Notes under the pieces: model-generated
Databases searched by the model: none
Told to the model about the DNA's origin: nothing
What the model saw: the letters and a program-made list of their open reading frames with translations, nothing else
Source of the DNA: a virus
Taxonomy: Duplodnaviria > Heunggongvirae > Uroviricota > Caudoviricetes
Length of the DNA stretch: 64,000 nucleotides
Reading direction: 5' to 3' (one strand)
IMG/VR virus record: IMGVR_UViG_2595698869_000001
Location: 107,214 to 171,213 of that record
Translations under genes and position numbers: made by a program
Shown: positions 1-64,000 of the stretch, piece by piece
How the letters are laid out: every line of letters begins with the position of its first letter
How positions within the stretch are numbered: position 1 is the stretch's first letter

Positions 1-540
1 CACGGTCTCGCGATAGCGCGTCTCGGCGATCCCGACGCTCAGGCCCTTGCTGCACCAGAGCAGCCATTCGCGCCGCCAGTTCTCCTTCAGCGAGGCGGGG
101 ACCACCACCAGCACGCGGCGGATTTTCTTGATCGCGTTGGAGACGCCGATCGCCTGGATCGTCTTGCCCAGACCCGGCGGATCGGCGATCAGGGTGTCGC
201 GCCGCCCCGGCAGGGTGGCGAAGTCGATCCCGGCCCGCTGGAAGGGCTTGAAGTCCCAGCCCTTGGCCTCGACCGCCTTGGAGATCGGCGGCCAGAAATC
301 ACAGTCGGCCTTGTAGGACAGCGCCCGGCTGATATTGGCCAGATGCTCGCGGCGCCCCAGTTCGTCAAGCGCGTTGCTCTTCCAGACCACGCCGGGCACC
401 GCCAGGGCTACGGCCGGGTTGTGGGTGATCAGCGCCCGGCGCGGCGGGCTCCAGGTGAAGCCGGCCTCCTGGAACCGCTTGCGGTCTTCCCATTCGGTGA
501 CGGCCCAGAAGTAGCCGTCGCGATAGTCGATAAAAGCCAT
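1..540 (-). CDS. SNF2-family DEAD/DEAH helicase, N-terminal part (gene continues past window start)
   Basis: Reverse translation from ATG at 538-540 gives MAFIDYRDGY...DPPGLGKTIQAIGV...VLVVVPASLKENW (helicase motif I/Ia); high GC3; no stop before position 1. Confidence 0.75.
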   Translation of the reverse strand, partial: MAFIDYRDGYFWAVTEWEDRKRFQEAGFTWSPPRRALITHNPAVALAVPGVVWKSNALDELGRREHLANISRALSYKADCDFWPPISKAVEAKGWDFKPFQRAGIDFATLPGRRDTLIADPPGLGKTIQAIGVSNAIKKIRRVLVVVPASLKENWRREWLLWCSKGLSVGIAETRYRETV

Positions 541-606
541 GGGCGCCGCACGTGGTTAACGCGCGGACTGTCGCCCATCACGACACTAGATGTCAAGATT
601 CATGAC
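541..606 (-). promoter_or_regulatory. Promoter for SNF2 helicase with GAATC (GANTC) abutting -35 TTGACA
   Basis: minus strand reads tcatGAATCTTGACAtctagtgtcg; same GAATCTTGACA arrangement as at 6639 and 9057. Confidence 0.45.
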
Positions 607-678
607 TTGACCCAAGGCGTTAACCATGTCACGTTCGCCGCACGGCCGAGAGATCGGCCGGTCACAAGGAGAACTATC

Positions 679-978
679 ATGACCCTGATCGTCAAGATCA
701 TGTCGGGCGAGGACCTGCCCGACACCGCGCCCGAAAAGCGCTTCACCCTCCACGCCGGCGTCAAGTCCTTCCATCCGGTGGTCCAGCCCCCGGAGGCTCC
801 CGGCGGCCAGCCCTACTGCTATGTCCGGCTCTACATCGCCGACCCGGTCAAGACCGCCGCCGTGCCCGGCTTTGTCGAGCATGAGGTCACGGTCGAGGCG
901 CCGGGCAACGTCTATGTGATGAACGAGGCCGGCAAGACCATCGCCACCTGGACCCCGCCCTGCGGCAGGCCGAACTAG
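679..978 (+). CDS. hypothetical protein (100 aa)
   Basis: ATG preceded by AAGGAGaactatc; high GC3; convergent with leftward genes. Confidence 0.5.
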   Translation: MTLIVKIMSGEDLPDTAPEKRFTLHAGVKSFHPVVQPPEAPGGQPYCYVRLYIADPVKTAAVPGFVEHEVTVEAPGNVYVMNEAGKTIATWTPPCGRPN

Positions 979-1211
979 GTTTCGCCAGCTTCCGAACCCG
1001 GCGCGTCATCCCAGGCCGCCGGGTTCTTCTGCCAGCCCATCCGCTCCAGGACGGCTTGACAGTTCAGAGGCGCACTACCGTCCTTGGGCTCGTCCCCCAG
1101 GACCAGGAAGACGAACCGCCGTCCCTTGGGGGCTCGGTAACGCAAGCGCAGGTCCCCGTCCTCCGAGACGATCTCGCAAGACGTCATATTGACGACTTCA
1201 CCAGCACGCAT
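975..1211 (-). CDS. hypothetical small protein (78 aa)
   Basis: Start overlaps upstream stop (TGATG), AAGGAAG SD; tail of ORF 975..1880, rest of that ORF is R/P-rich junk. Confidence 0.45.
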   Translation of the reverse strand: MRAGEVVNMTSCEIVSEDGDLRLRYRAPKGRRFVFLVLGDEPKDGSAPLNCQAVLERMGWQKNPAAWDDAPGSEAGET

Positions 1212-1783
1212 CACGCAGCTTCCTTGATTTCCCGAGCCCGCTCGGTCCAGATCATCAGATCGTAGTCGGCCGGGCTCATCCCGGCGCGATCGGCCAGCGC
1301 CAGGAAGGCCTCCTCCAGCCGCCGGTAGACCTTGGCGTTGCCCGGCGTGGCCTTGGGGACCTCGATCCCGTGTTCGGCCAGATGCGCCAGGATGTGGGTG
1401 TCGAGCGCCGCCAGCCGCTGGTTGGGGCGCGAGTGCATCAGGAACATTCGGGCCGTCTTCGGTCCGACGCCGTGGATCGTCTCGAACTTCTCGACCGGGT
1501 CGGCGCGCAGGTCCAGGCCCCAGACGCTCTGGGTGAAGCAGGCCTCCAGGCGCCCGTACTGACCGATGCCGAACATCTCCATGTAGCGCCGCAGCTTGTC
1601 TTCGTGGATGGCGCACCGCAGCTTGTCGAACGGCGAGACGCCGGTCATGGCGTAGAGCATGCGGTCGAGCTTGGCGGCCTGGACGTCGGCGGTCTTGCCC
1701 GCGACGATGCAGGAAAACAGCCAGAATTCCTCCAACTCGGCGTCGGTGCGGTCGAACTTGGTGACGTTGCGCGGGTCGATCAT
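1211..1783 (-). CDS. HhH-GPD superfamily DNA glycosylase-like protein
   Basis: Helix-hairpin-helix motif ...IHGVGPKTARMFLMH...; start ATG overlaps upstream stop (TGATG). Confidence 0.6.
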   Translation of the reverse strand: MIDPRNVTKFDRTDAELEEFWLFSCIVAGKTADVQAAKLDRMLYAMTGVSPFDKLRCAIHEDKLRRYMEMFGIGQYGRLEACFTQSVWGLDLRADPVEKFETIHGVGPKTARMFLMHSRPNQRLAALDTHILAHLAEHGIEVPKATPGNAKVYRRLEEAFLALADRAGMSPADYDLMIWTERAREIKEAA

Positions 1784-2262
1784 CAGGGGGCCTTTGCGGC
1801 GGGGGTGGTCTTGTACTTCTTGGCGTGGCGCAGGCCCTTCCACGAGGCCTTGTAGCCGTCGAGGTTGCGCCAGCCGCCACAACAGGGCGCGCCGCAGGAA
1901 CAGCGCATGTAGGCCTTCTCGGCGTGCCCGCGATTGACTAGGACCTTCATCGCCGAGGCGGTGTATTCGTCCGGCGTGGGAAAGACCTTCTCGGGGTCGG
2001 CCGCCATCTCGATCAGCAGCCGCTTGGGGCCGTCGTTTTGGCACCTGCGGCAGTAGGCGACCTCGTCATAGGCCAGGGCCTCGGCCTCTAGCTCGGCCTG
2101 GGCCTTGACCTCCTCGACGAGTTCCTCGTAGGTCTGAGCCCCGCTCAGGTAACGCGAGACCTCGTGGGTCCTCGGGAGCGCCTTGGCGCAATCCCGACAA
2201 TGGACGGTGTAGGTCGCCGTCCAGGCGGCGCGCTCGATATCGTCGAGATCGTAGGCTGTCAC
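1783..2262 (-). CDS. Cys-rich hypothetical protein (GTG start)
   Basis: High-GC3 C-terminal part of ORF 1783..2490; GTG overlaps upstream TGA (GTGA); CRDC/CRRC/CSCGAPCCGG motifs. Confidence 0.45.
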   Translation of the reverse strand: MTAYDLDDIERAAWTATYTVHCRDCAKALPRTHEVSRYLSGAQTYEELVEEVKAQAELEAEALAYDEVAYCRRCQNDGPKRLLIEMAADPEKVFPTPDEYTASAMKVLVNRGHAEKAYMRCSCGAPCCGGWRNLDGYKASWKGLRHAKKYKTTPAAKAP

Positions 2263-2711
2263 AGGTGCGGAGCCAGTTCGCGGTCCATGCGGTCGAGTTC
2301 GCCACGCTTGTGGAGTTCGGCGACCCGGTGCAGGGCGATCAGTTTCTGCTCGATATAGGTCATGGTCGCGGGCGAACGGGTCGGGAGTTCCGACAGGCCC
2401 GTACCGATGCCGTCCGAGGGCCAGACCACGATGCCGCCTTTCTTGACGTGGGTGAAGAGCCGGCGGAAGTCCTCGTCGATCGTCCGGCACTGGGCGTCGA
2501 CCGCCACCGGATCGTCGCCGAAGAAGTCGGTGTCGTGCATGCCCGGCGTGCGCTTGGTCGCCACGCCCACGGCGTTGGGCTCCCCGCGCATGTGCCCGGC
2601 TTGGCCGCCCATGCCCTTGCGGATCATGTTGTCGCCGAACACGTAGAGCACGTCGGGATTGCGGCGCAGGTCTTCGCGGAAGATGCGGTGTTGGTAGATG
2701 AGGGGCATCGG
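2259..2711 (-). CDS. hypothetical protein (150 aa)
   Basis: ATG with AAGGA SD directly after terminator hairpin; motif VFGDNMIRKGMGGQAGHMRGEPN; N-terminal part of ORF 2259..2879 is junk. Confidence 0.55.
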   Translation of the reverse strand, partial: PMPLIYQHRIFREDLRRNPDVLYVFGDNMIRKGMGGQAGHMRGEPNAVGVATKRTPGMHDTDFFGDDPVAVDAQCRTIDEDFRRLFTHVKKGGIVVWPSDGIGTGLSELPTRSPATMTYIEQKLIALHRVAELHKRGELDRMDRELAPHL

Positions 2712-2720
2712 GCGATCCTT

Positions 2721-2750
2721 GAAAAGGCGGGGACCGGCGAACCGGTCCCC
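2721..2750 (-). terminator. Rho-independent terminator after rIIB
   Basis: GGGGACCGG-ttcg-CCGGTCCCC stem followed by U-tract on minus strand. Confidence 0.55.
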
Positions 2751-2766
2751 TGGAGGTGGGGTTCTG

Positions 2767-4395
2767 TTAGGCGCCGTGCGCCGCGACATAGGCCTTGGCG
2801 TAGGCCTCGCGGTAGGCGGCCTCGTGGACCACGCCCGCTTCGTCGGTGAGGTCCTCGAACGCCTCGTAGTGGACGCCATTGGAGGCGTCCAGGTCGAAAA
2901 CGCCGTCGAGCCGGGCCTGCTGGGCGTCGGCGCGGCCGTCGATGTCGCCCACGAGCTTGGCCCAGGCCGCGTATTGCGCCTCGACCACCGCGTCGAAGGC
3001 GGCGATGTAGGCGTTGCTCATCGCCGCCTCGCTGTCGAGCGGCGATTCGGTGACGTCGTTGTAGCGCTCGCCCTCGAAGCCGTCGAGGATATCGACGATC
3101 GCGTCGGCCAACGCGTCTTCGTCGGTTTCGGCCATCGCCTCGGCGATCGCCTTATGGGCGTCTTGCTCGCCCCAGGTCCGAGCGATGCTCTCGCCCAGGA
3201 CCGCGTCCTCGGTCGGGAAGCCGTTCTCGTCGAGCACCGGATCGGTGCTTTCGGCCGTTTCTTCGTCCTCGGCTTCGGGGCCGGGGTCGGTTTGCTCGGC
3301 GTCAGCCTTGCCGGCGGCGAAGGCCTCGCCATAGCCGCGCACATAGCCCTCCGAGTAGGCTTGCCGGGCCGAATCGGGGCCGTCGCTGAGTTCGCCCGGC
3401 ATGTCGAAAGACGCGTCATACTCCCAGCCGTTCTCGGCGTCGGCGGCCCCGGCCTTGCGACCAGCTTCTTCGCCGGCCTTGTCCCAGTTGGTCTCGACGT
3501 CGTCGAACGACACCGACACCTCGGCGGTGGTCGCGGCTTCCGGCGCCGAGGCCGTCACGGTCACGCCGTCGGCGGCCGTGGCGTCGGTGGCGTCTTCCGG
3601 GTCCTCGACCGGCGCGGCGGCCTTCTCCTCGGCGAAGCGCCGCTCGACGGCGGCCGAGAAGTAGTTCTTGGCGTCGGCCTCGGGGATTTCGGCCAGCACT
3701 TCCATCTTGCAGCAGCGCAGCTTGGCTTGGTTGTAGTCGGTCGGGATCGCCGTCACGTCGCTCGGATTGATCTCGACGATGATGATCTTGCCGACGCCGT
3801 TGTGGAACTGGAGCAGGTAGTCGAACGAGCAGGCGTGCAGGCCACGCGAGCAGAGCGAATTGCGGTTGGGGTCGCACTTGTCGCGGTCCATCTCGACCGT
3901 CGAGCCGATCTTGTATTCGACCGTGCCCGAGTGGTGGTCGAAGAAGTCGGCGCGCACGCGCTTGAAGGCGTGGAAGTTGCCGTCCGGGGTCAGGGGCAGG
4001 CGACCCTTCTCCAGGAAGGCGTAGAGGTCAGCCGCGATCGACTTGTCGGGGTTGAGGTGAACCTTCTCGATGAACTTGGTCAGCGGCTCGATGTCGAAGC
4101 CTTCCGACAGCACGCGCTTGAAGGTGCCGGCCGCCACGTAATCGATCACGTGGCCGTCCAGGCGCAGACGGTCGCGGTCATCGAGGATGACGCGCCCGAA
4201 CGACTGGGCCGCGACATAGGCGGCGACGTCGGCGATCAGGCGGATTTCGTCGATGTCCTGCGGCACCTTGCGCAGGGCTTCCTCCAGCTTCTTGGCCTGG
4301 GCCGAGGCGCGGGGGAACACGCGGTAGCGACCATCGAGCGTGATCGAGATCACGTCGTTGGTGATCGTCGACGCGATCTTCTTGGGGGTGGTCAT
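2767..4395 (-). CDS. rIIB: rIIB-like protein
   Basis: Blocks matching T4 rIIB: ISITLDGRY, FHAFKRVRADFFDHHS, CSRGLHACSFDYL, INPSDVTAIPTDYNQAKLRCCKMEVL; acidic low-complexity tail; AAGGAGA SD. Confidence 0.8.
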   Translation of the reverse strand: MTTPKKIASTITNDVISITLDGRYRVFPRASAQAKKLEEALRKVPQDIDEIRLIADVAAYVAAQSFGRVILDDRDRLRLDGHVIDYVAAGTFKRVLSEGFDIEPLTKFIEKVHLNPDKSIAADLYAFLEKGRLPLTPDGNFHAFKRVRADFFDHHSGTVEYKIGSTVEMDRDKCDPNRNSLCSRGLHACSFDYLLQFHNGVGKIIIVEINPSDVTAIPTDYNQAKLRCCKMEVLAEIPEADAKNYFSAAVERRFAEEKAAAPVEDPEDATDATAADGVTVTASAPEAATTAEVSVSFDDVETNWDKAGEEAGRKAGAADAENGWEYDASFDMPGELSDGPDSARQAYSEGYVRGYGEAFAAGKADAEQTDPGPEAEDEETAESTDPVLDENGFPTEDAVLGESIARTWGEQDAHKAIAEAMAETDEDALADAIVDILDGFEGERYNDVTESPLDSEAAMSNAYIAAFDAVVEAQYAAWAKLVGDIDGRADAQQARLDGVFDLDASNGVHYEAFEDLTDEAGVVHEAAYREAYAKAYVAAHGA

Positions 4396-4416
4396 GGTCG
4401 TCTCCTTGAGACCGGC

Positions 4417-6540
4417 TTAGCTGAACGCCAGGGTGAGCGGGATGGCCTTGATCAGGCCCGGCAGGGCCTTGATGCAGGCGGTGATCTGCGCCTCGGTCGA
4501 GGCGTGGTTCATCATGTCCAGGTATTTCCGGACCGGGTGGTTGTAGTGCTTGTAGACCTTCTGGTGGCCCTCTTCGATGATCTGGATCGTCTTGCTCTTG
4601 GGCGGGGCCTTGTAGGAGCCGTTCTCCTCATAGAGCGACTTCAGGTAGGAGCGCTCGCGCTCGGTCCATTCGGCGATGTTCGCCGCCAGGAACGGCTTGA
4701 GCGCCACGAAGAAGGCCGCCAGCGGCGAGGAGGTCATGCGGCCCAGGGCGTCGTATTCCGCCGGGCAGTGCTTGACCGCGCGGGTGAAGAACCCGAAGGC
4801 CGTCGACGAGGAGGAGAACTTCCCCAGCAGGTTGACGCACTCGTCGAGCGCGATCTTGTGCTTGGCTTGCAGGGCCGCGTCCACGGCCGCGCGCAGCGAC
4901 GGGATGTTGGCCTCCTCGACGTGCTTCTGGGCGGTCGGCGAGGCGATGTAGATGTGCTTGATCCCGAACTTGTTGGCCACCACGAAGGTGTCCTCGGGCT
5001 TCTTGCGGTACTGGTCCGACGAGACCCAGGCCACGCCGCCATCGAGATTGGTCTCGACCTCGACCACCGCCCGCTGCTCGCCCGCCCGCTTGGCCAGGGC
5101 CAGACCCCGGATCGGCGGGGTGTAGACCGCCTGCGGCTTCTTGCCCTCGACCCGGCGCGGCACCACGCCGCGCAGGTCGTCGATGTCGACCTCGACGAAC
5201 TTGGCCTTCGGCAGGGCGCATTTCCAGAACTTGGCGGGCTTGTCGAACGCCAGCAGGAAGTCGCCGGACTTCACCTTCAGCTTCTCCTCCAGGTAGAGGC
5301 GGAAGAGCCGGGCCAGACGGCGGGTCTCGCTCTGGCTGAACTCGCTCTGCGTCGAGGCGTCGCGCGAGGGGTCCATCAGGTCGGAGACGTCGCGGATCAC
5401 GTAGAAGGTTCGCTCGGCGTCATTGTCGAGAGACAGGGTCTTCTCGATGCGGTAGCCCCAGCGCTCGCGGTACTGGTCGAACGTGGCCTTGTAGATGCAC
5501 GACACGCCCGAGAAGGAGATGCTGGAGGTGGTCAGACCCGTCGCCGGATGGGTCACCGACTTGTTGAGGAACTGCGGCTTGAGCTTGTTGTAGGTCTTGA
5601 AGAACTCGACCACCGGCTCGATGTCCTTGACCTTGTCCCAGATCACCATCTCGACCTCGGTGGTGATCTCGCCGATCTTCTTGATCAGGGCCTCGACCGC
5701 GTCGGGCTTGTACTGAATCTCTTCCCGCGACGGGATCGGCTCCACCGTGCCGATCGGCACCGTGATCAGCCATTTGCGGCCCATGTCATGCGGCAGCGTC
5801 AGCCCGCCCTTGTTGGCCAGCGGATAGATCACGCAGCCCTGGCGCACGTTCCAGACCGAGGGCAGGGCCGAATTCTCGTAGGCCGCCCAGGTGCCGTCGG
5901 CGGCCTCGAACTGCGGGGTCCCCAGGCCCTGGCCCAGGTCGATGTTGGTGTCGAACATCGGCGAGTAGCCGAGCGCGACGTTGCGGATTGCCTTCTCGAA
6001 GGCGGGGAAGTCCTTGGCCGCCACGCCGACCGTGACGCGCACCCCGACCGGCTCGGCGCACTCCTCGGTGCCCTGGAGCATGATCCGGGGCCGGCCGCCC
6101 TCGCCGATCGCGGCGGTATAGTGACGCACCACGTCGCCGTCATAGCAGGACACCGAGAACTGGCTGGTGTAGGCGAACGGGCTCTTGGAGCCCAGGCCGA
6201 AGGCGCCGACCAGATCGTCGGTCTGGTCCTTGTCCGACTCGAACAGCGTCGAGTAGAGGAACATCACCTTCTCGTGGCTCATGCCGACGCCATAGTCGCG
6301 GACGTAGAATTCCGGGCGCAGTTCGTTCGGAGCGTGGACGAAGAAGGTGCCCTTGTAGCCCGAAACCAATTGGGAGTCGTAGGCGTTGGTGGTGACTTCG
6401 CGCACCATCGAGCCGATCTTGTCCGAATAGAGACCGTCGATCAGCATCCGGAAGGCCTTGCCGGAGGCCTTGATCGTGAACTCCTGCTCCTCCTCGACCC
6501 CGATGGTTTCAAGGATGACGGGCTCGGCTCCAAGACGCAT
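4417..6540 (-). CDS. rIIA: rIIA-like protein with N-terminal HATPase_c (GHKL) domain
   Basis: N box VREVTTNAYDS, G1 box DYGVGMSHE, G2 box GAFGLGSKS; immediately upstream of rIIB; start ATG at 6540 with GGAG SD downstream of cassette promoter. Confidence 0.8.
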   Translation of the reverse strand: MRLGAEPVILETIGVEEEQEFTIKASGKAFRMLIDGLYSDKIGSMVREVTTNAYDSQLVSGYKGTFFVHAPNELRPEFYVRDYGVGMSHEKVMFLYSTLFESDKDQTDDLVGAFGLGSKSPFAYTSQFSVSCYDGDVVRHYTAAIGEGGRPRIMLQGTEECAEPVGVRVTVGVAAKDFPAFEKAIRNVALGYSPMFDTNIDLGQGLGTPQFEAADGTWAAYENSALPSVWNVRQGCVIYPLANKGGLTLPHDMGRKWLITVPIGTVEPIPSREEIQYKPDAVEALIKKIGEITTEVEMVIWDKVKDIEPVVEFFKTYNKLKPQFLNKSVTHPATGLTTSSISFSGVSCIYKATFDQYRERWGYRIEKTLSLDNDAERTFYVIRDVSDLMDPSRDASTQSEFSQSETRRLARLFRLYLEEKLKVKSGDFLLAFDKPAKFWKCALPKAKFVEVDIDDLRGVVPRRVEGKKPQAVYTPPIRGLALAKRAGEQRAVVEVETNLDGGVAWVSSDQYRKKPEDTFVVANKFGIKHIYIASPTAQKHVEEANIPSLRAAVDAALQAKHKIALDECVNLLGKFSSSSTAFGFFTRAVKHCPAEYDALGRMTSSPLAAFFVALKPFLAANIAEWTERERSYLKSLYEENGSYKAPPKSKTIQIIEEGHQKVYKHYNHPVRKYLDMMNHASTEAQITACIKALPGLIKAIPLTLAFS

Positions 6541-6615
6541 GGCAAACTCCGAAAGGCAGGCTTGAGTGAATGTGTTGCCGATCCTTCTAGCGAGGCGTTC
6601 TGGCTCTGTCAACAC
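6541..6615 (-). promoter_or_regulatory. Cassette promoter + leader for rIIA/rIIB
   Basis: GTGTTGACA-N16-CTAGAAG on minus strand (TGTCAACAC at ~6607-6615 on plus). Confidence 0.55.
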
Positions 6616-6638
6616 ACTCCAGCCTGCCGGGATGTCGT

Positions 6639-6680
6639 GAATCTTGACGTTCCGCGACGCCTGAGGCATGCTCGTATTCA
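6639..6680 (+). promoter_or_regulatory. Rightward promoter with GAATC abutting -35 (TTGACG)
   Basis: gtGAATCTTGACGttcc; diverges from rIIA promoter. Confidence 0.4.
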
Positions 6681-6775
6681 TGCGGAACATCACGGCTGAA
6701 GCGACGGGCAAGACCCGCACTTGCACGTCCGAGGATTATCCCTGGCCCCCGCGCGGGTCCGAGGGATGCGATTGC

Positions 6776-6919
6776 ATGGAAAAGTCCAGCAACCCCAAGC
6801 GCGACTTCATGCTGATCGCCGACCGCACCGGTGTAATCGTATGGTACGCGAGGATGACATGCCCGATTCACGGCCCGAAGATCAAGACGTCGGACGTCGC
6901 AACCGAATCCACGACCTGA
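6776..6919 (+). CDS. possible small ORF (47 aa)
   Basis: Moderate GC3, GAGGGA upstream; overlaps 6859 gene in another frame; uncertain. Confidence 0.25.
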   Translation: MEKSSNPKRDFMLIADRTGVIVWYARMTCPIHGPKIKTSDVATESTT

Positions 6920-7266
6920 TCGTCGGCGACCCTCGGGAGGACGCCCGCTACGCCCGCAAGCTCAGCAACCGCGACAAGACGATGTTCGTCTGCGGGGTCC
7001 TCAACCATCCCGCCTCGGCTTTCGATCTCGATCTCCCGTTCCCGATCGAGGACTGGATCGCCTCGGACGACAATTCCCTGGTCTGCGCCGGGCTCTACCT
7101 GACCGATCTGCGCCTCCAGTTCTACGAGGCCCTGGCGCCGGCCCAGGACGACGAGCAGGCCTTCGTCCGCCAGGGCGAGGCCGAGTTCTGGTATCACCGC
7201 TTCAACGTCATGATCGAGCGGCGCGCCCACGGCGTGCTGGTCACCGACGGGCGCGTCCTCCATTGA
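6859..7266 (+). CDS. hypothetical protein (start uncertain)
   Basis: Very high GC3 from ~6920 on; ATG 6859 has GAGGA SD but first 20 codons have low GC3; true start may lie downstream. Confidence 0.45.
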   Translation: MPDSRPEDQDVGRRNRIHDLIVGDPREDARYARKLSNRDKTMFVCGVLNHPASAFDLDLPFPIEDWIASDDNSLVCAGLYLTDLRLQFYEALAPAQDDEQAFVRQGEAEFWYHRFNVMIERRAHGVLVTDGRVLH

Positions 7267-7637
7267 GCAGCGATCTGCCCCTCTACGATGGCGCGCTGAC
7301 GGGCAAGCTCGTCGGCCGCTTCGTGCGCGCCGGGCAGGCCTTCGACGTCGTGCGTCCCGGCTTCGACGCCCAGGGGATCAAGCGCCAGACCTGGACCCAG
7401 ATCGTCCATGGCGGCGTTCCCGTCTTCGAGGTCAAGGTCCGCACCGATCTCGACAACGTGATCGACCGCTTCGACGAACTGTGGGAGCGCCATATCGGCG
7501 AGGACGAGGACCTGCTCGCCCGCGCCCTGGCCTCGGTCAAGAAGGAGCGGACCGCCAAGTTCCGGGATGGCAAGTCGGGGGTCACGCCGGCCCCGACCGT
7601 CCACGACGTCCGCATCCCCACCGCCTATAGCGGTTGA
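7263..7637 (+). CDS. hypothetical protein (TTG start overlapping upstream stop)
   Basis: Very high GC3 throughout; TTGA overlap with upstream gene. Confidence 0.5.
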   Translation: MSSDLPLYDGALTGKLVGRFVRAGQAFDVVRPGFDAQGIKRQTWTQIVHGGVPVFEVKVRTDLDNVIDRFDELWERHIGEDEDLLARALASVKKERTAKFRDGKSGVTPAPTVHDVRIPTAYSG

Positions 7638-7716
7638 CATTTTGTTGGCGTTCGAGGGTTGACAGCCCGGATTTCATGACTTAGATGCCTCCTCGACGAC
7701 AACGAAGGAGGTTCTC
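7634..7716 (+). promoter_or_regulatory. Tandem TTGACA boxes + CTTAGAT -10 + GACGACAACGAAGGAGG leader for recombinase gene
   Basis: ggTTGACAttttg...gggTTGACAgcccggatttcatgaCTTAGATgcctcctcGACGACAACGAAGGAGGttctcATG. Confidence 0.5.
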
Positions 7717-8343
7717 ATGCCCAAGCGGATCAAAGGCAAGCGCATCGCCCTGCACCGGGCCAAGGTGCTCGACGCCGACGAGTTCAACAACCTGATCGAA
7801 GGCGTGTCCCGCCGCGAGCACGGTCTGCGTGACCGCGTGCTCTTCAAGCTCTCCTTCTATTGCGGCCTGCGCGTCGCCGAGATCGCCGGCCTGGAGTGGC
7901 GCAAGCACCTGCTGGACGCCAGCGGCCGTCTGCGTCCCGCCATCCACGTCACCCACGACATCGGCAAGAACTCGGTCGAGCGCTTCATCCCGATCGAAGC
8001 CTCGCTGGCCGAGGACCTGCGCACCCTGCGCAAGACCTGCCGCGACAAACGCTTCGTCATCTACCCCCTGCGCGTGACCATGCGCGGCGGCCCGGAGAAG
8101 ACCGACGCCAACACCCTGGCGCAATACATGCGCCGGACGTTCCTGGAGTTCGGCCTGGACGGCGCCTCGTCGCACTCGGGCCGCCGCACCTTCATCACCG
8201 ATCTCGCGCGGAAAGCGAACCTCGTGGGTTGCTCGCTCCGGGACATCCAGGGCATGGTGGGTCACAAGCGGATCGAGACCACCGGCAGCTATATCGAGAC
8301 CAGCCGGCAGCAGGACCAACTTGTCGCCCTGGTCCTGCGATAG
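7717..8343 (+). CDS. Tyrosine recombinase, catalytic domain only (208 aa)
   Basis: Box [18 protein letters not shown] (H-x-x-R), [13 protein letters not shown] (catalytic Tyr); no N-terminal core-binding domain. Confidence 0.7.
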
Positions 8344-8352
8344 GAGGGCGCG

Positions 8353-8766
8353 ATGACCTATGTCTGCACCGCCGAGACCGACGAGATCATCAACGCCCAG
8401 CCCGTCGATCTGGACGCGGCCGAGGCCCTGCTGCGTCCGCGTCCGAACTTCGCCAAGGCCAGGGGCGTCTGCCGCGAGTGCGGCGCGCCCAAGAACGAAC
8501 GGCGCCTGGGTGCGGACTTCTGCTCGACCCGCTGCCGCTCGGATTTCCACAACCGGGCCAAGATCGAGGGCGCGTCGCTGATTCACATCGTCAAGCGCTG
8601 GCGGCGCTATCGTCGCCCTGGCGACTTCGCCCTGATGACCAAGATGGCGGACGACCTGATCCGCGCCGACAAGCTCGCCAACCGCAACTTCTATCCCGAC
8701 CCGCCGGCCACGGCTCACGCCAAGGTCGTCGCCACCAACATCGCCGGGCGCCGCAAGGCCCGCTAG
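8353..8766 (+). CDS. Zn-ribbon protein, hypothetical
   Basis: AGGAGGgcgcgATG; CRECGAPKNERRLGADFCSTRC motif. Confidence 0.55.
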   Translation: MTYVCTAETDEIINAQPVDLDAAEALLRPRPNFAKARGVCRECGAPKNERRLGADFCSTRCRSDFHNRAKIEGASLIHIVKRWRRYRRPGDFALMTKMADDLIRADKLANRNFYPDPPATAHAKVVATNIAGRRKAR

Positions 8767-8780
8767 TCCAGGAGTACAGT

Positions 8781-9035
8781 TTGACCACACCGAACCAAGT
8801 CCCCGTCCACACCGTCGAGAGCGGTGGTCACCTCTTCCAGGTCTATGCGGCCCCGGAGAACCACACCCACCGCTACCTCGGCTATTGCGACGGGGCGATC
8901 AGCGTCAGCGGCTCCAGCGTTGACGTCGTCCTGCGGGCCTTGGTGACCAAACATCCGGCGGTGCGGCCCAGCGGCGAGGTGATCGATTTCACCGCCTATC
9001 GCCTCAAACGCCTGGGCGAGGAGTTCGCCGCCTGA
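8781..9035 (+). CDS. hypothetical protein (TTG start)
   Basis: AGGAG + 7 nt + TTG; high GC3. Confidence 0.45.
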   Translation: MTTPNQVPVHTVESGGHLFQVYAAPENHTHRYLGYCDGAISVSGSSVDVVLRALVTKHPAVRPSGEVIDFTAYRLKRLGEEFAA

Positions 9036-9056
9036 CGTCGTGATTTAACACTGTCA

Positions 9057-9126
9057 TGAATCTTGACACCTGTCGGGATTGGAGGCTAGATGGCTCCCGC
9101 CTTTCACCCCCGTCCCGACAGGCTTC
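9057..9126 (+). promoter_or_regulatory. Promoter for primase gene: GAATC-TTGACA-N16-GCTAGATG
   Basis: tcatGAATCTTGACAcctgtcgggattggagGCTAGATg matches host sigma73 consensus TTGACgS/GCTANAWC; GANTC at -35 edge. Confidence 0.55.
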
Positions 9127-12100
9127 ATGTCCCACTCTTTCGATTTCCTCGCCGCGCTGTTCGCGGCGCATGAAGGCCCGATCGCCTTCGAGCACAACAA
9201 CAAGACCGTCAAGACCCGCGATCCCGCGTTCGTGGAAGAGCACGACGGCGAACTCTATGTCTCTCCGACGACCCCGGACGGCCGCGTGGCCTTCGTGTTC
9301 GGCACGGACCAGGACGTCGACGCCGATGTCTGGGAGGCGTTTCGCCTCAAGCCGACCGTCGTCCTGTACAAGGAAAAGACTGGCGACATGATCGTGGCCT
9401 GGGCCTTCGAGGAGACCCAGGAGATCGACGACGTGCGCCGCCTCGCCGAGGCGCTGGGCATGGCCGATCTGGAAGAGCCGATCCCGCTGCCCGGCACCAA
9501 CGGCTGGTCGCTGGTCCGCGCCGAGGAGAGCGACTACTACCTCCTCGACGAGGTCGAGCGCGTCTATGCCCCGGCCAAGAAGACCGGCTACGACGACCCG
9601 CCGAAGAACCGGCAAGAAAATCGGCAATTTTCTGACACGCAATCGGCGCAAGCTGCGGAAAAGGCTGGCAAAAAAGCCTCTTCCAAGACCGGCAAAAAGA
9701 CCGGCGCCGACGCGCCGCCGTGGGACGAGGACCTCGGGACCTACGCCGACGCCGTGATCAAGCGTCCCTATGACGAGGGCGACCCGGCGCTGGCCCAGGA
9801 GATCATCGTCTCCGTCGGGGCCAACAGCAAGTCGATGAACTGGCAACCCAAGGCCATGCCGCTGGGCGCGTTCGTCGCCCAGTTCTGCCAGCACCGCGAG
9901 GGCGCCAAGGACGGCGTCTCCTTCGTGCTGGGCGACATGGTGCCGGGCCAGCGCAAGAAGACGGCGATCAAGGCCCTCTACGCCGTGGGCCTGGACGTCG
10001 ACGTGGGCATGTCCTCGGCGGCGATCGACGCGGCCCTGGCCAAGTTCGGGCGCATGGCCGTCCGCTATACGACCCATTCCCACCTGAAGGCGGTCACCGA
10101 CGTCAAGAAGGACGTCCTGATCAAGTGGTGCGAGCAGGAAGCCGACGGCGCCGACTACGAGGAGGACGAGGTCCTCCAGCGCTACTTCCTGGCCAAGGAA
10201 CTGATGACCCCGGACGTCGCCAAGACGGTCGAGTTCAACGGGACCGAGCACAAGGACGGCGGCATCATGGTCACCGTCAAGCACGCGCCGATCGCCAAGC
10301 ACCGGATCATCGTCCCCCTGGCGGCGGCCTTCGACATCTCCAAGGTCGCGCCGACCCAGAAGGAGGCGATGGACAAGTGGGCCAAGGTCCCGACCGCGCT
10401 CGCCCGCGAACTGGGCGTGCCGCTGGACAAGTCGTGCCTGGACCCCTCGCGCCTGTTCTATCTGCCGCGTCACGCCAAGGGCAAGCCGTTCGAGATCAGC
10501 CTGTTCGGCGGCGACCTGTTCGACTGGAAGAGCCTGACCCTCGACGATCCGTTCGAGGCCGAGATCGCCAAGCTGACCAAGGGGACCAGCAAGTCCAAGA
10601 CCGAGGCCGGTCGCAACCTGGGCCGCTGGTCGATGAAGGCCGCCCACGGCTTCCAGGTCGTCCAGGTCATGGAGGAGCACTGCCCCGACAAGCTGCGCCA
10701 CCAAGTCTCGGCCGGCTACGAGATCGAGTGCCCGTTCGACGAGCTTCACTCCAACGCCGGCGACACCGAGGATCGCGCCTGTCTGGCGGTCAACGCCGGC
10801 GATGGTCCGAGCGAGTGGTTCACCGTCCGCTGCCAGCACGAGTCCTGCCGCGAGTTCACCAATCTCGACATGCTCGGCAAGATGGTCGAGGACGGCTGGT
10901 TCGACCGCGACGTGCTCGACGACGAGACCTACAACATCGTCGAGGCCGAGAACGCCCCCAACCCGCAGGCGGCCAAGAAGATCGAGAAGGAGGACAAGGC
11001 CAAGGAAGCCTATATGCAGGCGATCTTTGACCTCCCCGAATCCGACTTCACCGACGACGACGTTGAAAAGGTCCTGCGCGTCTGCTGCGAGGCCAATCTG
11101 GGGACCCTGGCCGAGAACAAGGCCAAGGAAGCCCTCAAGGCGCGCCTGGGCGTCACCGGCACGGTGATCAACAAGATGTTCAAGGACATGAAGGCCACGG
11201 TCGCGCGCGAGCAGAACGCCGAGGGCGCGGTCAAGGACCCGCTGGGCCGCAGCATCTTCGCCTATGCGGGCGAGTTCAACTTCGACGAGGCCTTCGCCTG
11301 CTGCTTCCGCGCGCTGGTCAACACCAACCGCGAGAAGGACCAGCCGATCTTCTCCTGCTTGCAGGACAAGCCCGTGCGCATGGCGCCCGAGCCGGATGGT
11401 CGTCTGAAGTTCACCGAGATCGGCACGGCCGCCTCCATGGGGGCCGAACTGAACGAGCTTGTCACCTTCGTGCGCAAGAACGAGCAGGGCCAGGGCGCGC
11501 GCGGAAGGGTTCCCGACGACGTGGCGCGCCACGTGTTCGAGAAGGCCTACACCCGCCTGCCGCGCACGCCCGAGATCATGTACACCCCGATCTATACGGC
11601 CGAGGGTGACTTGATCCGCAAGCCCGGCTGGTATCAGAACCTCGACATCCTGATGGCCGACATCGGCTTCGACGTTCCGAAGGTGTTCAGCGATCCGACG
11701 CCCGAGGAGGTCGAGGACGCCGTGAAGCTCCTGACCGACGAGGTCCTGATCGACTTCCCGTTCCTGGACTACGACACCGCCGGCAACGAGCGGCGCGAGC
11801 CGTCCATGGCCAACGCCCTGGCGATGCTGATCACCCCGTTCATGCGCCGCATGATCGATAGCTGCACGCCGGTGTTCTTCGTCTCCAAGCCGACGCCGGG
11901 CACGGGCGGGACCTTCCTGGGGATGGTGCCGATCATCCTGTTCGACGGCGAGGAGCCGGCCCCGATTCGCTACACCCAGAACGAAGAGGAAATGCAGAAG
12001 GCGCTTTTGGCTTCTCTCATGAATTCAAAGGCTTACCTCTTCTTCGACGACGTCAAGGAGTTCAACAACCGGGTGTTGCTGATGGCGATCACCTCGCGTT

Positions 12101-12783
12101 ATATTGGTGGTCGCGTCCTCGGCTCCTCGAAGAACATCGAGATGCCGAACAACTCGATCTGGATCGCCACGGGCAACAACCCGCTGATCTCCTCGGAAAT
12201 GGCCCGGCGGGTGGTCGACATCCGCCTCAACGCCAAGACCTCGGACATCCAGAAGCGCACCTACAAGCACCCTGACTACGTCCAGTGGCTCAAGGCCAAT
12301 CGCGGCGAGATCGTCCACGCGATCCTCACCCTGATCGCCCATTGGATCAACTGCGGCATGCCGAAGTTCACGGCCCGCAAGCGCGCGTCGTTCGAGGACT
12401 GGTCCGAGAAGGTGGGCGGCGTGCTGATGTGCGCCAACATCGAGGGCTTCCTGGACAACCGCCGCTCGGTCGCCGCCGACATGGACGAAGCCGCGATCAA
12501 GCAACTGGTCCGCGACTGGCTGCTCAAGTGGGGCGAGAAGACCCAGGTCAAGATCGCCGACCTGTGGAGCTACGCCTACGACATGGAACTCGACATCGTT
12601 TCGGGGGCCAACGACGACCAGAAGAAGGCCCGCTTCATGCGCATCCTTCCGACCCTGGACGGCCGGACGTTCAAGATGCCGCGCGGCGACTGCATGGTCC
12701 GCGCCGGCTCCGACGCCGACGGCAATGTCACCTATCATCTGGAGCGCCTGAGCGCGACGGAGGAGGTCCTGGAGACTGCCTGA
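9127..12783 (+). CDS. DNA primase / SF3 (D5-, P4-alpha-like) helicase replication protein
   Basis: Zn-binding CPFDELH...CQHESCREF; C-terminal helicase-like VFFVSKPTPGTGGT (degenerate Walker A), YLFFDDV (Walker B), NSIWIATGNN (sensor); K-rich linker; ATG 9127 chosen on GC3 over the track's TTG 9079. Confidence 0.65.
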   Translation: MSHSFDFLAALFAAHEGPIAFEHNNKTVKTRDPAFVEEHDGELYVSPTTPDGRVAFVFGTDQDVDADVWEAFRLKPTVVLYKEKTGDMIVAWAFEETQEIDDVRRLAEALGMADLEEPIPLPGTNGWSLVRAEESDYYLLDEVERVYAPAKKTGYDDPPKNRQENRQFSDTQSAQAAEKAGKKASSKTGKKTGADAPPWDEDLGTYADAVIKRPYDEGDPALAQEIIVSVGANSKSMNWQPKAMPLGAFVAQFCQHREGAKDGVSFVLGDMVPGQRKKTAIKALYAVGLDVDVGMSSAAIDAALAKFGRMAVRYTTHSHLKAVTDVKKDVLIKWCEQEADGADYEEDEVLQRYFLAKELMTPDVAKTVEFNGTEHKDGGIMVTVKHAPIAKHRIIVPLAAAFDISKVAPTQKEAMDKWAKVPTALARELGVPLDKSCLDPSRLFYLPRHAKGKPFEISLFGGDLFDWKSLTLDDPFEAEIAKLTKGTSKSKTEAGRNLGRWSMKAAHGFQVVQVMEEHCPDKLRHQVSAGYEIECPFDELHSNAGDTEDRACLAVNAGDGPSEWFTVRCQHESCREFTNLDMLGKMVEDGWFDRDVLDDETYNIVEAENAPNPQAAKKIEKEDKAKEAYMQAIFDLPESDFTDDDVEKVLRVCCEANLGTLAENKAKEALKARLGVTGTVINKMFKDMKATVAREQNAEGAVKDPLGRSIFAYAGEFNFDEAFACCFRALVNTNREKDQPIFSCLQDKPVRMAPEPDGRLKFTEIGTAASMGAELNELVTFVRKNEQGQGARGRVPDDVARHVFEKAYTRLPRTPEIMYTPIYTAEGDLIRKPGWYQNLDILMADIGFDVPKVFSDPTPEEVEDAVKLLTDEVLIDFPFLDYDTAGNERREPSMANALAMLITPFMRRMIDSCTPVFFVSKPTPGTGGTFLGMVPIILFDGEEPAPIRYTQNEEEMQKALLASLMNSKAYLFFDDVKEFNNRVLLMAITSRYIGGRVLGSSKNIEMPNNSIWIATGNNPLISSEMARRVVDIRLNAKTSDIQKRTYKHPDYVQWLKANRGEIVHAILTLIAHWINCGMPKFTARKRASFEDWSEKVGGVLMCANIEGFLDNRRSVAADMDEAAIKQLVRDWLLKWGEKTQVKIADLWSYAYDMELDIVSGANDDQKKARFMRILPTLDGRTFKMPRGDCMVRAGSDADGNVTYHLERLSATEEVLETA

Positions 12784-12810
12784 CGGGGGTGAGTGCTCCA
12801 GGCCCACGAG

Positions 12811-12842
12811 AAAGGCCCCAGGATCGCTCCTGGGGCCTTTTG
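12811..12842. terminator. Bidirectional rho-independent terminator
   Basis: aaaGGCCCCAGGatcgctCCTGGGGCCtttt between convergent genes. Confidence 0.6.
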
Positions 12843-12861
12843 AGTGTCTGAGGCTGGCCGA

Positions 12862-13209
12862 CTAGAGCCAGATGATCTGAGGGGCCTTGCCGCGCTTCCT
12901 GACGATCTGCACGAGGCCTTCGGCGACGAGCTTGCCATACAGGCGGTCGAGCGAGGCGGTCTTGGTCCGGCCTTTGTCCCCGGCTTGCTGGCGCCGGCGC
13001 GCCTTGCGGTTCTGCGCCTCCCGTCCGTAGGTCATCTCGATCCCGGTCTGGAGGTCCTGGCGCGTCAGCTTGCCGCTGGCGAGGGCTTGATCGAGCACCG
13101 CCACGGCCTCGGGCGGGTACTTCTCCCGCGCGGCCTTCAGATAGGCCGCCTTCTCCTCGGGCGACAGGGTTTCGACGGGGTCTTGTTCGGGGGTCGGCGC
13201 GGTCATGAA
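12862..13209 (-). CDS. hypothetical small basic protein (115 aa), possible DNA-binding
   Basis: GGAGattttcATG; real tail of ORF 12862..13686. Confidence 0.5.
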   Translation of the reverse strand, partial: FMTAPTPEQDPVETLSPEEKAAYLKAAREKYPPEAVAVLDQALASGKLTRQDLQTGIEMTYGREAQNRKARRRQQAGDKGRTKTASLDRLYGKLVAEGLVQIVRKRGKAPQIIWL

Positions 13210-13321
13210 AATCTCCAGGCGCGGGAATGTCACCCCTGATGACACACCCAGCACGAGACGTAAAGTGTTGACAGACGACACTCGAAGCCGGTATTGAAAC
13301 TCCTGTACGGTAAGGGAAAAC
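13201..13321. promoter_or_regulatory. Divergent control region with inverted repeat TGTCA-N7-TGACA and cassette -35 GTGTTGACA
   Basis: aaTGTCAcccctgaTGACAcaccc...aaaGTGTTGACAgacgacactcg between divergent genes. Confidence 0.45.
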
Positions 13322-13921
13322 ATGATCGACGACGATTCAGACTGGCAGGAAGGCGAGCTTTCGCCGCCCCGCGCCCCGATCACCACCAAGGACCTGACGG
13401 CCGCCGCCCAGAGCGTCGCCGGCGGGCGCATGGCGGCGATGCGGGCGGCCGGAGAATCCCATCGACGCGATTTCCTGATCCTGCGCGGGCCGCTGGGCGT
13501 CGTCCGGCTCTCGTTCGCGCATGTTCCGGTCCTCCAGGCGCTTTGGCGTGTCTGGGCTCGCAAGCGGCTCCAGCGGATCGATGATCCCGGCGCCAATCTT
13601 GCAGAGATCGGAGCCGAGATGGGTTTGGAGGTCAGCGCGGTCCGCCCGGTGATCACCAGCCTGCACAAGAACCGACTGATCCGCACGCGCCGCAGCCACC
13701 ACGGCTGGCAGGGCGTGCGGGCGACCTACTACCCGTCGGAGATCGCCGTCCAGGCCCTGGGCTTGGCGGAGGTCCTCGGCCCTGGTCACGCCGTCCAGGT
13801 GGGGCGTAACGCCTCGGCCTGGGCGAGCCGCAGCCAGACCGAGCCCGGCAACCTGTTCCAACACGCCGCGCTGTTGCGGGGCGGGGCTCATGCCAGGGCC
13901 TACGATTCGGAGTATTCATGA
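13322..13921 (+). CDS. winged-helix (MarR-like) transcriptional regulator, putative
   Basis: ANLAEIGAEMGLEVSAVRPVITSLHKNRLIRTRR HTH-like segment; good GC3. Confidence 0.45.
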   Translation: MIDDDSDWQEGELSPPRAPITTKDLTAAAQSVAGGRMAAMRAAGESHRRDFLILRGPLGVVRLSFAHVPVLQALWRVWARKRLQRIDDPGANLAEIGAEMGLEVSAVRPVITSLHKNRLIRTRRSHHGWQGVRATYYPSEIAVQALGLAEVLGPGHAVQVGRNASAWASRSQTEPGNLFQHAALLRGGAHARAYDSEYS

Positions 13922-13922
13922 A

Positions 13923-14339
13923 ATGCCGCAAACCGCGAAAGACCTCAAAGCCGCCGACGTCCAGCCCGCCGGGGCTAAGGGAAGCGCGCAGCCTGGAGGT
14001 GCTGAAGGGGCGGCCTCCACGGGTGCGGTCCTTCTGAGCAAGGAGGCCATCGGCCAGATCGGCGAAGCCCTCGGCGGCCGGACCCATTGGCAGGCCTCGA
14101 TCGCGCGTCGGGTCGGCGTCTCCAAGTCGCAGATCACCCGCTATCTCAACGGCGATCGCACGCCCAACACCGCCCTGGGCGACATCTTCATGGACCTGAT
14201 CGTCGGGAACATCGAGGAACTGTCCGACCTCCTGAGCACGCCCGGCCTGCCCGAGGCCGAGGGCGCGGTGGTCGCCGAAGCCCAGCGCCACATCCAGCAA
14301 GCCGTGCAGTTGCTGCGCGACAAAATCCTGTATTCCTGA
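13923..14339 (+). CDS. XRE-family (Cro/CI-type) HTH DNA-binding protein
   Basis: HWQASIARRVGVSKSQITRYLNGDRTPN HTH_XRE signature. Confidence 0.6.
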   Translation: MPQTAKDLKAADVQPAGAKGSAQPGGAEGAASTGAVLLSKEAIGQIGEALGGRTHWQASIARRVGVSKSQITRYLNGDRTPNTALGDIFMDLIVGNIEELSDLLSTPGLPEAEGAVVAEAQRHIQQAVQLLRDKILYS

Positions 14340-14347
14340 GGTCCCGC

Positions 14348-14818
14348 ATGTCCCTGATCGAGAAGCTCAACAACGACGCCCTGGCCGCCCGCAAGGCGGC
14401 GATGCGCAAGGAAGCCGGCGGCGAGCACGCCGTTCTCCTGGCGACGGTCGCGGCGGACGCCGCCATGATCGCCAAGAACGACCGCCAGAACCCCGGCCGC
14501 GACGTCACGGACGAGGACGTCGTCGCCACGCTGAAGAAGCACATCGGCGGCATCGACACCACCCTGGCGGAACTGACCAAGCGCGGCCGGTCCGAGGAGG
14601 AGCAGTCGCGCTTCATCGTCGAGCGCCGGCGCCTGGAGGCCTATCTGCCCCAGACCCTGTCGGGCGGCGATCTGACCGACGCGATCCACGCCACGGCCGC
14701 CAAGCTCGGCGTCGACCTGCACGTCAAGAGCACCAAGGCGATCGTCGCCGATCTGCAAGAGCAGTTCCCTGGCCAGATTGATTCTTCGGAAGTCGCGCGC
14801 TATCTTAAGAACGTCTGA
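14348..14818 (+). CDS. GatB/YqeY domain protein
   Basis: MSLIEKLNNDALAARKAAMRKE...KRGRSEEEQSRFIVERRRLEAYLPQTLSGGDL resembles YqeY family. Confidence 0.6.
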   Translation: MSLIEKLNNDALAARKAAMRKEAGGEHAVLLATVAADAAMIAKNDRQNPGRDVTDEDVVATLKKHIGGIDTTLAELTKRGRSEEEQSRFIVERRRLEAYLPQTLSGGDLTDAIHATAAKLGVDLHVKSTKAIVADLQEQFPGQIDSSEVARYLKNV

Positions 14819-14845
14819 TCCCAGACGAAATCCCAGTCAGAACTT

Positions 14846-14878
14846 AAAAGGCCCCGGAGCGATCCGGGGCCTTCTTCT
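14846..14878. terminator. Bidirectional rho-independent terminator
   Basis: aaaaGGCCCCGGagcgatCCGGGGCCttcttct between convergent YqeY and ligase genes. Confidence 0.6.
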
Positions 14879-14896
14879 ATGCGTGGATCGGAAGTC

Positions 14897-15967
14897 CTAC
14901 GCCGCTTCCGTCTCGGGACCATCCTCGATCCAGGCCGCATAGAGGTCCTCCAGGACCTTGACGCGGGCCGGGTCCATGTCGGACGGATCGCGGATGCCTT
15001 CGAAGACCCCATGGCGCGGCAGGTCATAGTCGCCGGCCAGGGCGTAGCTCATCTTGATGAACTTCCCCAGCGGCGGGTTGTCATAGAACTCCGCCTTCTG
15101 CTTGGCGTTGAGCCCCGAGGCGACCCTGGCGACCTTGCCCGGCCATTCGGGGAACAGGACCAGGAGCCCGCCGGCGATCCCCTTGGCGACCTTGCCGGCC
15201 TTGTGGGTCGAGCGCTTGGTGTAGCCGCGCTCGTCGAGCGTGGCCTCGTTGGTGTTGGCCTTCTCCTCGTAGCGTCCGATGCAGACACCCTCCAGGTCGG
15301 CCTTGTCCTTGGCCTTGACGTTGAACCCCTCCAGGACGGTCGAGCGGCCGGGCTTGTAGGGCGCGTCCAGCGAGCAGAAGATCAGACCCTCGTCGTCGTT
15401 TTCGAGGGCCTCGTAGAACATCGCCACTGCCTCCTGGGCGTTCTTGAGCAGGCGCTGCTCCAGGATGACCACCCAGGACGGCAGCGACAACTCCAGGGCC
15501 TTCAGGGCGTCCAGACGCTCGGTCTTGCCGCCCGGCGCCAGGAAGTGCTCGAAGACATAGTAGCGGATGTCCGGCTCGCCTTCCTGGGTCATGACCGCCG
15601 AGGTCGACCCCCGGAAGTTCAGCTTGCCGTCGGTCAGGATGCCGATCTCGCCGTCCAGGCCGTGGGGCAGGGTCGACAGCAGCCGCCGCACGTGGTGATT
15701 GGGGATGTACTTCAGCGACCGGGTGATCCCGTGGCCGATCTCGTCGGCCTCCAGGGTGATCCAGCCGGCCTCGGTGTGGACGAGGGAGGTCTCGATCTTG
15801 TCGGGGTGGACGGGCGACACGCTGGCCCGCACCCCGTCCTTCTTGAACGAGGCGTAGCAGGGGAACTGGATGCGGGCCTCGAACTCCTCGGGACGCACCG
15901 AGTCGGTGTCGGCCAGGGCGATCCGGAACCGCTTGTAGGGCTTGAAAGGCTTGGGTTTCTTGGTCAT
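14897..15967 (-). CDS. ATP-dependent DNA ligase (minimal, phage-type)
   Basis: Motif I KKDGVR, III LDGEIGIL, IV EGLIFCSLD, V EGFNVKAKDK; GGAAG SD. Confidence 0.75.
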   Translation of the reverse strand: MTKKPKPFKPYKRFRIALADTDSVRPEEFEARIQFPCYASFKKDGVRASVSPVHPDKIETSLVHTEAGWITLEADEIGHGITRSLKYIPNHHVRRLLSTLPHGLDGEIGILTDGKLNFRGSTSAVMTQEGEPDIRYYVFEHFLAPGGKTERLDALKALELSLPSWVVILEQRLLKNAQEAVAMFYEALENDDEGLIFCSLDAPYKPGRSTVLEGFNVKAKDKADLEGVCIGRYEEKANTNEATLDERGYTKRSTHKAGKVAKGIAGGLLVLFPEWPGKVARVASGLNAKQKAEFYDNPPLGKFIKMSYALAGDYDLPRHGVFEGIRDPSDMDPARVKVLEDLYAAWIEDGPETEAA

Positions 15968-16416
15968 CTCAACTTCCCCTCGATCAGTTTGAGGCCGGGC
16001 TGGTCCCGGTTCATTTGGTAGACGATGTAGCGATCGCCGCTGAACTCGACGCTGTAGACCGTCATGCCGGCGTCGAGGCACTGCATCCACATGTGCCGCG
16101 TCCCCGGCCCGCCGGGGAAGGCCACGCAGACGTTGGCCCCGCTCTCCACGCGCATCCGGGTGTTGCGGTTCTTGGGCGCGTCGTCGCCCTCGCCATCCAG
16201 GAGCGGATCGACCTTGTAGACCTCGGTGGCGAAGCCCCACTTCTCGGCCCAGGCGCGGCAGAGCCGGTCGTAGCCCTCGGCGTCGCCGTCGACCCAGACC
16301 ATGTCGCGCGGCCAGCGAAGCATCGAGACCAGGGCCGACAGGACCAGACGCGGGGCCTGCTCGACGACCCCGACCCGGCCGCCGCAGACCACCGCCTTGA
16401 ACGGATCAGGCTTCAT
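15964..16416 (-). CDS. SLOG-family (DUF2493/YspA-like) protein
   Basis: VVCGGRVG...WVDGDAEGYDRLCRAWAEKWG...VCVAFPGGPGTRHM; ATGA overlap with ligase. Confidence 0.55.
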   Translation of the reverse strand: MKPDPFKAVVCGGRVGVVEQAPRLVLSALVSMLRWPRDMVWVDGDAEGYDRLCRAWAEKWGFATEVYKVDPLLDGEGDDAPKNRNTRMRVESGANVCVAFPGGPGTRHMWMQCLDAGMTVYSVEFSGDRYIVYQMNRDQPGLKLIEGKLR

Positions 16417-18040
16417 CGCCGAAAATCTCCGGATCGAGCACGTCTTCCTCCATGTCGATGAACCCCTGTAGCGGCTGGCGCGGCTCGACGCGCCTGTTCT
16501 CCAGCATGATCTCGTCATGCACCCGCATCTGCGGGATGTAGTCGTACTCGAAGCGCCGCTGCCGGCGTCCGAGCGCGTCGAGGCTCAGATGGCTCCCGTG
16601 ATGGCGCTGGGCGTCGGACAGGAATTCCTGATAGGCGGTCCGCGTCGAGGCGGCATGGGTGGTGGCGGCGGACAGCGCGACGGTCAGGGGCTTGAACGAG
16701 GTGGCCCCGTCGCTCATCTCGGTGATGGTGTCGAAGAAGGGCTCCAGGTCCGCCACCCCGCGCGGGCCGATCCCCAGCCATCCCGCCAGCCGCTCGGGCT
16801 TGACGTCGTAGCACGAGCCGTCGATCGCCCAGGCGCCCTCCTTGGGGTCCCAGGTCCAGGGCGCGTCGTTCATCGTCGCCAACACCCCGAAGGCGTCGCA
16901 GCGGTCCTTGCCGTCGCGCAGCACCCCGTAGCCGAACTTGGCCTTGCCAAGCATCGTGGTCCATTCGAGCAACACCGTCGGCTCGATGTTCAGCGCCGAA
17001 AGATGCCGGGCCAGACGGCGCGTGTTGGCGGAGGCCGGCGAGGAAATGCCCAGCACGTCGTGCTCGAAGATCGCCCAGTCCTCGTAGTCGGCGAACCGGC
17101 AATGTTCGGGATAGTCCTCGAACACGCGGTCGCGGTCGTATTTCGGATCGTAGATGTCGCGGAAGTCGTAGTGCCGCCCGCCGCCGCGAATCAGGGTGGG
17201 GTTCGTGTTGAGCCTCAGGGCGTAGCCAAGTTCGATGTAGCGATTTTGGCGCTCGGCCGCGCGTCCCAGCGTCGAGGAATCAGGCATCCAGCACCCGGTC
17301 CACTCCCCTTCCGGTCCCCAGATGAACAACTGCGCGATCTCCGGGCGGATGTTACGAAGGTGCGGCTCGGTGGGCGGCAGATAATAGGCCAGATCACCGA
17401 TCTTGAACCGCATGCTCTGGACGTGCTGTTCGTAGCGGCGCACGGCGTCGTTATAGCGACCGCCTGAAAAAGGCTCGATCATCCTGGTCGCCATCGCGTA
17501 GTCCTTACTCATCAGCCAGTCCATGGCTTGCTTCTGATAGGGGTAGGGCTGAAAGGCCTTGACCATCTTCTGGCTTATGACCGTCTCGGACTTCAGTATC
17601 TGAGCCATGGTCTCCTGGAGGCGCGACTTGCCGGCTTGCCGGGGCGCGACGAGGAGGTCGCCCAGGCCCAGGGTGGTGTCCTCGATGATCTTGAGATCGT
17701 TCCAGGACGTCGCGTGCGCGGTGACGCTTCCCACGGGCGAAGCGGGGTCGACCCCGAGGATCATCTTGCCGATCTTGTGGTCGAACGCCGCCACGATCTG
17801 CTCGATCTTCGAGAGCGGCGCGGTGTCGTCGAGGGGATAGGCCACATCGAGCGTGCTCGCCGGCAGCGGCGGCTTGGCGTAGGCTTCCCGCAGCTTCATG
17901 AGCGCGTCGGCCGCCTTGCCGGTCGGGGCGATGACCTGGGCGATCGCCGTTTCCGGCGGACGGGCGGTCTTGCCGCCCAGGCCCAGATTGCTCAGGAAGG
18001 CCGGCTCAGGCGGAACGGAGGGGGACGACAGGCTGATCAC
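16406..18040 (-). CDS. P-loop NTPase-like hypothetical protein (start uncertain)
   Basis: Walker A APRQAGKS; high GC3 from ~18000 down; candidate starts GTG ~18040 or ATG ~17899; overlaps next gene by 11 nt. Confidence 0.45.
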   Translation of the reverse strand: MISLSSPSVPPEPAFLSNLGLGGKTARPPETAIAQVIAPTGKAADALMKLREAYAKPPLPASTLDVAYPLDDTAPLSKIEQIVAAFDHKIGKMILGVDPASPVGSVTAHATSWNDLKIIEDTTLGLGDLLVAPRQAGKSRLQETMAQILKSETVISQKMVKAFQPYPYQKQAMDWLMSKDYAMATRMIEPFSGGRYNDAVRRYEQHVQSMRFKIGDLAYYLPPTEPHLRNIRPEIAQLFIWGPEGEWTGCWMPDSSTLGRAAERQNRYIELGYALRLNTNPTLIRGGGRHYDFRDIYDPKYDRDRVFEDYPEHCRFADYEDWAIFEHDVLGISSPASANTRRLARHLSALNIEPTVLLEWTTMLGKAKFGYGVLRDGKDRCDAFGVLATMNDAPWTWDPKEGAWAIDGSCYDVKPERLAGWLGIGPRGVADLEPFFDTITEMSDGATSFKPLTVALSAATTHAASTRTAYQEFLSDAQRHHGSHLSLDALGRRQRRFEYDYIPQMRVHDEIMLENRRVEPRQPLQGFIDMEEDVLDPEIFGDEA

Positions 18041-18644
18041 CTCGGAGATAGAGGGGATGGCGCGGGTGGCCGTCCTTGGACTTCCCGAGGCACTTGACCT
18101 CGACCCCCGTGATTTCCGCCTGCTGGACCGCGCCATAATCCTGATCCTTGAACTCTCCATGCACGCCCCAGGCGGCGATCACGTCGGCGCCGGCGGTCAT
18201 GGCATATTCGAACACGTGCTGGAGGACGCGGGCGTTCATCGGCCCGATCGGGTCCTCGGCCGCCTTCATCTCCGCCGGCGAGGGCGAGCGGAAGGCGAAG
18301 AGATTGGCGACGATGATCCCGCCATAGTCGTCCCGACGCGCAAAGCCCATGCAGCGGCGGATCGTCGGATCGTCCAGCCGCGCCGTCGCGGTCGACGGGT
18401 TCAGCATCAGGAAGATCAGCAGCGGCTTGCCGGGGTCCCAGACCCGCATGAGGAGGTAGCGGAAGGTCTCGCACCGCGACAGCAGGGCGGCCTTGATCAC
18501 GCCTTCCTCCATCACCGCGTCGCCGTAGACGTCGGTCAGGTCGGGATCGAACACGGCCTCCAGCGAGGTTCCGTCCAGGACCTGGAGCAGGCCTTTCCAG
18601 GTGGCTTCCGCCACCTCGGCGTCGATCTGGGGTGCTGTCGTCAT
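18006..18644 (-). CDS. DUF1643 family protein
   Basis: LIFLMLNPSTA hallmark; downstream of variant cassette promoter. Confidence 0.55.
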   Translation of the reverse strand: MTTAPQIDAEVAEATWKGLLQVLDGTSLEAVFDPDLTDVYGDAVMEEGVIKAALLSRCETFRYLLMRVWDPGKPLLIFLMLNPSTATARLDDPTIRRCMGFARRDDYGGIIVANLFAFRSPSPAEMKAAEDPIGPMNARVLQHVFEYAMTAGADVIAAWGVHGEFKDQDYGAVQQAEITGVEVKCLGKSKDGHPRHPLYLRGDQPVVPLRSA

Positions 18645-18683
18645 TCCTGACATTTGCCCTGAAACGCCAGGGCCTGTCAACGC
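18645..18683 (-). promoter_or_regulatory. Variant cassette promoter (GCGTTGACA)
   Basis: minus strand caagCGTTGACAggccctggcgtttcagggcaaATGtcaggaATGACGACAGCACC. Confidence 0.4.
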
Positions 18684-18690
18684 TTGAAAT

Positions 18691-18723
18691 CAAAAGGGCC
18701 GCCCCGGCGGGACGGCCCTTTCT
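18691..18723. terminator. Rho-independent terminator
   Basis: caaaAGGGCCGccccggcgggaCGGCCCTttct; ends the leftward operon arriving from 26.8 kb. Confidence 0.5.
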
Positions 18724-18942
18724 CGATCTTGTCGAACTTCGCCGATCCGAAACCGGGGCTTCCCGGCGACCGCCTCGGAGTTCGACCTTGTAGCGCCTTT
18801 AACGCTTGCCCCGCGTCGCGGCTTGGGAGCACCGAGCCTTGACGCTGATCTAGTGGGCGGCAGGTGATCGCGGCGGTCATTGCCTCCTTCAAGGGCGAGG
18901 CCCTCTCATGCCCGCGCAGCTTAGGCGGCGGCGCGGATCACG

Positions 18943-19305
18943 TCAATCCCCCGGATAGCTGGCGCAGACCTCACGCAGGATCGAGCGCAGCGGCTCGCCC
19001 GGCACCGCCAGGGGCTTGAGCTTGCGGCTCTCGTCCCAGGCCATGGCGTTGGCGTGCAGGAGCCAGAGGACGAAGGCGCGCAGGTCCTTGGCCCCGTCGG
19101 GCAGCGGGATGCCGCGCGCGGTGGGGACGTGGAAGACTCGCCCATCATCCGTGTACGCGAGAACCTCGTCGAGCACCGTGGCCCGCTTCTTGGCCTCGGC
19201 GAGGACAGCGACACCTTTCTGGAACTCACTGACCTGGATGAGCGCCCGACGCTCCTTAGGGAAGTGGGTCTTGGTCCACCAGGAGGGCTTGCTGTTTGAG
19301 GACAC
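18943..19305 (-). CDS. hypothetical protein (GTG start; overlaps upstream gene ~50 nt)
   Basis: High GC3 in this frame from 19326 down; GGAG + 7 nt + GTG. Confidence 0.4.
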   Translation of the reverse strand: MSSNSKPSWWTKTHFPKERRALIQVSEFQKGVAVLAEAKKRATVLDEVLAYTDDGRVFHVPTARGIPLPDGAKDLRAFVLWLLHANAMAWDESRKLKPLAVPGEPLRSILREVCASYPGD

Positions 19306-19519
19306 GGTTACGCTCCAGGAGGGCACGCAGCGAGGGGATGTCGCCGTCCGCCATCTGGTAGAGGCGGACGAACTCGTCGTAGTCGTACTCGTTGATGAGG
19401 TCCCGCATCGCCTGCGGGAGCTTGTCGATGGTCTTGAAGAGCCGGCGCCGATAGCGCTGGGCCTCCATGCGCCGGCGGATGGCGGCGTGGCGCGTCTTGG
19501 CCGCCCGAACGCGCCGCAT
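19256..19519 (-). CDS. hypothetical protein (87 aa)
   Basis: TGATG overlap with upstream gene; GC3 falls in last 15 codons where the next gene's frame takes over. Confidence 0.45.
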   Translation of the reverse strand: MRRVRAAKTRHAAIRRRMEAQRYRRRLFKTIDKLPQAMRDLINEYDYDEFVRLYQMADGDIPSLRALLERNRVLKQQALLVDQDPLP

Positions 19520-20028
19520 CAGGCCGCCGGGGCGATCCAGTCCTCGCGGTCGTCGGCGTAGAGCACCGCCGCCAGCTTCCCCGTGCCGATGTCGCACTTG
19601 GCCGCCGCCTCGACCGCCTGGGGCGCGGTGGCCCCCATGTGGAGCGCGCCCAGGGCCGACCACGTGCCCGAGCCGAAGGCGTAGAACGGCGCGCGCATGG
19701 TGTAGGCCGGCGCGCCGCTCTCGAACCGCAGGCAAAGACCATCGGGCAGGATGATGTAGCCGTTGGTCTCCTTGTCCGGCTTCTCGGGGCGCCCCATGTC
19801 GCAATAGGCGTCGCGCCCGCCGCTGGCCAGCCACTCGTCGAAGGCCGGCGAGCGCACCCAGTCGTTGAAGATTTGGACGTAGGCCGATTCACCCGCCGCG
19901 CCGAACAGCAGCGTGCCGCCAGGACCCTTGCGCTTGCCGATCTTCTGGACATTCCCGCAGGGCGTCCAGAGGTCGAGAACCCGAGCGTCAGCGGCCAGCA
20001 CGCCGTCGCGATAGACGATACACGTCAT
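19519..20028 (-). CDS. HslV/proteasome beta-like Ntn peptidase
   Basis: MTCIVYRDGVLAAD (Thr right after Met), QKIGKRKG, FGAAGESAY, YAFGSGTWSALGAL align with HslV catalytic blocks; GAGGAG SD. Confidence 0.55.
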   Translation of the reverse strand: MTCIVYRDGVLAADARVLDLWTPCGNVQKIGKRKGPGGTLLFGAAGESAYVQIFNDWVRSPAFDEWLASGGRDAYCDMGRPEKPDKETNGYIILPDGLCLRFESGAPAYTMRAPFYAFGSGTWSALGALHMGATAPQAVEAAAKCDIGTGKLAAVLYADDREDWIAPAA

Positions 20029-20058
20029 ACGTCCAAACTCCTCAAAAGCAACTTCAGA

Positions 20059-20751
20059 TCAGCGCGGGGCTTGCGGCAGGCGCTTGGCCGCCGGGTTCCG
20101 GGCCGAGCCCGTGGTCGGACCCGCCAGACGCCCGACCTTCTCGGCCTTGAAGCCCTCGGGGCGCAGGGGCGTGCGCGACTTGCCCGACGCGGCGGACCGC
20201 TCCTTGACGAGGTCATCGCCGCCCTGGGTCTGGGGCGTGGCGCCCTTGATCACGCCGCCCTTGCGGTTGACGTTCGGGGAGTTGACCGACTGGACCTGCC
20301 CGTTGGTGCCAGCCGCGATCTGACGCGTCGTCAGATCGACCAGGGCGTCGGCGAAGGCCGACAGCAGGGCCAGGGCGGAGTCCTCGACCGGCTTGGCCGA
20401 GACGCCGGTGAAGCCGGTGTCCTCGTGCTTGGCCTTGCCGCTGATCCGCACCGAGATCAGCCGGGTCTTCTTGTTGCGGAACAGGCCCGAGACCTCCTCG
20501 CGGGTCGAGACGTCGACGCGGGCGCCGGGCGCGACCGTTTCCAGAAGGGCCAGGGTCGCGTAGTAGCTGTTGACGAAATTGAGGGCCGAGCCCTTGGGAT
20601 GGCCGACGGCGGCGGCGATCTTGGCGAAGCCGTTGTCGATCACGGTGCTGGCGAGGCTGGTCGGATAGGACTCGGTCAGCAGATTGTTGACCTGGGTCTT
20701 CAGGGTCTTCAGTTGGTTGATGTCCAGGGTGAGGGCGCGCTTGGCGACCAT
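20059..20751 (-). CDS. hypothetical protein with basic C-terminus (230 aa)
   Basis: AGGAGAAAG SD; coherent composition. Confidence 0.55.
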   Translation of the reverse strand: MVAKRALTLDINQLKTLKTQVNNLLTESYPTSLASTVIDNGFAKIAAAVGHPKGSALNFVNSYYATLALLETVAPGARVDVSTREEVSGLFRNKKTRLISVRISGKAKHEDTGFTGVSAKPVEDSALALLSAFADALVDLTTRQIAAGTNGQVQSVNSPNVNRKGGVIKGATPQTQGGDDLVKERSAASGKSRTPLRPEGFKAEKVGRLAGPTTGSARNPAAKRLPQAPR

Positions 20752-20761
20752 GGTCTTTCTC

Positions 20762-21295
20762 CTAGTCCTGCTCGTCGATCTGGCGAGCGCGTTGAGTGTT
20801 ACCGTGGCGATAATCGTTCCAGTGGTCCATCTTGACGAACTTCCCGCCCACCGTGCGTTGGACGAAAATCCCGTCCGGGGAGATCAGCCCGTATTTCTCG
20901 TCCGCCTCGTTGATCATGCGGAAGAACTCCGCCTGCCAGGGGATCGGCATCTCCTGGAGCGACACGCGCGGCAGGCAGAGCCAGGAGGCGTAGGAGAGCC
21001 CGAAGAAGTAGCTCGACGGGGTGTCATGCAGCGGCACGTCGCCGGCGTAGTGCGTCACGTGCCCGGTCTCGGGATTGCGCGCCGAATGGCTCCAGGCGGC
21101 CCAGAGATCGCGGCGGCTGGCCTCGGCGTCGGCCTGACCCCGGATGATCGCCTGGACGTCTGGCGTATAGCCCGAGAAGGCGGTGGTGTCGTTCTCGTCC
21201 AGGCAGTCGGCCAGGGCCGCGCGCAAGGCCGATCGCAGCTTGTCCTCGGTCAAGGTCGCGTCGGCGGCGATCTGGGCGATACGGTCGCGGAAGGT
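20762..21295 (-). CDS. hypothetical protein (177 aa)
   Basis: Real C-terminal part of ORF 20762..21580; TGATG overlap. Confidence 0.5.
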   Translation of the reverse strand, partial: TFRDRIAQIAADATLTEDKLRSALRAALADCLDENDTTAFSGYTPDVQAIIRGQADAEASRRDLWAAWSHSARNPETGHVTHYAGDVPLHDTPSSYFFGLSYASWLCLPRVSLQEMPIPWQAEFFRMINEADEKYGLISPDGIFVQRTVGGKFVKMDHWNDYRHGNTQRARQIDEQD

Positions 21296-21723
21296 CATTG
21301 GCAGACGTCCTTGGCGTCGCGCGCGGTCACGGGCGACATGTAGGTGTCGGGGTCCCAGGCGCCGGGCGTGCTGCCGCCATAGACATAGTCGCCCGGCGCG
21401 GGCGGCGTCATCGACCCGCCGTTGCTGGCGACCTTGCCCGGATTGGCGTAGGCCGAGAGCCACAGGCGCCCGTCGCTGCCGCGCAGGACGAATTGGCCGT
21501 TCTGGCGGCAGACGCGAGCGATGGTCATGCGCCATGCGTAGTTGAGCTTGGCCTTCTTGGCGGCCTCGTCCCGCAACCACTGCTCATGCCCCAGACGCGC
21601 CCAGCGCGCCTTCTTGGCCACGAGGTCCTTGTGCTCCTGCGACCAGAGGGGGTGGTTGTACTCGTCGCACGCCGAGAGGCTGATCCCGGCGACGACGAGC
21701 AGGAGGAGAGCGCCGCGCCGCAT
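21295..21723 (-). CDS. lipoprotein (142 aa)
   Basis: Signal peptide plus lipobox MRRGALLLLVVAGISLSAC; TGATG overlap with nadV. Confidence 0.55.
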   Translation of the reverse strand: MRRGALLLLVVAGISLSACDEYNHPLWSQEHKDLVAKKARWARLGHEQWLRDEAAKKAKLNYAWRMTIARVCRQNGQFVLRGSDGRLWLSAYANPGKVASNGGSMTPPAPGDYVYGGSTPGAWDPDTYMSPVTARDAKDVCQ

Positions 21724-23153
21724 CAGGCGATCTCGTAGCCGGCCGCGACCCGCTCGCGGATTTGGTCCAGGGTCGCCGGCTCCAGCACCTTGCCGGTGTT
21801 GAAGACCTCGTCCAGCAGGTCGTGCTCGACGACGTCGCCCTCGTGGACCGTGATGGTCTCGAAGCGGCCGTCCTCGGTCGTCACCAGGGCCAGCTTGCCC
21901 TTCTTGGAGACCTTGCCCGGATCGGTGATCGGGTCCTTGTAGATTTCGACCCACTCGCCGTTGATCTCCTGGGCCGAGGACTTCATCGCCCACTTGTTGG
22001 TGTCGCGGTCCAGGTCGCCCGTCGCCAGACCGCCGCCGGCGGCCGTGATGATGCTGTCGGGCGCGACGCCGATGTTGCGGGCCAGGATGAACGGGTCCAT
22101 GTGGGTGTTCTCGTTCATGCCGTCGCCCTGGAGGGCCTTGGCGCCCAGGTTCAGCACGTCCAGGCCGTGGCTGTTCTTCTGGGTCCCGAAGCCGGCGGCC
22201 AGGGTCTGGACGACCGGCGGGATGACCTTGAAGAGGTCGCCCGAATCCGGGCGGCAGACCGGGGTCAGGTTCTTGTTGGCGATCAGTTCCTTGCGCTCGG
22301 TCAGCTTGCCGGCGAAGCGGAAGATGTCCCAGGTGTCGCCGACCAGCGAGAAGATCGAGCCGGGAGGCGCCTTGTTCAGGCAGTGGTCGATATAGTCGTC
22401 GTCGTTGTCGCGCCCGAACGAGCACGAGATCGAGTGCTCCGAGGCCAGGACCGAATAGCCCGACATCTCGCTGAAGTAGTTGATATTCGCCGCCCGCACG
22501 CCGGGGACGTTGTCCGAGCCCTGGAAGTGGAAGAGGTGGGCGATGCCGGCCAGGACCGAGTGGTCATAGCCCATGGTCCCGCGCGAGGAGAAGTCGAGGA
22601 AGGCGAACGGCGACATCGGGGTGTCGCTGTTGGCTTCCCAGAAGCTCTTGATCCGCGTGGCGATGCCGTTGACGCGCGCGGCGATCGTCGAGGCCGTCCA
22701 GACGTCGCGCAGGATCATGGTCTCGAAGTAGGAGGTCAGCCAGGGCAGGCGCGGGTCGAGGTTCTCGACCGAGATCAGCGCGTTGCGGATCGGGATCATC
22801 ACGCCCTCGGGCGCGGCCTTGATCCGCAGCGGGAGATAGCCGCCGTACTCGTTCAGGATGATCTCCCAGCCGTCGCGGTTGAACGGCAGGCCGTGGGCCG
22901 GCACGAACGCGGCCATCTCCTCGACGTCGGCGCGGGTGACCGGCTTGCCGAGCTTCTGGAAGAGCAGGCGCTGGAACGCCGCCAGCATCACCTTGGGATA
23001 GCGCCCGCCCCGGCTCTCGATGTAGCTGTAGACGGTGGTGCAGCCGTCGCGATAGAGCACCCAGTGCCCCAGCTTGTAGCTGTCGGTGTCGGCGATCAGG
23101 TTATAGGTCTCGACGGGCGGCGTGCCGTCCCAGTTGGCGAGGTCAAAGGCCAT
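21723..23153 (-). CDS. nadV: Nicotinamide phosphoribosyltransferase (NadV/NAMPT)
   Basis: N-terminal hallmark NLIADTDSYKLGHW; length 476 aa; AAGGGGGA SD. Confidence 0.8.
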   Translation of the reverse strand: MAFDLANWDGTPPVETYNLIADTDSYKLGHWVLYRDGCTTVYSYIESRGGRYPKVMLAAFQRLLFQKLGKPVTRADVEEMAAFVPAHGLPFNRDGWEIILNEYGGYLPLRIKAAPEGVMIPIRNALISVENLDPRLPWLTSYFETMILRDVWTASTIAARVNGIATRIKSFWEANSDTPMSPFAFLDFSSRGTMGYDHSVLAGIAHLFHFQGSDNVPGVRAANINYFSEMSGYSVLASEHSISCSFGRDNDDDYIDHCLNKAPPGSIFSLVGDTWDIFRFAGKLTERKELIANKNLTPVCRPDSGDLFKVIPPVVQTLAAGFGTQKNSHGLDVLNLGAKALQGDGMNENTHMDPFILARNIGVAPDSIITAAGGGLATGDLDRDTNKWAMKSSAQEINGEWVEIYKDPITDPGKVSKKGKLALVTTEDGRFETITVHEGDVVEHDLLDEVFNTGKVLEPATLDQIRERVAAGYEIA

Positions 23154-23167
23154 GATGAGGTCCCCCT

Positions 23168-24409
23168 TTAAGCGTTGAGGCTGAGCATGCGGTCCACGAT
23201 GAAGGCGTGGTCCTCGAAGGTGTCTCCGGGGTCGATCTCCGAGATCGGGTCCCAGTCGGCGGCGGCGGCGTCGTCATGGCCCTGCACGTGCGGCAGACCC
23301 AGGCCCAGAGGCGGGGGCGGCAGGACGAAGTGGTAGGCCGTGGAGATGATGTGGGCGCGCCGCGAGCGGTGCGGGTCGTCGAACACCTGCGGATCGCCAA
23401 TCTGATAGCGGCGCAGCAGGTGCATCGCCTTCAGCACGCAGTCGGGCGCCGGCGGGGCGGCGGACTTGGTCTTCTCGGCCGCCTTGCACGCTTCCAGCCA
23501 CGCGCGGTACTCCGGCAGATGGGCGGGCGGGATGAACAGCGCCGTCTCCTCGATCACCTCGCGCAGGCAGTTGTCCATCAGCGAGCGACCGGCGTTGACG
23601 AAACCGCCCGGCAGGGCCTTCATTCCAAAGCCCTCGGGGCCGCCGCGCCGGATGCGCAGGATGTGACCGGCGCACTCGACGACCGCGTCCACCGCCAGGA
23701 AGGGGCCAGCGCCCCAGCGTTCGCGATAGGCGTCCTCGGCCTTCTTCTGCGACATCAGATAGGCGTATTCCGGGCGGTCCCGGAACCGTTCCAGGAAGTC
23801 GATCGTGCTCGGGTAGAGGAGATCGGTCCAGGCGTAGCCGTTGTCGCTCCACGAGGTGTCGCGGAAGTTGACGGCGCCGGCGAAATAGGCCTTGCGCAGG
23901 GCGGTGGCGTTGACCCCGTTGTCCTCGACCGGGGTGTAGGGCCATTGCGGGAACCACGTCAGATATTCGCTGGTGGCGTCGCGGATGTTGCCGATCAGGG
24001 TGACGCGCGGACGCAGGACCTTGGAGGCGTTCTTGACGTGCTGCTGGACCTGGGCGATCCACTCGTTCTTCCCGTAGGGGCCGGTGTCATTGAGCGCGAT
24101 CACCTCGGTGCGGCTCAGGAGGTCGAGCACGAGGGCGGCGTGATCGTCCACTCGGCTCTCGACGGTCTCGGCCTCGCGGCCGGCGTCGGCCTCTTCCTGG
24201 GCCAGATCGCTGAGCCCGTTCAGGATCATCTCCTGGCGCTCGCGGAAGGTGAAGGGGTTGCGGGTGTCGCGGGCGAGATTGGCCGAACCGACGAACCACA
24301 GGACCTTGCGGGCCTTGCGGCGCGCGGCCTGGAAGAGGCGGAAATGACCCATCCTGGTCACCAACTGCCCCCGCGTGATCAGCACCGCGATGTCGTATTC
24401 GAAGTCCAC
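23168..24409 (-). CDS. natV: Bifunctional NMN adenylyltransferase / Nudix hydrolase (NatV/NadM-Nudix)
   Basis: N-terminal cytidylyltransferase-like fold DIAVLITRGQLVTRMGHF; C-terminal Nudix box GGFVNAGRSLMDNCLREVIEETAL; adjacent to nadV. Confidence 0.7.
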   Translation of the reverse strand: MDFEYDIAVLITRGQLVTRMGHFRLFQAARRKARKVLWFVGSANLARDTRNPFTFRERQEMILNGLSDLAQEEADAGREAETVESRVDDHAALVLDLLSRTEVIALNDTGPYGKNEWIAQVQQHVKNASKVLRPRVTLIGNIRDATSEYLTWFPQWPYTPVEDNGVNATALRKAYFAGAVNFRDTSWSDNGYAWTDLLYPSTIDFLERFRDRPEYAYLMSQKKAEDAYRERWGAGPFLAVDAVVECAGHILRIRRGGPEGFGMKALPGGFVNAGRSLMDNCLREVIEETALFIPPAHLPEYRAWLEACKAAEKTKSAAPPAPDCVLKAMHLLRRYQIGDPQVFDDPHRSRRAHIISTAYHFVLPPPPLGLGLPHVQGHDDAAAADWDPISEIDPGDTFEDHAFIVDRMLSLNA

Positions 24410-24837
24410 TATCGCTTACCCCTCATTCTGAAGCCGGGCCGGATGCGCCGGATCGGCTTGTTCTCGTCCAGGGAGCGACCCCCATAGCCGCTCAACTCGC
24501 TGAAACCGTTCATGCGCACCGCGAACCGGCGCGTCTTGACGGTCAACTGGTCGCGCTCGAAACCGCGCTCGACCAGCGTCAGGTCGATGACGTCGCCGAA
24601 CACCTCCCCGTGGAAGATGCGCCGCCGCGCCCAGGCGATCGCCGCCCCGAGGTGCGGAAATTCCCGGTGCCGCTCGGCGTCCCGGATCGAGACGCCGTCG
24701 GCATAGCTGGCGTCGACCCAGTCCAGTTTGACCTCGCGGCGCGGCGCGGTCACCTTCTTGAACTCGATCGGCGGCGACGGTTGGCCCAGGCCACCCGTCT
24801 CGATGTCAAAAACCGCGTAGGTGATTGTCTCCGTCAT
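24409..24837 (-). CDS. hypothetical protein
   Basis: First gene after cassette promoter at ~24870; weak FDIETGGL motif. Confidence 0.45.
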   Translation of the reverse strand: MTETITYAVFDIETGGLGQPSPPIEFKKVTAPRREVKLDWVDASYADGVSIRDAERHREFPHLGAAIAWARRRIFHGEVFGDVIDLTLVERGFERDQLTVKTRRFAVRMNGFSELSGYGGRSLDENKPIRRIRPGFRMRGKR

Positions 24838-24878
24838 GCCTCGCGACACTACGCTTTGGGTTCTTGTATTGTCAACAC
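24838..24878 (-). promoter_or_regulatory. Cassette promoter (short leader)
   Basis: GTGTTGACAatacaagaacccaaagCGTAGTGtcgcgaggcATG on minus. Confidence 0.45.
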
Positions 24879-24879
24879 A

Positions 24880-25353
24880 TCACTTCAGGAGCTTGAGGGC
24901 GGGGGCGTGATATTTGAACCCCGCCTCGCTGATCGGCCCCACGCCCACGAAGGTGATGGTCGGCTTGCCGAACACCGTGCGGCCCGCGTCGAGGACGAGG
25001 GTCGCGCCGGCATGGTCGCGGAACCGCTCATAGAGGGCTTCCAACTCGGCGTTGGTCCCGGCGTGGAGCGCGATCTTCACGGCCGACTGCGAGTAGCGGT
25101 ATTGCCGCGCGATCCTGGGGAACCGCTCCATGGCGTCCCACCACGCATGGAGGTAGGCGTGGCCGGCCTGAGCCGCGAGCTTGCCCAGGTTGAGGGATTT
25201 CTCGTCCGGCTTGCGGCGGTTCTTGGCCACGGTCATCGCGTCGAGCGCTTCCTGGCTCACGACGGCGTAGAGGCGCAGTTCGGCCTTAGGCTTGCCGGCG
25301 AAGACCGCCATCAGAGAGTCCCAGGCGTTGCGCCAAGCGTCGATCACGTTCAT
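24880..25353 (-). CDS. Peptidyl-tRNA hydrolase, PTH2 family
   Basis: KLAAQAGHAYLHAW and VLDAGRTVFGKPTITFVGVGP match PTH2 signature blocks. Confidence 0.6.
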   Translation of the reverse strand: MNVIDAWRNAWDSLMAVFAGKPKAELRLYAVVSQEALDAMTVAKNRRKPDEKSLNLGKLAAQAGHAYLHAWWDAMERFPRIARQYRYSQSAVKIALHAGTNAELEALYERFRDHAGATLVLDAGRTVFGKPTITFVGVGPISEAGFKYHAPALKLLK

Positions 25354-25793
25354 GAAAAGCGGCTTTCGTAGGAGGCCTCCAGGGCGATCGCCGCGTCGAA
25401 GGCGACGTCGATGAGGTCCTCGTGCATGAGAACATCGAAGGAGCGGTCGACCCGGAGGGCGAACTGGGCTTCCATCGAGCGGTTGAAGGCCAGGAGGTCC
25501 TTGTGGAGCCCTGCCATGCGGTCCAGGAGCTTGATCGCGTAGACGTCCGGCCCGAAGGTCCCTCGCGTCTGATGCAGGCGCTTCTTGACGTCGTTGATCG
25601 TCTCCCAGGACTTGACCTTCAAGTCCTCCATGAGGTCGGCCTGCTGCTCGACCCGGATCAGGTGACGCAGCAGCCGCCGGAGCCGGGCCTGGATTTGATC
25701 AGGCGGGGCCGACGGCGGAGGAGCGCGACACTCCTCCGCCTCGGTGGCGATCATCTGACGCGCCCGGTTGACGCAGTCGAGGATCGAAGCCAT
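25350..25793 (-). CDS. hypothetical protein
   Basis: ATGA-coupled to both neighbours; high GC3. Confidence 0.5.
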   Translation of the reverse strand: MASILDCVNRARQMIATEAEECRAPPPSAPPDQIQARLRRLLRHLIRVEQQADLMEDLKVKSWETINDVKKRLHQTRGTFGPDVYAIKLLDRMAGLHKDLLAFNRSMEAQFALRVDRSFDVLMHEDLIDVAFDAAIALEASYESRFS

Positions 25794-26218
25794 CAGCCCT
25801 CGGCGGCCGGCGCTTCCGGCTCAGCGGTGGTCTTGCCCTTGCCCTTGCTCGCCGGCGCGGCCTGGGCTTCTTCCGCCGCCGGCTCGGCGATGGGCGCGGG
25901 GGCTTCCACCACCGGTTCGGCGTCCGCAGCCGCCTCGACCGGCGTGTAGTCGGCCTCGAACGCGGCCGGCTTCAGGATGGCGATCTCGTAGGTGTCCTCG
26001 CCGCGCGGGATGCGGACGATGTAGTCGTCCTGGGTCGCCGAGGCGATCTGGCCGTTGATCGGGACCAGGAGCTTGCCGACGGCGTCCTTGCCGACGTGCA
26101 TGGTCCCCATGGCGGTGTAGCCCGAGTGCTGGGTCAGCCACGCCGGCAGGTCTTCCAGGCGCTGGAAGCTGTACTGGACAGCGTCCACGGTCACCGGTTG
26201 GCGGATATACTGGGTCAT
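25793..26218 (-). CDS. hypothetical protein with Ala/Glu/Pro-rich tail
   Basis: AGGAGA SD, ATGA overlap. Confidence 0.5.
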   Translation of the reverse strand: MTQYIRQPVTVDAVQYSFQRLEDLPAWLTQHSGYTAMGTMHVGKDAVGKLLVPINGQIASATQDDYIVRIPRGEDTYEIAILKPAAFEADYTPVEAAADAEPVVEAPAPIAEPAAEEAQAAPASKGKGKTTAEPEAPAAEG

Positions 26219-26817
26219 GCGGTCTCCTGCTGGAGGTTAGCCGGCGCCGGGATGGCGTCGGAAAGGGCTTGCTCGACCAGGACCAGGATGTCCATGACGA
26301 GCTTGGGATTGAGGTCGGGCTCGGTGAGCGCGGCGGCCAGGGCGTTGATCCGGAACCACGTCGGGTCAGCGTGCGGGATCAGATTGAGATTGTGCAGGTG
26401 CAGCAGCGTCGAGCCGTGGGAGGCGGTCCGCTCCGAAAGCTCGCGCAGCACGCGGGCGCCGGCGAGTTGGTCGGCCAGGACCTTGATCACGCTGCCCGAG
26501 GGAGCCAGGAGCAGGCGCATCCAGTCGCCGTTCGGATCGTCGGCTTGGCGCAGGTCCGGATGGTCCAGCGTCTTGCCCCAGATCACCTCGTGCGCCTTGG
26601 CGGCCAGCGAGCGGCGGCGGCGGGCGAGGTCTTCGGCGTCCTTGGCGGCGCGCAGGCTGGAAAGCGTCGTGGCGATCAACACCGAGGGAAAGAGCGCGAC
26701 GACGAAGAACGCGGCGCGCTCAAGTGGCGAGGCGTGCGAAGCCACGATATTCATGGCCGTGCCGATCAGCACCGTCGGATAGATCAAGCCGCCGTGGCGC
26801 TGGATGAACGAGATCAT
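26215..26817 (-). CDS. membrane protein (2 predicted TM)
   Basis: First gene after cassette promoter 26873; hydrophobic N-terminal segments. Confidence 0.5.
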   Translation of the reverse strand: MISFIQRHGGLIYPTVLIGTAMNIVASHASPLERAAFFVVALFPSVLIATTLSSLRAAKDAEDLARRRRSLAAKAHEVIWGKTLDHPDLRQADDPNGDWMRLLLAPSGSVIKVLADQLAGARVLRELSERTASHGSTLLHLHNLNLIPHADPTWFRINALAAALTEPDLNPKLVMDILVLVEQALSDAIPAPANLQQETA

Positions 26818-26881
26818 GAAAAGGGCCTCCGGCGTTGTCGTCGAAGGCCCTTCTAGCGAGTCGGTGTCAGGCTGTCAACAC
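26818..26881 (-). promoter_or_regulatory. Cassette promoter + leader
   Basis: GTGTTGACAgcctgacaccgactcgCTAGAAGggccttcGACGACAACGccGGAGGcccttttcATG. Confidence 0.55.
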
Positions 26882-26894
26882 ATGTCAGCCAAGA

Positions 26895-27506
26895 TCAGGC
26901 GGCGTTCGTCACCAGGGTTTCCAGGCGATCAAAGCCCAGATCGAGGCGACCCCACATCGACGAGGGCGTATGCGGCTTGACCACCTCGGTGAACCGCGCG
27001 CGCTCCTTCAGATACATGCGGGCCATGGGGATGTTCGGCTGGCCGGTCGCCGGGTCCTTGATCGAGGCCTCGACATTGGCGATCCGGTCGGCGAGCTTGA
27101 GGATGCAGGCCTTGGGGTGCTCGCCCAGCTTGCGATAGATGTCCTCGTTGCGGGCCTTGCGGTTGGGGCCAATGCCCGAGACCGCCCAGACCAGCGCTGC
27201 GACGTCCTCGCCGAACTTTTCCTTGATCATCTCCAGCCGCTGCTCGGGCGTCATGTCGAGATGGGTGTCCTCGATCACGTCGTGCAGCTTGGCGGCGGCC
27301 GTCCAGGTAAAGCCCAGGAAGCCGTAGTCGTCGAGGATGCGCTCGACCTTCTGGAGATGGTAGAGATAGGGCTGGCCGGCGTACTGCTGGTCCCCGTGGG
27401 CGGCGATGGCGAATTCCGTCGGGTCTTCCTGGCGCAGCGGCGCGCCCGGCGCCGTCGGAAGGCCCGTCAGGATGGAGGCGAGTTGGTCGAGCGAGGCGTC
27501 AGACAT
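26895..27506 (-). CDS. HD-domain phosphohydrolase, small alarmone hydrolase (Mesh1/SpoT-like) candidate
   Basis: AIAAHGDQQYAGQPYLYHL...AAKLHDVIEDT matches (p)ppGpp hydrolase HD signature. Confidence 0.6.
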   Translation of the reverse strand: MSDASLDQLASILTGLPTAPGAPLRQEDPTEFAIAAHGDQQYAGQPYLYHLQKVERILDDYGFLGFTWTAAAKLHDVIEDTHLDMTPEQRLEMIKEKFGEDVAALVWAVSGIGPNRKARNEDIYRKLGEHPKACILKLADRIANVEASIKDPATGQPNIPMARMYLKERARFTEVVKPHTPSSMWGRLDLGFDRLETLVTNAA

Positions 27507-27912
27507 GGGGCTTCTCGGAGATCGGGGTGAAGACTTCCAGGCCGTCGACGATCTGCATCAGATGCGTCGGCGGGTGGGCGGGATTGTAGCGGATGTAGCC
27601 GGCGAGGCCGCCGTCGATCATCGCCCCGCCCCGCTCCTTGTAGTCGTGCCGGAAGCGCGAGACCAGGAATGAGCCGTCGGGCATCTCGATCGCCGAGAAC
27701 TGGGCCTGTCGGATCGAGGCCGCCGAGGTGATGTAGAGCCCGCCGCCCAGCGGATGGGTGAAGAGCCCGAAGTAGTTGTCGTGGCCCTTCTCGCGATCCG
27801 GCGTCTCGGTGTAGAAGACGTGGAACGGCCCCTCGCGGTCGGGCAGGTCGTAATAGCCGACGTACTTGGCGTTGTAGTGCTTTTCGGCCCCGGCGATGTT
27901 GATGCTGCTCAT
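27499..27912 (-). CDS. hypothetical protein (137 aa)
   Basis: GAGGG SD; ATGA overlap with HNH gene. Confidence 0.5.
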   Translation of the reverse strand: MSSINIAGAEKHYNAKYVGYYDLPDREGPFHVFYTETPDREKGHDNYFGLFTHPLGGGLYITSAASIRQAQFSAIEMPDGSFLVSRFRHDYKERGGAMIDGGLAGYIRYNPAHPPTHLMQIVDGLEVFTPISEKPHV

Positions 27913-28412
27913 GCGACCCTCAGGAATTCTCCCCAGGCGGGGAGGGCGTGCTTCAGATAGGCGGCGTGCGCCTCGTCCGGCGTCGTGTAGCACCCGAGAT
28001 AGCGGTACACCCCGTTGATCGTGACCTGGGCCTGGAACGGCTTCGTCTTGCTCCGGCTCTTGGTCACGCCCTTGGGAAGCGCGCCGACGTTCGGGCGGTT
28101 CACGAGGTTCTGGGACCGCGTCGCCTTCCGGAGGTTCTTGATCCGATTGTTGCGTCGGTTCAAGTCCTTGTGGTCGACATCGTGATCGGGCATCACCCCG
28201 TGGTGGATCGCCCAGGCCACCTTGTGGGCGGCGATTTGAATTCGCCGGCCGCCATAGGAGACCTTCATCACCCGATAGCCGTCCTTGGTCACCGAGCCGC
28301 AGCGCTTGCGGGACTTGGAGCCCCGCACGGTGATGGCGCCGGTGGCGGGATCGTACTTGTAGCGCGCCCGGAGGAAGTCGACCGGGATCGAAAACTCTGC
28401 ATCCCCCGACAT
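27909..28412 (-). CDS. HNH homing endonuclease with AP2-like DNA-binding domain
   Basis: AHKVAWAIHHGVMPDHDVDHKDLNRRNNRIKNLRKATRSQN (HNH_3); C-terminal GVYRYLGCYTTPDEAHAAY (AP2). Confidence 0.7.
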   Translation of the reverse strand: MSGDAEFSIPVDFLRARYKYDPATGAITVRGSKSRKRCGSVTKDGYRVMKVSYGGRRIQIAAHKVAWAIHHGVMPDHDVDHKDLNRRNNRIKNLRKATRSQNLVNRPNVGALPKGVTKSRSKTKPFQAQVTINGVYRYLGCYTTPDEAHAAYLKHALPAWGEFLRVA

Positions 28413-28416
28413 AGGA

Positions 28417-28656
28417 TTAGTCCTTCTGGGCGTGCCGCTTGAAGAGGAGGTAGAAGCCGTAGGCGACGAGCACCGGAATCCAGAGCAGGATCAGGGCCAC
28501 GGTCTGACCGAGGGTCATGAAGAAGAACGCGGCCTTCCAGTCGTTGTTGTACTGGTTGTCGCGCACCGCGTGGACTTTCGGATAGTCGATCGCATAACGG
28601 TAGCCGGCCCGCGCGAGACCCAGCAGCATCCCGATGATGAAGTAGAGATCGGTCAT
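28417..28656 (-). CDS. small membrane protein
   Basis: GGAGAAG SD; two hydrophobic segments. Confidence 0.45.
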   Translation of the reverse strand: MTDLYFIIGMLLGLARAGYRYAIDYPKVHAVRDNQYNNDWKAAFFFMTLGQTVALILLWIPVLVAYGFYLLFKRHAQKD

Positions 28657-28659
28657 GGC

Positions 28660-28926
28660 TTACTTCTCCGAGGCCTCGATCATCTTCTGGACGCCGGCGT
28701 TCAGCTTCTTGCGCAGGACCCAGAAGACCGGAATCCAGAACAGGGCGAACAGGCTGGCGGGCCAGAGGGCGCCGAGGACCAGACCGGTGATGAAGACGAA
28801 CCAGCCGTAGATACCGAATTCGTCGAGGGTTCTGATCCCCACCTCGCGGACGAAGGTCGGGACGATGGTCGCGCCGGCGACCCACCATCCGATGGCCAGG
28901 AAAAGGCCGACGAGCCAGTAGAACAT
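28660..28926 (-). CDS. small membrane protein
   Basis: GAAGGAAC SD; Trp-rich hydrophobic helices. Confidence 0.45.
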   Translation of the reverse strand: MFYWLVGLFLAIGWWVAGATIVPTFVREVGIRTLDEFGIYGWFVFITGLVLGALWPASLFALFWIPVFWVLRKKLNAGVQKMIEASEK

Positions 28927-29228
28927 CAGGGTTGTTCCTTCTCAAGACCCACGTCAGGGTCGTATTTCAGGATGACGCCGTCCTCGTTACGGTGCTCCAT
29001 CAGCGGGAACCCCGAGACGAACTGCGGCACGAAGAGGTCGCGGCGCGGCTGCTGGAGCCAGATCAGGCCGGTCTCGGCGACCACCGCGCGCTCGGCCGGG
29101 GTAAGCTCCCAGCAGGAGATCACGCCCTCGGGGCCGGTGTAGGTGTGGAGCGGCGCGACCGTGTCCTCGTTCCCCGGAGCGGGGTTCCAGACCTTGTTGG
29201 CGCCGGCGAAATTACGAGGAACGGCCAT
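28926..29228 (-). CDS. hypothetical protein
   Basis: TGATG coupling; high GC3. Confidence 0.45.
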   Translation of the reverse strand: MAVPRNFAGANKVWNPAPGNEDTVAPLHTYTGPEGVISCWELTPAERAVVAETGLIWLQQPRRDLFVPQFVSGFPLMEHRNEDGVILKYDPDVGLEKEQP

Positions 29229-29463
29229 CGGCGTTCTTGCCCTTGTTGACGAAATACCAGATCGCCAGGGCGATCAGGAAGCCGGGGACGCCCAGCGGCC
29301 ATGCGATGGCCATGCCCAGCGCGGTGAAGAAGCCCAGCGCCACCGCGCCCGCCGCGTCGGCGAGCTTCAGGACCCCGTTGCGGCTTTCGTGCTTGATCGT
29401 CCAGATGGTCGCAACAAGGCCGCTGACCACGCCCAGGATGATCGAGAAGATGATGTAATTCAA
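29212..29463 (-). CDS. small membrane protein (TTG start, uncertain)
   Basis: Hydrophobic tail of ORF 29212..29796; no ATG in frame. Confidence 0.35.
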   Translation of the reverse strand: MNYIIFSIILGVVSGLVATIWTIKHESRNGVLKLADAAGAVALGFFTALGMAIAWPLGVPGFLIALAIWYFVNKGKNADGRSS

Positions 29464-29843
29464 AGCAGACCCGCCGCCTGCTTGGCGGCCTCCTTGGCGC
29501 GGACCTTGTCGGGAGACAGGCTCTTCACGCGGTTGATCTCGTCGGCCTCGCAGCCGTCGGCGCTGATGCCGAGATTTTCGCAGAGGGTGTAGAGTGACAG
29601 CAGCAGCCCGCCGACCTCTTCCTTGACCTCGCCGACCGGGCGGCTGTAGGTCCAGTGCGCCTGCCGGATCACGTCCTCCAGGCTCAGGCCCTGGGTCTGG
29701 ACGAGTTCCATGCACTCCTCCAGGGTGCGGAAGGCCTGGATGCGTCGGTTGAAGACGCGGCCCGTCAGGACCTCCTCGACCCACTTCCAGCACCACGTCT
29801 GGCGCTTGGCCCGGTGCTCATGACAGGCGTCGACCTCGGTCAC
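29460..29843 (-). CDS. MazG-like nucleotide pyrophosphohydrolase
   Basis: EEVGGLLLSLYTLCENLGISADGCEADEI resembles MazG EExxE/GDLL core; GGAGAAA SD + GTG. Confidence 0.45.
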   Translation of the reverse strand: MTEVDACHEHRAKRQTWCWKWVEEVLTGRVFNRRIQAFRTLEECMELVQTQGLSLEDVIRQAHWTYSRPVGEVKEEVGGLLLSLYTLCENLGISADGCEADEINRVKSLSPDKVRAKEAAKQAAGLL

Positions 29844-29986
29844 GATTTTCTCCAGTCGAACAGCGCCCAGAAGGCTTGGCGGGTGTCCCTGGTCCAGGAC
29901 CAGGGACGGATCGCCAGGATGGAAAGGACGAGGGCGGCGGCGAGATAGATCAGCGCCGCCCGCGCCACGATGTCGAGGAATCCCAT
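29840..29986 (-). CDS. tiny membrane protein (48 aa), not in ORF track
   Basis: GAAGGG SD + ATG; MGFLDIVARAALIYLAAALVLSILAI; stop overlaps next GTG (GTGA). Confidence 0.35.
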   Translation of the reverse strand: MGFLDIVARAALIYLAAALVLSILAIRPWSWTRDTRQAFWALFDWRKS

Positions 29987-29989
29987 GGC

Positions 29990-31222
29990 CTAGCCCTTCA
30001 CGCAGAGGACTTGCTTGAGGGTGTGGACGATGTCCACGAGGTCCTTCTGGGCCTCCATGACCGCGTCGATGTCCTTGTAGGCCATCGGGATTTCGTCGAT
30101 CACGCCGGCGTCCTTGCGGCACTCCACGCCCTCGGTGGCCTTGATCTGGTCCTCCAGAGTGAAGGTCGCCTTGGCCTGGGTCCGCGACATCGTCCGGCCC
30201 GCGCCGTGCGAGCACGAGCAGAACGAGTCCGCATTGCCCTTGCCGCGCACGATGTAGGACTTGGCCCCCATCGAGCCGGGGATGATCCCGAACTGGTCCT
30301 TCTGCGCCGACACCGCGCCCTTGCGGGTCACGAAGACCCACTCGTCGAAGTGGAATTCCTTCTGGACGTAGTTGTGGTGGCAGTTCACCGCTTCCTTGTC
30401 CGTCTTGAACGGCGGCAGGCCCGACGCCCGCATGGCCTCCAGGACCCGGACCATCATCATCTCGCGGTTGATCCGCGCGAAGTCCTGGCCCCAGGCGACG
30501 GCTTCCACGTAGTCGTGGAACTCCGGCTCGCCTTCGCAGAGCCAAGCAAGGTCCTTGTCCAGCGGCTTGCGCCCGTCACGGCGCAGCATCATCTCCTTGG
30601 CCTTCTCGATGAAGATGCGGCCGATGGTGTTGCCGACGCCGCGCGAGCCCGAGTGGAGCATCACCCAGACGCGCTGATCCTCGTCGAGGCAGACCTCGAT
30701 GAAGTGGTTGCCGCCGCCCAGGGTGCCCAGTTGGACCACGCTGTTGGCGTTCTTCAGCGCCGGGTACTTCTCGCAGAGCTTGTCGAACCGCGCCTCCAGG
30801 CCCGAATCGACCCACTTGCGCAGGATCGAGTTGGGGATGCCGCTGCGCCCGTTCCAGCCGCCCGACGGACCCGGCCCGCCGTGCGGGACGGCGTGCTCGA
30901 TCAGCGAGCGAAGCTTGGACAGGCTGTCGGGGAGGTCCGACGCGGTCAGGCTGGTGCGGACCGCCATCATGCCGCAGCCGATGTCGACGCCGACGGCGGC
31001 CGGGATGATCGCGCCCTTGGTCGGGATCACCGAGCCCACGGTCGAGCCGATGCCCATGTGGACATCCGGCATCAGGGCGACGTGCGAGTGGATGAAGGGC
31101 AAGGCCGCGAGGTTGTGGGCCTGGACCTGAGCCGGTTGCTCGAAGTTCACGCCGCGAACCCAGGCCTTGATCACCCCGCCATTCCAGCCGTTGATCTCTT
31201 CGTAATGGGTCTCGGCGGACAC
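29990..31222 (-). CDS. rtcB: RtcB-family RNA ligase
   Basis: VGVDIGCGM, GGGNHFIE, CHHNYV, CSHGAGR metal/GTP-binding blocks; AAGGAG SD + GTG. Confidence 0.8.
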   Translation of the reverse strand: MSAETHYEEINGWNGGVIKAWVRGVNFEQPAQVQAHNLAALPFIHSHVALMPDVHMGIGSTVGSVIPTKGAIIPAAVGVDIGCGMMAVRTSLTASDLPDSLSKLRSLIEHAVPHGGPGPSGGWNGRSGIPNSILRKWVDSGLEARFDKLCEKYPALKNANSVVQLGTLGGGNHFIEVCLDEDQRVWVMLHSGSRGVGNTIGRIFIEKAKEMMLRRDGRKPLDKDLAWLCEGEPEFHDYVEAVAWGQDFARINREMMMVRVLEAMRASGLPPFKTDKEAVNCHHNYVQKEFHFDEWVFVTRKGAVSAQKDQFGIIPGSMGAKSYIVRGKGNADSFCSCSHGAGRTMSRTQAKATFTLEDQIKATEGVECRKDAGVIDEIPMAYKDIDAVMEAQKDLVDIVHTLKQVLCVKG

Positions 31223-31288
31223 GGCGGGCTCCTTCTGTGGTGTCGTGATTTACGACTTTTGACCATGCTCCTCGGACGGTGTCAACAC
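31223..31288 (-). promoter_or_regulatory. Cassette promoter (variant leader GACACCACAGAAGGAG) for rtcB
   Basis: GTGTTGACAccgtccgaggagcatggTCAAAAGtcgtaaatcacGACACCACAGAAGGAGcccgccGTG. Confidence 0.5.
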
Positions 31289-31465
31289 TTCTTCAACGGC
31301 GGTGATCTGAATTTGCAGCAGACTGGCCGCCGGGTGGCTGGGCGGAAGAAGCGCCTCGGCCTGTTTCATCGCGTCCAGGGTGTCTTCCAGCGCGGCGCGG
31401 AAGGTGTTGCGCTGCTCGGTGGTGGCGCGGACGGCGGAGGGAAATTCGAAGATCATGGGGATCAC
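31250..31465 (-). CDS. possible small protein (68-71 aa) whose 3' end contains the rtcB promoter
   Basis: Good GC3 in first two thirds; AGGT upstream of ATG. Confidence 0.35.
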   Translation of the reverse strand: MIPMIFEFPSAVRATTEQRNTFRAALEDTLDAMKQAEALLPPSHPAASLLQIQITAVEEVLTPSEEHGQKS

Positions 31466-31480
31466 CTTGAGGGGTACGCC

Positions 31481-31515
31481 AAAACGAAAAACGCCGGCGA
31501 GGATGGCTCGCCGGC
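31481..31515 (-). terminator. Rho-independent terminator after SPFH operon
   Basis: minus strand AAACGCCGGCGAGccatcCTCGCCGGCGTTTTTCGTTTT. Confidence 0.65.
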
Positions 31516-31550
31516 GTTTCCTAGTCCAGGGCGGGGCTAGAGCCGCCGCC

Positions 31551-32384
31551 TTACTTCACGTTGATGAACGGAATCGCGCCGGCACCCATGGTCGAGGGCA
31601 GGTGGCCGTCCCATTTGTCGATCGCCCGCAGTTGGGCGACTTCCGGCGACGAGCGAACCGATTCAGCCAGCAGACGGTTGGCCTCGGCGGTGCCGCGCGC
31701 TTCTTCGATCTTGGCGTCAGCCTCGGCCTTGGACACCTGCACCCGCGCCTGGGCGGCCACGGTGTCGGCGTCGGCCTTGGTCTTGGCCTGGATCGAGTCG
31801 AGGATCACCTGCGGATAGCGGATGGCTCCGATCCAGTCGAGTTGGCTGATCGTCACGCCTTCCTTGGACCATTTGCGCTGCACCGTGGCGAGCGCCTTCT
31901 GGATCACGGCCTGCCGCCCGCCCTTGTAGAGGTACTCGACCGACACGAGTTCGGTTTCCTTGGCGATCGCCGAGCGGACGTCGTTGCGGATCGGCCCTTC
32001 GAACAGTTGATCGAAGGTCAGGCGGTACTTCTTGTACAGCGCCGGAGCGGCGGCCGATTCGACGCGCATGACGAGTTGGACGTCAGCGGTCATCGGCAGG
32101 GCGTTGTTGTCCGAGAACGTGACTTCTTCGTTCTCGGCGCCGCGCTCGTCGGTCTCGCGGGTGTAGGTGTAGGTGCGCTGGATCGCCGGGTAGTCGACGA
32201 TCTTCTCGCCCAGGCCGTTGAAGTGCATGCCCGAGGCCAGCGGCGTCGGATCGACGCCCGAGCCGCCCATGGTGCGAATCTTCACACCGATATTGCCCGG
32301 CTCGACGGTATGGAAACCGCAGGCCGACATGGTCGCCGCCATGCCCATCAGGGCGACGGCGGTCAGGAAGGACTTAATTTTCAA
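31551..32384 (-). CDS. SPFH/band-7 (prohibitin/HflC-like) domain lipoprotein
   Basis: Lipobox MGMAATMSAC; SPFH-like core; AAGGAG SD + TTG. Confidence 0.6.
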   Translation of the reverse strand: MKIKSFLTAVALMGMAATMSACGFHTVEPGNIGVKIRTMGGSGVDPTPLASGMHFNGLGEKIVDYPAIQRTYTYTRETDERGAENEEVTFSDNNALPMTADVQLVMRVESAAAPALYKKYRLTFDQLFEGPIRNDVRSAIAKETELVSVEYLYKGGRQAVIQKALATVQRKWSKEGVTISQLDWIGAIRYPQVILDSIQAKTKADADTVAAQARVQVSKAEADAKIEEARGTAEANRLLAESVRSSPEVAQLRAIDKWDGHLPSTMGAGAIPFINVK

Positions 32385-32724
32385 GGGGTTGCTCCTTGCT
32401 TTGTTTCGGGGATTTGTGGAACGCTTTTGCGATGTCGCCAGCCAGCTTCATCGCGAACATCACGACCGTCGGCAGGCCCACGAACAGGACCGCGAAGGCC
32501 GCGAACGAGGCGCCGAGGAAGTGGGCTTCGGTGAGGGTCCAGGCAAAGCCCATGATGACCAGCGCGCCGGCCATGATCACGAGCATCGGATAGACCGAGA
32601 GGCGGTAGAAGAGCCCCGGAAGGCGCTTGTCCTTGAGGGCCGCGCTGGGACCGCCCAAGGCGTTCACCAGGAAGAAGACCATCAGGATCAGATAGATCGG
32701 GAAGAGCGGAAGGAAGAGCCTCAT
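32374..32724 (-). CDS. membrane protein, possible SPFH partner (NfeD-like)
   Basis: Three hydrophobic helices; ATGA overlap upstream, overlaps SPFH start. Confidence 0.5.
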   Translation of the reverse strand: MRLFLPLFPIYLILMVFFLVNALGGPSAALKDKRLPGLFYRLSVYPMLVIMAGALVIMGFAWTLTEAHFLGASFAAFAVLFVGLPTVVMFAMKLAGDIAKAFHKSPKQSKEQPLEN

Positions 32725-33458
32725 TGGGCGCGGCCTTTCAGGAGTTCGTTGACGCGATTGCGCAGGCTGTCGACCTTGTCCTGGCCCCCGAGGATGTCGG
32801 CGAGCAGGGTTTCGTCGACGCGGCTGAGCGCCCAGGCGAGATCGACCATCAGCGTCGTCTTCTGCTCGGTCGCGATGGCGACCTGCTCCTCGATCGCCTC
32901 GACGATCGCGGTGACGAGGACTTCCTGGCGCACGCGCCAGCAGCCGTCGTCGCCGGCATAGAACCAAGTCGAGATGATGTTGTCGGCGCGGCTGTTGTCG
33001 GCGATCTTGCGGGCGGCGTGGTAGGGGCCGTCATCGCGGCCGAGCACCGTGCCCAGGGCCAGGGCCGCCTCGATGTCCCTGAACCGGTTGGCGACCATGG
33101 GGAACCACGACTCGCGGTCCTTGAAGTCGTCGCGGGCGTTCTGGATGATCTGGAGGATCAGGGCCACGCGCTTGTCCGAGATCGGCCGGTCCTCGACCAG
33201 CCGGCGGGACGCCCACTTGACGCGTTCGAGTGGCGTGACCACCACCGGCGCGCCGGCGTTGAGCAGCAGCTTGGCGACCTCGTTCTCGTAGGACTCGTAC
33301 TCGCGGCAGCGCGCTTCCAGGCGACGGATCGTGGCGCGGTCCTCGATCGCCTGCTTGGTCATGTCGTCCATGGCCTCGGTGGCTTCCCGAAGTTGCTCCT
33401 CCAGGGCCGCCACGCGCTGAACGACGCCGAGCGCCAGAGTTTCGGTCGCGTCGGGCAT
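32721..33458 (-). CDS. hypothetical protein (245 aa), coiled-coil N-terminus
   Basis: Real part of ORF 32721..33806; TGATG coupling. Confidence 0.5.
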   Translation of the reverse strand: MPDATETLALGVVQRVAALEEQLREATEAMDDMTKQAIEDRATIRRLEARCREYESYENEVAKLLLNAGAPVVVTPLERVKWASRRLVEDRPISDKRVALILQIIQNARDDFKDRESWFPMVANRFRDIEAALALGTVLGRDDGPYHAARKIADNSRADNIISTWFYAGDDGCWRVRQEVLVTAIVEAIEEQVAIATEQKTTLMVDLAWALSRVDETLLADILGGQDKVDSLRNRVNELLKGRAQ

Positions 33459-33745
33459 CAGGCCGCGAGCCCGCGCTGCTTCAAGGCGACGATCTGCTCG
33501 ATCTCCTTGAGGATGTGGTCCGACAGGCGGTCGGTCCGTTCCTTGATGCCGGCGGGGACGCCGATCTTGCACTGACCGATCTCGTGCAGGCGGTCGGAGA
33601 CGGCCTTCAGGTCGATCAGGGTGTCGCTGATCAGCACCTCGGCGAGGCCGATGGCCTCGGTCTGGATGGCGGCGATCCGCTGGGCGGTGGTCTGCGCCGA
33701 TTGGCCCGCGACGAGGGCCAGGGCGGCGTTGTTCTTCTGGGTCAT
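33458..33745 (-). CDS. hypothetical protein (95 aa)
   Basis: First gene after cassette promoter 33798. Confidence 0.5.
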   Translation of the reverse strand: MTQKNNAALALVAGQSAQTTAQRIAAIQTEAIGLAEVLISDTLIDLKAVSDRLHEIGQCKIGVPAGIKERTDRLSDHILKEIEQIVALKQRGLAA

Positions 33746-33806
33746 GGGGTCTCCTTCGTTGTCGTCGGGCGTGACTTCTAGTTGGGTTCCTGGAGGCTGT
33801 CAACAC
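33746..33806 (-). promoter_or_regulatory. Cassette promoter + leader
   Basis: GTGTTGACAgcctccaggaacccaaCTAGAAGtcacgcccGACGACAACGAAGGAGacccc. Confidence 0.55.
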
Positions 33807-34068
33807 TTTCGCTCACCGGCGCGGCGCCGTAGTGCGCGACCAGGACAAGCCGGGCGCCGCAGGCGACCAGCGCGCCGCGCGCGTCGTAGATCAGCCGTCC
33901 GGCCTCCTCGCCGTTCTTGTCCAGGATGATGGCCTCCCTGGCGTAGGTCGGCTTGCCGCTCTTGCCCCGCTGGATGCGGATCGGAGGATCATCCGTGCCG
34001 CGCTTGGTGTTGCGGTCGATGACCTGCCGGTTGATGTTGAGGACGCAGGTCTTGCGGGTGATCTTCAT
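33778..34068 (-). CDS. hypothetical protein (96 aa)
   Basis: ATGA overlap; real C-terminal part of ORF 33778..34281. Confidence 0.45.
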   Translation of the reverse strand: MKITRKTCVLNINRQVIDRNTKRGTDDPPIRIQRGKSGKPTYAREAIILDKNGEEAGRLIYDARGALVACGARLVLVAHYGAAPVSESVDSLQEPN

Positions 34069-34373
34069 TTGGCGGCGGCCTCCATCCTGAGGGTGATGAT
34101 TTCCTGGCGCAGGCGCTCGTTCTCGCTCCGCATCCGTTCGAGAGGATCGGTGATCGCCCGGACGCGCGCGTCGATCAGGGCCTTCTCCTCGGGCGAGCGC
34201 CACTGGTAGCCGTGATAGAGGGCGCTCAGCAGGTTGACCTTGCCGCTGCCGGCGACGATCTTGCCCCGCGTCTTGAGCCATTCCGCCGCCGCCGCCTCAT
34301 GCAGGAGCCAGGGCGTGGGATGCAGGGGAAGCAGGCGCGCCGGGATCGGCGCGCCATGGTGGTCCAGGATCAA
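34065..34373 (-). CDS. hypothetical protein (TTG start)
   Basis: AAGGAG + 7 nt + TTG, TTGA overlap; high GC3. Confidence 0.45.
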   Translation of the reverse strand: MILDHHGAPIPARLLPLHPTPWLLHEAAAAEWLKTRGKIVAGSGKVNLLSALYHGYQWRSPEEKALIDARVRAITDPLERMRSENERLRQEIITLRMEAAAK

Positions 34374-35791
34374 ATCAGCGCTCCTTGGCTCGGATCGGCC
34401 GGCGCGTAGACGGCGCGGTTGATGGTGGTCTCCGGCTCGCCCGAGCGCTTGTTGGCGCCGTGACGCTTGATCGTGGCCCGGATGGCGTAGCGCTTGCCGG
34501 CCTCGGGACGGTACTTGCCGGTGTGGAAGTTCACCACCGCCGAGCCGTCATCGCAGCGGATGGCCACGATGCAGGTCGTCTCGCCGAAGTCGTTGGTGTA
34601 GAGGTTGGTCCGCACGACCTCGCCCACGAAGTCCACACGCTGGCCCTCGGCGGCGTCGAGGTGCTTGGCAGGCGGGCGCTGGGGAGCGTCGGCCTTCTTG
34701 CGGGCGTCCTCCTCGCGCTCCAGGGCGCGGCCGACCGACAGACCGACAGCGGCGACGATCACCCCGATGCGCTTGACCAGGACGAAATCTTCCTGGGCGA
34801 GCACCATCTTGATGTTCTCGTGGAACGGATTGCCCGGCTTCAGCGAGCGGATGTAGTCGGTGAAGCCCTCGCGGTCGAATTCCGGATCGAAGCCCTTGTA
34901 GGAGTCGATGATCTCCTGGTTGCGCTTGCGCTCGTAGTCCGACAGGCCATAGCCCCGGTTGCCGAACATCAGCAGGCCGACATGCTTGCGCGATTCCTCC
35001 TTGCTGTAGCCGCCGAACCGGCGAGCCACGCGGTACGAGGTCCGCAGGAGTTCGCCCAGGTCGACGTACTCCTCGCCCTTGCGCCAGCCGCCCGGATCGC
35101 CCTTGAAGTTGTTCAGGTCATCCCAGAACGACAGCATGCGGACCGGATCGGCCCCCATATAGGCTTTCAGGCACGAGGCCCCGATCATCTTGATCCCGTC
35201 GGCGGTCTCGCAGACGAAGGTGTGTTTGCGGCGCTGGTTGACGCCGCAGTGGGCGCACTCGCCAGCGTGTACACGCATCCCTTCCACGACGTCGTTGGCG
35301 GTCTTGTCGACCAGCTTGAGGTAGTGCCCCGTCTTCTCGGCGGCTTCGTAGATGCCCAGGACGCGGCCCTTCTCGCCGACCATCGGCGGAACCGACAGGG
35401 TGATCTCGATGCGGCGCACCACCATGGCCTCGTCGCTCAGATAGGGCGAGGGAATGTCGACCACCTTGCGCTCCAGGACCTCCAGGGTCTGGGCGCCGTG
35501 GGCGGCCCGCTTCTGGAGCTTGGCCAGCAGGCGCATGAAGCGTTCCTCGACGGCGAAGCCCATCATGAAGGTCAGGACGGCTTGGCCGTCGCGCACGCCT
35601 TCCTGGGCCTCCCACATGGCGGTCCGGTGAGCCTCGCGCTCCTGCTCGTCCTCGAAGATCGACACGCCCCTGGCGGTCACGACCTCGACGCCGTCGACCA
35701 GCACGCTGGCCTGATCGGCGACCGTCTCGGGACGCTCACCGTAGGTTTCCAGCATGTAGTCCTGGTAGCTGCCTTCGAATTCGCCAAACAT
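34370..35791 (-). CDS. hypothetical protein (473 aa) with C-terminal OB-fold-like region
   Basis: First gene after promoter 35844; C-terminus VDFVGEVVR...TTCIVAIRCDDGSAVVNFHTGKY. Confidence 0.55.
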   Translation of the reverse strand: MFGEFEGSYQDYMLETYGERPETVADQASVLVDGVEVVTARGVSIFEDEQEREAHRTAMWEAQEGVRDGQAVLTFMMGFAVEERFMRLLAKLQKRAAHGAQTLEVLERKVVDIPSPYLSDEAMVVRRIEITLSVPPMVGEKGRVLGIYEAAEKTGHYLKLVDKTANDVVEGMRVHAGECAHCGVNQRRKHTFVCETADGIKMIGASCLKAYMGADPVRMLSFWDDLNNFKGDPGGWRKGEEYVDLGELLRTSYRVARRFGGYSKEESRKHVGLLMFGNRGYGLSDYERKRNQEIIDSYKGFDPEFDREGFTDYIRSLKPGNPFHENIKMVLAQEDFVLVKRIGVIVAAVGLSVGRALEREEDARKKADAPQRPPAKHLDAAEGQRVDFVGEVVRTNLYTNDFGETTCIVAIRCDDGSAVVNFHTGKYRPEAGKRYAIRATIKRHGANKRSGEPETTINRAVYAPADPSQGALI

Positions 35792-35852
35792 GATCGGCTC
35801 CTCTCGCTGTCGTGAGGGAGCTTGTACGGACTCATGCCGATGCTGTCAACAC
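35792..35852 (-). promoter_or_regulatory. Cassette promoter (leader variant GACAGCGAGAGGAG)
   Basis: GTGTTGACAgcatcggcatgagtccgTACAAGCtccctcacGACAGCGAGAGGAGccgatcATG. Confidence 0.5.
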
Positions 35853-35873
35853 TCTAACGCCAACAAAGAATCG

Positions 35874-36194
35874 CTAGGCCGCGTCCTCGGGCGCCATTTC
35901 GAGCGTCAGGGTGTACATGTCGTCGACGCCGATCGCCGGCTCGATCCCGACGATCACGCAGGTCCTGATCTTGCCGCTCTGGGCCTCGTAGATCACCGTG
36001 TCGTCCAGGCGCGGACCTTGGCAGTGAACCATCACGCTGGCCCGGTCGATCAGCAGGGGCTTCCTGAACCATCCGCGCTTGACCTTGCGCGGCGGCGCGA
36101 TCTTGAACGTGCTGGCGTGGAGCGCGTGTCCCCAGCCCTGCTTGGCGGGCCGGAAGTCGAAGGTGCGCGGGGCTTTATCGAGGCGCAGGAGCAT
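35874..36194 (-). CDS. hypothetical protein (106 aa)
   Basis: AAAGGA SD. Confidence 0.45.
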   Translation of the reverse strand: MLLRLDKAPRTFDFRPAKQGWGHALHASTFKIAPPRKVKRGWFRKPLLIDRASVMVHCQGPRLDDTVIYEAQSGKIRTCVIVGIEPAIGVDDMYTLTLEMAPEDAA

Positions 36195-36402
36195 GGTGGT
36201 CCTTTTCCAGAGTGCGGCGCTCCAGGCGCCTGTGGCCGATGAAGGTGATCATGTCCTTGGCCTGGACACGCGTGGGCATATAGCCTCCGAACCGCCGCTG
36301 GAGCGGGATGCGCCGGTACTTGGCGTCGAACTTCCAGCGCCAGCGCCACGCGTCGGGGTTCTGCCGCGCGAGGAGGGCGAAGACGAAGGACGGCGGGATC
36401 AT
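36175..36402 (-). CDS. hypothetical protein (75 aa)
   Basis: GGGAGA SD; high GC3; 20-nt overlap downstream. Confidence 0.4.
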   Translation of the reverse strand: MIPPSFVFALLARQNPDAWRWRWKFDAKYRRIPLQRRFGGYMPTRVQAKDMITFIGHRRLERRTLEKDHHAPAPR

Positions 36403-36644
36403 GGATTGTCTCCCGAGAGGACCGAGAAGGTCGCCACCGGCGTCTTGCCGTCCAGCGGATGACCCAGGATCAGTTCGGGGTCCTCGTCGCCCTCGCGGTC
36501 CTTCCAGACCACCTTGCCGTGATAGGTCATGACGCCGGCCGGGAGGTTCTGGCTGACCAGCCGCAGGGTCTCGGCATAGACATGGGTCCAGTCGAATAGG
36601 TTCACCTGGGCCGGATTGTTGGTCACGCTGACGATCAAGGGCAT
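36399..36644 (-). CDS. hypothetical protein (81 aa)
   Basis: Real tail of ORF 36399..37007; ATGA/TGATG couplings. Confidence 0.4.
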   Translation of the reverse strand: MPLIVSVTNNPAQVNLFDWTHVYAETLRLVSQNLPAGVMTYHGKVVWKDREGDEDPELILGHPLDGKTPVATFSVLSGDNP

Positions 36645-37198
36645 CAGGAGGTCGAGCCTTTCAGATGGGTGTGGCCGCGATGGAACATGGTGGCGGCCTG
36701 CTTTTCGGTCCGGCACGGCCCGAACCACAGGCTGTCGCCCTGGCGGCGGGCGGCGATCCCGTATTCCCGCCGGGGCTCTTCGAGATAGGGGAGCGTCGTC
36801 AGGGCGCTCAGGACCTCGTAGGGCGTCTCGTCCGCCTCGATCTGGTCGTCGGTCACGGCGATGTAGAAATAGAGGTCGCGATCGGCCAGACCTAGCGGCG
36901 ACTTGGCCCGGAACGAGCGGTAGCTCGACCAGAACCAGCCTCGCCGCATCTCCAGGCCCCGACGGACGCCGAGCAAGCCCTCCTGGGTCTCGCCCTCGGG
37001 CCAGCACCCGAGGATCGAGGCGCTATAGGTCGCGCCCTCGGGCTCGCCGAGGTCGGCGCGGACAGCCGTCATGGCGATCGCCTTGGCCTCTTCCTCGTCG
37101 GCCGCCGCGATCTCGATCTCGGTGACCAGGGACTGGGAGACCTTGACCAGGAACCGCTCAGTCACGGAGACCTGCGAGTTGGAACGCCGTGGCGCCAA
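36644..37198 (-). CDS. hypothetical protein (start uncertain)
   Basis: Coherent sequence; ATG 37198 lacks SD, alternative GTG ~37165. Confidence 0.45.
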   Translation of the reverse strand: MAPRRSNSQVSVTERFLVKVSQSLVTEIEIAAADEEEAKAIAMTAVRADLGEPEGATYSASILGCWPEGETQEGLLGVRRGLEMRRGWFWSSYRSFRAKSPLGLADRDLYFYIAVTDDQIEADETPYEVLSALTTLPYLEEPRREYGIAARRQGDSLWFGPCRTEKQAATMFHRGHTHLKGSTS

Positions 37199-37850
37199 CG
37201 GCCGCCGCCAGTTCTTGCTTCAGGTGCTCGACGTCCTCCTTCAATTCCTTGAAGTAGGGCGTGTCGGCGAGCAGGTCCTGCATTTTCCAGGCCAGGGTGT
37301 AGGCCCGGTGGACATAGCTCGTCGGATCGTCCTCGACCATCTTGACGACGTCGATCGCCTTCAGTTCGATCAGGCCCTCGGGACCCTTGATGAACACCAC
37401 GTCGTGCGGCTCGATGATCCGAACGCCGCCCGAGGCGAGGTTCTTCAGGACACGCTCGCGGTGCTCGCAGTGGTCGACCACGCCGATCTCGCCGCGCAGG
37501 GCGTGCGGCGGGTTGTGGGTCACCATGACGACCCGATCGCCCGGCTGGAACGCCCAGCGCACTTCGGGGTCGTTGAGGTGGTCGTCGACCATCTGGCGGA
37601 TCGTCGCCAGGGAAGTGTGGCCGTAGCAGTCGCCGTGGAGGACGTAGTGGATGATCTTCCACTCCTTCTTGGTCGGCATCGGGATTTCCTTCCCGTCGCC
37701 GTCGCGGCCGTGATAGTAGGCCGCCGTGCCCAGGCGATGGATGAGTTCGAAGGGTTCGCCCTCGTCGGTGATCTCCGGATGCTCGTCGAGCAGCGCGATC
37801 ATCTTGGCGAGGCTGTAGGTGAGCGGTCGGGTGGCGGGGCGCTGGGTCAC
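37158..37850 (-). CDS. hypothetical protein (230 aa)
   Basis: GGAGAAG + 5 nt + GTG overlapping upstream TGA; His-rich motifs HGDCYGH, THNPPH, VDHCEH. Confidence 0.45.
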   Translation of the reverse strand: MTQRPATRPLTYSLAKMIALLDEHPEITDEGEPFELIHRLGTAAYYHGRDGDGKEIPMPTKKEWKIIHYVLHGDCYGHTSLATIRQMVDDHLNDPEVRWAFQPGDRVVMVTHNPPHALRGEIGVVDHCEHRERVLKNLASGGVRIIEPHDVVFIKGPEGLIELKAIDVVKMVEDDPTSYVHRAYTLAWKMQDLLADTPYFKELKEDVEHLKQELAAAVGATAFQLAGLRD

Positions 37851-38731
37851 AGGTGCTTCTCCAGGCTCAGGTCGTCGATCACCGCCTGGGCGATCGCTTC
37901 CAGATTGAAGTGGCCGTCGATGACCGTGTCCTGCGCATCGTCGGCGTCGACATAGTTGGACGGCGTCGGCGCCGGGGCTTCCAGGATCGCACGCTTCAGG
38001 GCGTCGGCCAGGATGACCGCCGGGGTCCGCTTGACCTTGGCCTTCTTGACCTTCCAGTTGAGGTCCTGGAGGCGCACGACGCGGCGATCGCCGTCGACGA
38101 TCTCCTTGAAGGCGCCGGCCTTGATCAGCCGCTCGACCGTGTCGTCGCTGAAATGCGGGTTGGCCTCGTCGACCGGGAAGGTTGTCCAGCAGTCCTGGCC
38201 CAGTTGGGTCAGGGTGCGCGAGGCGTTGTTCGCCGCGACGATGGCGTGGTACTCGTCGGCGAGCATGAACTGCTCGTAGCCAGGGCCGCAGAGCGTGCCC
38301 CGATCGTTCAGGACCTCGACATAGCAGTTCTCGCCGTTCCAAGAATCGGAGAGGTAGCACTTGACCAGGGTGTAGGTCTTGCCGACGGTGTAGTTCTCGT
38401 TGCCGCCGACATAGACCGCCTGGGCGTTCTGTGGGAACGGCCAGCGATACTGCTCGTGGTCGGGATCGAACGCCTCCAGGACCTTCAGGATCGAGTCCAG
38501 GCTCACCTCGTCGGGGGTGAAGCGCTTGTACTTGCCGTCGGCGTCGCGGCCGTGGAAGAGGTCCTGGCACTCGCGCACGATGTCGTACTCGAACGGCCAG
38601 ATCGCGCCGCCGCGATAGTCCGAGAGGACCTTGTCGAACTCGGCGACCGAGGCGCCCGACGCGGCCATGGCAAGCAGCGTCTGGAGGATTTCGGCCGGCG
38701 GGCGGGCGTAGGCGTGGGGCTGTCGGATCAT
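37847..38731 (-). CDS. hypothetical protein (294 aa)
   Basis: GAAGGTG SD; ATGA overlap. Confidence 0.5.
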   Translation of the reverse strand: MIRQPHAYARPPAEILQTLLAMAASGASVAEFDKVLSDYRGGAIWPFEYDIVRECQDLFHGRDADGKYKRFTPDEVSLDSILKVLEAFDPDHEQYRWPFPQNAQAVYVGGNENYTVGKTYTLVKCYLSDSWNGENCYVEVLNDRGTLCGPGYEQFMLADEYHAIVAANNASRTLTQLGQDCWTTFPVDEANPHFSDDTVERLIKAGAFKEIVDGDRRVVRLQDLNWKVKKAKVKRTPAVILADALKRAILEAPAPTPSNYVDADDAQDTVIDGHFNLEAIAQAVIDDLSLEKHL

Positions 38732-39090
38732 TGGTCCGACACCTTCGCCAGTTGCTTTTCCAGTTCGGCGCGCAGTTCAGCGTCGCTCAGGCCCAGGCGC
38801 TCCTTCATGAACGCCACCGCCTCGGCGGTGGTCTCGAAGGAGCGGGTCTCGGCATCGGTGCTGTCGCGCAGGCCAAGGATTTCGATCACGCCCCAGAACG
38901 TCGCCCAGGCGGTGGCGATCAAGGCCGCCAGCGTGATGGCGAAGCCGAAGTCGAACTGGCGCGCGGCGCTCAGTTCCCCCACCTCGACCGCCGTCCAGGC
39001 CACCGCCACGAGGCTCACCGAGGTGAGGTGAAGCAGGGCGCTCGTGCGGGTGTGGGTCGGGCGGACGGTCAGGGTCATCTTGTCTTGCAT
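38728..39090 (-). CDS. membrane protein (120 aa)
   Basis: First gene after promoter 39145. Confidence 0.5.
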   Translation of the reverse strand: MQDKMTLTVRPTHTRTSALLHLTSVSLVAVAWTAVEVGELSAARQFDFGFAITLAALIATAWATFWGVIEILGLRDSTDAETRSFETTAEAVAFMKERLGLSDAELRAELEKQLAKVSDQ

Positions 39091-39153
39091 GAGGGTCTCC
39101 TCTGCGGTTGTCGTCGCCCGCCTCTTAGGACAAGGCCGCAGCCTTGTCAACAC
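39091..39153 (-). promoter_or_regulatory. Cassette promoter + leader
   Basis: GTGTTGACAaggctgcggccttgtcCTAAGAGgcgggcGACGACAACCGCAGAGGAGaccctcATG. Confidence 0.5.
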
Positions 39154-39155
39154 AT

Positions 39156-40289
39156 TCAAGCCAACGTGACGCCGAGCGTCGCGGCCATCTTCTGGAGCGC
39201 CGCGCGCTGGGTCTTGATCTGCTCGTCGAACTTGTCGAAGGCGGTCAGGACGTCGGTCTCCAGCTTGCCGAGCGCTTCCCACTGCTTCTTGAGTTCGGCG
39301 CCGGCCAATTCCGCCGCCTCGTTGCGTTCGGGGCCATAGACCCGCTCGCGCATTTCGGCGACCCAGGCCCAGGGCAGACCCAGGTCCTCGGCGACCTTCT
39401 TGTCGGTCCAGGTCCCGATGTAGCGCTGCTGGATCGTGTTGTAGTGGACGTCGAGGGCCTCGATGATCCGGCGGTTCTCGGCCGGCGTCGCCGTGCGCGG
39501 CGGATCGGCGAGAGGAACAGGTGTGGCGACGGCGGCTGCGGTGGCGGGCACGGGGGCGATCTCCGAAACAGGGTTGGGGGCGTCCGGGGCAAGCTTGCCC
39601 TGGCGGATCAGACGGGTGCGGGCGGCGTTCTTCTGCCGCTGGGAGCGTTCCTCGGGGGTCATCGACTCCCAGTAGCGGCGGGAGGCCTCGCCCTGCTTGG
39701 CGGCGGTCTCGGCCTTCTTGGCGGCGGCGCGCTCGCGGCGCGTGGCGTGACCCTTGGCGGTGGCGGCCGAGCGCTGTTCGGGAGTCATGGCGCTCTGGAC
39801 CCGGCGCAGGCGCTCGGCGTCCCCGCGCCCGCTCTTGGCCTTGAGGCCGCTCTTGACCATCGCCGCCTCCACGAGGGCGGCGCCGACGGCGGTCGGAGCG
39901 TTGGCGGGATTGGGCTTAGGTTCCACGATCTCTTCCTTTGGAATGATCTCGAATTTCGAAAGGGCGTTCGAGACGGTGTAGACGGCCGCGTCGAGCAGGA
40001 TGTCGTGTTGGTTCTCGGGCGGCTGCGAGGCGGCCTTGGCCAGCCCGTGGCAGGCGGGACAGACGTCCTTGGTGCGCGAGCCGCCGACGGACCAGCCGCG
40101 TTTGCGGAACATCCTGGCGGCGAACTCCGCCGGGATATGAGGCGATCGGGTGGTGATGGGGATGGCGTCCTCGGCCGGGCACTTGCGGCAGACGATGACC
40201 ACGTGGTTCTGTCGCTTGGACAGATCGCCGTTCAGGGGACGCATCTCGACCCGGAACGCATCCCGTGTCGCCAGTTTTGTCGTGCTCAT
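39156..40289 (-). CDS. Zn-finger (CxxC...CxxC) protein, hypothetical
   Basis: CRKCPAEDA...CPACHG N-terminus; Ala/Lys/Arg-rich linker. Confidence 0.55.
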   Translation of the reverse strand: MSTTKLATRDAFRVEMRPLNGDLSKRQNHVVIVCRKCPAEDAIPITTRSPHIPAEFAARMFRKRGWSVGGSRTKDVCPACHGLAKAASQPPENQHDILLDAAVYTVSNALSKFEIIPKEEIVEPKPNPANAPTAVGAALVEAAMVKSGLKAKSGRGDAERLRRVQSAMTPEQRSAATAKGHATRRERAAAKKAETAAKQGEASRRYWESMTPEERSQRQKNAARTRLIRQGKLAPDAPNPVSEIAPVPATAAAVATPVPLADPPRTATPAENRRIIEALDVHYNTIQQRYIGTWTDKKVAEDLGLPWAWVAEMRERVYGPERNEAAELAGAELKKQWEALGKLETDVLTAFDKFDEQIKTQRAALQKMAATLGVTLA

Positions 40290-40298
40290 GCTATGGGT

Positions 40299-40538
40299 TC
40301 ACCGACATGAGAAGCATACCTCATCTTCTAGCTCGGACGGATCGCACCAGTGGTCGCAGACCTCGCACTTCCAGACCTTGCGGTCGAGGAAGGTGAAGAA
40401 GGCGTCCGGGGCGTCGTAGTAGCCGAACGGGAAGCCGGCGTTGTCGACGGCCTCCTGGACGTCGATCGTCGTGCCGATCATCTTCGGCGCCAGACGCAGC
40501 GCCATGGCCATCAGTTCGGGGCCGCCGGGCTCAGCCAT
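40299..40538 (-). CDS. hypothetical Cys-rich small protein
   Basis: GAAGG SD; CEVCDHWC...CFSC. Confidence 0.4.
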   Translation of the reverse strand: MAEPGGPELMAMALRLAPKMIGTTIDVQEAVDNAGFPFGYYDAPDAFFTFLDRKVWKCEVCDHWCDPSELEDEVCFSCR

Positions 40539-40869
40539 GGGCCTTCGCCTTTCTCGGGCGGTTCTCGTCCCACCAGACATGCCACTCGGCCTTGGTCATC
40601 CACGGCTGCTTGCGGCGGTCGTTATAGACCCCGAGGCCCTCGCGCGTGACCTGATAGCGCTTGGAGCCGCGCGTCATGAAGGGCAGGCGCTGCTCGGAGA
40701 TCACGTAGCCGCGCTTCTCCAGCTTGGCCAGCGTCGCCGAGTGGTGCGAGCCGTTCGAGCCCCCGACTTCCATTGGCGTATGCCAGCGGATCGGCTCATC
40801 GCGGAAGGTTGGGATGAGACAGCCCAGAACCTCCCAGTCGCGGTCGGTGAGGGGACGCAGTCGGCTCAC
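40531..40869 (-). CDS. hypothetical protein, possible winged-helix
   Basis: GGAGAG + 7 nt + GTG (GTGA overlap); HSATLAKLEKRGYV. Confidence 0.45.
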   Translation of the reverse strand: MSRLRPLTDRDWEVLGCLIPTFRDEPIRWHTPMEVGGSNGSHHSATLAKLEKRGYVISEQRLPFMTRGSKRYQVTREGLGVYNDRRKQPWMTKAEWHVWWDENRPRKAKAHG

Positions 40870-41039
40870 CGCAGTAGCTCTCCGTCGGCGATCCGGATGT
40901 CGCTCAGGGGATAGTCCTGGAAGAAGGCGCGCAGCCGCTGGCGTAGCATCCCCTCGACAGCCTCGGCGTTGTTCAAGGTCTCGAAGAGGTCCTCGAACAT
41001 CTGGCGCTCATTGGCGCGTAAGGGTCGGGTCTTCGGCAT
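40866..41039 (-). CDS. small hypothetical protein (57 aa)
   Basis: Start follows full cassette leader GACGACAACGAAGGAGacctcgATG. Confidence 0.4.
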   Translation of the reverse strand: MPKTRPLRANERQMFEDLFETLNNAEAVEGMLRQRLRAFFQDYPLSDIRIADGELLR

Positions 41040-41099
41040 CGAGGTCTCCTTCGTTGTCGTCATGCGGCTTCTAGGTCGACTTTGCCGGATTGTCAACAC
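41040..41099 (-). promoter_or_regulatory. Cassette promoter + leader
   Basis: GTGTTGACAatccggcaaagtcgacCTAGAAGccgcatGACGACAACGAAGGAG. Confidence 0.55.
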
Positions 41100-41329
41100 A
41101 TTCCAGCCAGCCGGGCGATGTAGTCCCGCATCGCCGCGCTGGACGCATAGCGCCATGTCCAAGGGACCTGCTCGGGCCGCGCGCCGTTGAACCGGCAGAG
41201 CCAGAGGAAGGCCGCCTCGGAATGGGGCCAGTTCTCGGCGTCGGCCGAGAAACCGGTCATGCGGAAGCACGCCGCGACCTCGGCCGGCGTCAGGTTCGGG
41301 TCGCGCACGGCCTTGAGCTTGACCTTCAC
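41093..41329 (-). CDS. hypothetical protein; stop codon lies inside the -35 box; true start unclear
   Basis: High GC3; coding signal continues ~75 nt upstream of the GTG with no canonical start. Confidence 0.4.
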   Translation of the reverse strand: MKVKLKAVRDPNLTPAEVAACFRMTGFSADAENWPHSEAAFLWLCRFNGARPEQVPWTWRYASSAAMRDYIARLAGMC

Positions 41330-41405
41330 CTCCTCGGGCGGCGCGGGTGGCGGGGGCTCGACCTCGTAGCCGGCCTTTCGCAGGAGCTTGATCGCGGCGG
41401 CGATC

Positions 41406-41654
41406 TCAGGACTCGGTTTCAGGTTTCCACTCCCCGCACCAGGAATTCATGTGGACCAGCGGGAATTCCGCCCAGCCGATCTGGTCGGGCGGGTTGTCCC
41501 CGTGGAAGCTGCCGCCCGTTCGCGCGGGGTGGTAGCGCGACGGGCCGACCTTGATCGAGGGTGGGAAGCGCCGGCAGTCGCCGTGCATCTGGACCGCGCC
41601 CGTCTCAAGGAAGAACCGGCAGGTCTTGCAGGATTGACCTTCGGGCTGTCTCAT
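41406..41654 (-). CDS. hypothetical Zn-finger small protein (82 aa)
   Basis: ATGA overlap; CKTC...HGDC motif. Confidence 0.45.
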   Translation of the reverse strand: MRQPEGQSCKTCRFFLETGAVQMHGDCRRFPPSIKVGPSRYHPARTGGSFHGDNPPDQIGWAEFPLVHMNSWCGEWKPETES

Positions 41655-41917
41655 GCGGGGACCCTGCCGGCGCTGACGGCCGCGCGCCAAGCGGCGACGT
41701 CGCCCAGAACCGCGCCGCCCAGGAAGCGGTCCTCATGGACCGGCACGTCGCCGTCGGCCAGCGCCAGCAGATCGAGTTGGGCGTCGATCCACTGCTGCTC
41801 GCTCATATAGGGCTGGTGGCGCGCCGTGGCGCGGATGCCGTATTGCAGGCGCTTGTCGTAGAGGGTGAGACGCAGGCCCGCGTGGTCGCGCTCGATCCAG
41901 ATGTCAGGCCGCTGCAT
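41651..41917 (-). CDS. hypothetical protein (88 aa)
   Basis: GAGGAGG SD. Confidence 0.45.
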   Translation of the reverse strand: MQRPDIWIERDHAGLRLTLYDKRLQYGIRATARHQPYMSEQQWIDAQLDLLALADGDVPVHEDRFLGGAVLGDVAAWRAAVSAGRVPA

Positions 41918-42935
41918 CGGCGACCTCCTCGACCTCTTCCTCGCTCGGGGCGATCGTCGAGCCCGAATATTCCTGGAGGTGGTCGACCGCCTTCTGGGCC
42001 AGCGACGCGGCGGTGAAGATGAAGCGCTTGTCGCCCTTCAGGACCTTCAGCCAGGAGGCGACATAGGAGGCGTGGTCTTCGCGGACTTCCGGGGTCAGGC
42101 CGAGGATGGCGCAGAGGAAGGCCGAGCCCAGTTCGGCGACCAGTTCCTCGGCGGCGTAGGCCTCGTCACCGAAGCGCTTGCCGAACTCGCGGTTCAGGCG
42201 GTCCTCGCGACCGGTCCAGTGGACGAACTCGTGGCCGAGGGTGGCGTAGTAGCTCTCCTCGTCGCGGAAGGCGTCGAACTGGGGCATCTGGATGAAGTCC
42301 AGGTGCGGCGAGAAGAAGGCCCGATGGCCGCCGTGGCGCACCTCGGCGCCCGTGGCGGCGAAGAACTTCTCGACCGCCGCGTTGCGCTCCAGGACCCGCT
42401 TGGCTTCCTCGGCGGGCGTCGCCGGGGCCGGGGCGGGCTTCTGGTAGAAGCGCTCGGGCAGACCGTCGATCTGCTCGACGTTGAACACCAGATAGGACTT
42501 CAGGAACGGGATCATCCGCTCGACGTCCTTGCCGTTCGAGTCCTTCTCGGTCTTCTTGAACTTGGAGGCGTAGACGATCAGTTCGGACTTCTCGCCCTTG
42601 CGGACCTGACCACCCAGGTCCCTGGCTTGGTTGTAGGTCATCCAGGTTGGGTTGGTGTAACCGCGCTCCTGCGCGGCGGCCCACAGGAGGACCACGTTGA
42701 TCCCGGTGTAGCGCTGGCCCGTCACGCGGCGCGGATAGATCGCCATGCCAGCCGAGGCGCCGCCGGGAGCCGACCACGGCTTCAACCAGGGACGCACGCC
42801 AGCGTCGAGCGCGGCGACGATCTTGTCGGTGATCTTCTGATAGAGGTCGACCTTCACGGTTTCGGTCGAGGCCTTGCCCGTCTCCTTGGTGGAGCGCTTG
42901 GTCGGCTTCTTCTTGGCGGCGGTGGTCTTGGTCAT
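41904..42935 (-). CDS. ardC: ArdC-like antirestriction protein (ssDNA-binding N-domain + HExxH metallopeptidase-like C-domain)
   Basis: LYQKITDKIVAALDAGVRPWLKPW N-terminal hallmark; GHEFVHWTGRE zinc motif; first gene after promoter 42986. Confidence 0.7.
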   Translation of the reverse strand: MTKTTAAKKKPTKRSTKETGKASTETVKVDLYQKITDKIVAALDAGVRPWLKPWSAPGGASAGMAIYPRRVTGQRYTGINVVLLWAAAQERGYTNPTWMTYNQARDLGGQVRKGEKSELIVYASKFKKTEKDSNGKDVERMIPFLKSYLVFNVEQIDGLPERFYQKPAPAPATPAEEAKRVLERNAAVEKFFAATGAEVRHGGHRAFFSPHLDFIQMPQFDAFRDEESYYATLGHEFVHWTGREDRLNREFGKRFGDEAYAAEELVAELGSAFLCAILGLTPEVREDHASYVASWLKVLKGDKRFIFTAASLAQKAVDHLQEYSGSTIAPSEEEVEEVADAAA

Positions 42936-42994
42936 CAGGGCCTCCTCGTTGTCGTCGAGGGGGTTCTAGCCGGCGACCGCGACCTTGTCAACAC
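42936..42994 (-). promoter_or_regulatory. Cassette promoter + leader
   Basis: GTGTTGACAaggtcgcggtcgccggCTAGAACcccctcGACGACAACGAGGAGGccctgATG. Confidence 0.55.
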
Positions 42995-43202
42995 TCTCGC
43001 GCCAGTTCTTAATCGCTTGGCGTTCCGCGAAGGTGGGCTGGCGCTCCCAGCAGGCATACTGCTCCGAGCCTCGGGTACAGTTCTCACGGATGATCTCGCC
43101 ATCCGCGTTGTGTAGCGGCGTGTAGGGCTTCTTCATGCAGTGCCCGAGATACTGCCCCACCCAGGGGTGCCAGAGGCGGCAGTTGCCGCAGACCTGCCTC
43201 AT
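42966..43202 (-). CDS. hypothetical Zn-ribbon protein; 3' end encodes the ardC promoter
   Basis: CGNCRLWH...CTRGSEQYAC; codons GAG AGT GTT GAC AAG spell the -35 box. Confidence 0.4.
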   Translation of the reverse strand: MRQVCGNCRLWHPWVGQYLGHCMKKPYTPLHNADGEIIRENCTRGSEQYACWERQPTFAERQAIKNWRESVDKVAVAG

Positions 43203-43441
43203 CAGGCGCTCATTATCGCCGCGCAGAGGATCATCACCACCAGCCCGCCTACGATCGGGCAGACGATCAGCGACATGCAGAACGTCAAGGTCGGGTGGTC
43301 GATGAAATAGAACAGGTAGGGAGGCGGTTGGGGCTGGTTATAGAGAACGGCCGCGCCCAGCGCCAGCGCGATGGCGCCGATGATCCAGGCCAGTCCATAC
43401 CAGAAGGCGCCCTGGAGAAGCGTTTCGACTTTCGGGTTCAT
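43202..43441 (-). CDS. small membrane protein
   Basis: Two hydrophobic helices; TGATG coupling. Confidence 0.45.
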   Translation of the reverse strand: MNPKVETLLQGAFWYGLAWIIGAIALALGAAVLYNQPQPPPYLFYFIDHPTLTFCMSLIVCPIVGGLVVMILCAAIMSA

Positions 43442-43758
43442 CAGCGGTTGTTCTCCAGGTCCCAGATGCGGTTGCGCAGTTGGCGGATGGTCTCTTCCAG
43501 GTCGCGGACCTTGCGATAATGCTGGTCCTCGGTCTCCTGGGTGTTGCGCTTGTAGCGCCGCTCCCGCTCGTCCATCTCCGTCTGGAGCGGATTGGGGATC
43601 ACGTCATGACCGTGGGCCATGCCGTAGTTCTCGAACGAGCCCTCGATCCCCTCGGCGATCCCCTGGCGCTTTTCCAGTGGGATGCCGTTCCAGAGGTCAA
43701 AGAGGCCTTCGGCGTCAAACGAGGCGTCCAGGCTTTCGAGCCAGTAATCAGTCGCCAC
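43441..43758 (-). CDS. hypothetical protein
   Basis: High GC3, acidic. Confidence 0.45.
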   Translation of the reverse strand: MATDYWLESLDASFDAEGLFDLWNGIPLEKRQGIAEGIEGSFENYGMAHGHDVIPNPLQTEMDERERRYKRNTQETEDQHYRKVRDLEETIRQLRNRIWDLENNR

Positions 43759-44131
43759 GATGCACGCCCTCCCCGGCCCGGACGCATTGGATCGGGCCTC
43801 CGTCGCCCTCTTCGGTGTAGCGCACGAGACTGCCGGCCTTGATCAGCATCTGGACCGTCTCGTCGCTGACCGTAACGTCGCGCCCCGGCGGGCTCCAGGA
43901 GCGGCCGTCATCCATCAGGATCAGACCTTCGCGCCGGATCGCCAGGGACATCGCCTGGGCCGCGCGCTGGGCGGCGCTGGTCGCGCCCTCGACCAGGACC
44001 TTGAGGTCCTCGATCGGGAAGCACTCCAGGAACCGAGTGCGGACCTCCAGGCGCTCGGCCGGCGGCAGGCGCATGATGTCGCCCACCAGGATGTCGGCGT
44101 ACTCCTCGGCGGTCTTGGGGGCGTCGGTCAT
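43748..44131 (-). CDS. hypothetical protein
   Basis: ATGA coupling. Confidence 0.45.
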   Translation of the reverse strand: MTDAPKTAEEYADILVGDIMRLPPAERLEVRTRFLECFPIEDLKVLVEGATSAAQRAAQAMSLAIRREGLILMDDGRSWSPPGRDVTVSDETVQMLIKAGSLVRYTEEGDGGPIQCVRAGEGVHRGD

Positions 44132-44385
44132 GACTTGAGGCTCTGGCAGGCGAACGTGATCACGTCGCCGAGGGTGTTGAAATCCTCGGGGAACTGGACC
44201 GGCTCAGGGACGGCGAAGTCCTCCTCCAGGCACATCATCAACTCGATGATGTCCAGGCTGTCGAGGCCCAGATCATCTTCCAGCCGTAGCCCCTCGTCCA
44301 TATCGTCGAGGGTGTACGACCGGTCGGTGATCGCATGGGCGTAGTCGAAGGTCGCCGCCTTGATCTCGTCGCGCGTGAAGGTCAC
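44128..44385 (-). CDS. acpP: Acyl carrier protein
   Basis: DLGLDSLDIIELMMCLEEDF matches ACP phosphopantetheine-attachment motif (DSL); 85 aa acidic. Confidence 0.6.
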   Translation of the reverse strand: MTFTRDEIKAATFDYAHAITDRSYTLDDMDEGLRLEDDLGLDSLDIIELMMCLEEDFAVPEPVQFPEDFNTLGDVITFACQSLKS

Positions 44386-45116
44386 GGCTCTCCCCCTGGT
44401 GTCGTTTCGGCGCTTCTAGCCCTCCCAAGCAGAGCCGTCAACACATCAGCGCCACGCCAGACCCAGGATAGGCTCAGAACGAGGTCGCGGTCCTCATAGG
44501 CGGCGCTGCGCCCGGTGATCACCTTGATCGCCGAGAGCGGGCCAAACCGCCAGAAGACGACCGTGCGCGAGTCGTTGCGGCCGGGCAGGTGCTCCAGCAG
44601 CACGCGACGCTTGATCGCGAGGTGGCGCTGTTCCTTGTGGAGGACCAGGGCGATCTTGCATGTCGGATCGGACCCGAACCACCGGCGCCAGTAGCCCGGA
44701 TTGTCGATGTTCTCGTAGAGCCGGCCGATCCGTTTGCTGACCGGGCGCAGGCCCGGCTCGCGCCGGCGCACGCTGAGCGGCGGGAACGTGCAGGGCGGCC
44801 ACTCGGCGAGCAAGCTCTGGCGCAGCCGGCGAAATTCCCAGGCCGGCATGGCGTTGTCCTTGGTGTTGTTGCACGCCACGCAGGCCGCCGCCAGATTGCT
44901 CTCGTGGTTCGATCCGCCCTCGGCCTTGGCCTCCAGGTGCTCGATCGTCACTTCGTCGGGCTCCAGCTTGCCGCCACCCCGGCCGATCCGCCGGCGATAG
45001 GCCATCTGCCCCGTGCAATAGGTGCAGAGGCCGCCCGCCTCCAGGAAGAGGCGGTGGCGGCGGTTCGGCGCGGCGGGCGGTAGCGGGTCCTGGACCAGCA
45101 CCTCAGATGAGGACAT
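44382..45116 (-). CDS. HNH endonuclease; ORF reads through the downstream promoter
   Basis: CTYCTGQMAYRRRIG...HLEAKAEGGSNHESNLAAACVACNNTK; last ~30 codons have low GC3. Confidence 0.55.
   Translation of the reverse strand: MSSSEVLVQDPLPPAAPNRRHRLFLEAGGLCTYCTGQMAYRRRIGRGGGKLEPDEVTIEHLEAKAEGGSNHESNLAAACVACNNTKDNAMPAWEFRRLRQSLLAEWPPCTFPPLSVRRREPGLRPVSKRIGRLYENIDNPGYWRRWFGSDPTCKIALVLHKEQRHLAIKRRVLLEHLPGRNDSRTVVFWRFGPLSAIKVITGRSAAYEDRDLVLSLSWVWRGADVLTALLGRARSAETTPGGEP
44386..44444 (-). promoter_or_regulatory. Cassette promoter variant (GTGTTGACG)
   Basis: GTGTTGACGgctctgcttgggagggCTAGAAGcgccGAAACGACACCAGGGGGAGAGccGTG. Confidence 0.5.
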
Positions 45117-45549
45117 AGCCGTCCTTGCCGTTGTCGAAGATCAGATCGGAGAAGCGCAGCGTCTCCAGGGCGGTGTTGAAGGCCGCCTCGGAGCCACCCA
45201 CCCGCGCCCAGACCGTGCGTCCGCCCATGACGACATGGAAGAGGTCCGGCGCCGTCTGGGAGCGCACCACCGAGGCGGCGTTGTCGACCAGCACCCGATA
45301 GGCCGCGCCGGCGACCGTCAGGCGGTCGCGCGTGTCGAGCAGGCCCAGACCCCGCAGGTCGGCGAGATAGTCGCTCAGCCCCTGCACCGTGACGCCGGCC
45401 GCCAGGGCAAGCGTGGTCGGGTTGTTGTTGGCGCCCAAGGCCTTAAGGACCTCGACCCGGCGCAGGATCGCCTCCTCGCGGGTCTCGACCTCGATCTGGT
45501 CGTCGGTCTTCTGGGCGCCCTGAATGGTCTTGCGCAGCGGTTGCAGCAT
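45103..45549 (-). CDS. hypothetical protein (148 aa)
   Basis: AAGGA SD. Confidence 0.45.
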   Translation of the reverse strand: MLQPLRKTIQGAQKTDDQIEVETREEAILRRVEVLKALGANNNPTTLALAAGVTVQGLSDYLADLRGLGLLDTRDRLTVAGAAYRVLVDNAASVVRSQTAPDLFHVVMGGRTVWARVGGSEAAFNTALETLRFSDLIFDNGKDGYVLI

Positions 45550-45558
45550 GGTCGATCC

Positions 45559-45942
45559 TTAACGAATGAGGCTCCAGGCCTTTTGGGTTTTGCCGTAGGG
45601 TTCGGGGAAGATATAGCCTCGGTGGTGGAGGTCGGCCAAGATCGCCTCGGTGTGCGGAAGGTAGGCCTCTTCGCTCCCGGTATAGGGCGTCTCCTGGTTC
45701 CTGGCTCGCCAGAAGAGGCGGTGGTTCAGCCGCAGAGCCGTGCGCTCGAACGCTCGGCGCGGATTGATCTCGCAGGCCAGGATGTGGCAAATCCAGCCCG
45801 CCTCGGTGTGGCGCACCCGCCCGCCCTGCAAGGCGAAGAAGCCCTCGTCCTTAAGCGCCATGAACTCCGCCTGGAGTTCCGGCAGGAAGCGCACGAGGCG
45901 CCCGAACGCGTCATGGAAGACGACGACGCGGCGATCATACAT
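45559..45942 (-). CDS. hypothetical protein (127 aa)
   Basis: High GC3. Confidence 0.45.
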   Translation of the reverse strand: MYDRRVVVFHDAFGRLVRFLPELQAEFMALKDEGFFALQGGRVRHTEAGWICHILACEINPRRAFERTALRLNHRLFWRARNQETPYTGSEEAYLPHTEAILADLHHRGYIFPEPYGKTQKAWSLIR

Positions 45943-46294
45943 CGGCTTGATAGCCCAGGAACGGGCGCAGAAAGCCCATCAGGTCCTTGTCGATGCGGAT
46001 CGCCTTGAGTTCCGAGCAGCGGGCGTTCTCGGCGACGGTGCGTAGCCACTTCGCCCGCTCGTAATAGGTCGGGGCATGATCCCACCAGCGATAGCTGCTC
46101 TGGCGGATAGCCTCGGCTTCCTTCTCGGTCGGCGGGCGTCGCTTGAAACGCCACCACGGCCCGTCCTGGACAGTGTCCATCGTCATGATCTTGGCCAGGG
46201 TCTCGTTGCGGGTCGCATTGCCCAAGGCCTGCGCTTCCTCGGCCGCCTTGAGAGCGGCTTCGAGCAGGACGAGGCGATCGACTTCGGCGGACAT
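45935..46294 (-). CDS. hypothetical protein (118 aa)
   Basis: Real tail of ORF 45935..46606. Confidence 0.4.
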   Translation of the reverse strand: MSAEVDRLVLLEAALKAAEEAQALGNATRNETLAKIMTMDTVQDGPWWRFKRRPPTEKEAEAIRQSSYRWWDHAPTYYERAKWLRTVAENARCSELKAIRIDKDLMGFLRPFLGYQADV

Positions 46295-46296
46295 GC

Positions 46297-46566
46297 TCAC
46301 TTCAGCTTCTCCCCAATATAGACGTCCAGGAACCGCGCTTGCGCATCCTGGTCCTGGAACATCCAGATCGCGTACTTGGTGCGCGGGAACGGCTGGCGGA
46401 AGAACTCCACCGGGCCAAGGAGGTCCTTGGCGCCGTGCGGCGTCGGCGCGACCAGCGGCGTCTTGACCACGAACGGGAAGCGTTCGAGGCGCTTGATCAC
46501 CGCCATCGAACAGTCGCGCTCGCGCGTCGTCTTTTCGGGCAGGTCGCGGGTCCAGGTCGTGGTCAT
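46297..46566 (-). CDS. hypothetical protein (89 aa)
   Basis: TGATG coupling. Confidence 0.45.
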   Translation of the reverse strand: MTTTWTRDLPEKTTRERDCSMAVIKRLERFPFVVKTPLVAPTPHGAKDLLGPVEFFRQPFPRTKYAIWMFQDQDAQARFLDVYIGEKLK

Positions 46567-46865
46567 CAGGCTTGCACCTCGAAGGCGTTGATCTTGTGGG
46601 CGTCATACCACCAGCGCCGGCCCTGGCAGGCCTTGCAGGTGACGTCGTCCCAGCCCTCGGCGAAGGCGAGGGGCTTGAGGGTATGGGCCGGCACCGTCTT
46701 GATCGTCGAGCGCACCCCGCCGTTCTTCAGGTAGGCGGTGCGGCCATGGACCGTCTCGGGCACGGCGATCGTCTTGTCCGGCGACCAGCGATTGCAGACC
46801 GTGTAGCGCCCTTCGCCGCTGTTGCGGAACGGGCGCGGGGCATGGGCGGTGGCGGGCTTAGACAC
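46566..46865 (-). CDS. hypothetical protein (99 aa)
   Basis: High GC3. Confidence 0.45.
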   Translation of the reverse strand: MSKPATAHAPRPFRNSGEGRYTVCNRWSPDKTIAVPETVHGRTAYLKNGGVRSTIKTVPAHTLKPLAFAEGWDDVTCKACQGRRWWYDAHKINAFEVQA

Positions 46866-47016
46866 GGGCCTTCTCCGAGGTCCGGATGATCAGGGCGACC
46901 AGCAGGATCGCGATGATCACCGCCGTCGTCATCGGAGGCTGGCGATTGTAGCCGTCGATGAAGCCAAGCACGGTCCCCGCCAGCATCGCCGCCCCATAGG
47001 CGCTCCAGAACTTCAA
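46858..47016 (-). CDS. tiny membrane protein (TTG start)
   Basis: GAGGAG + 8 nt + TTG overlapping TGA; one TM helix. Confidence 0.3.
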   Translation of the reverse strand: MKFWSAYGAAMLAGTVLGFIDGYNRQPPMTTAVIIAILLVALIIRTSEKARV

Positions 47017-47600
47017 GCCTCGATCTCCTCGAACCGCCCATCCATGAATTCGGCCTCGCGCCGACCCCACATCTGGCCCTCGGCGTCGAGGTAGGTCAGC
47101 AGGGTCTCGTCATCGAGCACCGGGGTCTCGCACTGGATGCGGATCGTCCCGACCAGGGCGTATTCGCCGCCGCGCTTCCTGTGGCGGAAGCGCCGCATGC
47201 CGCGCGGAAGCTCCGCCAGGAAGGCCTTCAGGGCGTCCGCCACCTTGGCGACGCCGTGCGGGAAGTGCGAGCCCGGCCCGCGCACCCATTGATAGATCGT
47301 CGCCAGGGCGAAGCGCCCGGCGGCGATCTCGCCCGTGGGGTCCTTGCGGATCATGTCCGGCGCGTAGTCTTCGAGATAGTTCGTCCCGAGGATCGCCATG
47401 CAGCGGGCCTCCTCCACCGAGGTCGGCAGACGCAGGTGATCGCGATCCAGGCGGTCGGCCTCGGCGAGCGACTTGATCACCCCGACCAGGATCGCCGCCT
47501 TCTCGGCGTGCCACTGCCGTCCGCCCGGCTCTGGGGCGCGCTCGGCGTGGTAGAGGTGGTAGTCCAGTATCTCGTGGACGTCTTCGCTCTGTCGGGACAT
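47013..47600 (-). CDS. hypothetical protein (195 aa)
   Basis: First gene after promoter 47653. Confidence 0.5.
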   Translation of the reverse strand: MSRQSEDVHEILDYHLYHAERAPEPGGRQWHAEKAAILVGVIKSLAEADRLDRDHLRLPTSVEEARCMAILGTNYLEDYAPDMIRKDPTGEIAAGRFALATIYQWVRGPGSHFPHGVAKVADALKAFLAELPRGMRRFRHRKRGGEYALVGTIRIQCETPVLDDETLLTYLDAEGQMWGRREAEFMDGRFEEIEA

Positions 47601-47661
47601 AGGGTTCCTTCCGTTGTCGTCACCCGCGACACTAGATGGTCGGAGGTGTGACTGTCAACAC
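47601..47661 (-). promoter_or_regulatory. Cassette promoter + leader
   Basis: GTGTTGACAgtcacacctccgaccaTCTAGTGtcgcgggtGACGACAACGGAAGGAAccctATG. Confidence 0.5.
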
Positions 47662-47662
47662 T

Positions 47663-48178
47663 TCACGTCAGAGCTAGACGGCGACGATAGAACAGGCGCC
47701 GGCCGTTGAAGAACAGACGGATGCGGAATTCCTCGTCGAGGGTCCCGATGTCGAGGCTAAAGCCCAGGAGGCCCAGGCTGACATAGGCATGGCGCCCGAA
47801 GCTCCCCGGAATGGCGTCCATGCCGCCGGCGACGAACCGGATGAGCCAGAGCCAGCCCAGGTCGAATCGCTTGAAGCCCTGCCATTCGATCGAGCGCCAG
47901 GAGAAGCCGCCGCCCAGCAGGGTGATGTCGATGTCCAGGTTCCAGCCGTCGGCCAGCGGATCGCGGCGGCGGTGGTAGCGCAGGCGAAAGAAGCCGCCGT
48001 CGAGGTCGAAGTTCGGGATCGCGCCAAAAGCCAGACGGCGCAGACGCGCCAGGACATAGCCGACCGGGAAGATCACCAGGGCGTAGAGACTCAGGAGGAA
48101 GACCAGGGCCACGGCGCACCACAGGCCATGCCAGAAGAACCCGAGCATCATCCCAAGCTTTGGCGAATGGTCGGGCAT
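47663..48178 (-). CDS. membrane protein
   Basis: AAGGGGA SD; N-terminal TM helices. Confidence 0.5.
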   Translation of the reverse strand: MPDHSPKLGMMLGFFWHGLWCAVALVFLLSLYALVIFPVGYVLARLRRLAFGAIPNFDLDGGFFRLRYHRRRDPLADGWNLDIDITLLGGGFSWRSIEWQGFKRFDLGWLWLIRFVAGGMDAIPGSFGRHAYVSLGLLGFSLDIGTLDEEFRIRLFFNGRRLFYRRRLALT

Positions 48179-48180
48179 GG

Positions 48181-48819
48181 TCAGGTCCCCTTGGCGAAGT
48201 CACCGGCCCGGCCGATGACATGGAAATAGGCGTAGGCCTCGCCGGGCGTATGCCGGTCGCGATTATCGACGACCGGGAGGTCCTCGGCGTAGCGGGCGAA
48301 CCACGCGGCCTTGCGCGCCGCCCAGGCGGCGGGGTCCTCGTCGTGATCCCAGCCGAACAGTCCGCGCCCGTTTTCCCGACCCTTGCGCAGGTGGGCCACT
48401 GGCTGGTTGGTCCCGATGTAGCGGGTGTAGGCCTCGGGCGCTTCGCCGTGCTGGGTCGGGCGGCCGTCGTCATGGTGGTCGACGAAGGCCAGATCGTTTT
48501 TGGAGAGGTCCTGGGCGATCCAGCCGCGACGGTCCTTGACGAAGGGATCGACCAGGATGGTGATCTCGCGATAGATGTTCGCGCCGACGATCATGGCCCA
48601 GGCCTCGTTATCGGCGCGTTCCTTGCCGCCATCGCGCAGGGAGATCAGGTAAGCGCAGCCGTCCTGGATGGACTTGCCCTCCAGGAGGGCCGCCCAGTTC
48701 ATGCAGATGTCGCCCCACTTCTTGGCGGCCAGGACATCCCAGGCGGTGCGCTGCTTGGCGTCGCGCTCGTAATAGACCCTGGCGGCGTCGCGCAGGTGAT
48801 CGGAGAAGGTCTGGGTCAT
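48181..48819 (-). CDS. hypothetical protein (212 aa)
   Basis: ATG one nt after upstream TAA; track ORF starts at TTG 48858. Confidence 0.45.
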   Translation of the reverse strand: MTQTFSDHLRDAARVYYERDAKQRTAWDVLAAKKWGDICMNWAALLEGKSIQDGCAYLISLRDGGKERADNEAWAMIVGANIYREITILVDPFVKDRRGWIAQDLSKNDLAFVDHHDDGRPTQHGEAPEAYTRYIGTNQPVAHLRKGRENGRGLFGWDHDEDPAAWAARKAAWFARYAEDLPVVDNRDRHTPGEAYAYFHVIGRAGDFAKGT

Positions 48820-48820
48820 G

Positions 48821-49474
48821 TTAGTAGCCGTCCCCCTTGGCGCGATTGAGTTGGTCAAGGACGCGTTCCGCCTCCTCTTCTTTCCGCCAGCGGCCTTCGA
48901 TGGTTTTCATCTTGGCGGCGGCCTCCAGGTGACGGGCGGCCTCCTTCAGCTTCGCCGCCTTGGCGAGAAGCGTCTGGGTCGCCGTCTTGTCGCCGACCAT
49001 GACGAATTCGTCGATGATCTCGCCGGTGCGAATGTCGATGATGCGGAACTTTTTGGGATAATCCCGTTCGCACGGATCGGTGTTGGCGAGATAGTCGCCG
49101 CGCGCCCTGGCGTCCTTCAGCGTGCAGCCGCCGGAGTGATCATACCAGACGGCCGACTTGGTGTAGTTCCGCCCGTAACCCTGGAGGACATAGACCGGCA
49201 GTTCGGTCTCGCCATCCTCGGTCGCGACCTGCCCGGCCATCGTCTCGGGATAGACCACGAGGCCGGTGCGAATGTCGATCACGCGCCAGGACCCTTCGTC
49301 GCCGGGGGTGAAGACGGCGCAGTTAGGCTTGGCCTCTTCCAGCGTCGCGAACGACGAATGGCGCTTCCAGGACCGAGACGAAGCGGGGATGTGTGGGCGA
49401 TCGCCGTAGTAGCGGTTGTTCGGCAGGGGATAGAACCCCTGGAGCCAGTACGGATCGTGAGCCAGCGCGCCCAT
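48821..49474 (-). CDS. hypothetical protein with internal duplication (IDIRTG...)
   Basis: TGATG coupling; repeat VIDIRTGLVVYPETMAG / IIDIRTGEIIDEFVMVG. Confidence 0.5.
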   Translation of the reverse strand: MGALAHDPYWLQGFYPLPNNRYYGDRPHIPASSRSWKRHSSFATLEEAKPNCAVFTPGDEGSWRVIDIRTGLVVYPETMAGQVATEDGETELPVYVLQGYGRNYTKSAVWYDHSGGCTLKDARARGDYLANTDPCERDYPKKFRIIDIRTGEIIDEFVMVGDKTATQTLLAKAAKLKEAARHLEAAAKMKTIEGRWRKEEEAERVLDQLNRAKGDGY

Positions 49475-49767
49475 CAGTCGACCTTCGGTTCGCGCTTGAA
49501 GCGGCCGTTCTCGTCATAGCGGTCCGGGTTGGCGCCGGGGGCGTGGAAGCCCGCCATCGAGCCGATCTCCATGGCCGCGCGCTGCGCCGGCGTGACGCCC
49601 ATGCGCTGGTTCATGGCGGTGACGGCGGCCTCGCCCTGGACCCCGTAGTCGGTCGCGTAGTAGCCGGTCTCATCCTTCTTCAGGATGACCGTCTCGCCCG
49701 TCTCGATGTTGATCGAGTAGCAGAGGTCGGGCAGGGCCGCGAGATTGATCTGGCGTTGGGTCAGCAT
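49474..49767 (-). CDS. hypothetical protein
   Basis: First gene after promoter 49820. Confidence 0.45.
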   Translation of the reverse strand: MLTQRQINLAALPDLCYSINIETGETVILKKDETGYYATDYGVQGEAAVTAMNQRMGVTPAQRAAMEIGSMAGFHAPGANPDRYDENGRFKREPKVD

Positions 49768-49828
49768 GGAGGCCTCCTTGTTGTCGTCGAGGATGGCTTC
49801 TAGCCGGCCCAGGTCACGTTGTCAACAC
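49768..49828 (-). promoter_or_regulatory. Cassette promoter + leader
   Basis: GTGTTGACAacgtgacctgggccggCTAGAAGccatcctcGACGACAACAAGGAGGcctccATG. Confidence 0.55.
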
Positions 49829-50142
49829 TCGACAGCCAAGTAGACGTTGCGACGCGGCTCATAGGGGAGATCGTTGGCGATCGCCATCAGCCAGCCAGCG
49901 TGGCAGCGCTTTGGAGCGCAGTGGCAGACGAGGTGGAAGCCCTTGAAGTTGGCCTTGACCCAGGCGACGAACGCCTCGTCCTTGGACTTCAGGGCGATGT
50001 ACTTGTCGATCACCGTGTCGCGATCGCCATCCTGACCGATGCGGAACTCGTTGCCCGCCGGGGTCCCTCGGCCGACGTACTTGGACATCGGCGGGAGATG
50101 GCCTGGGAACTCGCTTCGGCTGAGAACGCGCAGTTCGATCAT
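49822..50142 (-). CDS. DUF4326-like protein (candidate)
   Basis: YVGRGTPAGNEF...LVCHCAPKRCHAGWL motif. Confidence 0.4.
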   Translation of the reverse strand: MIELRVLSRSEFPGHLPPMSKYVGRGTPAGNEFRIGQDGDRDTVIDKYIALKSKDEAFVAWVKANFKGFHLVCHCAPKRCHAGWLMAIANDLPYEPRRNVYLAVEC

Positions 50143-50783
50143 GCCGCCCGGCTCTCCACGTAGTCGGCGAGGATCGCCAGGGTGTCCTCGGCCGAGGTGT
50201 GGAGGATCGAGAAGCCCCCAGCCCGGTTCCAGGCCACGCAGTTGGCGACGCGGTCGTCGATCAGGATTTGGTGGTCGGAGTGCTTGCGGTGCATGAATTC
50301 CTGCTTCTTGGCCGAGGTCGTGCAGATGAAGCGGTGGTCCTCGATCCGGATGCGATCGGGCACCATGCCGGCCACGGCCTCGTCCCCGGAGAACATCTTG
50401 GCGAACGCCTCGGGCAGAAGCGTCTCCTCGATCCAGCGCCGCTTGCCATAGGCCGCGCCCAGCCAGTAGGGGTGGATCAGGAAGTCCTCGTCCGTCGCCC
50501 CGAACTTGGGCGAGGCGGTCAGGATGATCGGATCGGCCTCGAACACCGCCGTGTAGAGGTCGACGGCGCCGGGCATGAACGGCAGGGTCTCGAAGAAGTT
50601 CGTGCCCTCGATCTTGCGGTACATCCCCTGCTTCCAGAGGTTGGCTTCGTCGTCCATCGCGTGGCTCGACTTGTTGTACTCGGGATCGGGCTCGAACCCG
50701 AGCCGGCGGATGCCCTCGTCGAAATCGGCCAGGACGCCGTCCATGTCGAGATAGATGGCGAAGTTCTTCAGGTTCATGGTCAC
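50139..50783 (-). CDS. HAD-superfamily 5'(3')-deoxyribonucleotidase-like
   Basis: Motif I IYLDMDGVLADFDEG (DxDGV); ILIDD motif. Confidence 0.55.
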   Translation of the reverse strand: MTMNLKNFAIYLDMDGVLADFDEGIRRLGFEPDPEYNKSSHAMDDEANLWKQGMYRKIEGTNFFETLPFMPGAVDLYTAVFEADPIILTASPKFGATDEDFLIHPYWLGAAYGKRRWIEETLLPEAFAKMFSGDEAVAGMVPDRIRIEDHRFICTTSAKKQEFMHRKHSDHQILIDDRVANCVAWNRAGGFSILHTSAEDTLAILADYVESRAA

Positions 50784-50980
50784 TCCGGAAATTGCGCGTG
50801 CAGCCCCATGGCGATGCGCGCCAGTTCGTAGGCGGTCTTGGTCTCCAACTCGCGGGTCGGCGTGCGCTCGATCTTGAGTTGGTCGCTCATCATGTGGATG
50901 GCGTGGATGATGTCGCTCTTGCGCCTCTTCTCGTAGTAGCGGTGCGACGCGGTGGCGCGGATTTCGACGATCGCCATCAC
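50780..50980 (-). CDS. hypothetical small protein
   Basis: ATGA coupling. Confidence 0.4.
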   Translation of the reverse strand: MMAIVEIRATASHRYYEKRRKSDIIHAIHMMSDQLKIERTPTRELETKTAYELARIAMGLHAQFPE

Positions 50981-51339
50981 AGGGCTCCCGCGCAGGCCAG
51001 AGCCATCGCCCAGCCGCGCTCGGTCGGCTCGAAGCGGGCGATTGGCCCCTTGACGTTCGGATCGTCGGAGAAATGCGGGTCGAGCCAGCCCTTGTTGGCG
51101 TGGATCACCTCGTCGAGCGAGCGCGCCTCATAGACCAGGATTTTGCGGCCCTCGTAGTTGAGGGCGTCGGGGTACATGATCTCGACCACCGTGCAGCGGC
51201 CGACCTCCTGGCCCCGGATGAGCCTCCAGCGCGCCGGGTCGGGATCGCCCGGCGTCAGCGTCACGGGAGACTGCCCGCCGGAGAAAAGCCGCATCTTGCT
51301 GGGCTCACGCGCCGAGCGTCCGGTCGAGAACAATCGCAT
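50977..51339 (-). CDS. hypothetical protein
   Basis: Real tail of ORF 50977..51426; GGGTGGGG SD. Confidence 0.4.
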   Translation of the reverse strand: MRLFSTGRSAREPSKMRLFSGGQSPVTLTPGDPDPARWRLIRGQEVGRCTVVEIMYPDALNYEGRKILVYEARSLDEVIHANKGWLDPHFSDDPNVKGPIARFEPTERGWAMALACAGAL

Positions 51340-51346
51340 CCCCACC

Positions 51347-51733
51347 CTAGTCTCCCAGGCCCTGCATGGCGTTGTCGCGACTGTCCTCGGCGTCGGGCCG
51401 AGACGCCAGGGCCGCCAGAAGGTCAACCGAGAGGTGGCGGTTGTAGATCGCCACGCCCTTATACTTGAAAAGCTCGCTGGCTTCGTGGATCAGAGCCCGC
51501 TCAACCGCCGCCCAGGCCGTCTGGACGATCTCGGTGTCGGTGGCGTAGTAGGAGAGCTTCCACTTGCGCCCCTTCCACATCTCCGGCTCGCCGGTGACGG
51601 TGTTGACCCCGTCCTTGCAGACGATCTGGAGCCAGACCTCGGTGCGGCTGGTCCCGAGTCGGAACTCGAAGCCAGGATAGCTCAGGCGGTCGACGATGGT
51701 GCGGATCGATTGGGCGCTGCGACGATTCGCCAT
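51347..51733 (-). CDS. hypothetical protein
   Basis: High GC3. Confidence 0.45.
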   Translation of the reverse strand: MANRRSAQSIRTIVDRLSYPGFEFRLGTSRTEVWLQIVCKDGVNTVTGEPEMWKGRKWKLSYYATDTEIVQTAWAAVERALIHEASELFKYKGVAIYNRHLSVDLLAALASRPDAEDSRDNAMQGLGD

Positions 51734-51735
51734 GC

Positions 51736-52197
51736 TCAGGGCCTCGACTTGATCAGCTTCTTCTTGCGTCGGGGCGGGCGCGGCGCGAGCGGGAAGCCGT
51801 GATCCGCGTACACGGGTTCGGGCGGCGGGGCGGGGAGGTCCGCCGGGCGTTCTAGGCTAAAGGCGTCCGCGTCGAGGTCGTAGATCGACACCCGATCGCT
51901 GTAGCCGTAGCGGTTGTCATGGTAGGTGATCCCGACGTCTCCCAGGCTGGAGACCATGATCACCCGGCAGGCCTTGCCCTTGTAGCGGCCGTAGAGCTTC
52001 GGCATGAAGCCGGCCTCCTCGATCGCCAGGGTCTCGGTGGCGTTGCCGGCGTTCAGCGCCAGGAAGCCCCGCACGATGGCCGGCAGCTTGTAGTCGCAGA
52101 TCGCGCGGCTGTTGCTGACCTCGTAGGGCATGCCGATCTTGCCCTCCATCAGGGCGCCCAGGACCTCGGCGTCGCTCAGGGTTTCAGTCTCGGCCAT
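51736..52197 (-). CDS. hypothetical protein with Pro/Lys-rich tail
   Basis: AGGA SD. Confidence 0.45.
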   Translation of the reverse strand: MAETETLSDAEVLGALMEGKIGMPYEVSNSRAICDYKLPAIVRGFLALNAGNATETLAIEEAGFMPKLYGRYKGKACRVIMVSSLGDVGITYHDNRYGYSDRVSIYDLDADAFSLERPADLPAPPPEPVYADHGFPLAPRPPRRKKKLIKSRP

Positions 52198-52453
52198 AGG
52201 TGATCCTGTACGGGAGCCCGCCGACGCAGATTTTCCCGCGTCGGCCGTCGGCGGTGGTGAAGCGGAAGCCCTGGCGGTTCTTGGTGCCGGCGCAGGACCA
52301 CCATGCGCGGTGGAAGCTGACGACCTCGGCGCCGGTGGCGCGCTCGACCAGATGTCGAGCGTGACGCCCCTCCCAGGTGTAGGCCCAGACCCCGATGGCG
52401 AAGAAGACCAGAGTCAGGGAGCCATAGACGGCCCCTTTGACATAGTCCTCCAT
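52184..52453 (-). CDS. hypothetical small membrane-anchored protein
   Basis: One TM; TGATG coupling. Confidence 0.4.
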   Translation of the reverse strand: MEDYVKGAVYGSLTLVFFAIGVWAYTWEGRHARHLVERATGAEVVSFHRAWWSCAGTKNRQGFRFTTADGRRGKICVGGLPYRITYGRD

Positions 52454-52830
52454 CAGGCCGCCACGAGCCCGGTGATCACGTCGGTGACGATGCGGCGTTT
52501 CTCGGCCGGCATGCCCGCCAGCGCCAGGATCGTCTTGGCGCCGATCTCGGCGACGGCGGTCTCGACGTCGGCCCGGCCGTCGGTCAGGAACGCCGGATCG
52601 TCGACCGGCGGATAGAAGTGCCCGATGTCCTTCTTCAGGAACTGGGCCGCCTCGTAGAGCTTCGAGGACGAGATGCGGTTGTGCCCGCGCTCGTATTTCT
52701 GGACCTGCTGGAAGGTCACGCCGATCGCCTCGGCGAGTTGGCCTTGCGAGAAGCCGGCCGTCTTGCGGGTGTCGCGCAACTTGCGCCCCACATAGACGTC
52801 GACGGGGTGCGGGGTCTTGTCGTCAGCCAT
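52453..52830 (-). CDS. XRE-family HTH transcriptional regulator
   Basis: FSQGQLAEAIGVTFQQVQKYERGHNRISSSKL HTH_XRE core; GGAGGAAG SD. Confidence 0.55.
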   Translation of the reverse strand: MADDKTPHPVDVYVGRKLRDTRKTAGFSQGQLAEAIGVTFQQVQKYERGHNRISSSKLYEAAQFLKKDIGHFYPPVDDPAFLTDGRADVETAVAEIGAKTILALAGMPAEKRRIVTDVITGLVAA

Positions 52831-53809
52831 GAGCGGCTTCCTCCTTCTGCTTCTTGGACCGCAGGTCGCGGCGGTGCTTAAAGGCCGCGCGCAGGGCCTG
52901 GGTGGTGTCGTCGTGCATGCCCAGGTCCGCCCCATCGGGCGCGACCACGCTGTTCTGGAGACCGAACCGATAGCCCTCGGCCGTCAGTTCATAGACCGCC
53001 TGCTCCTCGTGCATCTGGGCGAGGTGGCGATAATATTCGGCCAGCGCCAGTTCGTAGTCGCCCAGGAAAAGGCGCGCGTTGCGCTCGACGCCGGCGACCT
53101 CGGCGCGGAAGGTCAGCAGGAACCGCCCAGGCCCGACATGCGTCAGCTTGTAGCCGTGTTCGGCCAGCACCTCGTCGACGGTCTTGGTGACCGTGTAGAT
53201 ATGGAAGGTGTAGACGGCTTCGATGTGGGTGTCGTCGTAGAGATACTCGGACCGGTTTTGATGCTCGCCGATGTAGGGACCCCACTTGTGGTAGCGCCAG
53301 CCGCCGGACGCGGGCTGGTGCTCACGCCGGACTTCCACCATCGAGATGAAGTAGGGCGTGTCCGGATCGTCGATCAGGTCGGGGATGCAGGCGAGAAGCT
53401 GCTCGGGGCTGTCGCAGACGCCGTAGCTTTCGACCAGATAGGGGATGCGCCTATAGCCCTCGGGGACCGGCGGGACCTCGTCCAGGTACTCGGTGTCGAG
53501 CACCTCGATCTTGTACTTGTCGTGGAGCAGGTTGATCCGCGCCCAGCGGCGGTCTCCGTCGGCCTTGATCCAGGCCCGGACCGCAGCGCTGCGCTCCTCC
53601 TCGGTCTGCCCGCGTTCGTGGGGCGGACCCCACTTGCTGTCACGGTCCTCGATCTTTTCGACGATCTCGTACTCGGGATTCCAGGAGCCCATCGAGTAGA
53701 CGCCCTGGTGGAGGCGAATGGGCTTGCGGGCGCGGTTGTTCATTTCCGCGATCATCTTGGCGATCGGGTCGACTTCCGAGGCGGGGCGCAGGGTGATGTC
53801 GTAGAGCAT
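52823..53809 (-). CDS. hypothetical protein (328 aa)
   Basis: Real part of ORF 52823..53908; TGATG coupling. Confidence 0.5.
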   Translation of the reverse strand: MLYDITLRPASEVDPIAKMIAEMNNRARKPIRLHQGVYSMGSWNPEYEIVEKIEDRDSKWGPPHERGQTEEERSAAVRAWIKADGDRRWARINLLHDKYKIEVLDTEYLDEVPPVPEGYRRIPYLVESYGVCDSPEQLLACIPDLIDDPDTPYFISMVEVRREHQPASGGWRYHKWGPYIGEHQNRSEYLYDDTHIEAVYTFHIYTVTKTVDEVLAEHGYKLTHVGPGRFLLTFRAEVAGVERNARLFLGDYELALAEYYRHLAQMHEEQAVYELTAEGYRFGLQNSVVAPDGADLGMHDDTTQALRAAFKHRRDLRSKKQKEEAAHG

Positions 53810-54090
53810 CAGGCGGCGCCCTGGGCGATTTCGTAGGTGATCTTCGAGACGCCGATGTCGACCACGAACCGGTCGGGCGAGCCGTCGAACACGTAGTTGG
53901 CCTGACACCCAATCGGCATCATCTTGCCGTTGTCCATCCAGATCGCGTCCGGAGTGGCCTCGACCACGCCGCGCACCTGGGCCTGAGCCGGAGAAGGTTG
54001 CATCTCCACGCCGCCCACGGTGATCGCCACGGCCGCGAGACGCGCGCCCGGCTGGTTCAACTTGGCGATCAGGTCCTGGATCGAGTTCAC
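53809..54090 (-). CDS. hypothetical protein (GTG start after cassette leader)
   Basis: GACACAACGACAGAAGGAGGccgcGTG. Confidence 0.4.
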   Translation of the reverse strand: MNSIQDLIAKLNQPGARLAAVAITVGGVEMQPSPAQAQVRGVVEATPDAIWMDNGKMMPIGCQANYVFDGSPDRFVVDIGVSKITYEIAQGAA

Positions 54091-54153
54091 GCGGCCTCCT
54101 TCTGTCGTTGTGTCGACATAAGCTCTAGCCGTGGTTTTCCGGCCTGTCAACAC
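54091..54153 (-). promoter_or_regulatory. Cassette promoter + leader
   Basis: GTGTTGACAggccggaaaaccacggCTAGAGCttatgtcGACACAACGACAGAAGGAGG. Confidence 0.5.
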
Positions 54154-54227
54154 ACAACCGCCAAGGGTCAAAAGAAAACCGCCGCCCCGAAGGACGGCGG
54201 TCATGACAGAGCATGTCAGGAGGGACG

Positions 54228-56351
54228 TCAGACGTCCAGAGCGAAGGCCGGCGGGGAGACGTCCGGCTTCTGAATGATGAATCCCCGATCCAAGAGGGGC
54301 GGGAAGACCTGCTTGAGCACGCCGGCCGCGACCCCGGCTTCCTCGGCGATTTCGGCGAACGTGAAGGCCTCGCGCTGGCCGGCGCTGGCGACAAACAGAT
54401 CGTTGAGCGCCAGGATCACCGCGCCCGCCGGACTGATCTCGTAGGCCATGTCGAAATTCGGGTCTTCTGACAGCCGCAGCAGGCCTTCCGCCTCCAGGTT
54501 CGCGATGAGCGCCTTGAGTTGGTCAACCTTGACCGCGCCAAGATGGGTTTGGATTTCCCAGGGCGCCGCCGGCTCCTCGGCGCGCACGGCTTGCAGCGTC
54601 GCGATCAAGGCGATCGCCGGCATGGCCCGCACGATCATCTCGTCGCCAACCGTCAGGTCCGGGGCGTTGACCAGCAGGTCATTGATCACCGCGTCGCCGT
54701 GGGTCTCGACATAGGTCCGCAGCCGCTTGAGGGCGACCAGGAAATCGTCCTTGGTGATCGGCTCGATGCGGAAGGTCAGGAGCGGGTCGGTCGGAATCTC
54801 CGAGAAGTAGGCCCGACCCCGGTGGCTCCAGCCCTCGACCACATGCAGGAAGAGATCGATCGGCATGGCGACGGCGCCAAAGCCCAGTCGCGCATCGTCC
54901 GTCGCCTCCTCGACCTGCGCCAAGGCGTTGTCGATCGCTTCGAGCGTGAAGCCCCCGACAAGGCCGTTTTCCGCCGCGTCCAGCACGTTGGCCGCTTCTT
55001 CGGTGCCGAGCCCTTCGACGACCATTTCCGAGGCCTCCTGAGCCGTTTCCTGCGGCAGGGCGTCGGCGAGCTTGCTCATCGCCTCGGCGACGCCGCTCGT
55101 GTCGAGTTCCAGCTTCAGGGCCAGCTTCTCGGGACGCGCCGAGTAGGGCACGCCCTGGATCACCACGGCGCCCAGGTCGCCGACGACGCGCTTGGTCACT
55201 TCCAGATAGGCGTAGCGCGAGGCGGCGTTGAGCAGCGACAGCCGTTCGAAGACGATCTGCTGCTCCTGCTCGCGCGACAGGATGCCCGTCTCCAGGATGA
55301 ATAGCGGCTCGGAGCCATCCAGCGGGGGCTTGGCCTCGCCGTCGTCTTCCGGAAGGTCCTCGTCGAAATCGGCGCCGCTGATCGGCTCGCTCTCCGGCGG
55401 GGTGAAGCGGATGCCCGGCTCGCGGGGCGGTTCGGCGGGAGTGGCGTCGTCGAGAGGCATGTCGGTCCTTTGAGGCTTGGAGGTGATGAAGAGCGTGGTG
55501 AGATCGACGTCCCAGACCCCGCGCCCGTCGGTGAAGAGCGCCATGAAGGTCCCCAGGCGCGCATCCCAGCGGATGGTCTGGATCACGCCGTTGACGTCGC
55601 CATAGACGCCGGTCGCCCCCACGAGTTCATCGCGCAGGACCTCCGCATGGTCGTGGCACTCACCAAGCGTCGCCGGACGCACGGCGTGGAACGGGTATTG
55701 CTGATAGGCGCCCGGCGGCGAGACGAGGCGGACATTGACGTAGAGCGGCCCCAGATGGGTGTGGGCGTCGCGCAGGAAGCCGACCACGGTCTCCCCGTCG
55801 TTCTGGGTCGCCACCACGGGCATGCCGGCGCAGTTAGCCGTCAGGACCGCCGGATAGTCCTGGGGATAGGCCACGGCGTACAGGTGGAGATGATCACCCC
55901 GGCGCTGGGCCTTCCAGTCGGCGACACACCAAGCCGCCACCCGCGTGGCCCCGAACTCCGGCGTCTCCTCGATCAAGACGCCGCCGTCCGGAAGGTCCGC
56001 CTGCCCGACGTAAGGAACGACCTCGCTATGGCTGACGCTCCAGGCGGGCTTGGGAAATTGCGGGGTGATCATGAGCTTCTCGGTGAAGGTGAGATTGATG
56101 GCGTCGGCGTAGTGAACATACGGGCCGACCGGGGTGGTCCATGGCGGATCACCCTTGCGGATGTCCGACAGCGGCACCGCGACGTGCCTGCCGTTGGGCT
56201 GGACGATGTCGGCCAGGATGCGCGGCGGCTGGTGCATCAGGGTCACGACGTGCCCCTCGCCCGCCTCGAAGGTGCGGCTCTTGGGCCACCAGACCTTGGA
56301 CCCGGTCCAGTGGATCGACTGGATGACGAGGTCTTGTTCGGTCCCGATCAT
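54228..56351 (-). CDS. large hypothetical protein (707 aa), acidic central region
   Basis: Long coherent high-GC3 ORF; ATGA coupling. Confidence 0.55.
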   Translation of the reverse strand: MIGTEQDLVIQSIHWTGSKVWWPKSRTFEAGEGHVVTLMHQPPRILADIVQPNGRHVAVPLSDIRKGDPPWTTPVGPYVHYADAINLTFTEKLMITPQFPKPAWSVSHSEVVPYVGQADLPDGGVLIEETPEFGATRVAAWCVADWKAQRRGDHLHLYAVAYPQDYPAVLTANCAGMPVVATQNDGETVVGFLRDAHTHLGPLYVNVRLVSPPGAYQQYPFHAVRPATLGECHDHAEVLRDELVGATGVYGDVNGVIQTIRWDARLGTFMALFTDGRGVWDVDLTTLFITSKPQRTDMPLDDATPAEPPREPGIRFTPPESEPISGADFDEDLPEDDGEAKPPLDGSEPLFILETGILSREQEQQIVFERLSLLNAASRYAYLEVTKRVVGDLGAVVIQGVPYSARPEKLALKLELDTSGVAEAMSKLADALPQETAQEASEMVVEGLGTEEAANVLDAAENGLVGGFTLEAIDNALAQVEEATDDARLGFGAVAMPIDLFLHVVEGWSHRGRAYFSEIPTDPLLTFRIEPITKDDFLVALKRLRTYVETHGDAVINDLLVNAPDLTVGDEMIVRAMPAIALIATLQAVRAEEPAAPWEIQTHLGAVKVDQLKALIANLEAEGLLRLSEDPNFDMAYEISPAGAVILALNDLFVASAGQREAFTFAEIAEEAGVAAGVLKQVFPPLLDRGFIIQKPDVSPPAFALDV

Positions 56352-56773
56352 GCGGACGCCGCCGCGCCGGCCGGCGTCAAGCCGTAGATGGTGGGGCCTC
56401 GCGGCGACTTTCCGAGCGCGACCACTTCCAGATAGCCCATATTGTTCAAAGCCTTGGCTGTTTCATGATCGGGGTGATCGTTGAAGACGTTGAGGCGCCC
56501 GCCCTCGCCCATCGCCTGGGCGGCGCGCAGAAGACTCGCCTCGGCTTCGGTCAGGGTGACCAGGGCGACGTCCTCCAGCGCCACGTCGATCACGCAGGTC
56601 TGACCCTGATGAACGAACTCGATGATCGCCAGCCGGCGATAGGTCCCCGGCAGGACCGCGAGACAGACGCCTCGGACCTCGACCTTCTGGCGGGCGGTGA
56701 TCGGGAGATAGAGGCTCGTCTTGACGGCCTTGCCCTTGAGGGACAGATGCTCGTGCGTCGCCAGCGGGATCAT
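56348..56773 (-). CDS. hypothetical protein
   Basis: ATGA coupling. Confidence 0.45.
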   Translation of the reverse strand: MIPLATHEHLSLKGKAVKTSLYLPITARQKVEVRGVCLAVLPGTYRRLAIIEFVHQGQTCVIDVALEDVALVTLTEAEASLLRAAQAMGEGGRLNVFNDHPDHETAKALNNMGYLEVVALGKSPRGPTIYGLTPAGAAASA

Positions 56774-57015
56774 GGCTCGACCTTCCGGACAGTGTAGGAG
56801 AATTCGTCGTGGACGCGACCGTCGAAACTAGCCTCGTAGCCGGGGCCGAGTTCGGCCAGGATGCGCGCCTCGATCTCGGCGAAGTCGATTTTCGCCATCG
56901 CCTGTTCGGCCGCCCGCATCTGCTGGAGGAAGCCGTCCTTGATCTGGCGCCCCGCCTCGGTGCGGATCGGGATGTTCTGGATCGGCGGCTCGGATTTCGA
57001 CAGACGCTCGCCCAT
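56770..57015 (-). CDS. hypothetical protein
   Basis: TGATG coupling with gcrA. Confidence 0.45.
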   Translation of the reverse strand: MGERLSKSEPPIQNIPIRTEAGRQIKDGFLQQMRAAEQAMAKIDFAEIEARILAELGPGYEASFDGRVHDEFSYTVRKVEP

Positions 57016-57563
57016 CAGGCCCTCCGGCGATAGACCCGCACCGGGCGGGTGGGGAGGCGTTTCTCAGGCGGCTTATAGGCGACCAGGGCATGGCTGATGC
57101 AGTAGACGCCTGCCTCGGCGCGGCACCCGCAATGGCCAAAGTCCGGCGAGTTCGGGTCGCCATAGGGCCAGCGGCACATTCCGCGCTTGAGTTCGGCCGT
57201 CGCGAACAGCCGCGCCGGGCGCGGCGGGATGACCGCCGTCCCTTCAGGGACCAGGGCGAGCTTGGGCTTGGCCGGCGGAGCGGGCTTTTCGACCTTCTTG
57301 GGCTTGCGCGCCGTGGCCTTCTTGACCTTGCGGACCTGGATGCCCAGGCCGCGCGTCTTCTTGCGGCGGGCGGTCGGAGGCGGAACCTTCTCGCCCAGTT
57401 CGCCGGCGGCCTTCAGTCGGTCGGCCTTGCCGCAGACGGCGCTCTTGGTGCGCGGCACGCTCAGGCGCTGACCGATCTCCTTGGTCCCGACCGGCTCCGC
57501 CCAGAGCTTCTTGAGCAGGGCGATGTCCTCGTCCGGCCAGTCGGAATTCCGCTTCTTCACCAC
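57015..57563 (-). CDS. gcrA: GcrA-like cell-cycle transcriptional regulator homolog
   Basis: N-terminus SDWPDEDIALLKKLWAEPVGTKEIGQRLSVPRTKSAVCGKADRL and C-terminus CRWPYGDPNSPDFGHCGC...YCISH match the two conserved GcrA domains; AAGGAG SD, GTG start. Confidence 0.75.
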   Translation of the reverse strand: MVKKRNSDWPDEDIALLKKLWAEPVGTKEIGQRLSVPRTKSAVCGKADRLKAAGELGEKVPPPTARRKKTRGLGIQVRKVKKATARKPKKVEKPAPPAKPKLALVPEGTAVIPPRPARLFATAELKRGMCRWPYGDPNSPDFGHCGCRAEAGVYCISHALVAYKPPEKRLPTRPVRVYRRRA

Positions 57564-57570
57564 GCTTGCA

Positions 57571-57750
57571 CTACTCCTTGATCTCGACGCTCTTGGGCGG
57601 ATTGGGATGAGGAACGAAGACCAGGGCCACGTCCTGACCGCCGGTATAGCGCGTGCGTCGGCTATAGAGCCAGCCGCCTTCCACCGCCAACCGCTCGGTC
57701 ACCTGACCATCGGCTTCGTCGATCTTTTCCCACTTGGACTTCTTAGCCAT
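57571..57750 (-). CDS. small protein (59 aa), not in ORF track
   Basis: GAGGGGAAG-ATG; MAKKSKWEKIDEADGQVTERLAVEGGWLYSRRTRYTGGQDVALVFVPHPNPPKSVEIKE. Confidence 0.35.
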   Translation of the reverse strand: MAKKSKWEKIDEADGQVTERLAVEGGWLYSRRTRYTGGQDVALVFVPHPNPPKSVEIKE

Positions 57751-57790
57751 CTTCCCCTCGAATTTGGCGGCACCCTAGAGGAGCGTTCGA

Positions 57791-57885
57791 GTGTTGACAA
57801 GCACCAATGTCGCTGGCTTTCGAGTGTTGACAAGTCCGGTGCTCGTCTATAGGGGAGACCGGGACGACAACGAAAGGAGCCTGCC
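57791..57885 (+). promoter_or_regulatory. Tandem cassette promoters (two GTGTTGACA boxes 33 bp apart) + leader for rightward operon
   Basis: ttcgaGTGTTGACAagcacc...ttcgaGTGTTGACAagtccggtgctcgtCTATAGGggagaccggGACGACAACGAAAGGAGcctgccATG. Confidence 0.55.
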
Positions 57886-58194
57886 ATGCGCTATGTGCTC
57901 GACTATGCCGACGACCGGGACAACCCGGTCTATACCGATTTCCAGGCCGGCGACCGCAAGGCGGCCATCGCCAAGGCCAAGCGCCTGCTCGCCAAGGCGA
58001 TCAAGACCGTCGATTTCTCGCTCCACGGGGCCTACATCTTCGTCGATCCGACGGGCGTCGCCCGCGACGTCGACGACATGATCCCGTTCGGCATGCTGAG
58101 CACGATGGCCTACGCCAGCATCGTCACCCCGTCGATGATCTCGTTCGACGACCGCGACGCCAAGGCGGCGATCGCCGCGAGGCTCGCCCAATGA
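57886..58194 (+). CDS. hypothetical protein
   Basis: First gene after tandem promoters. Confidence 0.5.
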   Translation: MRYVLDYADDRDNPVYTDFQAGDRKAAIAKAKRLLAKAIKTVDFSLHGAYIFVDPTGVARDVDDMIPFGMLSTMAYASIVTPSMISFDDRDAKAAIAARLAQ

Positions 58195-58403
58195 TGGATC
58201 GTCAGGACGTCCAGCCCGGCTTCATCTATCGCGGCGGCAAGAACGGAACCCTGCGTCAGATCGTGAGCTATGGGGCGACCGAGGATTTCGTCTGCTGGGC
58301 CAATCCCCACGACCGCCTGCCCTACGGCGGCTTCATCTCCACCATCTGCACGTCCAGGACGTCGTTCGCCCGCTGGGCCGACAAGATCGAGGAAGAGGTC
58401 TGA
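58191..58403 (+). CDS. hypothetical small protein
   Basis: ATGA overlap. Confidence 0.45.
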   Translation: MMDRQDVQPGFIYRGGKNGTLRQIVSYGATEDFVCWANPHDRLPYGGFISTICTSRTSFARWADKIEEEV

Positions 58404-58684
58404 TGCTGTACAGCATGATCACGGGCGACTCTCCCGAAGACGAATTCGCCGACTATGAGTTCGCCAACGGGACCCAGGTCCACAATTCTCAAGCCGAGGA
58501 CGATGGAACCTTCCGTCGCATGATCACCACGCCCAAGGGGATCAACGTCACCTTCTGGAACGTGATGCCCGTCGAGATCGTGGGCGAGGTCGCGGCCGAA
58601 CTCGATCGGGTCGCGGCGGTCAACTTCGAGCAGGGCAAGCGTGCGAAGGCAGGTGAAATCATTCGCGTGTTGGGGCTCGGATGA
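58403..58684 (+). CDS. hypothetical small protein
   Basis: TGATG overlap. Confidence 0.45.
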   Translation: MLYSMITGDSPEDEFADYEFANGTQVHNSQAEDDGTFRRMITTPKGINVTFWNVMPVEIVGEVAAELDRVAAVNFEQGKRAKAGEIIRVLGLG

Positions 58685-58953
58685 ACACCTTCTTCCTTCG
58701 GCAGACCAAACGGGACGAGCAGGGTCGACGCTACTTTGAGTTCGTCGATCCTGACCTGACCCAGCGCCTCTATGTCCGCAAGCCGCCGGACGACTGGTCC
58801 GAGGGCTTCCCGATCGTCCTGGAGGACTTCGTCGATGGCAAGCCCGCCGGCTCCATCATCTGCCCGGCCGGGAAGAAGCGGGGGCATGGCTTCGCGGCCT
58901 TCTTCAAGGCCAACCCTAAGGATTTCCGCAAGCTCAAGAAAGGTCGCCTATGA
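58681..58953 (+). CDS. hypothetical small basic protein
   Basis: ATGA overlap. Confidence 0.45.
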   Translation: MNTFFLRQTKRDEQGRRYFEFVDPDLTQRLYVRKPPDDWSEGFPIVLEDFVDGKPAGSIICPAGKKRGHGFAAFFKANPKDFRKLKKGRL

Positions 58954-59207
58954 GGATTCCCCAGCCCGTCGAGTTCACCGTGGCCGACCTCATCGCCCAC
59001 CTTGCGACCCTGCCCCAGGACGCCAAGGTCGGCGTGCGCGGCGGGTTCGGGGGCTTCCGGCCGCTCGACGAGATCGCCCCGATCGAACTCGTCACCTTCT
59101 ACGGCGAGACCGACGTCGACCGCATGACGCTGGCGACCGCCGACCCCATCGCCATCAACTGGAAGGGCAAGCGCGGCGAGCCCTTCACGGCCATCATTCT
59201 CGACTAG
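58950..59207 (+). CDS. hypothetical small protein
   Basis: ATGA overlap. Confidence 0.45.
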   Translation: MRIPQPVEFTVADLIAHLATLPQDAKVGVRGGFGGFRPLDEIAPIELVTFYGETDVDRMTLATADPIAINWKGKRGEPFTAIILD

Positions 59208-59216
59208 GAGGACCCA

Positions 59217-59455
59217 TGACCAACCGTGTCTGGATTGAACTCGAACCGTCCGCGTCCGAGGGCCACGCCCGCGCCGCCGCCGCGTCGGCCATGCTGAAGC
59301 GCCTGGGTGTCGACGTCGGCGTCCACAAGCCGGTGTTCTGGCACGAGCGCAATGAGCGCTACTGCTTCACGCTCGACGCCTCGGGCGTCTACGTCGAGGC
59401 CGAGGACCACGGCCACTGGTACAACCTCGATTTCCTGGCGGGCGCCGATGTCTGA
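59217..59455 (+). CDS. hypothetical small protein
   Basis: AGGAGG SD. Confidence 0.45.
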
Positions 59456-59843
59456 GGTCTTCCCGCCGATCCGCCCCCGCGAGGCCAGGGACGAGGAAAT
59501 CCACGGCTTCGTCGTCCGCTACGGCTGGTTCTGGAACGTGACCCTGCTGAACGGCACGATCCTGGCCTTCGATCCCGACGATGTCGACCCCTGCCGCTAC
59601 GGCGTGACGGGCAAGGACGACTTCCGCAACCTCGCCGGCGCGCCCGAGACGATCGCGGCCTACGAGTGCGTCCAGGGCTGGCACGCCAAGGCCAAGCACC
59701 TCTCGGGCTGGACCGAACGTCACGACGACCGGCTCGAAGCCCTGCGGACGGCTTATCGCCGCCTGGAGGAGCAGCGCGAGCGCAACAGCCGCGCCCTGGA
59801 GGAGCACGGCGGCATCTTCAAGTTTCTGGAAGGTCAGGACTGA
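59448..59843 (+). CDS. hypothetical protein
   Basis: ATGTCTGA 8-nt overlap. Confidence 0.45.
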   Translation: MSEVFPPIRPREARDEEIHGFVVRYGWFWNVTLLNGTILAFDPDDVDPCRYGVTGKDDFRNLAGAPETIAAYECVQGWHAKAKHLSGWTERHDDRLEALRTAYRRLEEQRERNSRALEEHGGIFKFLEGQD

Positions 59844-60085
59844 TGCAGAGGACCCTCCATTCGACCGGCCAGGAACTTTCGGTCAAGTTCAAGTTCCCGA
59901 GTGAAAACCTGACCTTGACCGTGCATGCCGAACAGGACAGCCCGATGGCGTTCCTTTGGGTCGAAGGCCGTTCGGTCGACTATTTCGAGAAGCTCCTGAG
60001 CTTCGAGCCGGCCGATCTCGATCTCTTGATCGCCACCCTGTCCGAGGCGCGCAAGATGATCCGCGAGCGCGAGCCGCAGGACTGA
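59843..60085 (+). CDS. hypothetical small protein
   Basis: TGATG overlap. Confidence 0.45.
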   Translation: MQRTLHSTGQELSVKFKFPSENLTLTVHAEQDSPMAFLWVEGRSVDYFEKLLSFEPADLDLLIATLSEARKMIREREPQD

Positions 60086-60086
60086 C

Positions 60087-60341
60087 ATGCTGACCAAGGA
60101 CGAGATCACCTTCGCGGGCCTGATCAAGGCCATGGAGGACGCCCGACGCACCGCCAAGGCGGCGGGCGATCTCGTCAGCACGGCCGAGATCGACCGCTGG
60201 TTCAAGGAACACGCGCCGATCATCCGGGAGGTCCGCGACAAGGCCGAGGCCGACGAATTCGACGCTGGCGCGAGAGTGTTGACAGCCTCTGAGGAAGGGG
60301 CTAAAGACACCCTCGACGACAGCGAAAGGAGCCTGCCTTGA
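60087..60341 (+). CDS. hypothetical small protein; 3' end encodes the next promoter and leader
   Basis: Codons span GTGTTGACA...GACGACAGCGAAAGGAG. Confidence 0.4.
   Translation: MLTKDEITFAGLIKAMEDARRTAKAAGDLVSTAEIDRWFKEHAPIIREVRDKAEADEFDAGARVLTASEEGAKDTLDDSERSLP
60276..60337 (+). promoter_or_regulatory. Cassette promoter + leader inside coding sequence
   Basis: GTGTTGACAgcctctgaggaaggggCTAAAGAcaccctcGACGACAGCGAAAGGAGcctgccTTG. Confidence 0.5.
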
Positions 60342-61357
60342 CCGACTTCCCGATCATCCGCGCCGCCATCTCGCCCCGCCGGACCGCCCAGTTCGACGCC
60401 GCCCTGGCGAACGTGAAAGCCTTCACCGAGGAAGGCGTCCTGATCAAGGCCGAGTGGAACGACATCAAGGACACGTTCAGCCGCGCGATCGCCGAGACCT
60501 GGGACGCGTTCAAGGACAAGGAATACTATCCTCGCGCCCGCCAGGGCGAGCATGAGAACGTCGGCAAGCTCTACTGGGAGCTTCTGAGCCCCTACCCCCA
60601 TGTCCTGGCCGGCTATCTGAAGAAGGTCCAGAACGCCAAGAACATCGAGCCGGCGATCCTGCGCGATTTCCCGATCGCCTTCTTCACCGAGGCCCTGCCG
60701 CTCAACGACATGCTGGTCGCCCTGAAGCCGCTGATCGGCAAGCGCGCGCCGAAGAAGACCAAGGTCCAGATCGAGCGCGAGGGCAAGGAACGGACCTGTC
60801 AGGTCTGCGGTCGCGGCATCCTGGCCGAGAACGGCCGGATCGCCCACCACGGCTATCAGCGCCCCGGCATGGGTTATCAGACCCCCTCGTGCAGCGGCGC
60901 CCTGGAACTGCCCTTCGAGATCAGCCGCGACGCCTTGGGCGCCGACATCGAGAACCTGAAGGCCTACCGCGCCCGCCGCCAGACCTATCGCTCCGACGTC
61001 AACCTGGAACTGGTCAGCCTGCCGGTCAAGTATCAGGTCTCCGAGCAGGACCCGCGCCGCGCGCCGGGCTTCAAGCACGTGGTCGACAAGATGATCCACG
61101 TCACCCGCGCCGACTGGGACGCCCAGAAGGCCGAAACCCCCGAGGCCTTCGCCGGCAAGTACGGGCCGCGTAAGCCCAACTACACCTACGAGCCCTTCAC
61201 CTTCGACGCCCTGAAGACCCAGGTCCTGGGCATGGTCGACGGCGAGATCGAGTTCATCACCGGCACGATCCGGGCGCAGCAGAAGCGCTATGACGACTGG
61301 AAGCAGACGATGGAGTTCGTCGACGGCCAGTATCGGATGCTGGAGGTCGCGGCTTGA
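60338..61357 (+). CDS. hypothetical protein (339 aa) with Zn-binding CQVCG...H motif
   Basis: TTG start overlapping upstream TGA. Confidence 0.5.
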   Translation: MTDFPIIRAAISPRRTAQFDAALANVKAFTEEGVLIKAEWNDIKDTFSRAIAETWDAFKDKEYYPRARQGEHENVGKLYWELLSPYPHVLAGYLKKVQNAKNIEPAILRDFPIAFFTEALPLNDMLVALKPLIGKRAPKKTKVQIEREGKERTCQVCGRGILAENGRIAHHGYQRPGMGYQTPSCSGALELPFEISRDALGADIENLKAYRARRQTYRSDVNLELVSLPVKYQVSEQDPRRAPGFKHVVDKMIHVTRADWDAQKAETPEAFAGKYGPRKPNYTYEPFTFDALKTQVLGMVDGEIEFITGTIRAQQKRYDDWKQTMEFVDGQYRMLEVAA

Positions 61358-61542
61358 CTATCACCGCCCACGCAGAATCCGTCCTGGCGCTCCAGGCGCA
61401 GGCCGCCGACACCCTCAATCGGGTGATCGGAGAGCGCAACGCCGCCACGGGCGCGAAGAAAACGCGCCTGCGCCGCCTGACCCTGATCCTTGAAGACGTG
61501 ATGGGCGCCTGCAACGACGCCGTGGAGGAGATGCGCCGGTGA
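61354..61542 (+). CDS. hypothetical small protein
   Basis: TTGA overlap. Confidence 0.4.
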   Translation: MTITAHAESVLALQAQAADTLNRVIGERNAATGAKKTRLRRLTLILEDVMGACNDAVEEMRR

Positions 61543-61934
61543 TCTTCAGTTCCAAAACCCAGCCCCACTGCCGCTGCTGCGCCAAGCCGATCAAGAAGCA
61601 CACCCGCCGCCACTATTTCGGCTCCAGGGAAGCCAAGGACAACGGCTGGTCGCTCGACCGGATCGAGACCCCGATGTCGGAGGACGAACTGCGTCGGCTG
61701 GTGAACGGTCATATCGTCTCGTTCGCCTGGAGCCACGACGTCACCTACGACGCCAACTACAAGGCCGTGCGGAAGAAGACCCACATCGCCTGGGCCAACG
61801 TCTGGGACGGCGAGACCTACGAGGACGGTTATTTCTGCACCCTGCGATGCGCCGCCGCGTTCGGGAGCATGGTCGCCGAGCACTATCCCGATATCCACAC
61901 CCAGGCCTACGCAGACTTCAAGGGCAAGCGATGA
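61539..61934 (+). CDS. hypothetical Cys-rich protein
   Basis: GTGA overlap; CRCC...C motifs. Confidence 0.45.
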   Translation: MIFSSKTQPHCRCCAKPIKKHTRRHYFGSREAKDNGWSLDRIETPMSEDELRRLVNGHIVSFAWSHDVTYDANYKAVRKKTHIAWANVWDGETYEDGYFCTLRCAAAFGSMVAEHYPDIHTQAYADFKGKR

Positions 61935-62653
61935 ACGACGAGATCAAGAGAACCCACGAGGCCTACGGGACCATCGGCTATAGCCACACTCAGGGCGACA
62001 CCGATCTGGTCGGCGTCGACTACGCCCAGGGCCACTATGTGACCCTGACGATCAAGACGGCCGTCGCCTATGAGGGCGAGACCCATGACCGCTTCCACGG
62101 CGACAAGTACATCTGCAAGGTGGCGATGAGCGAGGTCCAGTGGGCCGCCTTCATCGCCAATCCGAACCGGGGCGACGGCGTGCCTTGCACCTTGCAGTTC
62201 TATCGCGATCCGCTGACCGGCGAGACCAAGCACCCGAAGTATCATCGCGAGCAAATGACCCGCGTCGAGCGCACCCGCGAGGCCGTCACCGCCCGCGCCA
62301 AGGCCCTGTCGACCAAGGTCAAGGAGGCCCAGGCCGAGCTTCAGCGGCTGATGGACGGCGGCCCGATCAAGAAGGGCGATCTGAAGACGCTCAAGGACCT
62401 GCTCTACTTCGCCAACCAGGACATGGAGTCGAACCTCGGCTACTTCGTCGAGCGGGTGGAGGAGACCATCGACAAGGCGGTGGTCGACGCCAAGGCCCAG
62501 GTCGACGCCCACGTCGACTTCGTGGTTCGCGAACTGGGGGTGCGGGCTCTGGGCGCGCGGCTCCAGGAGGCCATCGACGCGGGGCATGATCCTGGCGCCG
62601 TGGGGCAGGCCCTGATCGGGCTCGTGGCGCCGCCGGAGGCAGACCCGACGTGA
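61931..62653 (+). CDS. hypothetical protein (240 aa)
   Basis: ATGA overlap. Confidence 0.5.
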   Translation: MNDEIKRTHEAYGTIGYSHTQGDTDLVGVDYAQGHYVTLTIKTAVAYEGETHDRFHGDKYICKVAMSEVQWAAFIANPNRGDGVPCTLQFYRDPLTGETKHPKYHREQMTRVERTREAVTARAKALSTKVKEAQAELQRLMDGGPIKKGDLKTLKDLLYFANQDMESNLGYFVERVEETIDKAVVDAKAQVDAHVDFVVRELGVRALGARLQEAIDAGHDPGAVGQALIGLVAPPEADPT

Positions 62654-62895
62654 GCCGCCGGTTCCTCAACCGCTGGGCCGAGGCGGTCGACGGCTCGCCC
62701 CAGTCCAAGCCCTTCCGGACCAAGGGCCTGTCGTTCGCCCATGCCCGCAGGACGGCGCGGGAGACCCAAGGGGTCGTCGCCGTCGAACACCAAGAACCCG
62801 TCAGCGACGCCTCGCCCAACTGGGCGGTGATCGAGCGCTGGGAATTCTATCCCGACGGCCGTGAGCGCCGCACCCTCAAGCTGGAGACCGTCTGA
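62650..62895 (+). CDS. hypothetical small protein
   Basis: GTGA overlap. Confidence 0.4.
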   Translation: MSRRFLNRWAEAVDGSPQSKPFRTKGLSFAHARRTARETQGVVAVEHQEPVSDASPNWAVIERWEFYPDGRERRTLKLETV

Positions 62896-62896
62896 C

Positions 62897-63391
62897 ATGA
62901 CCCGCAGCACCGCCGACATCATCGCCCGCATCAAGGCCCTGGAGGAAGACCCCAGCGACTTCTTCGGCTTCCAGACCAATGATCTGGTCTGCTACCTGCC
63001 GTTCGAGGACGCCAAGCCCTGGCTGAATGAAAACGCCACGCCCGAGGTCTGGACGCCCAACGTCAAAACCCCCGAGGCGATCAAGCAGGTCATCCTCGAC
63101 TACATGGAGTTCGCCTGGGACAAGGCCAACAACCGGCGCGGCCTGTCCGCCGGCCGCTCGCTCGATCACATGAAGGCGTGGCTCTGGATGCTGGAGGAGG
63201 ACGCGGCCTGGGTCGCGGCCCTGAAGCTCTCCGACTATACCCACTACGGCAAGCCGCAGCTTCGCGCGATCTGCAAGCGCTTCGGCTGGGACTGGACGCA
63301 GTGGGACGACGGGCGGTGGTCCAGCCGCGAGTTCGGCGATGATCACGCGCCCGAGGACGTCGAGGAAGTCGGGATCATCGAGCCCGCCTGA
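62897..63391 (+). CDS. hypothetical protein (164 aa)
   Basis: ATG one nt after upstream TGA. Confidence 0.45.
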   Translation: MTRSTADIIARIKALEEDPSDFFGFQTNDLVCYLPFEDAKPWLNENATPEVWTPNVKTPEAIKQVILDYMEFAWDKANNRRGLSAGRSLDHMKAWLWMLEEDAAWVAALKLSDYTHYGKPQLRAICKRFGWDWTQWDDGRWSSREFGDDHAPEDVEEVGIIEPA

Positions 63392-63409
63392 GTCTTTCCT
63401 GGCGCGAAA

Positions 63410-63470
63410 GTGTTGACAGCCTGAAGGGACTCCTCTACACCCACGCTCGACGACAACGAGAGGAGTTCCC
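63410..63470 (+). promoter_or_regulatory. Cassette promoter + leader
   Basis: GTGTTGACAgcctgaagggactcctCTACACCcacgctcGACGACAACGAGAGGAGttcccATG. Confidence 0.5.
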
Positions 63471-64000
63471 ATGGCCGAGACCATGTCCCTGAGTTTCCGG
63501 ATCGAAGGCGCCGCTCTGGTGGAGCGGGCGCGCGATCGCGTCATCGAAGGTAACTGGGAGCACGGCCTGCGCATCCTGGTCGAGGGCCTGCACGGCATGT
63601 CCTACGAACTCGCGATCGACATCCTGCTTGGCAAGCACACCCTGGGCGGCTGGTCCTCGGACCCCGAGGGCGTCTATCTCACCGACCAGGACCCGGAGGA
63701 CGAGACTTTCAAGCGCTACAAGGAAACCCTCGACTACCAGTTCGCCGGCGTCTTCAAGCTGGACGACGGCCGGATCATGCGCCCCTACGCGGTGGTCGAC
63801 AGCTTCTCCAAGATCGACTTCGACTCTAGGGTCCGCTTCCTGCGGCTGGCCCAAGGCTCGGACCCGGTGTTCTCGCGCCCCAAGCGCTATCACGACCCCC
63901 GCGCCGAGATCAACGGCGAGGAGATCGACTGGGCCTATCGCGCCCTGCACTACGCCGACGAGCCGACCCAGGACATCGTCCGTCTGGTCCGCATGGAGGG
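63471..64000 (+). CDS. hypothetical protein, 5' part (runs off window)
   Basis: ATG after full cassette leader; high GC3; no stop before window end. Confidence 0.5.
   Translation, partial: MAETMSLSFRIEGAALVERARDRVIEGNWEHGLRILVEGLHGMSYELAIDILLGKHTLGGWSSDPEGVYLTDQDPEDETFKRYKETLDYQFAGVFKLDDGRIMRPYAVVDSFSKIDFDSRVRFLRLAQGSDPVFSRPKRYHDPRAEINGEEIDWAYRALHYADEPTQDIVRLVRME

Follow-up and report, generated by a model that had tools for sequence, protein, structure and literature searches.

The three GANTC-bearing promoters in the window, a stretch of 64,000 nucleotides corresponding to bases 107214-171213 of the phiCbK-like Caulobacter phage CcrKarma, probably belong to a phage-wide class that heads non-early operons and in which the -35 hexamer is fused to a factor box. 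The GANTC inside this box does not look like a GcrA switch on replication genes, and the sequence-only reading of this DNA, which had proposed such a switch, is as a whole partly supported. In the window scan, the motif GAATCTTGAC was present where that reading had placed it, with exact copies at 592-601(-), 6639-6648(+), and 9058-9067(+), and the 14-mer TCATGAATCTTGAC is perfect at 592-605(-) and 9054-9067(+), with one mismatch (TCGTG...) at 6635-6648. Taken by itself, the window is unimpressive, as 31 of 100 shuffles equalled the three 10-mers when one mismatch was allowed.

Over the whole CcrKarma genome, there are 18 exact copies of GAATCTTGAC and one of GATTCTTGAC, every one of them inside tGTCGTGAATCTTGACa, a nearly invariant element whose 19 copies include the three window sites. 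All 19 lie 41-231 nt 5' of an annotated gene or operon in the same orientation, their placement always being intergenic or at a gene end. Since the operons behind them include those for the portal, scaffold/capsid, tail, lysis, terminase, and nucleotide metabolism as well as replication, the class is not specific to replication genes as had been supposed; in fact, essentially every non-early operon is headed by this element (class 2). Here, a sigma73-type -35 hexamer, TTGAC[A/G/T], is immediately preceded by a constant 10-bp extension (GTCGT-GAATC, about -45 to -36) with GANTC centred at -38, while the -10 regions vary more than at early promoters and are weaker (crude score averages of ~2.6 versus ~3.4).

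The adjacency of GANTC to the -35 hexamer was borne out at genome scale, with 20 sites adjoining TTGAC against 0.67 expected under independence and a mean of 1.4 (maximum of 5) in 100 third-order Markov simulations. Enrichment near the -35 element holds for these abutting sites but not for further GANTC sites 1-10 bp 5' of TTGAC (5 seen, ~7-11 expected), and is due entirely to the tGTCGTGAATCTTGACa-type motif. The 211.6-kb unique genome contains 297 GANTC sites and, with both terminal repeats included, 322 versus 693 expected by base composition, which amounts to depletion. GANTC is carried by 19 of 23 Karma promoters, the box-bearing promoters that lack it (n~4) being at genome positions 51420, 53775, 80632, and 204382. 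The near-palindrome GTC..GA.TC..GAC is weakly above chance given GANTC (p about 0.1, an estimate).

Features of the window that bear on the class-2 promoters (positions are those of the window)
Feature	Position	Strand	Details
gp133, SNF2-family helicase, 5' part	1..540	-	remainder of gene left of window
TTAACCAC, CtrA-type half-site in gp133 leader	552..559	-	
Site 1, class-2 promoter element	591..606	-	GTCATGAATCTTGACA; GANTC 597-601; -35 TTGACA 596->591; upstream of gp133
Divergent promoter, predicted, for gp134	607..627	+	TTGACC 607-612, then CtrA-type half-site GTTAACCAT 619-627
Early-class promoter for rIIA/rIIB	6585..6615	-	GTGTTGACA-N16-CTAGAA; back to back with site 2
Site 2, class-2 promoter element	6634..6649	+	GTCGTGAATCTTGACG; upstream of gp142-gp147
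gp142-gp147 operon	6680..9035	+	3' of site 2
Site 3, class-2 promoter element	9053..9068	+	GTCATGAATCTTGACA; upstream of gp148
-10 hexamer CTAGAT of site 3	9086..9091	+	17 nt past TTGACA; GCTAGAT 9085-9091
gp148, large replication-associated protein, 1218 aa	9127..12783	+	3' of site 3
Early-class promoter and gp150	13265..13921	+	GTGTTGACA 13265-13273; gp150 13322-13921
gp234, GcrA-family protein	57015..57563	-	PF07750, E 5e-25

Going by the sequence, site 1 is predicted to drive the leftward helicase gene gp133 (SNF2-rel_dom, E 8e-27) from a weak candidate -10 (CGACAG after 17 nt), and its GANTC, reading GATTC, also lies 5 nt upstream of the gp134 promoter, whose TTGAC-N6/8-GTTAACCATGnCA layout recurs at portal promoters. 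Site 2 is predicted to serve the rightward genes gp142-gp147, among them the tyrosine recombinase gp145 (Phage_integrase family) and gp146, with a weak match to a DksA-like zinc finger; with its candidate -10 at 6666-6671 (GCATGC), a transcript would have almost no leader before the annotated ATG at 6680. Site 3 is the predicted promoter of gp148, a primase/polymerase-like protein with weak matches to the DNA polymerase/primase families of PHROG and 60% identity to its Bajun ortholog, and the consensus GCTAGAT described behind this site is indeed there, its CTAGAT being of one type with the CTAGAA of early promoters. Moreover, CtrA-type half-sites are ~50-fold enriched beside class-2 promoters, with 10 of the 15 genome copies of TTAACCA falling within -60..+90 of them and none at early promoters.

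The early, or cassette, class (GTGTTGACA-N16/17-CTAGAA) is separate from class 2, as had been recognised. The two are alike in an identical -35 hexamer and a host sigma factor presumed identical, though the phiCbK early promoters differ in their upstream sequence (TGGC..GTG versus GTCGTGAATC), near-consensus -10, conserved leader (GACGACAAC..AGGAG), and lack of nearby CtrA half-sites. The assertion that cassette promoters carry no GANTC is approximately right, but three of the 18 in the window have one in the -35/-10 spacer (TTGAC at 26878-, 35849-, and 63413+), and two early promoters of the window have one near -58.

In related phages, the element takes the Dolichocephalovirinae-wide form GWCGY-N-WWTC-TTGAC, and exact 15-mers recur ~12-15 times each in two IMG/VR contigs. 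GANTC requires a G at position -40, which is found only in the Karma-like and Bajun lineages. In Bajun, whose host belongs to a different genus, 16 of ~24 promoters have GANTC, while at least eight more, including the ortholog of site 3 at the primase-like gene (CGATC), retain ACGTCGY and TTGAC with CGATC, CATTC, or CAATC in place of GANTC. CcrSC has GANTC at none of seven promoters but G(A/T)CGCA-WWTC-TTGAC at all seven, and Colossus has it at none of six, with GCCAG-WWTTC-TTGACA at all six, orthologs of all three window sites included. With orthologous promoters of Bajun, CcrSC, and Colossus lacking it, GANTC is dispensable, and it looks like one lineage-specific state of a variable position. 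In Bajun and some Karma copies, an inverted partner, CGAC, lies 7 nt 5' of the GWCGY box.

It is unlikely that, as had been proposed, the GANTC at -40..-36 carries a CcrM methyl mark that GcrA (from the host or as gp234), riding on sigma73, reads to activate class 2. In favour of the proposal, the GcrA homolog it named is a genuine family member whose sigma70-domain-2 binding region is well conserved (E 1.7e-11 against PDB 5yix_B), its gene appears to stand behind an early-type promoter, and 19 Karma promoters have GANTC as a fixed feature. The fixed version occurs only in lineages with a GcrA-family gene (Karma-like, Rogue/BL10, and Bajun), with neither a GcrA match nor GANTC at these promoters found in Colossus and CcrSC; the base-contact residues K/S/C/D/R are kept across the Karma, Rogue, and BL10 proteins, and -38 faces roughly the same side of the helix as -20 and -30. 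However, published work does not bear out the premise of GcrA reading methylated GANTC beside -35 elements: GcrA boxes are centred at -20±1, -30±2, or +5..+30, with none farther upstream, a lack put down to linker length (PMC4647560; PMC9976885). The heptamer here, AGATTCA (= TGAATCT), ranks 32nd of 32 GcrA contexts and served as a low-affinity mutant site at which affinity fell to the unmethylated level (PMC4647560). Moreover, while the C-terminal sigma-binding domain of gp234 is conserved, its DNA-reading helix is altered, with K/S/C at methyl-pocket positions R33/N34/I37. Canonical GcrA reading thus fails on the worst-ranked heptamer, the centre at -38, and the lost methyl-reading residues. 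Also against it, the Bajun GcrA recognition helices differ despite the common DNA motif, the box occurs without GANTC at the at least eight Bajun and four Karma promoters, Domovoi-type phages have a GcrA-like protein and no fixed GANTC, and the phage amino-methyltransferase gp129 is unlike CcrM; the co-occurrence of GANTC and GcrA may reflect a single shared ancestry. A retooled phage GcrA is nonetheless a possible actor at class-2 promoters.

Without GcrA, full, hemi-, or absent methylation of the -38 GANTC might alter the affinity of RNA polymerase or a box factor, a methylation switch we regard as extremely unlikely, since the equivalent promoters of relatives run without GANTC and CcrM is present in late predivisional cells only. 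In its favour, GANTC is kept at 19 promoters despite genome-wide depletion, host promoters whose GANTC lies outside the -35/-10 spacer make up their own temporal cluster (activity lowest at 40-60 min), and ctrA P1 and dnaA are methylation-sensitive (PMC4287350). It is very unlikely, too, that a host G1-phase module, with a SciP-type half-site (GNCGC) and CtrA half-sites (TTAACCAT), imposes swarmer-cell control, or 'lytic deferment'. The SciP motif is GCGNC-N5-GNCGC (half-site GCGNC, e.g. GCGAC), 80% of which co-occur with CtrA motifs (PMC4287350), and the Bajun and CcrSC boxes (GTCGC/GACGC) fit GNCGC, many Bajun copies reading GCGAC-N7-GTCGC; the TTAACCA enrichment fits as well, and CtrA binds and regulates other phiCbK promoters (PMC9437464). 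Yet the Karma boxes are GTCGT (three of four specified positions) or GTCAT (two of four), both GTCAT copies being window sites 1 and 3, the spacing is N7 instead of N5, Colossus GCCAG is a misfit, and host SciP sites are at -60..-90, not -45 (PMC4287350). Moreover, GCGNC holds little information at 66% G+C, and the match emerged after several host motifs had been tried.

Alternatively, host RNA polymerase (sigma region 4/alpha C-terminal domain) could directly recognise the extension as an extended -35 or UP-like element that offsets poor -10 hexamers with no dedicated regulator, which we likewise find improbable. The WWWTC-TTGACA core common to all lineages is similar to the classical -35 consensus, tcTTGACat with an A/T-rich upstream stretch, and the replication genes of class 2 are reported as early. 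Against this, the GWCGY/GCCAG box is G+C-rich, constant within each genome yet different in phages that share a host (GTCGT in Karma, GCCAG in Colossus), and often has the inverted partner; its invariance per genome, this between-phage difference, and the partner are features of a specific protein's site. The WWTC-TTGACA core may still be the part of the element that RNA polymerase reads.

In the favoured reading of a factor box, GWCGY and its inverted partner would be bound by a sequence-specific protein acting together with the host sigma73 holoenzyme, in the manner of a class-II activator beside the -35 hexamer; less likely, they would be a repressor operator. The protein would probably be phage-encoded, candidates being the early-expressed winged-helix gp150, CI-like gp110, and the HTH protein gp151, though, with GWCGY common to Karma and CcrSC, both on strain CB15, a host reader is conceivable. 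As a candidate reader, gp150 is present in 49 of 49 related phage records, but its recognition helix shows no particular conservation between Karma and Bajun, which have the box in common. As at the T4 MotA box, Mu Pm/late (Mor/C), and lambda CI at PRM (a class-II activator), an invariant phage-specific box sits at a fixed distance, many copies precede non-early operons with weak core elements, and a plausible early-expressed DNA-binding protein is a candidate. Unlike T4 middle or Mu promoters, class 2 keeps a consensus-like -35 and its activator is only a candidate, and the gp150 family, called 'MotA' in annotations of Brevundimonas phages, adopts a MarR-like winged-helix fold rather than that of T4 MotA. 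In a published phage expression study, replication genes are early and structural/lysis genes middle or late; class 2 differs from phage middle/late promoters in heading both, so that a single on/off factor cannot govern it.

Class 2 resembles the GcrA/CcrM sigma70 promoters of Caulobacter crescentus (Haakonsen 2015; Wu 2018, 2023) in bearing GANTC and having a GcrA-family protein available, here phage-encoded, but differs in heptamer context, position, methyl pocket, and the dispensability of GANTC, which is probably a passenger or modulator and not the recognition unit. If GcrA did read it, phage gene expression would be tied to the CcrM/GcrA cell-cycle module, and under a methylation switch promoter activity would track phage DNA replication or the cell's CcrM state. 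As at the CtrA-regulated phiCbK-like promoters (Mascolo 2022), class-2 promoter regions contain CtrA-type motifs and invite the idea of host cell-cycle input, although the full CtrA sites there are concentrated in the terminal repeats (gp005, gp018), whereas the half-sites (TTAACCAT/C) here lie in or just 3' of promoters across the rest of the genome. Cell-cycle input to class 2, if any, would more plausibly come through these clustered half-sites.

The window is 100% identical to bases 107214-171213 of CcrKarma (NC_019410.1), a phiCbK-like siphophage with a 221.8-kb genome, and within it GAATCTTGAC occurs exactly where the sequence-only reading had placed three promoters with a GANTC methylation site abutting the -35 box (sites 1 to 3 in the table below). 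Three motif copies per 64 kb are not compelling alone. In the complete CcrKarma genome, however, we found 18 copies of GAATCTTGAC and one of GATTCTTGAC, every one of them inside tGTCGTGAATCTTGACa, and these 19, in which an upstream box is followed by GANTC abutting TTGAC, are referred to here as class-2 promoters. A genome scan for GANTC near TTGAC, as that reading had proposed, returned 20 GANTC sites abutting TTGAC, out of 297 GANTC sites in the 211.6-kb unique genome; this is far above the 0.67 expected under independence and the mean of 1.4 (maximum 5) in third-order Markov simulations. Outside the fixed motif, no general GANTC-TTGAC association was seen in the unique genome (5 observed vs about 7-11 expected). 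When IMG/VR was scanned with the 15-mer, the matches were mostly single and compatible with chance, and two phiCbK-like contigs only had many copies (about 12-15 each). Moreover, CcrKarma has four further intergenic, co-oriented promoters with the box and without GANTC, the corresponding positions being GGTGC, GCTTC, GATCC, and GACGC. At genome positions 51420(+) and 80632(+), both outside the window and both with the box but without GANTC, predicted terminators follow with no annotated gene between, and each may be a unit for a small RNA or a small ORF.

Positions of class-2 promoters and associated features (window coordinates)
Feature	Position	Strand	Context
Class-2 copy, site 1	592-601	-	Divergent region gp133/gp134; gp133 (SNF2-family helicase) starts at 540, leftward
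Class-2 copy, site 2	6639-6648	+	Region rIIA/gp142; rIIA starts at 6540, leftward
Class-2 copy, site 3	9058-9067	+	Between gp147 and gp148
CtrA-type half-site (TTAACCAT/C)	619-627	+	Site 1
CtrA-type half-site (TTAACCAT/C)	552-559	-	Site 1
TTAAC	9044-9048	+	Upstream of site 3
Inverted repeat, GTTCCGC..N25..GCGGAAC	6649-6655, about 6681-6687		Site 2
Inverted repeat, CCTGTCGGGA..N34..TCCCGACAGG	9069-9078, 9112-9121		Site 3
gp141 (annotated, 45 aa)	6562-6699	+	Overlaps two back-to-back divergent promoters
gp150	13322-13921	+	Behind early-class promoter at 13265
Early promoter, TTGAC	26878	-	Spacer GANTC begins at -19 or -20
Early promoter, TTGAC	35849	-	Spacer GANTC begins at -19 or -20
Early promoter, TTGAC	63413	+	Spacer GANTC begins at -19 or -20

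Our manual check of the class-2 positions against the CcrKarma annotation revealed that, for 19/19 copies, the next annotated gene has the same orientation and lies 41-231 nt downstream. These promoters precede the portal (gp043), gp048, gp057, the gp068/069 pair (scaffold and major capsid), and a series of head genes starting at gp071. They likewise precede gp080 with its tRNA block, gp085-087, the gene for the head-tail adaptor, gp093 (a tail protein), gp097, and the tail genes gp101-104. Also headed are the endolysin, holin, and spanin genes, nrdAB/dut, the exonuclease-to-thymidylate-synthase block, the gp129 methyltransferase with T5 A1-like gp128, the SNF2 helicase, gp142-147, gp148, and gp327 through terminase. 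Since the headed genes span so many modules, structural, lysis, nucleotide, and terminase operons included, the earlier view of a replication-gene class was not borne out; the three copies first flagged are only those inside a replication-rich window. We conclude that class 2 is most probably a phage promoter class for the non-early operons. One study reports replication genes as early and structural and lysis genes as middle or late (PMC10688885), and therefore additional determinants must set the timing of genes headed by the same element.

At the three window sites, the -35 hexamers (TTGACA, TTGACG, and TTGACA for sites 1, 2, and 3) are of the sigma73/sigma70 type, and GAATC occupies -40 to -36 in 3/3 cases, which places a CcrM site within each promoter. 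The -10 element previously read at site 3 is indeed present as CTAGAT, 17 nt downstream of TTGACA, while the candidates at site 1 (CGACAG) and site 2 (GCATGC) are poor, the transcription starts being predicted ones. In sigma73/sigma70 promoters, a -10 of the CTAnnT or GCTANAWC type is expected at a spacing of 16-18 nt. An E. coli-type promoter scan missed 3/3 sites, though such a scan is uninformative for Caulobacter-type -10 elements. Dyad symmetry of GTCATGAATCTTGAC amounts to 12/15, and we did not rely on it because, given GANTC, the outer match is only at about p=0.1 (an estimate) and symmetry is lower in the more frequent GTCGT form. The gene product behind site 3, gp148, has 1218 aa and a weak primase/polymerase similarity. 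As for the surrounding annotation, gp141 is probably no gene, and translation of gp142 from its annotated start at 6680 would leave the mRNA with practically no leader. The inverted repeats at sites 2 and 3 are promoter-specific, each beginning directly after the -35 and ending near the start codon.

Related phages were then compared with CcrKarma; Bajun was used as a complete genome, and CcrColossus, CcrSC, Kikimora, and Papperlapapp were used in part or in whole. Brevundimonas phage Bajun, whose host is of another genus and whose portal gene is 75% identical, has 16 copies of GANTCTTGAC with the consensus cGAC-N7-(A)CGTCGY-GAATC-TTGAC. At least eight more Bajun promoters share ACGTCGY and TTGAC but read CGATC (six), CATTC, or CAATC, and so are without GANTC. 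The site-3 ortholog, which precedes the gp148 ortholog (60% identity) by 58 nt, is among these GANTC-less copies, and the orthologs of sites 1 and 2 retain GAATC. In CcrSC, G(A/T)CGCA-WWTC-TTGAC is found at seven promoters, including those of the portal, scaffold, helicase, and gp148-ortholog genes, with GANTC in 0/7, and in Colossus GCCAG-(W)WTTC-TTGACA is found at six, including the orthologs of sites 1-3, with GANTC in 0/6. Kikimora and Papperlapapp have WWWTC-TTGACA, with GANTC at the scaffold promoter only. Thus, as judged from these variants, the conserved unit comprises TTGAC, a WWTC-rich spacer of 5 bp in front of it, and a 5-bp box further upstream. GANTC results when -40 is G and -39 is A and is, per the comparative data, dispensable. 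In the Bajun record (ON529858), BAJUN_03320 is annotated on the minus strand at 204505-206895, and is probably spurious because tblastn puts the gp148 ortholog on the plus strand from 204586 (60% over 1218 aa, crossing the record's end).

The proposal that methylated GANTC beside the -35 is read by GcrA, wiring these promoters to CcrM/GcrA control, keeps two supports, namely the GANTC site in the promoter and a phage protein of the GcrA family, gp234 (57015-57563(-)), whose identity as a GcrA homolog was confirmed (PF07750, E 5.4e-25). Nevertheless, the interpretation is only partly supported because the phage set departs from canonical GcrA promoters in three defining respects: sequence context, position, and the residues for base reading. 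Haakonsen et al. ranked 32 NGANTCN contexts by GcrA occupancy, with AGATTCA being 32nd, and replacing the two sites of the mipZ promoter with the 30th- and 32nd-ranked contexts (AGATTCA included) lowered affinity to the unmethylated level (PMC4647560). Here, the phage heptamer TGAATCT is the reverse complement of AGATTCA and does not match the high-ranked YGAKTCK. Moreover, GcrA boxes of regulated promoters lie around -20 and at +2 to +30 (PMC4647560), windows refined by Wu et al. to -20±1, -30±2, and +5 to +30, with the absence further upstream attributed to linker length (PMC9976885); in contrast, the phage GANTC is centered at -38 (TTGACA set at -35 to -30, predicted starts). In crystallized GcrA, the methyl pockets are built from R33, N34, and I37, and these three with H41 and R42 read the bases (PMC5887438). 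Alignment of gp234 to solved GcrA chains showed that R33/N34/I37/H41 are replaced by K/S/C/D, with G38 and R42 kept, and K/S/C/D/R is also common to the Rogue and BL10 proteins. Its sigma70-domain-2 interacting domain (SID) is well conserved, and gp234 matched 7ye1_G at E 8.5e-19 and the SID chain 5yix_B at E 1.7e-11. As to methylation, gp126 is a C5 enzyme and gp129 (genome 101106-101720(-), outside the window) is an amino-methyltransferase, as follows from its FxGxG then NPPY motif order; a profile search gave no match of gp129 to the CcrM-type (beta-class) Pfam family, and by its motifs it is not of that type.

Phylogenetic distribution nonetheless favors some link between the GcrA-family gene and GANTC. 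Lineages with a fixed or dominant GANTC (Karma-like, Rogue/BL10, and Bajun) encode such a gene, and none was detected in Colossus, CcrSC, CcrBL9, CcrPW, and Kikimora, which have GANTC sporadically or not at all. In Domovoi-type phages, the GcrA-like protein is partial (1366-1911(+) of the examined segment, matching the N-terminal half of the GcrA profile only), and GANTC is only sporadic. Since the nearest outgroup of the Karma group is Bajun, one ancestral event may account for the pattern. The Bajun protein (30523-31230(-) of the examined segment) has two tandem N-terminal DNA-binding repeats, both differing again at the reading residues, though the DNA motif is the same as in Karma. It is divergent, being seen by annotation and Pfam, with no tblastn hit to the Karma protein at E<=1e-3; phage GcrA homologs are more widespread and varied than tblastn with the phiCbK protein suggests. 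Rather improbable in our estimate, taken jointly, are the ideas that gp234 has been re-aimed at the GTCGTGAATC box (-38) as a sigma cofactor for the 19 promoters, or that GANTC methylation serves as a replication counter. With its sigma73-binding domain intact and its DNA helix carrying K/S/C/D for R/N/I/H, a re-aimed gp234 would direct host RNA polymerase to middle/late and replication promoters, and if either idea were true, a function would be assigned to a phage GcrA homolog for the first time, and GcrA-type activation would acquire a new geometry.

The second CcrKarma promoter type, called the early class, reads TGGC-N5-GTGTTGACA-N16/17-CTAGAA, then GACGACAAC..AGGAG as leader, and has 22 clear copies, 18 of them within the window; it corresponds to the 'cassette' promoters of the sequence-only reading. 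Its -10 is near consensus, and weaker in class 2 (crude score about 3.4 vs 2.6). These promoters had been described as free of GANTC, which holds for most, but three have GANTC in the -35/-10 spacer. At 26878, the opposite strand reads CGAGTCG and matches the YGAKTCK GcrA consensus, and by published criteria the three would be more convincing candidates than sites 1-3 for canonical GcrA boxes.

A connection to CtrA is suggested by half-sites. The unique genome has 15 copies of TTAACCA, a heptamer of the CtrA half-site type. Of these, 10/15 fall within -60 to +90 of a class-2 promoter (19 in total) and none is near any of the 22 early promoters, and TTAAC within that interval is found at 12/19 class-2 vs 0/22 early promoters. 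By motif, these appear as CtrA-type promoters, for which TTAA-N7-TTAAC or the half-site TTAACCAT is expected at or near the core promoter. The portal promoter carries GTTAACCATG in its -35/-10 spacer, and this copy is conserved among four phages (Karma, Bajun, Colossus, and CcrSC). In the host, CtrA half-sites over the -10 repress transcription (PMC4287350), and CtrA is reported to bind other phiCbK promoters and to regulate them (PMC9437464). The half-site clustering seems to accord with the proposed 'lytic deferment' more closely than GcrA would. A minor alternative is that the box is a SciP half-site: the Bajun and CcrSC box GWCGC equals the published one (GNCGC/GCGNC; PMC4287350), and many Bajun copies read GCGAC-N7-GTCGC, though host SciP sites have GCGNC(-N5-GNCGC) at -60 to -90, and Karma has GTCGT/GTCAT at -45 to -41 with a partner spacing of N7.

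For class 2 as a non-early promoter class, we propose that transcription would depend on sigma73 via the consensus -35, with the box immediately upstream being bound by a sequence-specific protein. The box is G+C-rich, invariant within a genome, different among phages of the same host (GTCGT vs GCCAG), and often accompanied by an inverted partner 7 nt upstream, which points to a dedicated factor, probably encoded by the phage, and not to polymerase acting alone, and the weak class-2 -10 elements favor activation by it. Candidate factors would include gp110 (HTH_3, CI/LexA-like architecture) and the HTH protein gp151. T4 MotA-type middle promoters combine a box in place of the -35 with a MotA-fold activator, an arrangement to which class 2 does not conform. 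Separately, gp150 is a winged-helix protein (MarR/IdeR-like) with an invariant C-terminal tail, present in 49/49 related phage records; the 'MotA' annotation of this family in Brevundimonas phages is unsupported by Pfam or fold search.

The class-2 element appears undescribed in the literature searched, where we found no description of phiCbK promoters (Gill 2012 mentions 'promoter' once) and, for GAATCTTGAC, no paper on phiCbK among the matches listed. Phages of the phiCbK type are standard tools in Caulobacter cell-cycle research. The result corrects the tempting inference that GANTC near a promoter means GcrA control, and the natural variants (GAATC, CGATC, ATTTC, and the GCCAG box) suit clean mutational tests. 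Moreover, a 15-17-bp element heading nearly every non-early operon gives a ready map of phage transcription units, its clustered CtrA half-sites link these promoters to the 'lytic deferment' proposed to depend on CtrA, and the class-2 promoters offer a target set for testing the role of the long-puzzling phage GcrA homolog.

Follow-up and report, generated by a model that had tools for sequence, protein, structure and literature searches.

GcvB, an Hfq-dependent small RNA, reportedly uses a G/U-rich seed to pair with C/A-rich elements 5' of the Shine-Dalgarno sequence in many mRNAs, and in enterobacteria such elements are said to act as translational enhancers. Among phages, P1/P7 c4, lambda OOP, and P22 sar are antisense RNAs of temperate-phage immunity or lysogeny circuits, each directed at one operon. 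Virulent phages such as T4, T5, and T7 (A1 to A3) carry families of near-consensus early promoters for the host RNA polymerase. Start-associated sequences, a repeated asymmetric motif, are reported from mycobacteriophage Cluster K; to our knowledge, published descriptions do not tie them to a sigma-70 promoter at constant spacing, and we know of no report of an RNA complementary to them. In T4, the RegB endoribonuclease and the RegA repressor are proteins that recognize GGAG or A/U-rich sites (PMC3014915). Phage small RNAs were reviewed in 2025 (PMC12197685); a term search of its text turned up neither Caulobacter nor a shared leader.

The 64,000-nucleotide stretch analyzed here (the window) is bases 107214-171213 of Caulobacter phage CcrKarma (Karma). 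A first-pass annotation had described a promoter plus 5'-UTR module recurring across it about 19 times. We found the recurring module and every -35 box that had been listed. Twenty GTGTTGACA-type -35 boxes lie ahead of annotated starts in the window, so that "about 19" holds as a count of promoters and fails as a count of complete modules. The 10-nt block GACGACAACG (≤2 mismatches) is present at 13 of the 20, degenerate at 3, and absent from 4. Together with a matching antisense RNA gene elsewhere in the genome, these roughly 20 predicted early promoters suggest that a single RNA switch governs all of the early genes. The individual sites are as follows.

6538..6615, minus strand: promoter of rIIA (gp140), GTGTTGACA-N16-CTAGAAG, with a long leader and without the GACGACAACG block
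7656..7719, plus strand: full cassette of gp145 (tyrosine recombinase), with GGGTTGACA, TTAGATG, CCTCCTC-GACGACAACG-AAGGAGG, and ATG
13265..13324, plus strand: family promoter of gp150, without the block
18642..18683, minus strand: leaderless variant of gp156, a GCGTTGACA promoter with the start codon at the predicted transcription start
24835..24878, minus strand: leaderless-type promoter of gp166, without the block
26815..26881, minus strand: full cassette of gp170
31220..31288, minus strand: cassette of RtcB (gp180) with a degenerate block (CACGACACCACAGAAGGAG)
33743..33806, minus strand: full cassette of gp185
35789..35852, minus strand: cassette of gp188 with a variant block (CACGACAGCG)
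39088..39153, minus strand: full cassette of gp195 (GACGACAACC-GCAGAGGAG)
41037..41099, minus strand: full cassette of gp199
42933..42994, minus strand: full cassette of gp203 (ArdC-like antirestriction protein)
44383..44444, minus strand: cassette of gp208 with a degenerate block (AACGACACCAGG)
47598..47661, minus strand: full cassette of gp216
49765..49828, minus strand: full cassette of gp220 (GACGACAACA)
54088..54153, minus strand: cassette of gp230 with a rearranged block (TCGACACAACGACAGAAGGAGG), heading a gene run that contains tgrL (gp228, 52453-52830)
57791..57832, plus strand: tandem pair of -35 boxes (57791 and 57824) in a divergent switch region
57824..57888, plus strand: full cassette of gp236
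60276..60340, plus strand: cassette of gp245 (TTG start) with the block GACGACAGCG
63410..63473, plus strand: full cassette of gp251

The block-bearing promoters have their -35 boxes at 18683, 26881, 33806, 35852, 39153, 41099, 42994, 47661, and 49828 on the minus strand and at 7656, 57824, 60276, and 63410 on the plus strand. Degenerate blocks belong to the boxes at 31288, 44444, and 54153, and the block-free boxes are those at 6615 (rIIA), 13265, 24878, and 57791 (the upstream box of the tandem pair). The copy near 7659 had been placed on the minus strand and actually lies on the plus strand, while the promoters at 18683 and 24878, previously counted among the module copies, are of the leaderless type. 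At gp156 the start codon (18644) overlaps the block (AUGACGACAGC / AUGACGACAGCA), an arrangement that recurs in the relatives Rogue and Bajun. The gp199 cassette implies that this gene is read from the ATG at 41039 rather than from the annotated start at 41156, and the 57791 box is, by its sequence, a second promoter whose predicted transcript would span the entire 57824 cassette. In the gp170 cassette, GGGCCTTC-GACGACAACG-CCGGAGGCCC-TTTT also makes up a hairpin like that of a terminator, its loop holding the block and its 3' arm the Shine-Dalgarno sequence; a rho-independent terminator is annotated in the record at 26823-26850.

The cassette is confirmed as real and non-random. With ≤1 mismatch, GTGTTGACA had 24 matches in the window against 6.1 expected, a number reached in 0 of 100 shuffles, and GACGACAACGAAGGAG with ≤2 mismatches had 4 matches against 0.07 expected. 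Every intergenic copy of the 10-nt core GACGACAACG (≤1 mismatch) sits 3' of a TTGACA box and just 5' of a start codon. When sites were chosen by exact GTGTTGACA across Karma, a count independent of selection on the block, 13 of 22 carried the block. The family extends to the right of the window (Karma 174484, 176000, 183710, 188923, 191530, 194001, and 195394). A cassette scan of 185,579 bacterial species genomes returned 12 matches, about the number estimated for chance, with none in Caulobacter or Brevundimonas, and we therefore regard the cassette as phage specific.

Cassette anatomy, spacing, and conservation can be read directly from the DNA. In 13 of 18 copies, 17 nt separate TTGACA from the TA of the -10 element. 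The -10 hexamer is followed by the block after 6 to 9 nt, and these gaps agree with the module as first described. From the T of TTGACA to the block start, the distance is 35 to 37 nt (standard deviation [SD], 0.70), and from the block start to the start codon it is 19 to 25 nt (SD, 1.6); the block is thus held in tighter register with the promoter than with the start codon. Host RpoD motifs lie 34 to 37 nt 5' of the start site (Zhou 2015, PMC4287350). Because the two distances coincide, we infer that the block forms the first ~10 nt of a 19- to 25-nt leader, which bears out its earlier placement at the predicted transcript 5' end. The -35 element, 17-nt spacer, and CTAGAAG likewise fit reported Caulobacter RpoD promoters, and the module is a promoter of the sigma-70 type with a very short leader behind it. 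An E. coli-type promoter scan gave no matches among the cassettes because their -10 element has no T at the sixth position.

Information content was ~0 bits in the promoter spacers, while the -35, the -10, and the block were conserved (Karma, n = 20; Rogue, n = 23), with the figure for the block inflated because copies were picked by ≤2 mismatches to it. Block conservation exceeds the needs of a Shine-Dalgarno sequence, as had been proposed. The block was absent upstream of start codons that have no promoter, and some promoters lack it, so it is not a general feature of ribosome-binding sites. Since spacers are unrelated between copies and the block is kept in CcrRogue (Rogue), it is under selection rather than recently copied.

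Between the tRNA cluster and gp085, at Karma 53068-53200 and thus beyond the window, lies an unannotated unit with a promoter of the cassette type. Its predicted ~95-nt RNA, from Karma 53104-53200 (about 52955-53050 in phiCbK, JX100813), consists of a 5' stem-loop, an unpaired CUUCUG-CGUUGUCGUC-AG, and an intrinsic terminator. The unit thus holds, between promoter and terminator, an exact reverse complement of the block; the unpaired CUUCUG-CGUUGUCGUC is complementary to the block and to most of the Shine-Dalgarno sequence, with a one-base bulge or mismatch between them. Predicted folds (-58.7 and -61.6 kcal/mol; z-scores, -5.5 and -6.3) leave the anti-block unpaired, in a linker between two conserved hairpins. 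The sequence CGTTGTCGTCAG is invariant in Karma, Magneto, Ccr10, BL57, BL10, and Rogue, while around it the promoter spacer changes, frame-breaking indels occur, and the apical hairpin varies (GGACC/GGUCC, GGGCC/GGCCC, and GGGGCC/GGCCCC). The first-pass suggestion of an RNA-level recognition element thereby gains support and a sharper form: the candidate partner of the block is a phage-encoded antisense small RNA complementary to it, not a protein regulator or a processing site.

Rogue/BL10/BL57, Bajun, Colossus, Kikimora, and Domovoi each have a unit of the same layout at the matching place on the map, and in the last four an anti-Shine-Dalgarno element adjoins a (G/A)UCGUC core in each. In Karma, 16 of 29 leaders have GACGACAAC and the RNA carries GUUGUCGUC; in Colossus, 7 of 15 leaders have UGACGAUCA and the RNA carries CCUCC-UGAUCGUCA. 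Per RNA-sized window, a leader/RNA match of this kind has a background frequency of 0.004 for Karma and 0.011 for Colossus. When four leader sets were crossed with four seeds, the cognate seed gave the best mean duplex energy in all rows, and 0 of 200 shuffled seeds matched the observed result. The covariation is clean only for Karma/Rogue versus Colossus; Bajun leaders are split about evenly between GACGACG and GACGACA, Kikimora has one canonical cassette, and the cognate seed leads by only 0.1 kcal/mol in Domovoi. RNAalifold counted only one pair with both sides changed, and a strict top-k-mer test failed for Rogue and Bajun because the block is usually preceded directly by a C that the RNA does not match. 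A covariance model built from close relatives mostly picked terminators, ranking the Bajun RNA first and the Colossus RNA seventh. In CcrSC (Bertelyvirus), the leader differs (TCAAC) and the corresponding map position lacks an RNA unit. A whole-genome RNAduplex scan with a 25-nt seed did not single out the cassettes; many coding sites have similar energies in this genome of 66% G+C, so specificity would need accessibility plus a contiguous 9- to 10-nt match.

We favor, at a probability of roughly 0.6, the reading that these are early promoters of host sigma73 whose messages have a 5'-terminal leader in common, the target of a phage anti-leader small RNA. The cassettes would be strong promoters read by the host sigma73 (RpoD) polymerase through an upstream TGGC, the extended -35 GTGTTGACA, a 17-nt spacer, and a -10 of the CTAGAAG type, with transcription predicted to start at the G of GACGACAACG or within 1 to 2 bases of it. 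Early messages would then open with a common C/A-rich leader of ~10 nt, followed almost directly by AGGAG and the start codon. This leader may serve as the address for the trans-acting small RNA from Karma 53068-53200, whose pairing would cover the 5' end and ribosome-binding site of ~20 to 25 early messages simultaneously, most likely resulting in coordinated translational repression and/or decay. The role of the RNA is thus probably post-transcriptional shut-off of the early regulon; its architecture, its complementarity, and the Karma/Rogue-Colossus covariation are there in the genomes, and from them we infer its expression, its pairing in the cell, and the sign of its effect. Against this reading, one RNA gene facing ~25 strong promoters raises a question of stoichiometry, and a DNA-binding factor with co-evolving sites would also be expected to produce site covariation.

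An early regulon had been proposed and is plausible: the 54153 cassette lies upstream of Karma gp228, identified by an exact primer match as the orthologue of tgrL, which in phiCbK was found experimentally to be early and highly expressed, peaking at 15 min and then declining (PMC10688885). The description of the driven genes as mostly anti-defense and takeover functions was not supported, as most are annotated as hypothetical; those with names include an ArdC-like antirestriction protein, RtcB, a tyrosine recombinase, an XRE regulator, and a putative acyl carrier protein.

The block could instead act as DNA, either as an initially transcribed or discriminator-proximal element affecting open complex or promoter escape or as a +1 to +10 operator through which a phage or host DNA-binding protein shuts early promoters off; the copy in the small RNA gene would then be a further binding site in opposite orientation, and sites would follow the protein's specificity. 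The block is indeed locked to the promoter (the SD of 0.70 nt) and never found without one, the core GACGA is retained in all lineages, and several HTH proteins as well as a GcrA-like sigma-70 cofactor homologue are among the phage's gene products. Leaderless variants in three phages keep GACGAC after the start codon, which points to a feature tied to the start site. We nonetheless consider this reading unlikely: the block is non-palindromic, no candidate binding protein is linked to it, and neither the anti-Shine-Dalgarno element beside the inverted copy in six of six lineage types (CUUCU, CCUCU, CUCCUUUC, CCUCC, CCUCCUUA, and CCUCC) nor the location of that copy in an unpaired linker between two conserved hairpins is explained. 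We give still less credence to the block as a mere C/A-rich unstructured translational enhancer or standby site, with the complementarity incidental or meant for other targets, such as host messages. It is A/C-rich, lacks U, and lies directly 5' of a strong AGGAG in a 66% G+C genome, and the enterobacterial enhancers are C/A-rich elements in that position; yet operon-internal genes have a Shine-Dalgarno sequence and never the block, and an enhancer needs neither an exact 10-mer nor a lineage-specific 9-mer matching the phage's own RNA. An enhancer is also compatible with the small RNA reading, since GcvB targets just such elements.

Equally doubtful is that the block is the loop of an insulator hairpin, in which a C-rich sequence (CCTCCTCG), placed after the -10 and before the block, pairs with the Shine-Dalgarno region (CGAGGAGG), so that upstream read-through is terminated or translationally masked while transcripts starting within the hairpin stay open. 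Arms of 8 bp at Karma 183710 and 188923 and, in the window, at 7656 and at 26823-26850 (the annotated terminator, with its U tract) fit this, as do matched insertions in Colossus copies (CCTCCATG...CATGGAGG). Many full cassettes lack the arms, however (33806, 41099, 47661, and 57824), and a hairpin can form without a conserved loop; insulation would explain some copies and flanks, not the block itself. It is very improbable that the similarity merely records the recent duplication or gene conversion of a promoter module whose leader is unselected. An identical spacer, ACACTCTCGCGCCAACATAGAA, in three Karma copies (174484, 188923, and 191530) indicates that some duplication has happened, but the 17-nt spacers and flanks of the remaining copies are unrelated while the block is kept, and the block persists among different neighboring bases in the corresponding copies of Rogue, which shares 77 to 81% nucleotide identity with Karma across the compared regions. 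Spacer divergence already contradicts this account.

The proposed anti-leader RNA resembles P1/P7 c4, OOP, and sar in that a phage RNA would pair with phage messages and occlude the ribosome-binding site, and differs in having ~20 to 25 dispersed targets in a virulent phage. Like RegB and RegA, it would inactivate many early messages post-transcriptionally by way of a short motif in their translation initiation regions, and like them it would come from an early promoter and sharpen the early-to-middle switch (PMC3014915). The proposed Karma effector, however, is an antisense RNA that would take its specificity from a leader block outside the Shine-Dalgarno sequence, and no homology is implied. 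Like the Cluster K sequences, the block is a short asymmetric conserved motif, including the Shine-Dalgarno sequence, repeated just 5' of many start codons in one phage genome; it is set apart by sequence and host. GcvB offers the likeness of one RNA that has a rho-independent terminator and a G/U-rich seed, conserved and unpaired, together with many targets that carry a common C/A-rich element at or just 5' of the ribosome-binding site, and predicted translational repression. In Karma, RNA and targets alike come from a virulent phage, the target element would form the extreme 5' end of the message and is joined to a promoter type of its own, and the seed adds an anti-Shine-Dalgarno element. 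As in T4, T5, and T7, many near-consensus promoters for host RNA polymerase with extended conserved flanks would drive the early genes, whereas in Karma the conservation runs on through the first 10 predicted transcribed bases and varies by lineage with the partner RNA.

The window is identical to bases 107214-171213, plus strand, of CcrKarma (NC_019410.1 / JX100811; hereafter Karma), a virulent phiCbK-like siphophage with a 222-kb genome of 66% G+C. It contains rIIA/rIIB and a long minus-strand run of small, mainly hypothetical genes, and a diverging plus-strand gene run begins at about 57.8 kb. A first-pass annotation had described a promoter and leader cassette repeated in front of many of these genes; we recovered the cassette, and every coordinate listed for it was present, although the copy at 7659, which had been assigned to the minus strand, is on the plus strand.

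The -35 sequence GTGTTGACA, with at most 1 mismatch, occurs 24 times in the window against 6.1 expected, a count reached by 0 of 100 shuffles. For the full 16-mer GACGACAACGAAGGAG, 4 occurrences with at most 2 mismatches compare with 0.07 expected. All intergenic copies of the 10-nt core (at most 1 mismatch) are located 3' of a TTGACA box, directly before a start codon, and the other near-matches in the window are dispersed within coding sequence. Twenty -35 boxes precede annotated starts; TTGAC(A/G) is found in all of them, and 16 match GTGTTGACA exactly. Downstream of 13 of the 20 we found, with at most 2 mismatches, a conserved C/A-rich leader sequence of about 10 nt (the block; GACGACAACG in Karma and in the related phage Rogue). 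An upstream TGGC, 13 nt before TTGACA, is a weaker element that is also conserved. The remaining sites, and the members of the family beyond the window, are as follows.

Family promoters with variant leaders, and copies right of the window
Window 31288, 44444, 54153: -35 boxes followed by a degenerate block (3 of 20 sites)
Window 6615 (before rIIA), 13265, 24878 and the upstream box of the tandem pair at 57791: no block (4 of 20 sites)
Window 18642-18683, minus strand: leaderless-type promoter of gp156 (DUF1643), start codon at the predicted transcription start
Window 24835-24878, minus strand: leaderless-type promoter of gp166, start codon at the predicted transcription start
Karma 174484, 176000, 183710, 188923, 191530, 194001, 195394: further copies, so that the family reaches about Karma 195.4 kb

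The start codon of gp156, at 18644, overlaps the block (AUGACGACAGC), and the codons after the AUG spell it (AUGACGACA); this overlap is also present in Rogue and in the Brevundimonas phage Bajun. At window 57791-57832 (plus strand), where transcription diverges, the -35 box and the upstream TGGC are duplicated in tandem, 33 nt apart, with the GcrA-like gene gp234 directly to the left; Rogue shares this tandem arrangement, at positions 166219 and 166253 of its genome (within the fetched stretch L013). The family promoter at Karma 191530-191623 (about 20317-20410 of stretch L006) has a perfect block with no Shine-Dalgarno sequence after it, and about 57 nt are untranslated before gp296. For gp199 (window 40866-41156, minus strand), the annotated start at 41156 would span the -35 and -10 of the cassette at 41099, which puts a Shine-Dalgarno sequence and ATG at 41039; the start codon is thus probably misannotated, and a shorter protein of about 57 amino acids is implied. 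Elsewhere in the window (21723-24409, minus strand), genes for nicotinamide phosphoribosyltransferase and an NMN adenylyltransferase-like cytidyltransferase (NAD salvage) are both also kept in Rogue, Bajun, and the phage Kikimora. They might be relevant to the 5' ends of phage RNA through NAD capping, but we saw no link between them and the cassette.

The cassettes have the anatomy expected of sigma-70-family promoters (Caulobacter sigma73/RpoD), with a -35 near TTGACA, a spacer of 16-18 nt, and a -10. Of the 18 Karma copies that could be measured, 13 have 17 nt between TTGACA and the TA of the -10, and 4 have 18 nt. The -10 consensus is cTAgAAG, and the block starts 6-9 nt past the -10 hexamer. 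Counted from the T of TTGACA, the first G of the block comes after 35-37 nt (sd 0.70), and the start codon is 19-25 nt from the block (sd 1.6). A scan for E. coli-type promoters returned 0 matches, only because the cassette -10 (TAGAAG) lacks a T at the sixth position, and this result is no argument against a Caulobacter promoter. The Caulobacter-type -10 was reportedly defined by Malakooti and Ely in 1995 as GCTANAWC, which TAGAAG fits. In a global 5'-RACE study of Caulobacter, 93% of RpoD motifs preceded the start site by 34-37 nt (PMC4287350). Since the distance from TTGACA to the block fits this interval, the block is predicted to form the first 10 or so nucleotides of the message, with transcription starting at its first base and an entire leader of about 20-25 nt. 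We saw no block upstream of a start codon without a promoter, while promoters without a block do exist, and the block is therefore not a general feature of ribosome-binding sites.

Two other readings of the promoter region were rejected: a sigma-54 element at the upstream TGGC, because there is no GC at -12, and a CcrM/GcrA methylation site as a general feature, because GANTC is found in few spacers only. Karma gp228, downstream of the cassette at 54153, is tgrL by exact primer match. In phiCbK, tgrL is highly expressed, peaks at 15 min, and then declines (PMC10688885). The leader before gp230, upstream of tgrL (window 54108-54153, minus strand), has TGTCGACAC, which nearly repeats its own -35 (GTGTTGACA) in inverted orientation.

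Conservation of the block could simply reflect recent duplication of the module, and three copies do have one common spacer: the Karma promoters at 174484, 188923, and 191530 all have ACACTCTCGCGCCAACATAGAA, which points to recent duplication among family members. As a general explanation, however, duplication is contradicted by spacers that are unrelated between copies. In alignments anchored at the -35 or at the block, the information in the spacer columns is about 0 bits in both Karma (n = 20) and Rogue (n = 23), and the -35, -10, and block are strongly conserved in both. The information content of the block is inflated, because copies were chosen by at most 2 mismatches to it; the count of blocks after exact GTGTTGACA sites in Karma, 13 of 22, is free of that choice. 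Rogue belongs to another genus and is 77-81% identical to Karma at the nucleotide level where regions were compared. It carries the same block in more than 20 cassettes, whose spacers and block-adjacent bases differ from those of Karma. The block is under selection rather than recently copied. When the genomes of 185,579 bacterial and archaeal species were searched for GTGTTGACA-N26-29-GACGACAACG, there were 12 matches, by estimate about the number due to chance, and 0 in Caulobacter or Brevundimonas, which argues that the module is a phage feature and not a borrowed host leader.

Listing family promoters across the whole Karma genome revealed one in the tRNA region with no annotated gene behind it (Karma 53068-53200, plus strand; L004:3068-3200). 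The predicted transcript from 53068 includes an exact reverse complement of the block, GCGTTGTCGTCAGG (the anti-block), and the unit ends at a terminator annotated in the record (Karma 53160-53197). The RNA of about 95 nt is predicted to fold into a 5' stem-loop domain, an unpaired stretch (CUUCUG-CGUUGUCGUC-AG), and a strong terminator hairpin followed by a U-rich tail, at a fold energy of -58.7 kcal/mol (z-score of -5.5 to -6.1). Directly 5' of the anti-block is CUUCU (CCUCU in Rogue and BL10), which pairs with AGGAG across one bulged or mismatched base, so that the unpaired stretch is complementary to the leader plus the Shine-Dalgarno sequence. A minus-strand cassette was rejected as the source of the anti-block, because no TTGACA precedes it on the minus strand.

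The unit is kept in all 26 phiCbK-like and Poindextervirus records, none of which contains a gene annotation for it. Rfam 15 had no family match in the window and, around the small-RNA locus, only tRNAs, with E values up to 1. Aligning the Karma, Magneto, Ccr10, BL57, BL10, and Rogue units shows an invariant CGTTGTCGTCAG and a scrambled promoter spacer. The apical hairpin looks compensatory by eye (GGACC/GGUCC, GGGCC/GGCCC, GGGGCC/GGCCCC); RNAalifold reported 1 pair changed on both sides. The only mechanical ORF is broken by 1-nt and 4-nt indels between relatives, so there is no conserved reading frame. The locus is thus an intergenic unit of its own, with a promoter, a rho-independent terminator, and no conserved ORF.

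Using the neighboring genes gp085 and PhoH as map markers, we found units of the same layout at the equivalent map position in four more phages (coordinates are those of the fetched genome stretches).

Same-layout RNA units and the cassette leaders of the same phage
Bajun, L015 ~2230-2392: unpaired CUCCUUUC-AUC-CGUCGUCAG; leaders with a GACGAC core, then G or A about equally, and an AAAGGAG-type Shine-Dalgarno sequence
Colossus, L136 ~9430-9584: unpaired CCUCC-UGAUCGUCA; leaders (C/U)UGACGAUCA(A/C)
Kikimora, L141 ~1330-1470: unpaired CCUCCUUA-UC-UAUCGUCGG; one canonical cassette in the 40 kb sampled, with leader UCGACGAUACG
Domovoi, L155 ~915-1060: CCUCC-GUCGUCA; leaders loosely (U)GACGAC(A)

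The three-part layout, with a 5' stem-loop and a 3' terminator hairpin, was predicted for four of four folded RNAs (z-scores of -5.5, -6.3, -1.8, and -3.9). In these models the (G/A)UCGUC core is mostly unpaired in Karma, Rogue, and Bajun and only partly so in the Colossus minimum free energy fold; a conserved structure thus presents a conserved unpaired seed. A covariance model built from close relatives ranked the Bajun RNA as the top match (25 bits) and the Colossus RNA at 16 bits, among ordinary terminators; with an effective sequence number of 0.87 and a terminator-dominated signal, it was unusable as a test of distant homology. Scanning IMG/VR for the 15-mer CTGCGTTGTCGTCAG gave more than 119 matches, mostly apparent chance hits on unrelated contigs, with Rogue and BL10 the only recognizable relatives, and a search there for gp085 relatives again found just the Rogue and BL10 genomes.

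In CcrSC, we found no RNA unit at the equivalent map position. Its leaders also differ, having TCAAC, an inverted copy of the -35 box. At most early promoters of this phage (stretch L138), the design is CTGTTGACA ... TGTCAACAG, with the inverted -35 copy in the leader, and the sequence suggests a palindromic operator across the promoter in the CcrSC lineage.

Two additional promoter-like elements were observed in these genomes. The element AATCTTGAC(T/A), distinct from the cassette, is found before the gene or genes just upstream of PhoH in all six lineage types examined (L004:3240-3260, L015:2430-2450, L136:9630-9650, L137:2890-2910, L141:1515-1535, and L155:1105-1125); the genes behind it are gp085 in Karma, its homologue in Bajun, and unnamed ORFs in the other four, and it may drive genes of a different temporal class. 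Colossus (L135, 206510-246545) and Domovoi (L156, 92202-132275) use a further type of early promoter with a long conserved extended -10, GTTTCTTTACAAG in Colossus and (A/G)TCATTCCTTTACA in Domovoi, and these promoters also lead into a GACGA-type leader.

Leader and seed change together between lineages. In Karma and Rogue the leader GACGACAACG can pair with the seed CGUUGUCGUC, and in Colossus UGACGAUCA can pair with UGAUCGUCA, the Colossus RNA bearing the exact complement of the block specific to that phage. When the most frequent leader 9-mers were picked without reference to the RNA, the complement of the top Karma 9-mer (GACGACAAC, 16 of 29 leaders) was found in the Karma RNA, and that of the top Colossus 9-mer (TGACGATCA, 7 of 15 leaders) in the Colossus RNA; the background per RNA-sized window is 0.004 and 0.011, respectively. 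This strict k-mer test fails for Rogue and Bajun because the base before the block is usually C, which is unmatched by the RNA. In a 4-by-4 matrix of leader sets against seeds, the cognate pair had the best mean duplex energy in every row. Mean energies were -24 to -26 kcal/mol, compared with -12 to -14 for shuffled seeds, and 0 of 200 shuffled seeds equaled the observed value in each of the four phages. Contiguous matches of at least 8 nt are present in 55-83% of Karma and Rogue leaders. Complementarity to translation initiation regions is therefore above chance, with softer covariation support from Bajun, Kikimora (n = 1), and Domovoi. A whole-genome RNAduplex scan with a 25-nt seed placed 7 cassettes in the top 20 among many coding sites at -28 to -34 kcal/mol; it was not discriminating as a target test in this G+C-rich genome and was superseded by the leader-set and shuffled-seed comparisons.

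A subset of cassettes has a C-rich stretch between the -10 and the block with complementarity to the Shine-Dalgarno region (as in CCTCCTCG...CGAGGAGG), and Colossus copies have matched insertions (CCTCCATG...CATGGAGG). Two are annotated as terminators.

Leader hairpins annotated as terminators
Window 26823-26850, minus strand: GGGCCTTC...GGAGGCCC-TTTT
Karma 188951-188978 (L006:17738-17765): hairpin with U tract

Both have the G+C-rich stem-loop and U tract of a rho-independent terminator (most other copies have no U tract) and are in fact cassette leader hairpins. Terminator and promoter overlap at both, because the block is the loop and the Shine-Dalgarno sequence is in the 3' arm. Given this complementarity, read-through transcripts from upstream would fold the block into the hairpin loop, and transcripts initiating at the block would be made without the 5' arm.

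We propose that host RpoD polymerase fires the near-consensus cassette promoters early, so that a shared C/A-rich leader would open every early message. The small RNA, made from the same promoter type, would then pair with the messages of the whole early class at their 5' ends and ribosome-binding sites and block ribosome entry, and the paired messages would probably be exposed to decay. Repression rather than activation is our inference from the anti-Shine-Dalgarno element. We give this full mechanism of early promoters, shared leader, and anti-leader small RNA, as read from sequence, a probability of roughly 0.6. The first-pass interpretation is upheld in part, and its suggestion of an RNA-level recognition element in the leader is supported and sharpened to a candidate leader and antisense-RNA pair.

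Alternatively, the block may act at the DNA level, as an element or operator located at +1 to +10. That would account for how tightly block and promoter are registered and for the retention of GACGAC in leaderless variants, and it could mimic the covariation, but it leaves unexplained both the adjacent anti-Shine-Dalgarno element and the seed-like placement of the complement in the RNA. A pure translational enhancer is compatible with pairing by the small RNA, and the two can coexist. We consider it about an even bet that large virulent Caulobacter and Brevundimonas phages (Dolichocephalovirinae) use a two-part RNA code for their early regulon, in which one small RNA, co-evolving with the leader across genera, reads leader plus Shine-Dalgarno sequence and switches the class off or sets its threshold posttranscriptionally.

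The cassette alone is a phage early-promoter family, a familiar kind; the co-evolving pair of leader and antisense RNA, as predicted here, would be new within sRNA regulation. By term search, the phiCbK-like phage genome paper does not describe promoters (the word occurs once, in another context) and a 2025 review of phage small RNAs does not mention Caulobacter or a shared leader; the sections of the phiCbK RNA-seq paper that we consulted describe neither promoters nor the small RNA proposed here. Within the incomplete literature coverage of our searches, we found no prior description of the motif strings or of a phiCbK small RNA and no earlier report in which a virulent phage directs a single antisense RNA at the shared leader of its own regulon.

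Phages of the phiCbK type are standard tools in Caulobacter biology. If the proposal is true, they have a defined early promoter and leader consensus, of use for start-codon reannotation and expression tools, and a regulatory RNA, so far without annotation, that is kept in six lineage types or more. The proposal would also offer a simple mechanism for the fall in early gene expression after 15 min seen by RNA-seq. The design would be new in phage temporal control: the opening ten bases of the messages would define a regulon, and a single antisense RNA would read them. The joint recoding of leader and seed would be attractive for engineered orthogonal control.

The G/U-rich seeds of GcvB-type sRNAs target C/A-rich elements upstream of Shine-Dalgarno sequences, and the proposed Karma RNA would act alike. 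In phage T4, RegB and RegA act on the initiation regions of many early messages and inactivate them (PMC3014915). Many early messages would likewise be hit at their initiation regions in Karma, but there the effector would be an RNA, an RNA-based counterpart to RegB/RegA.
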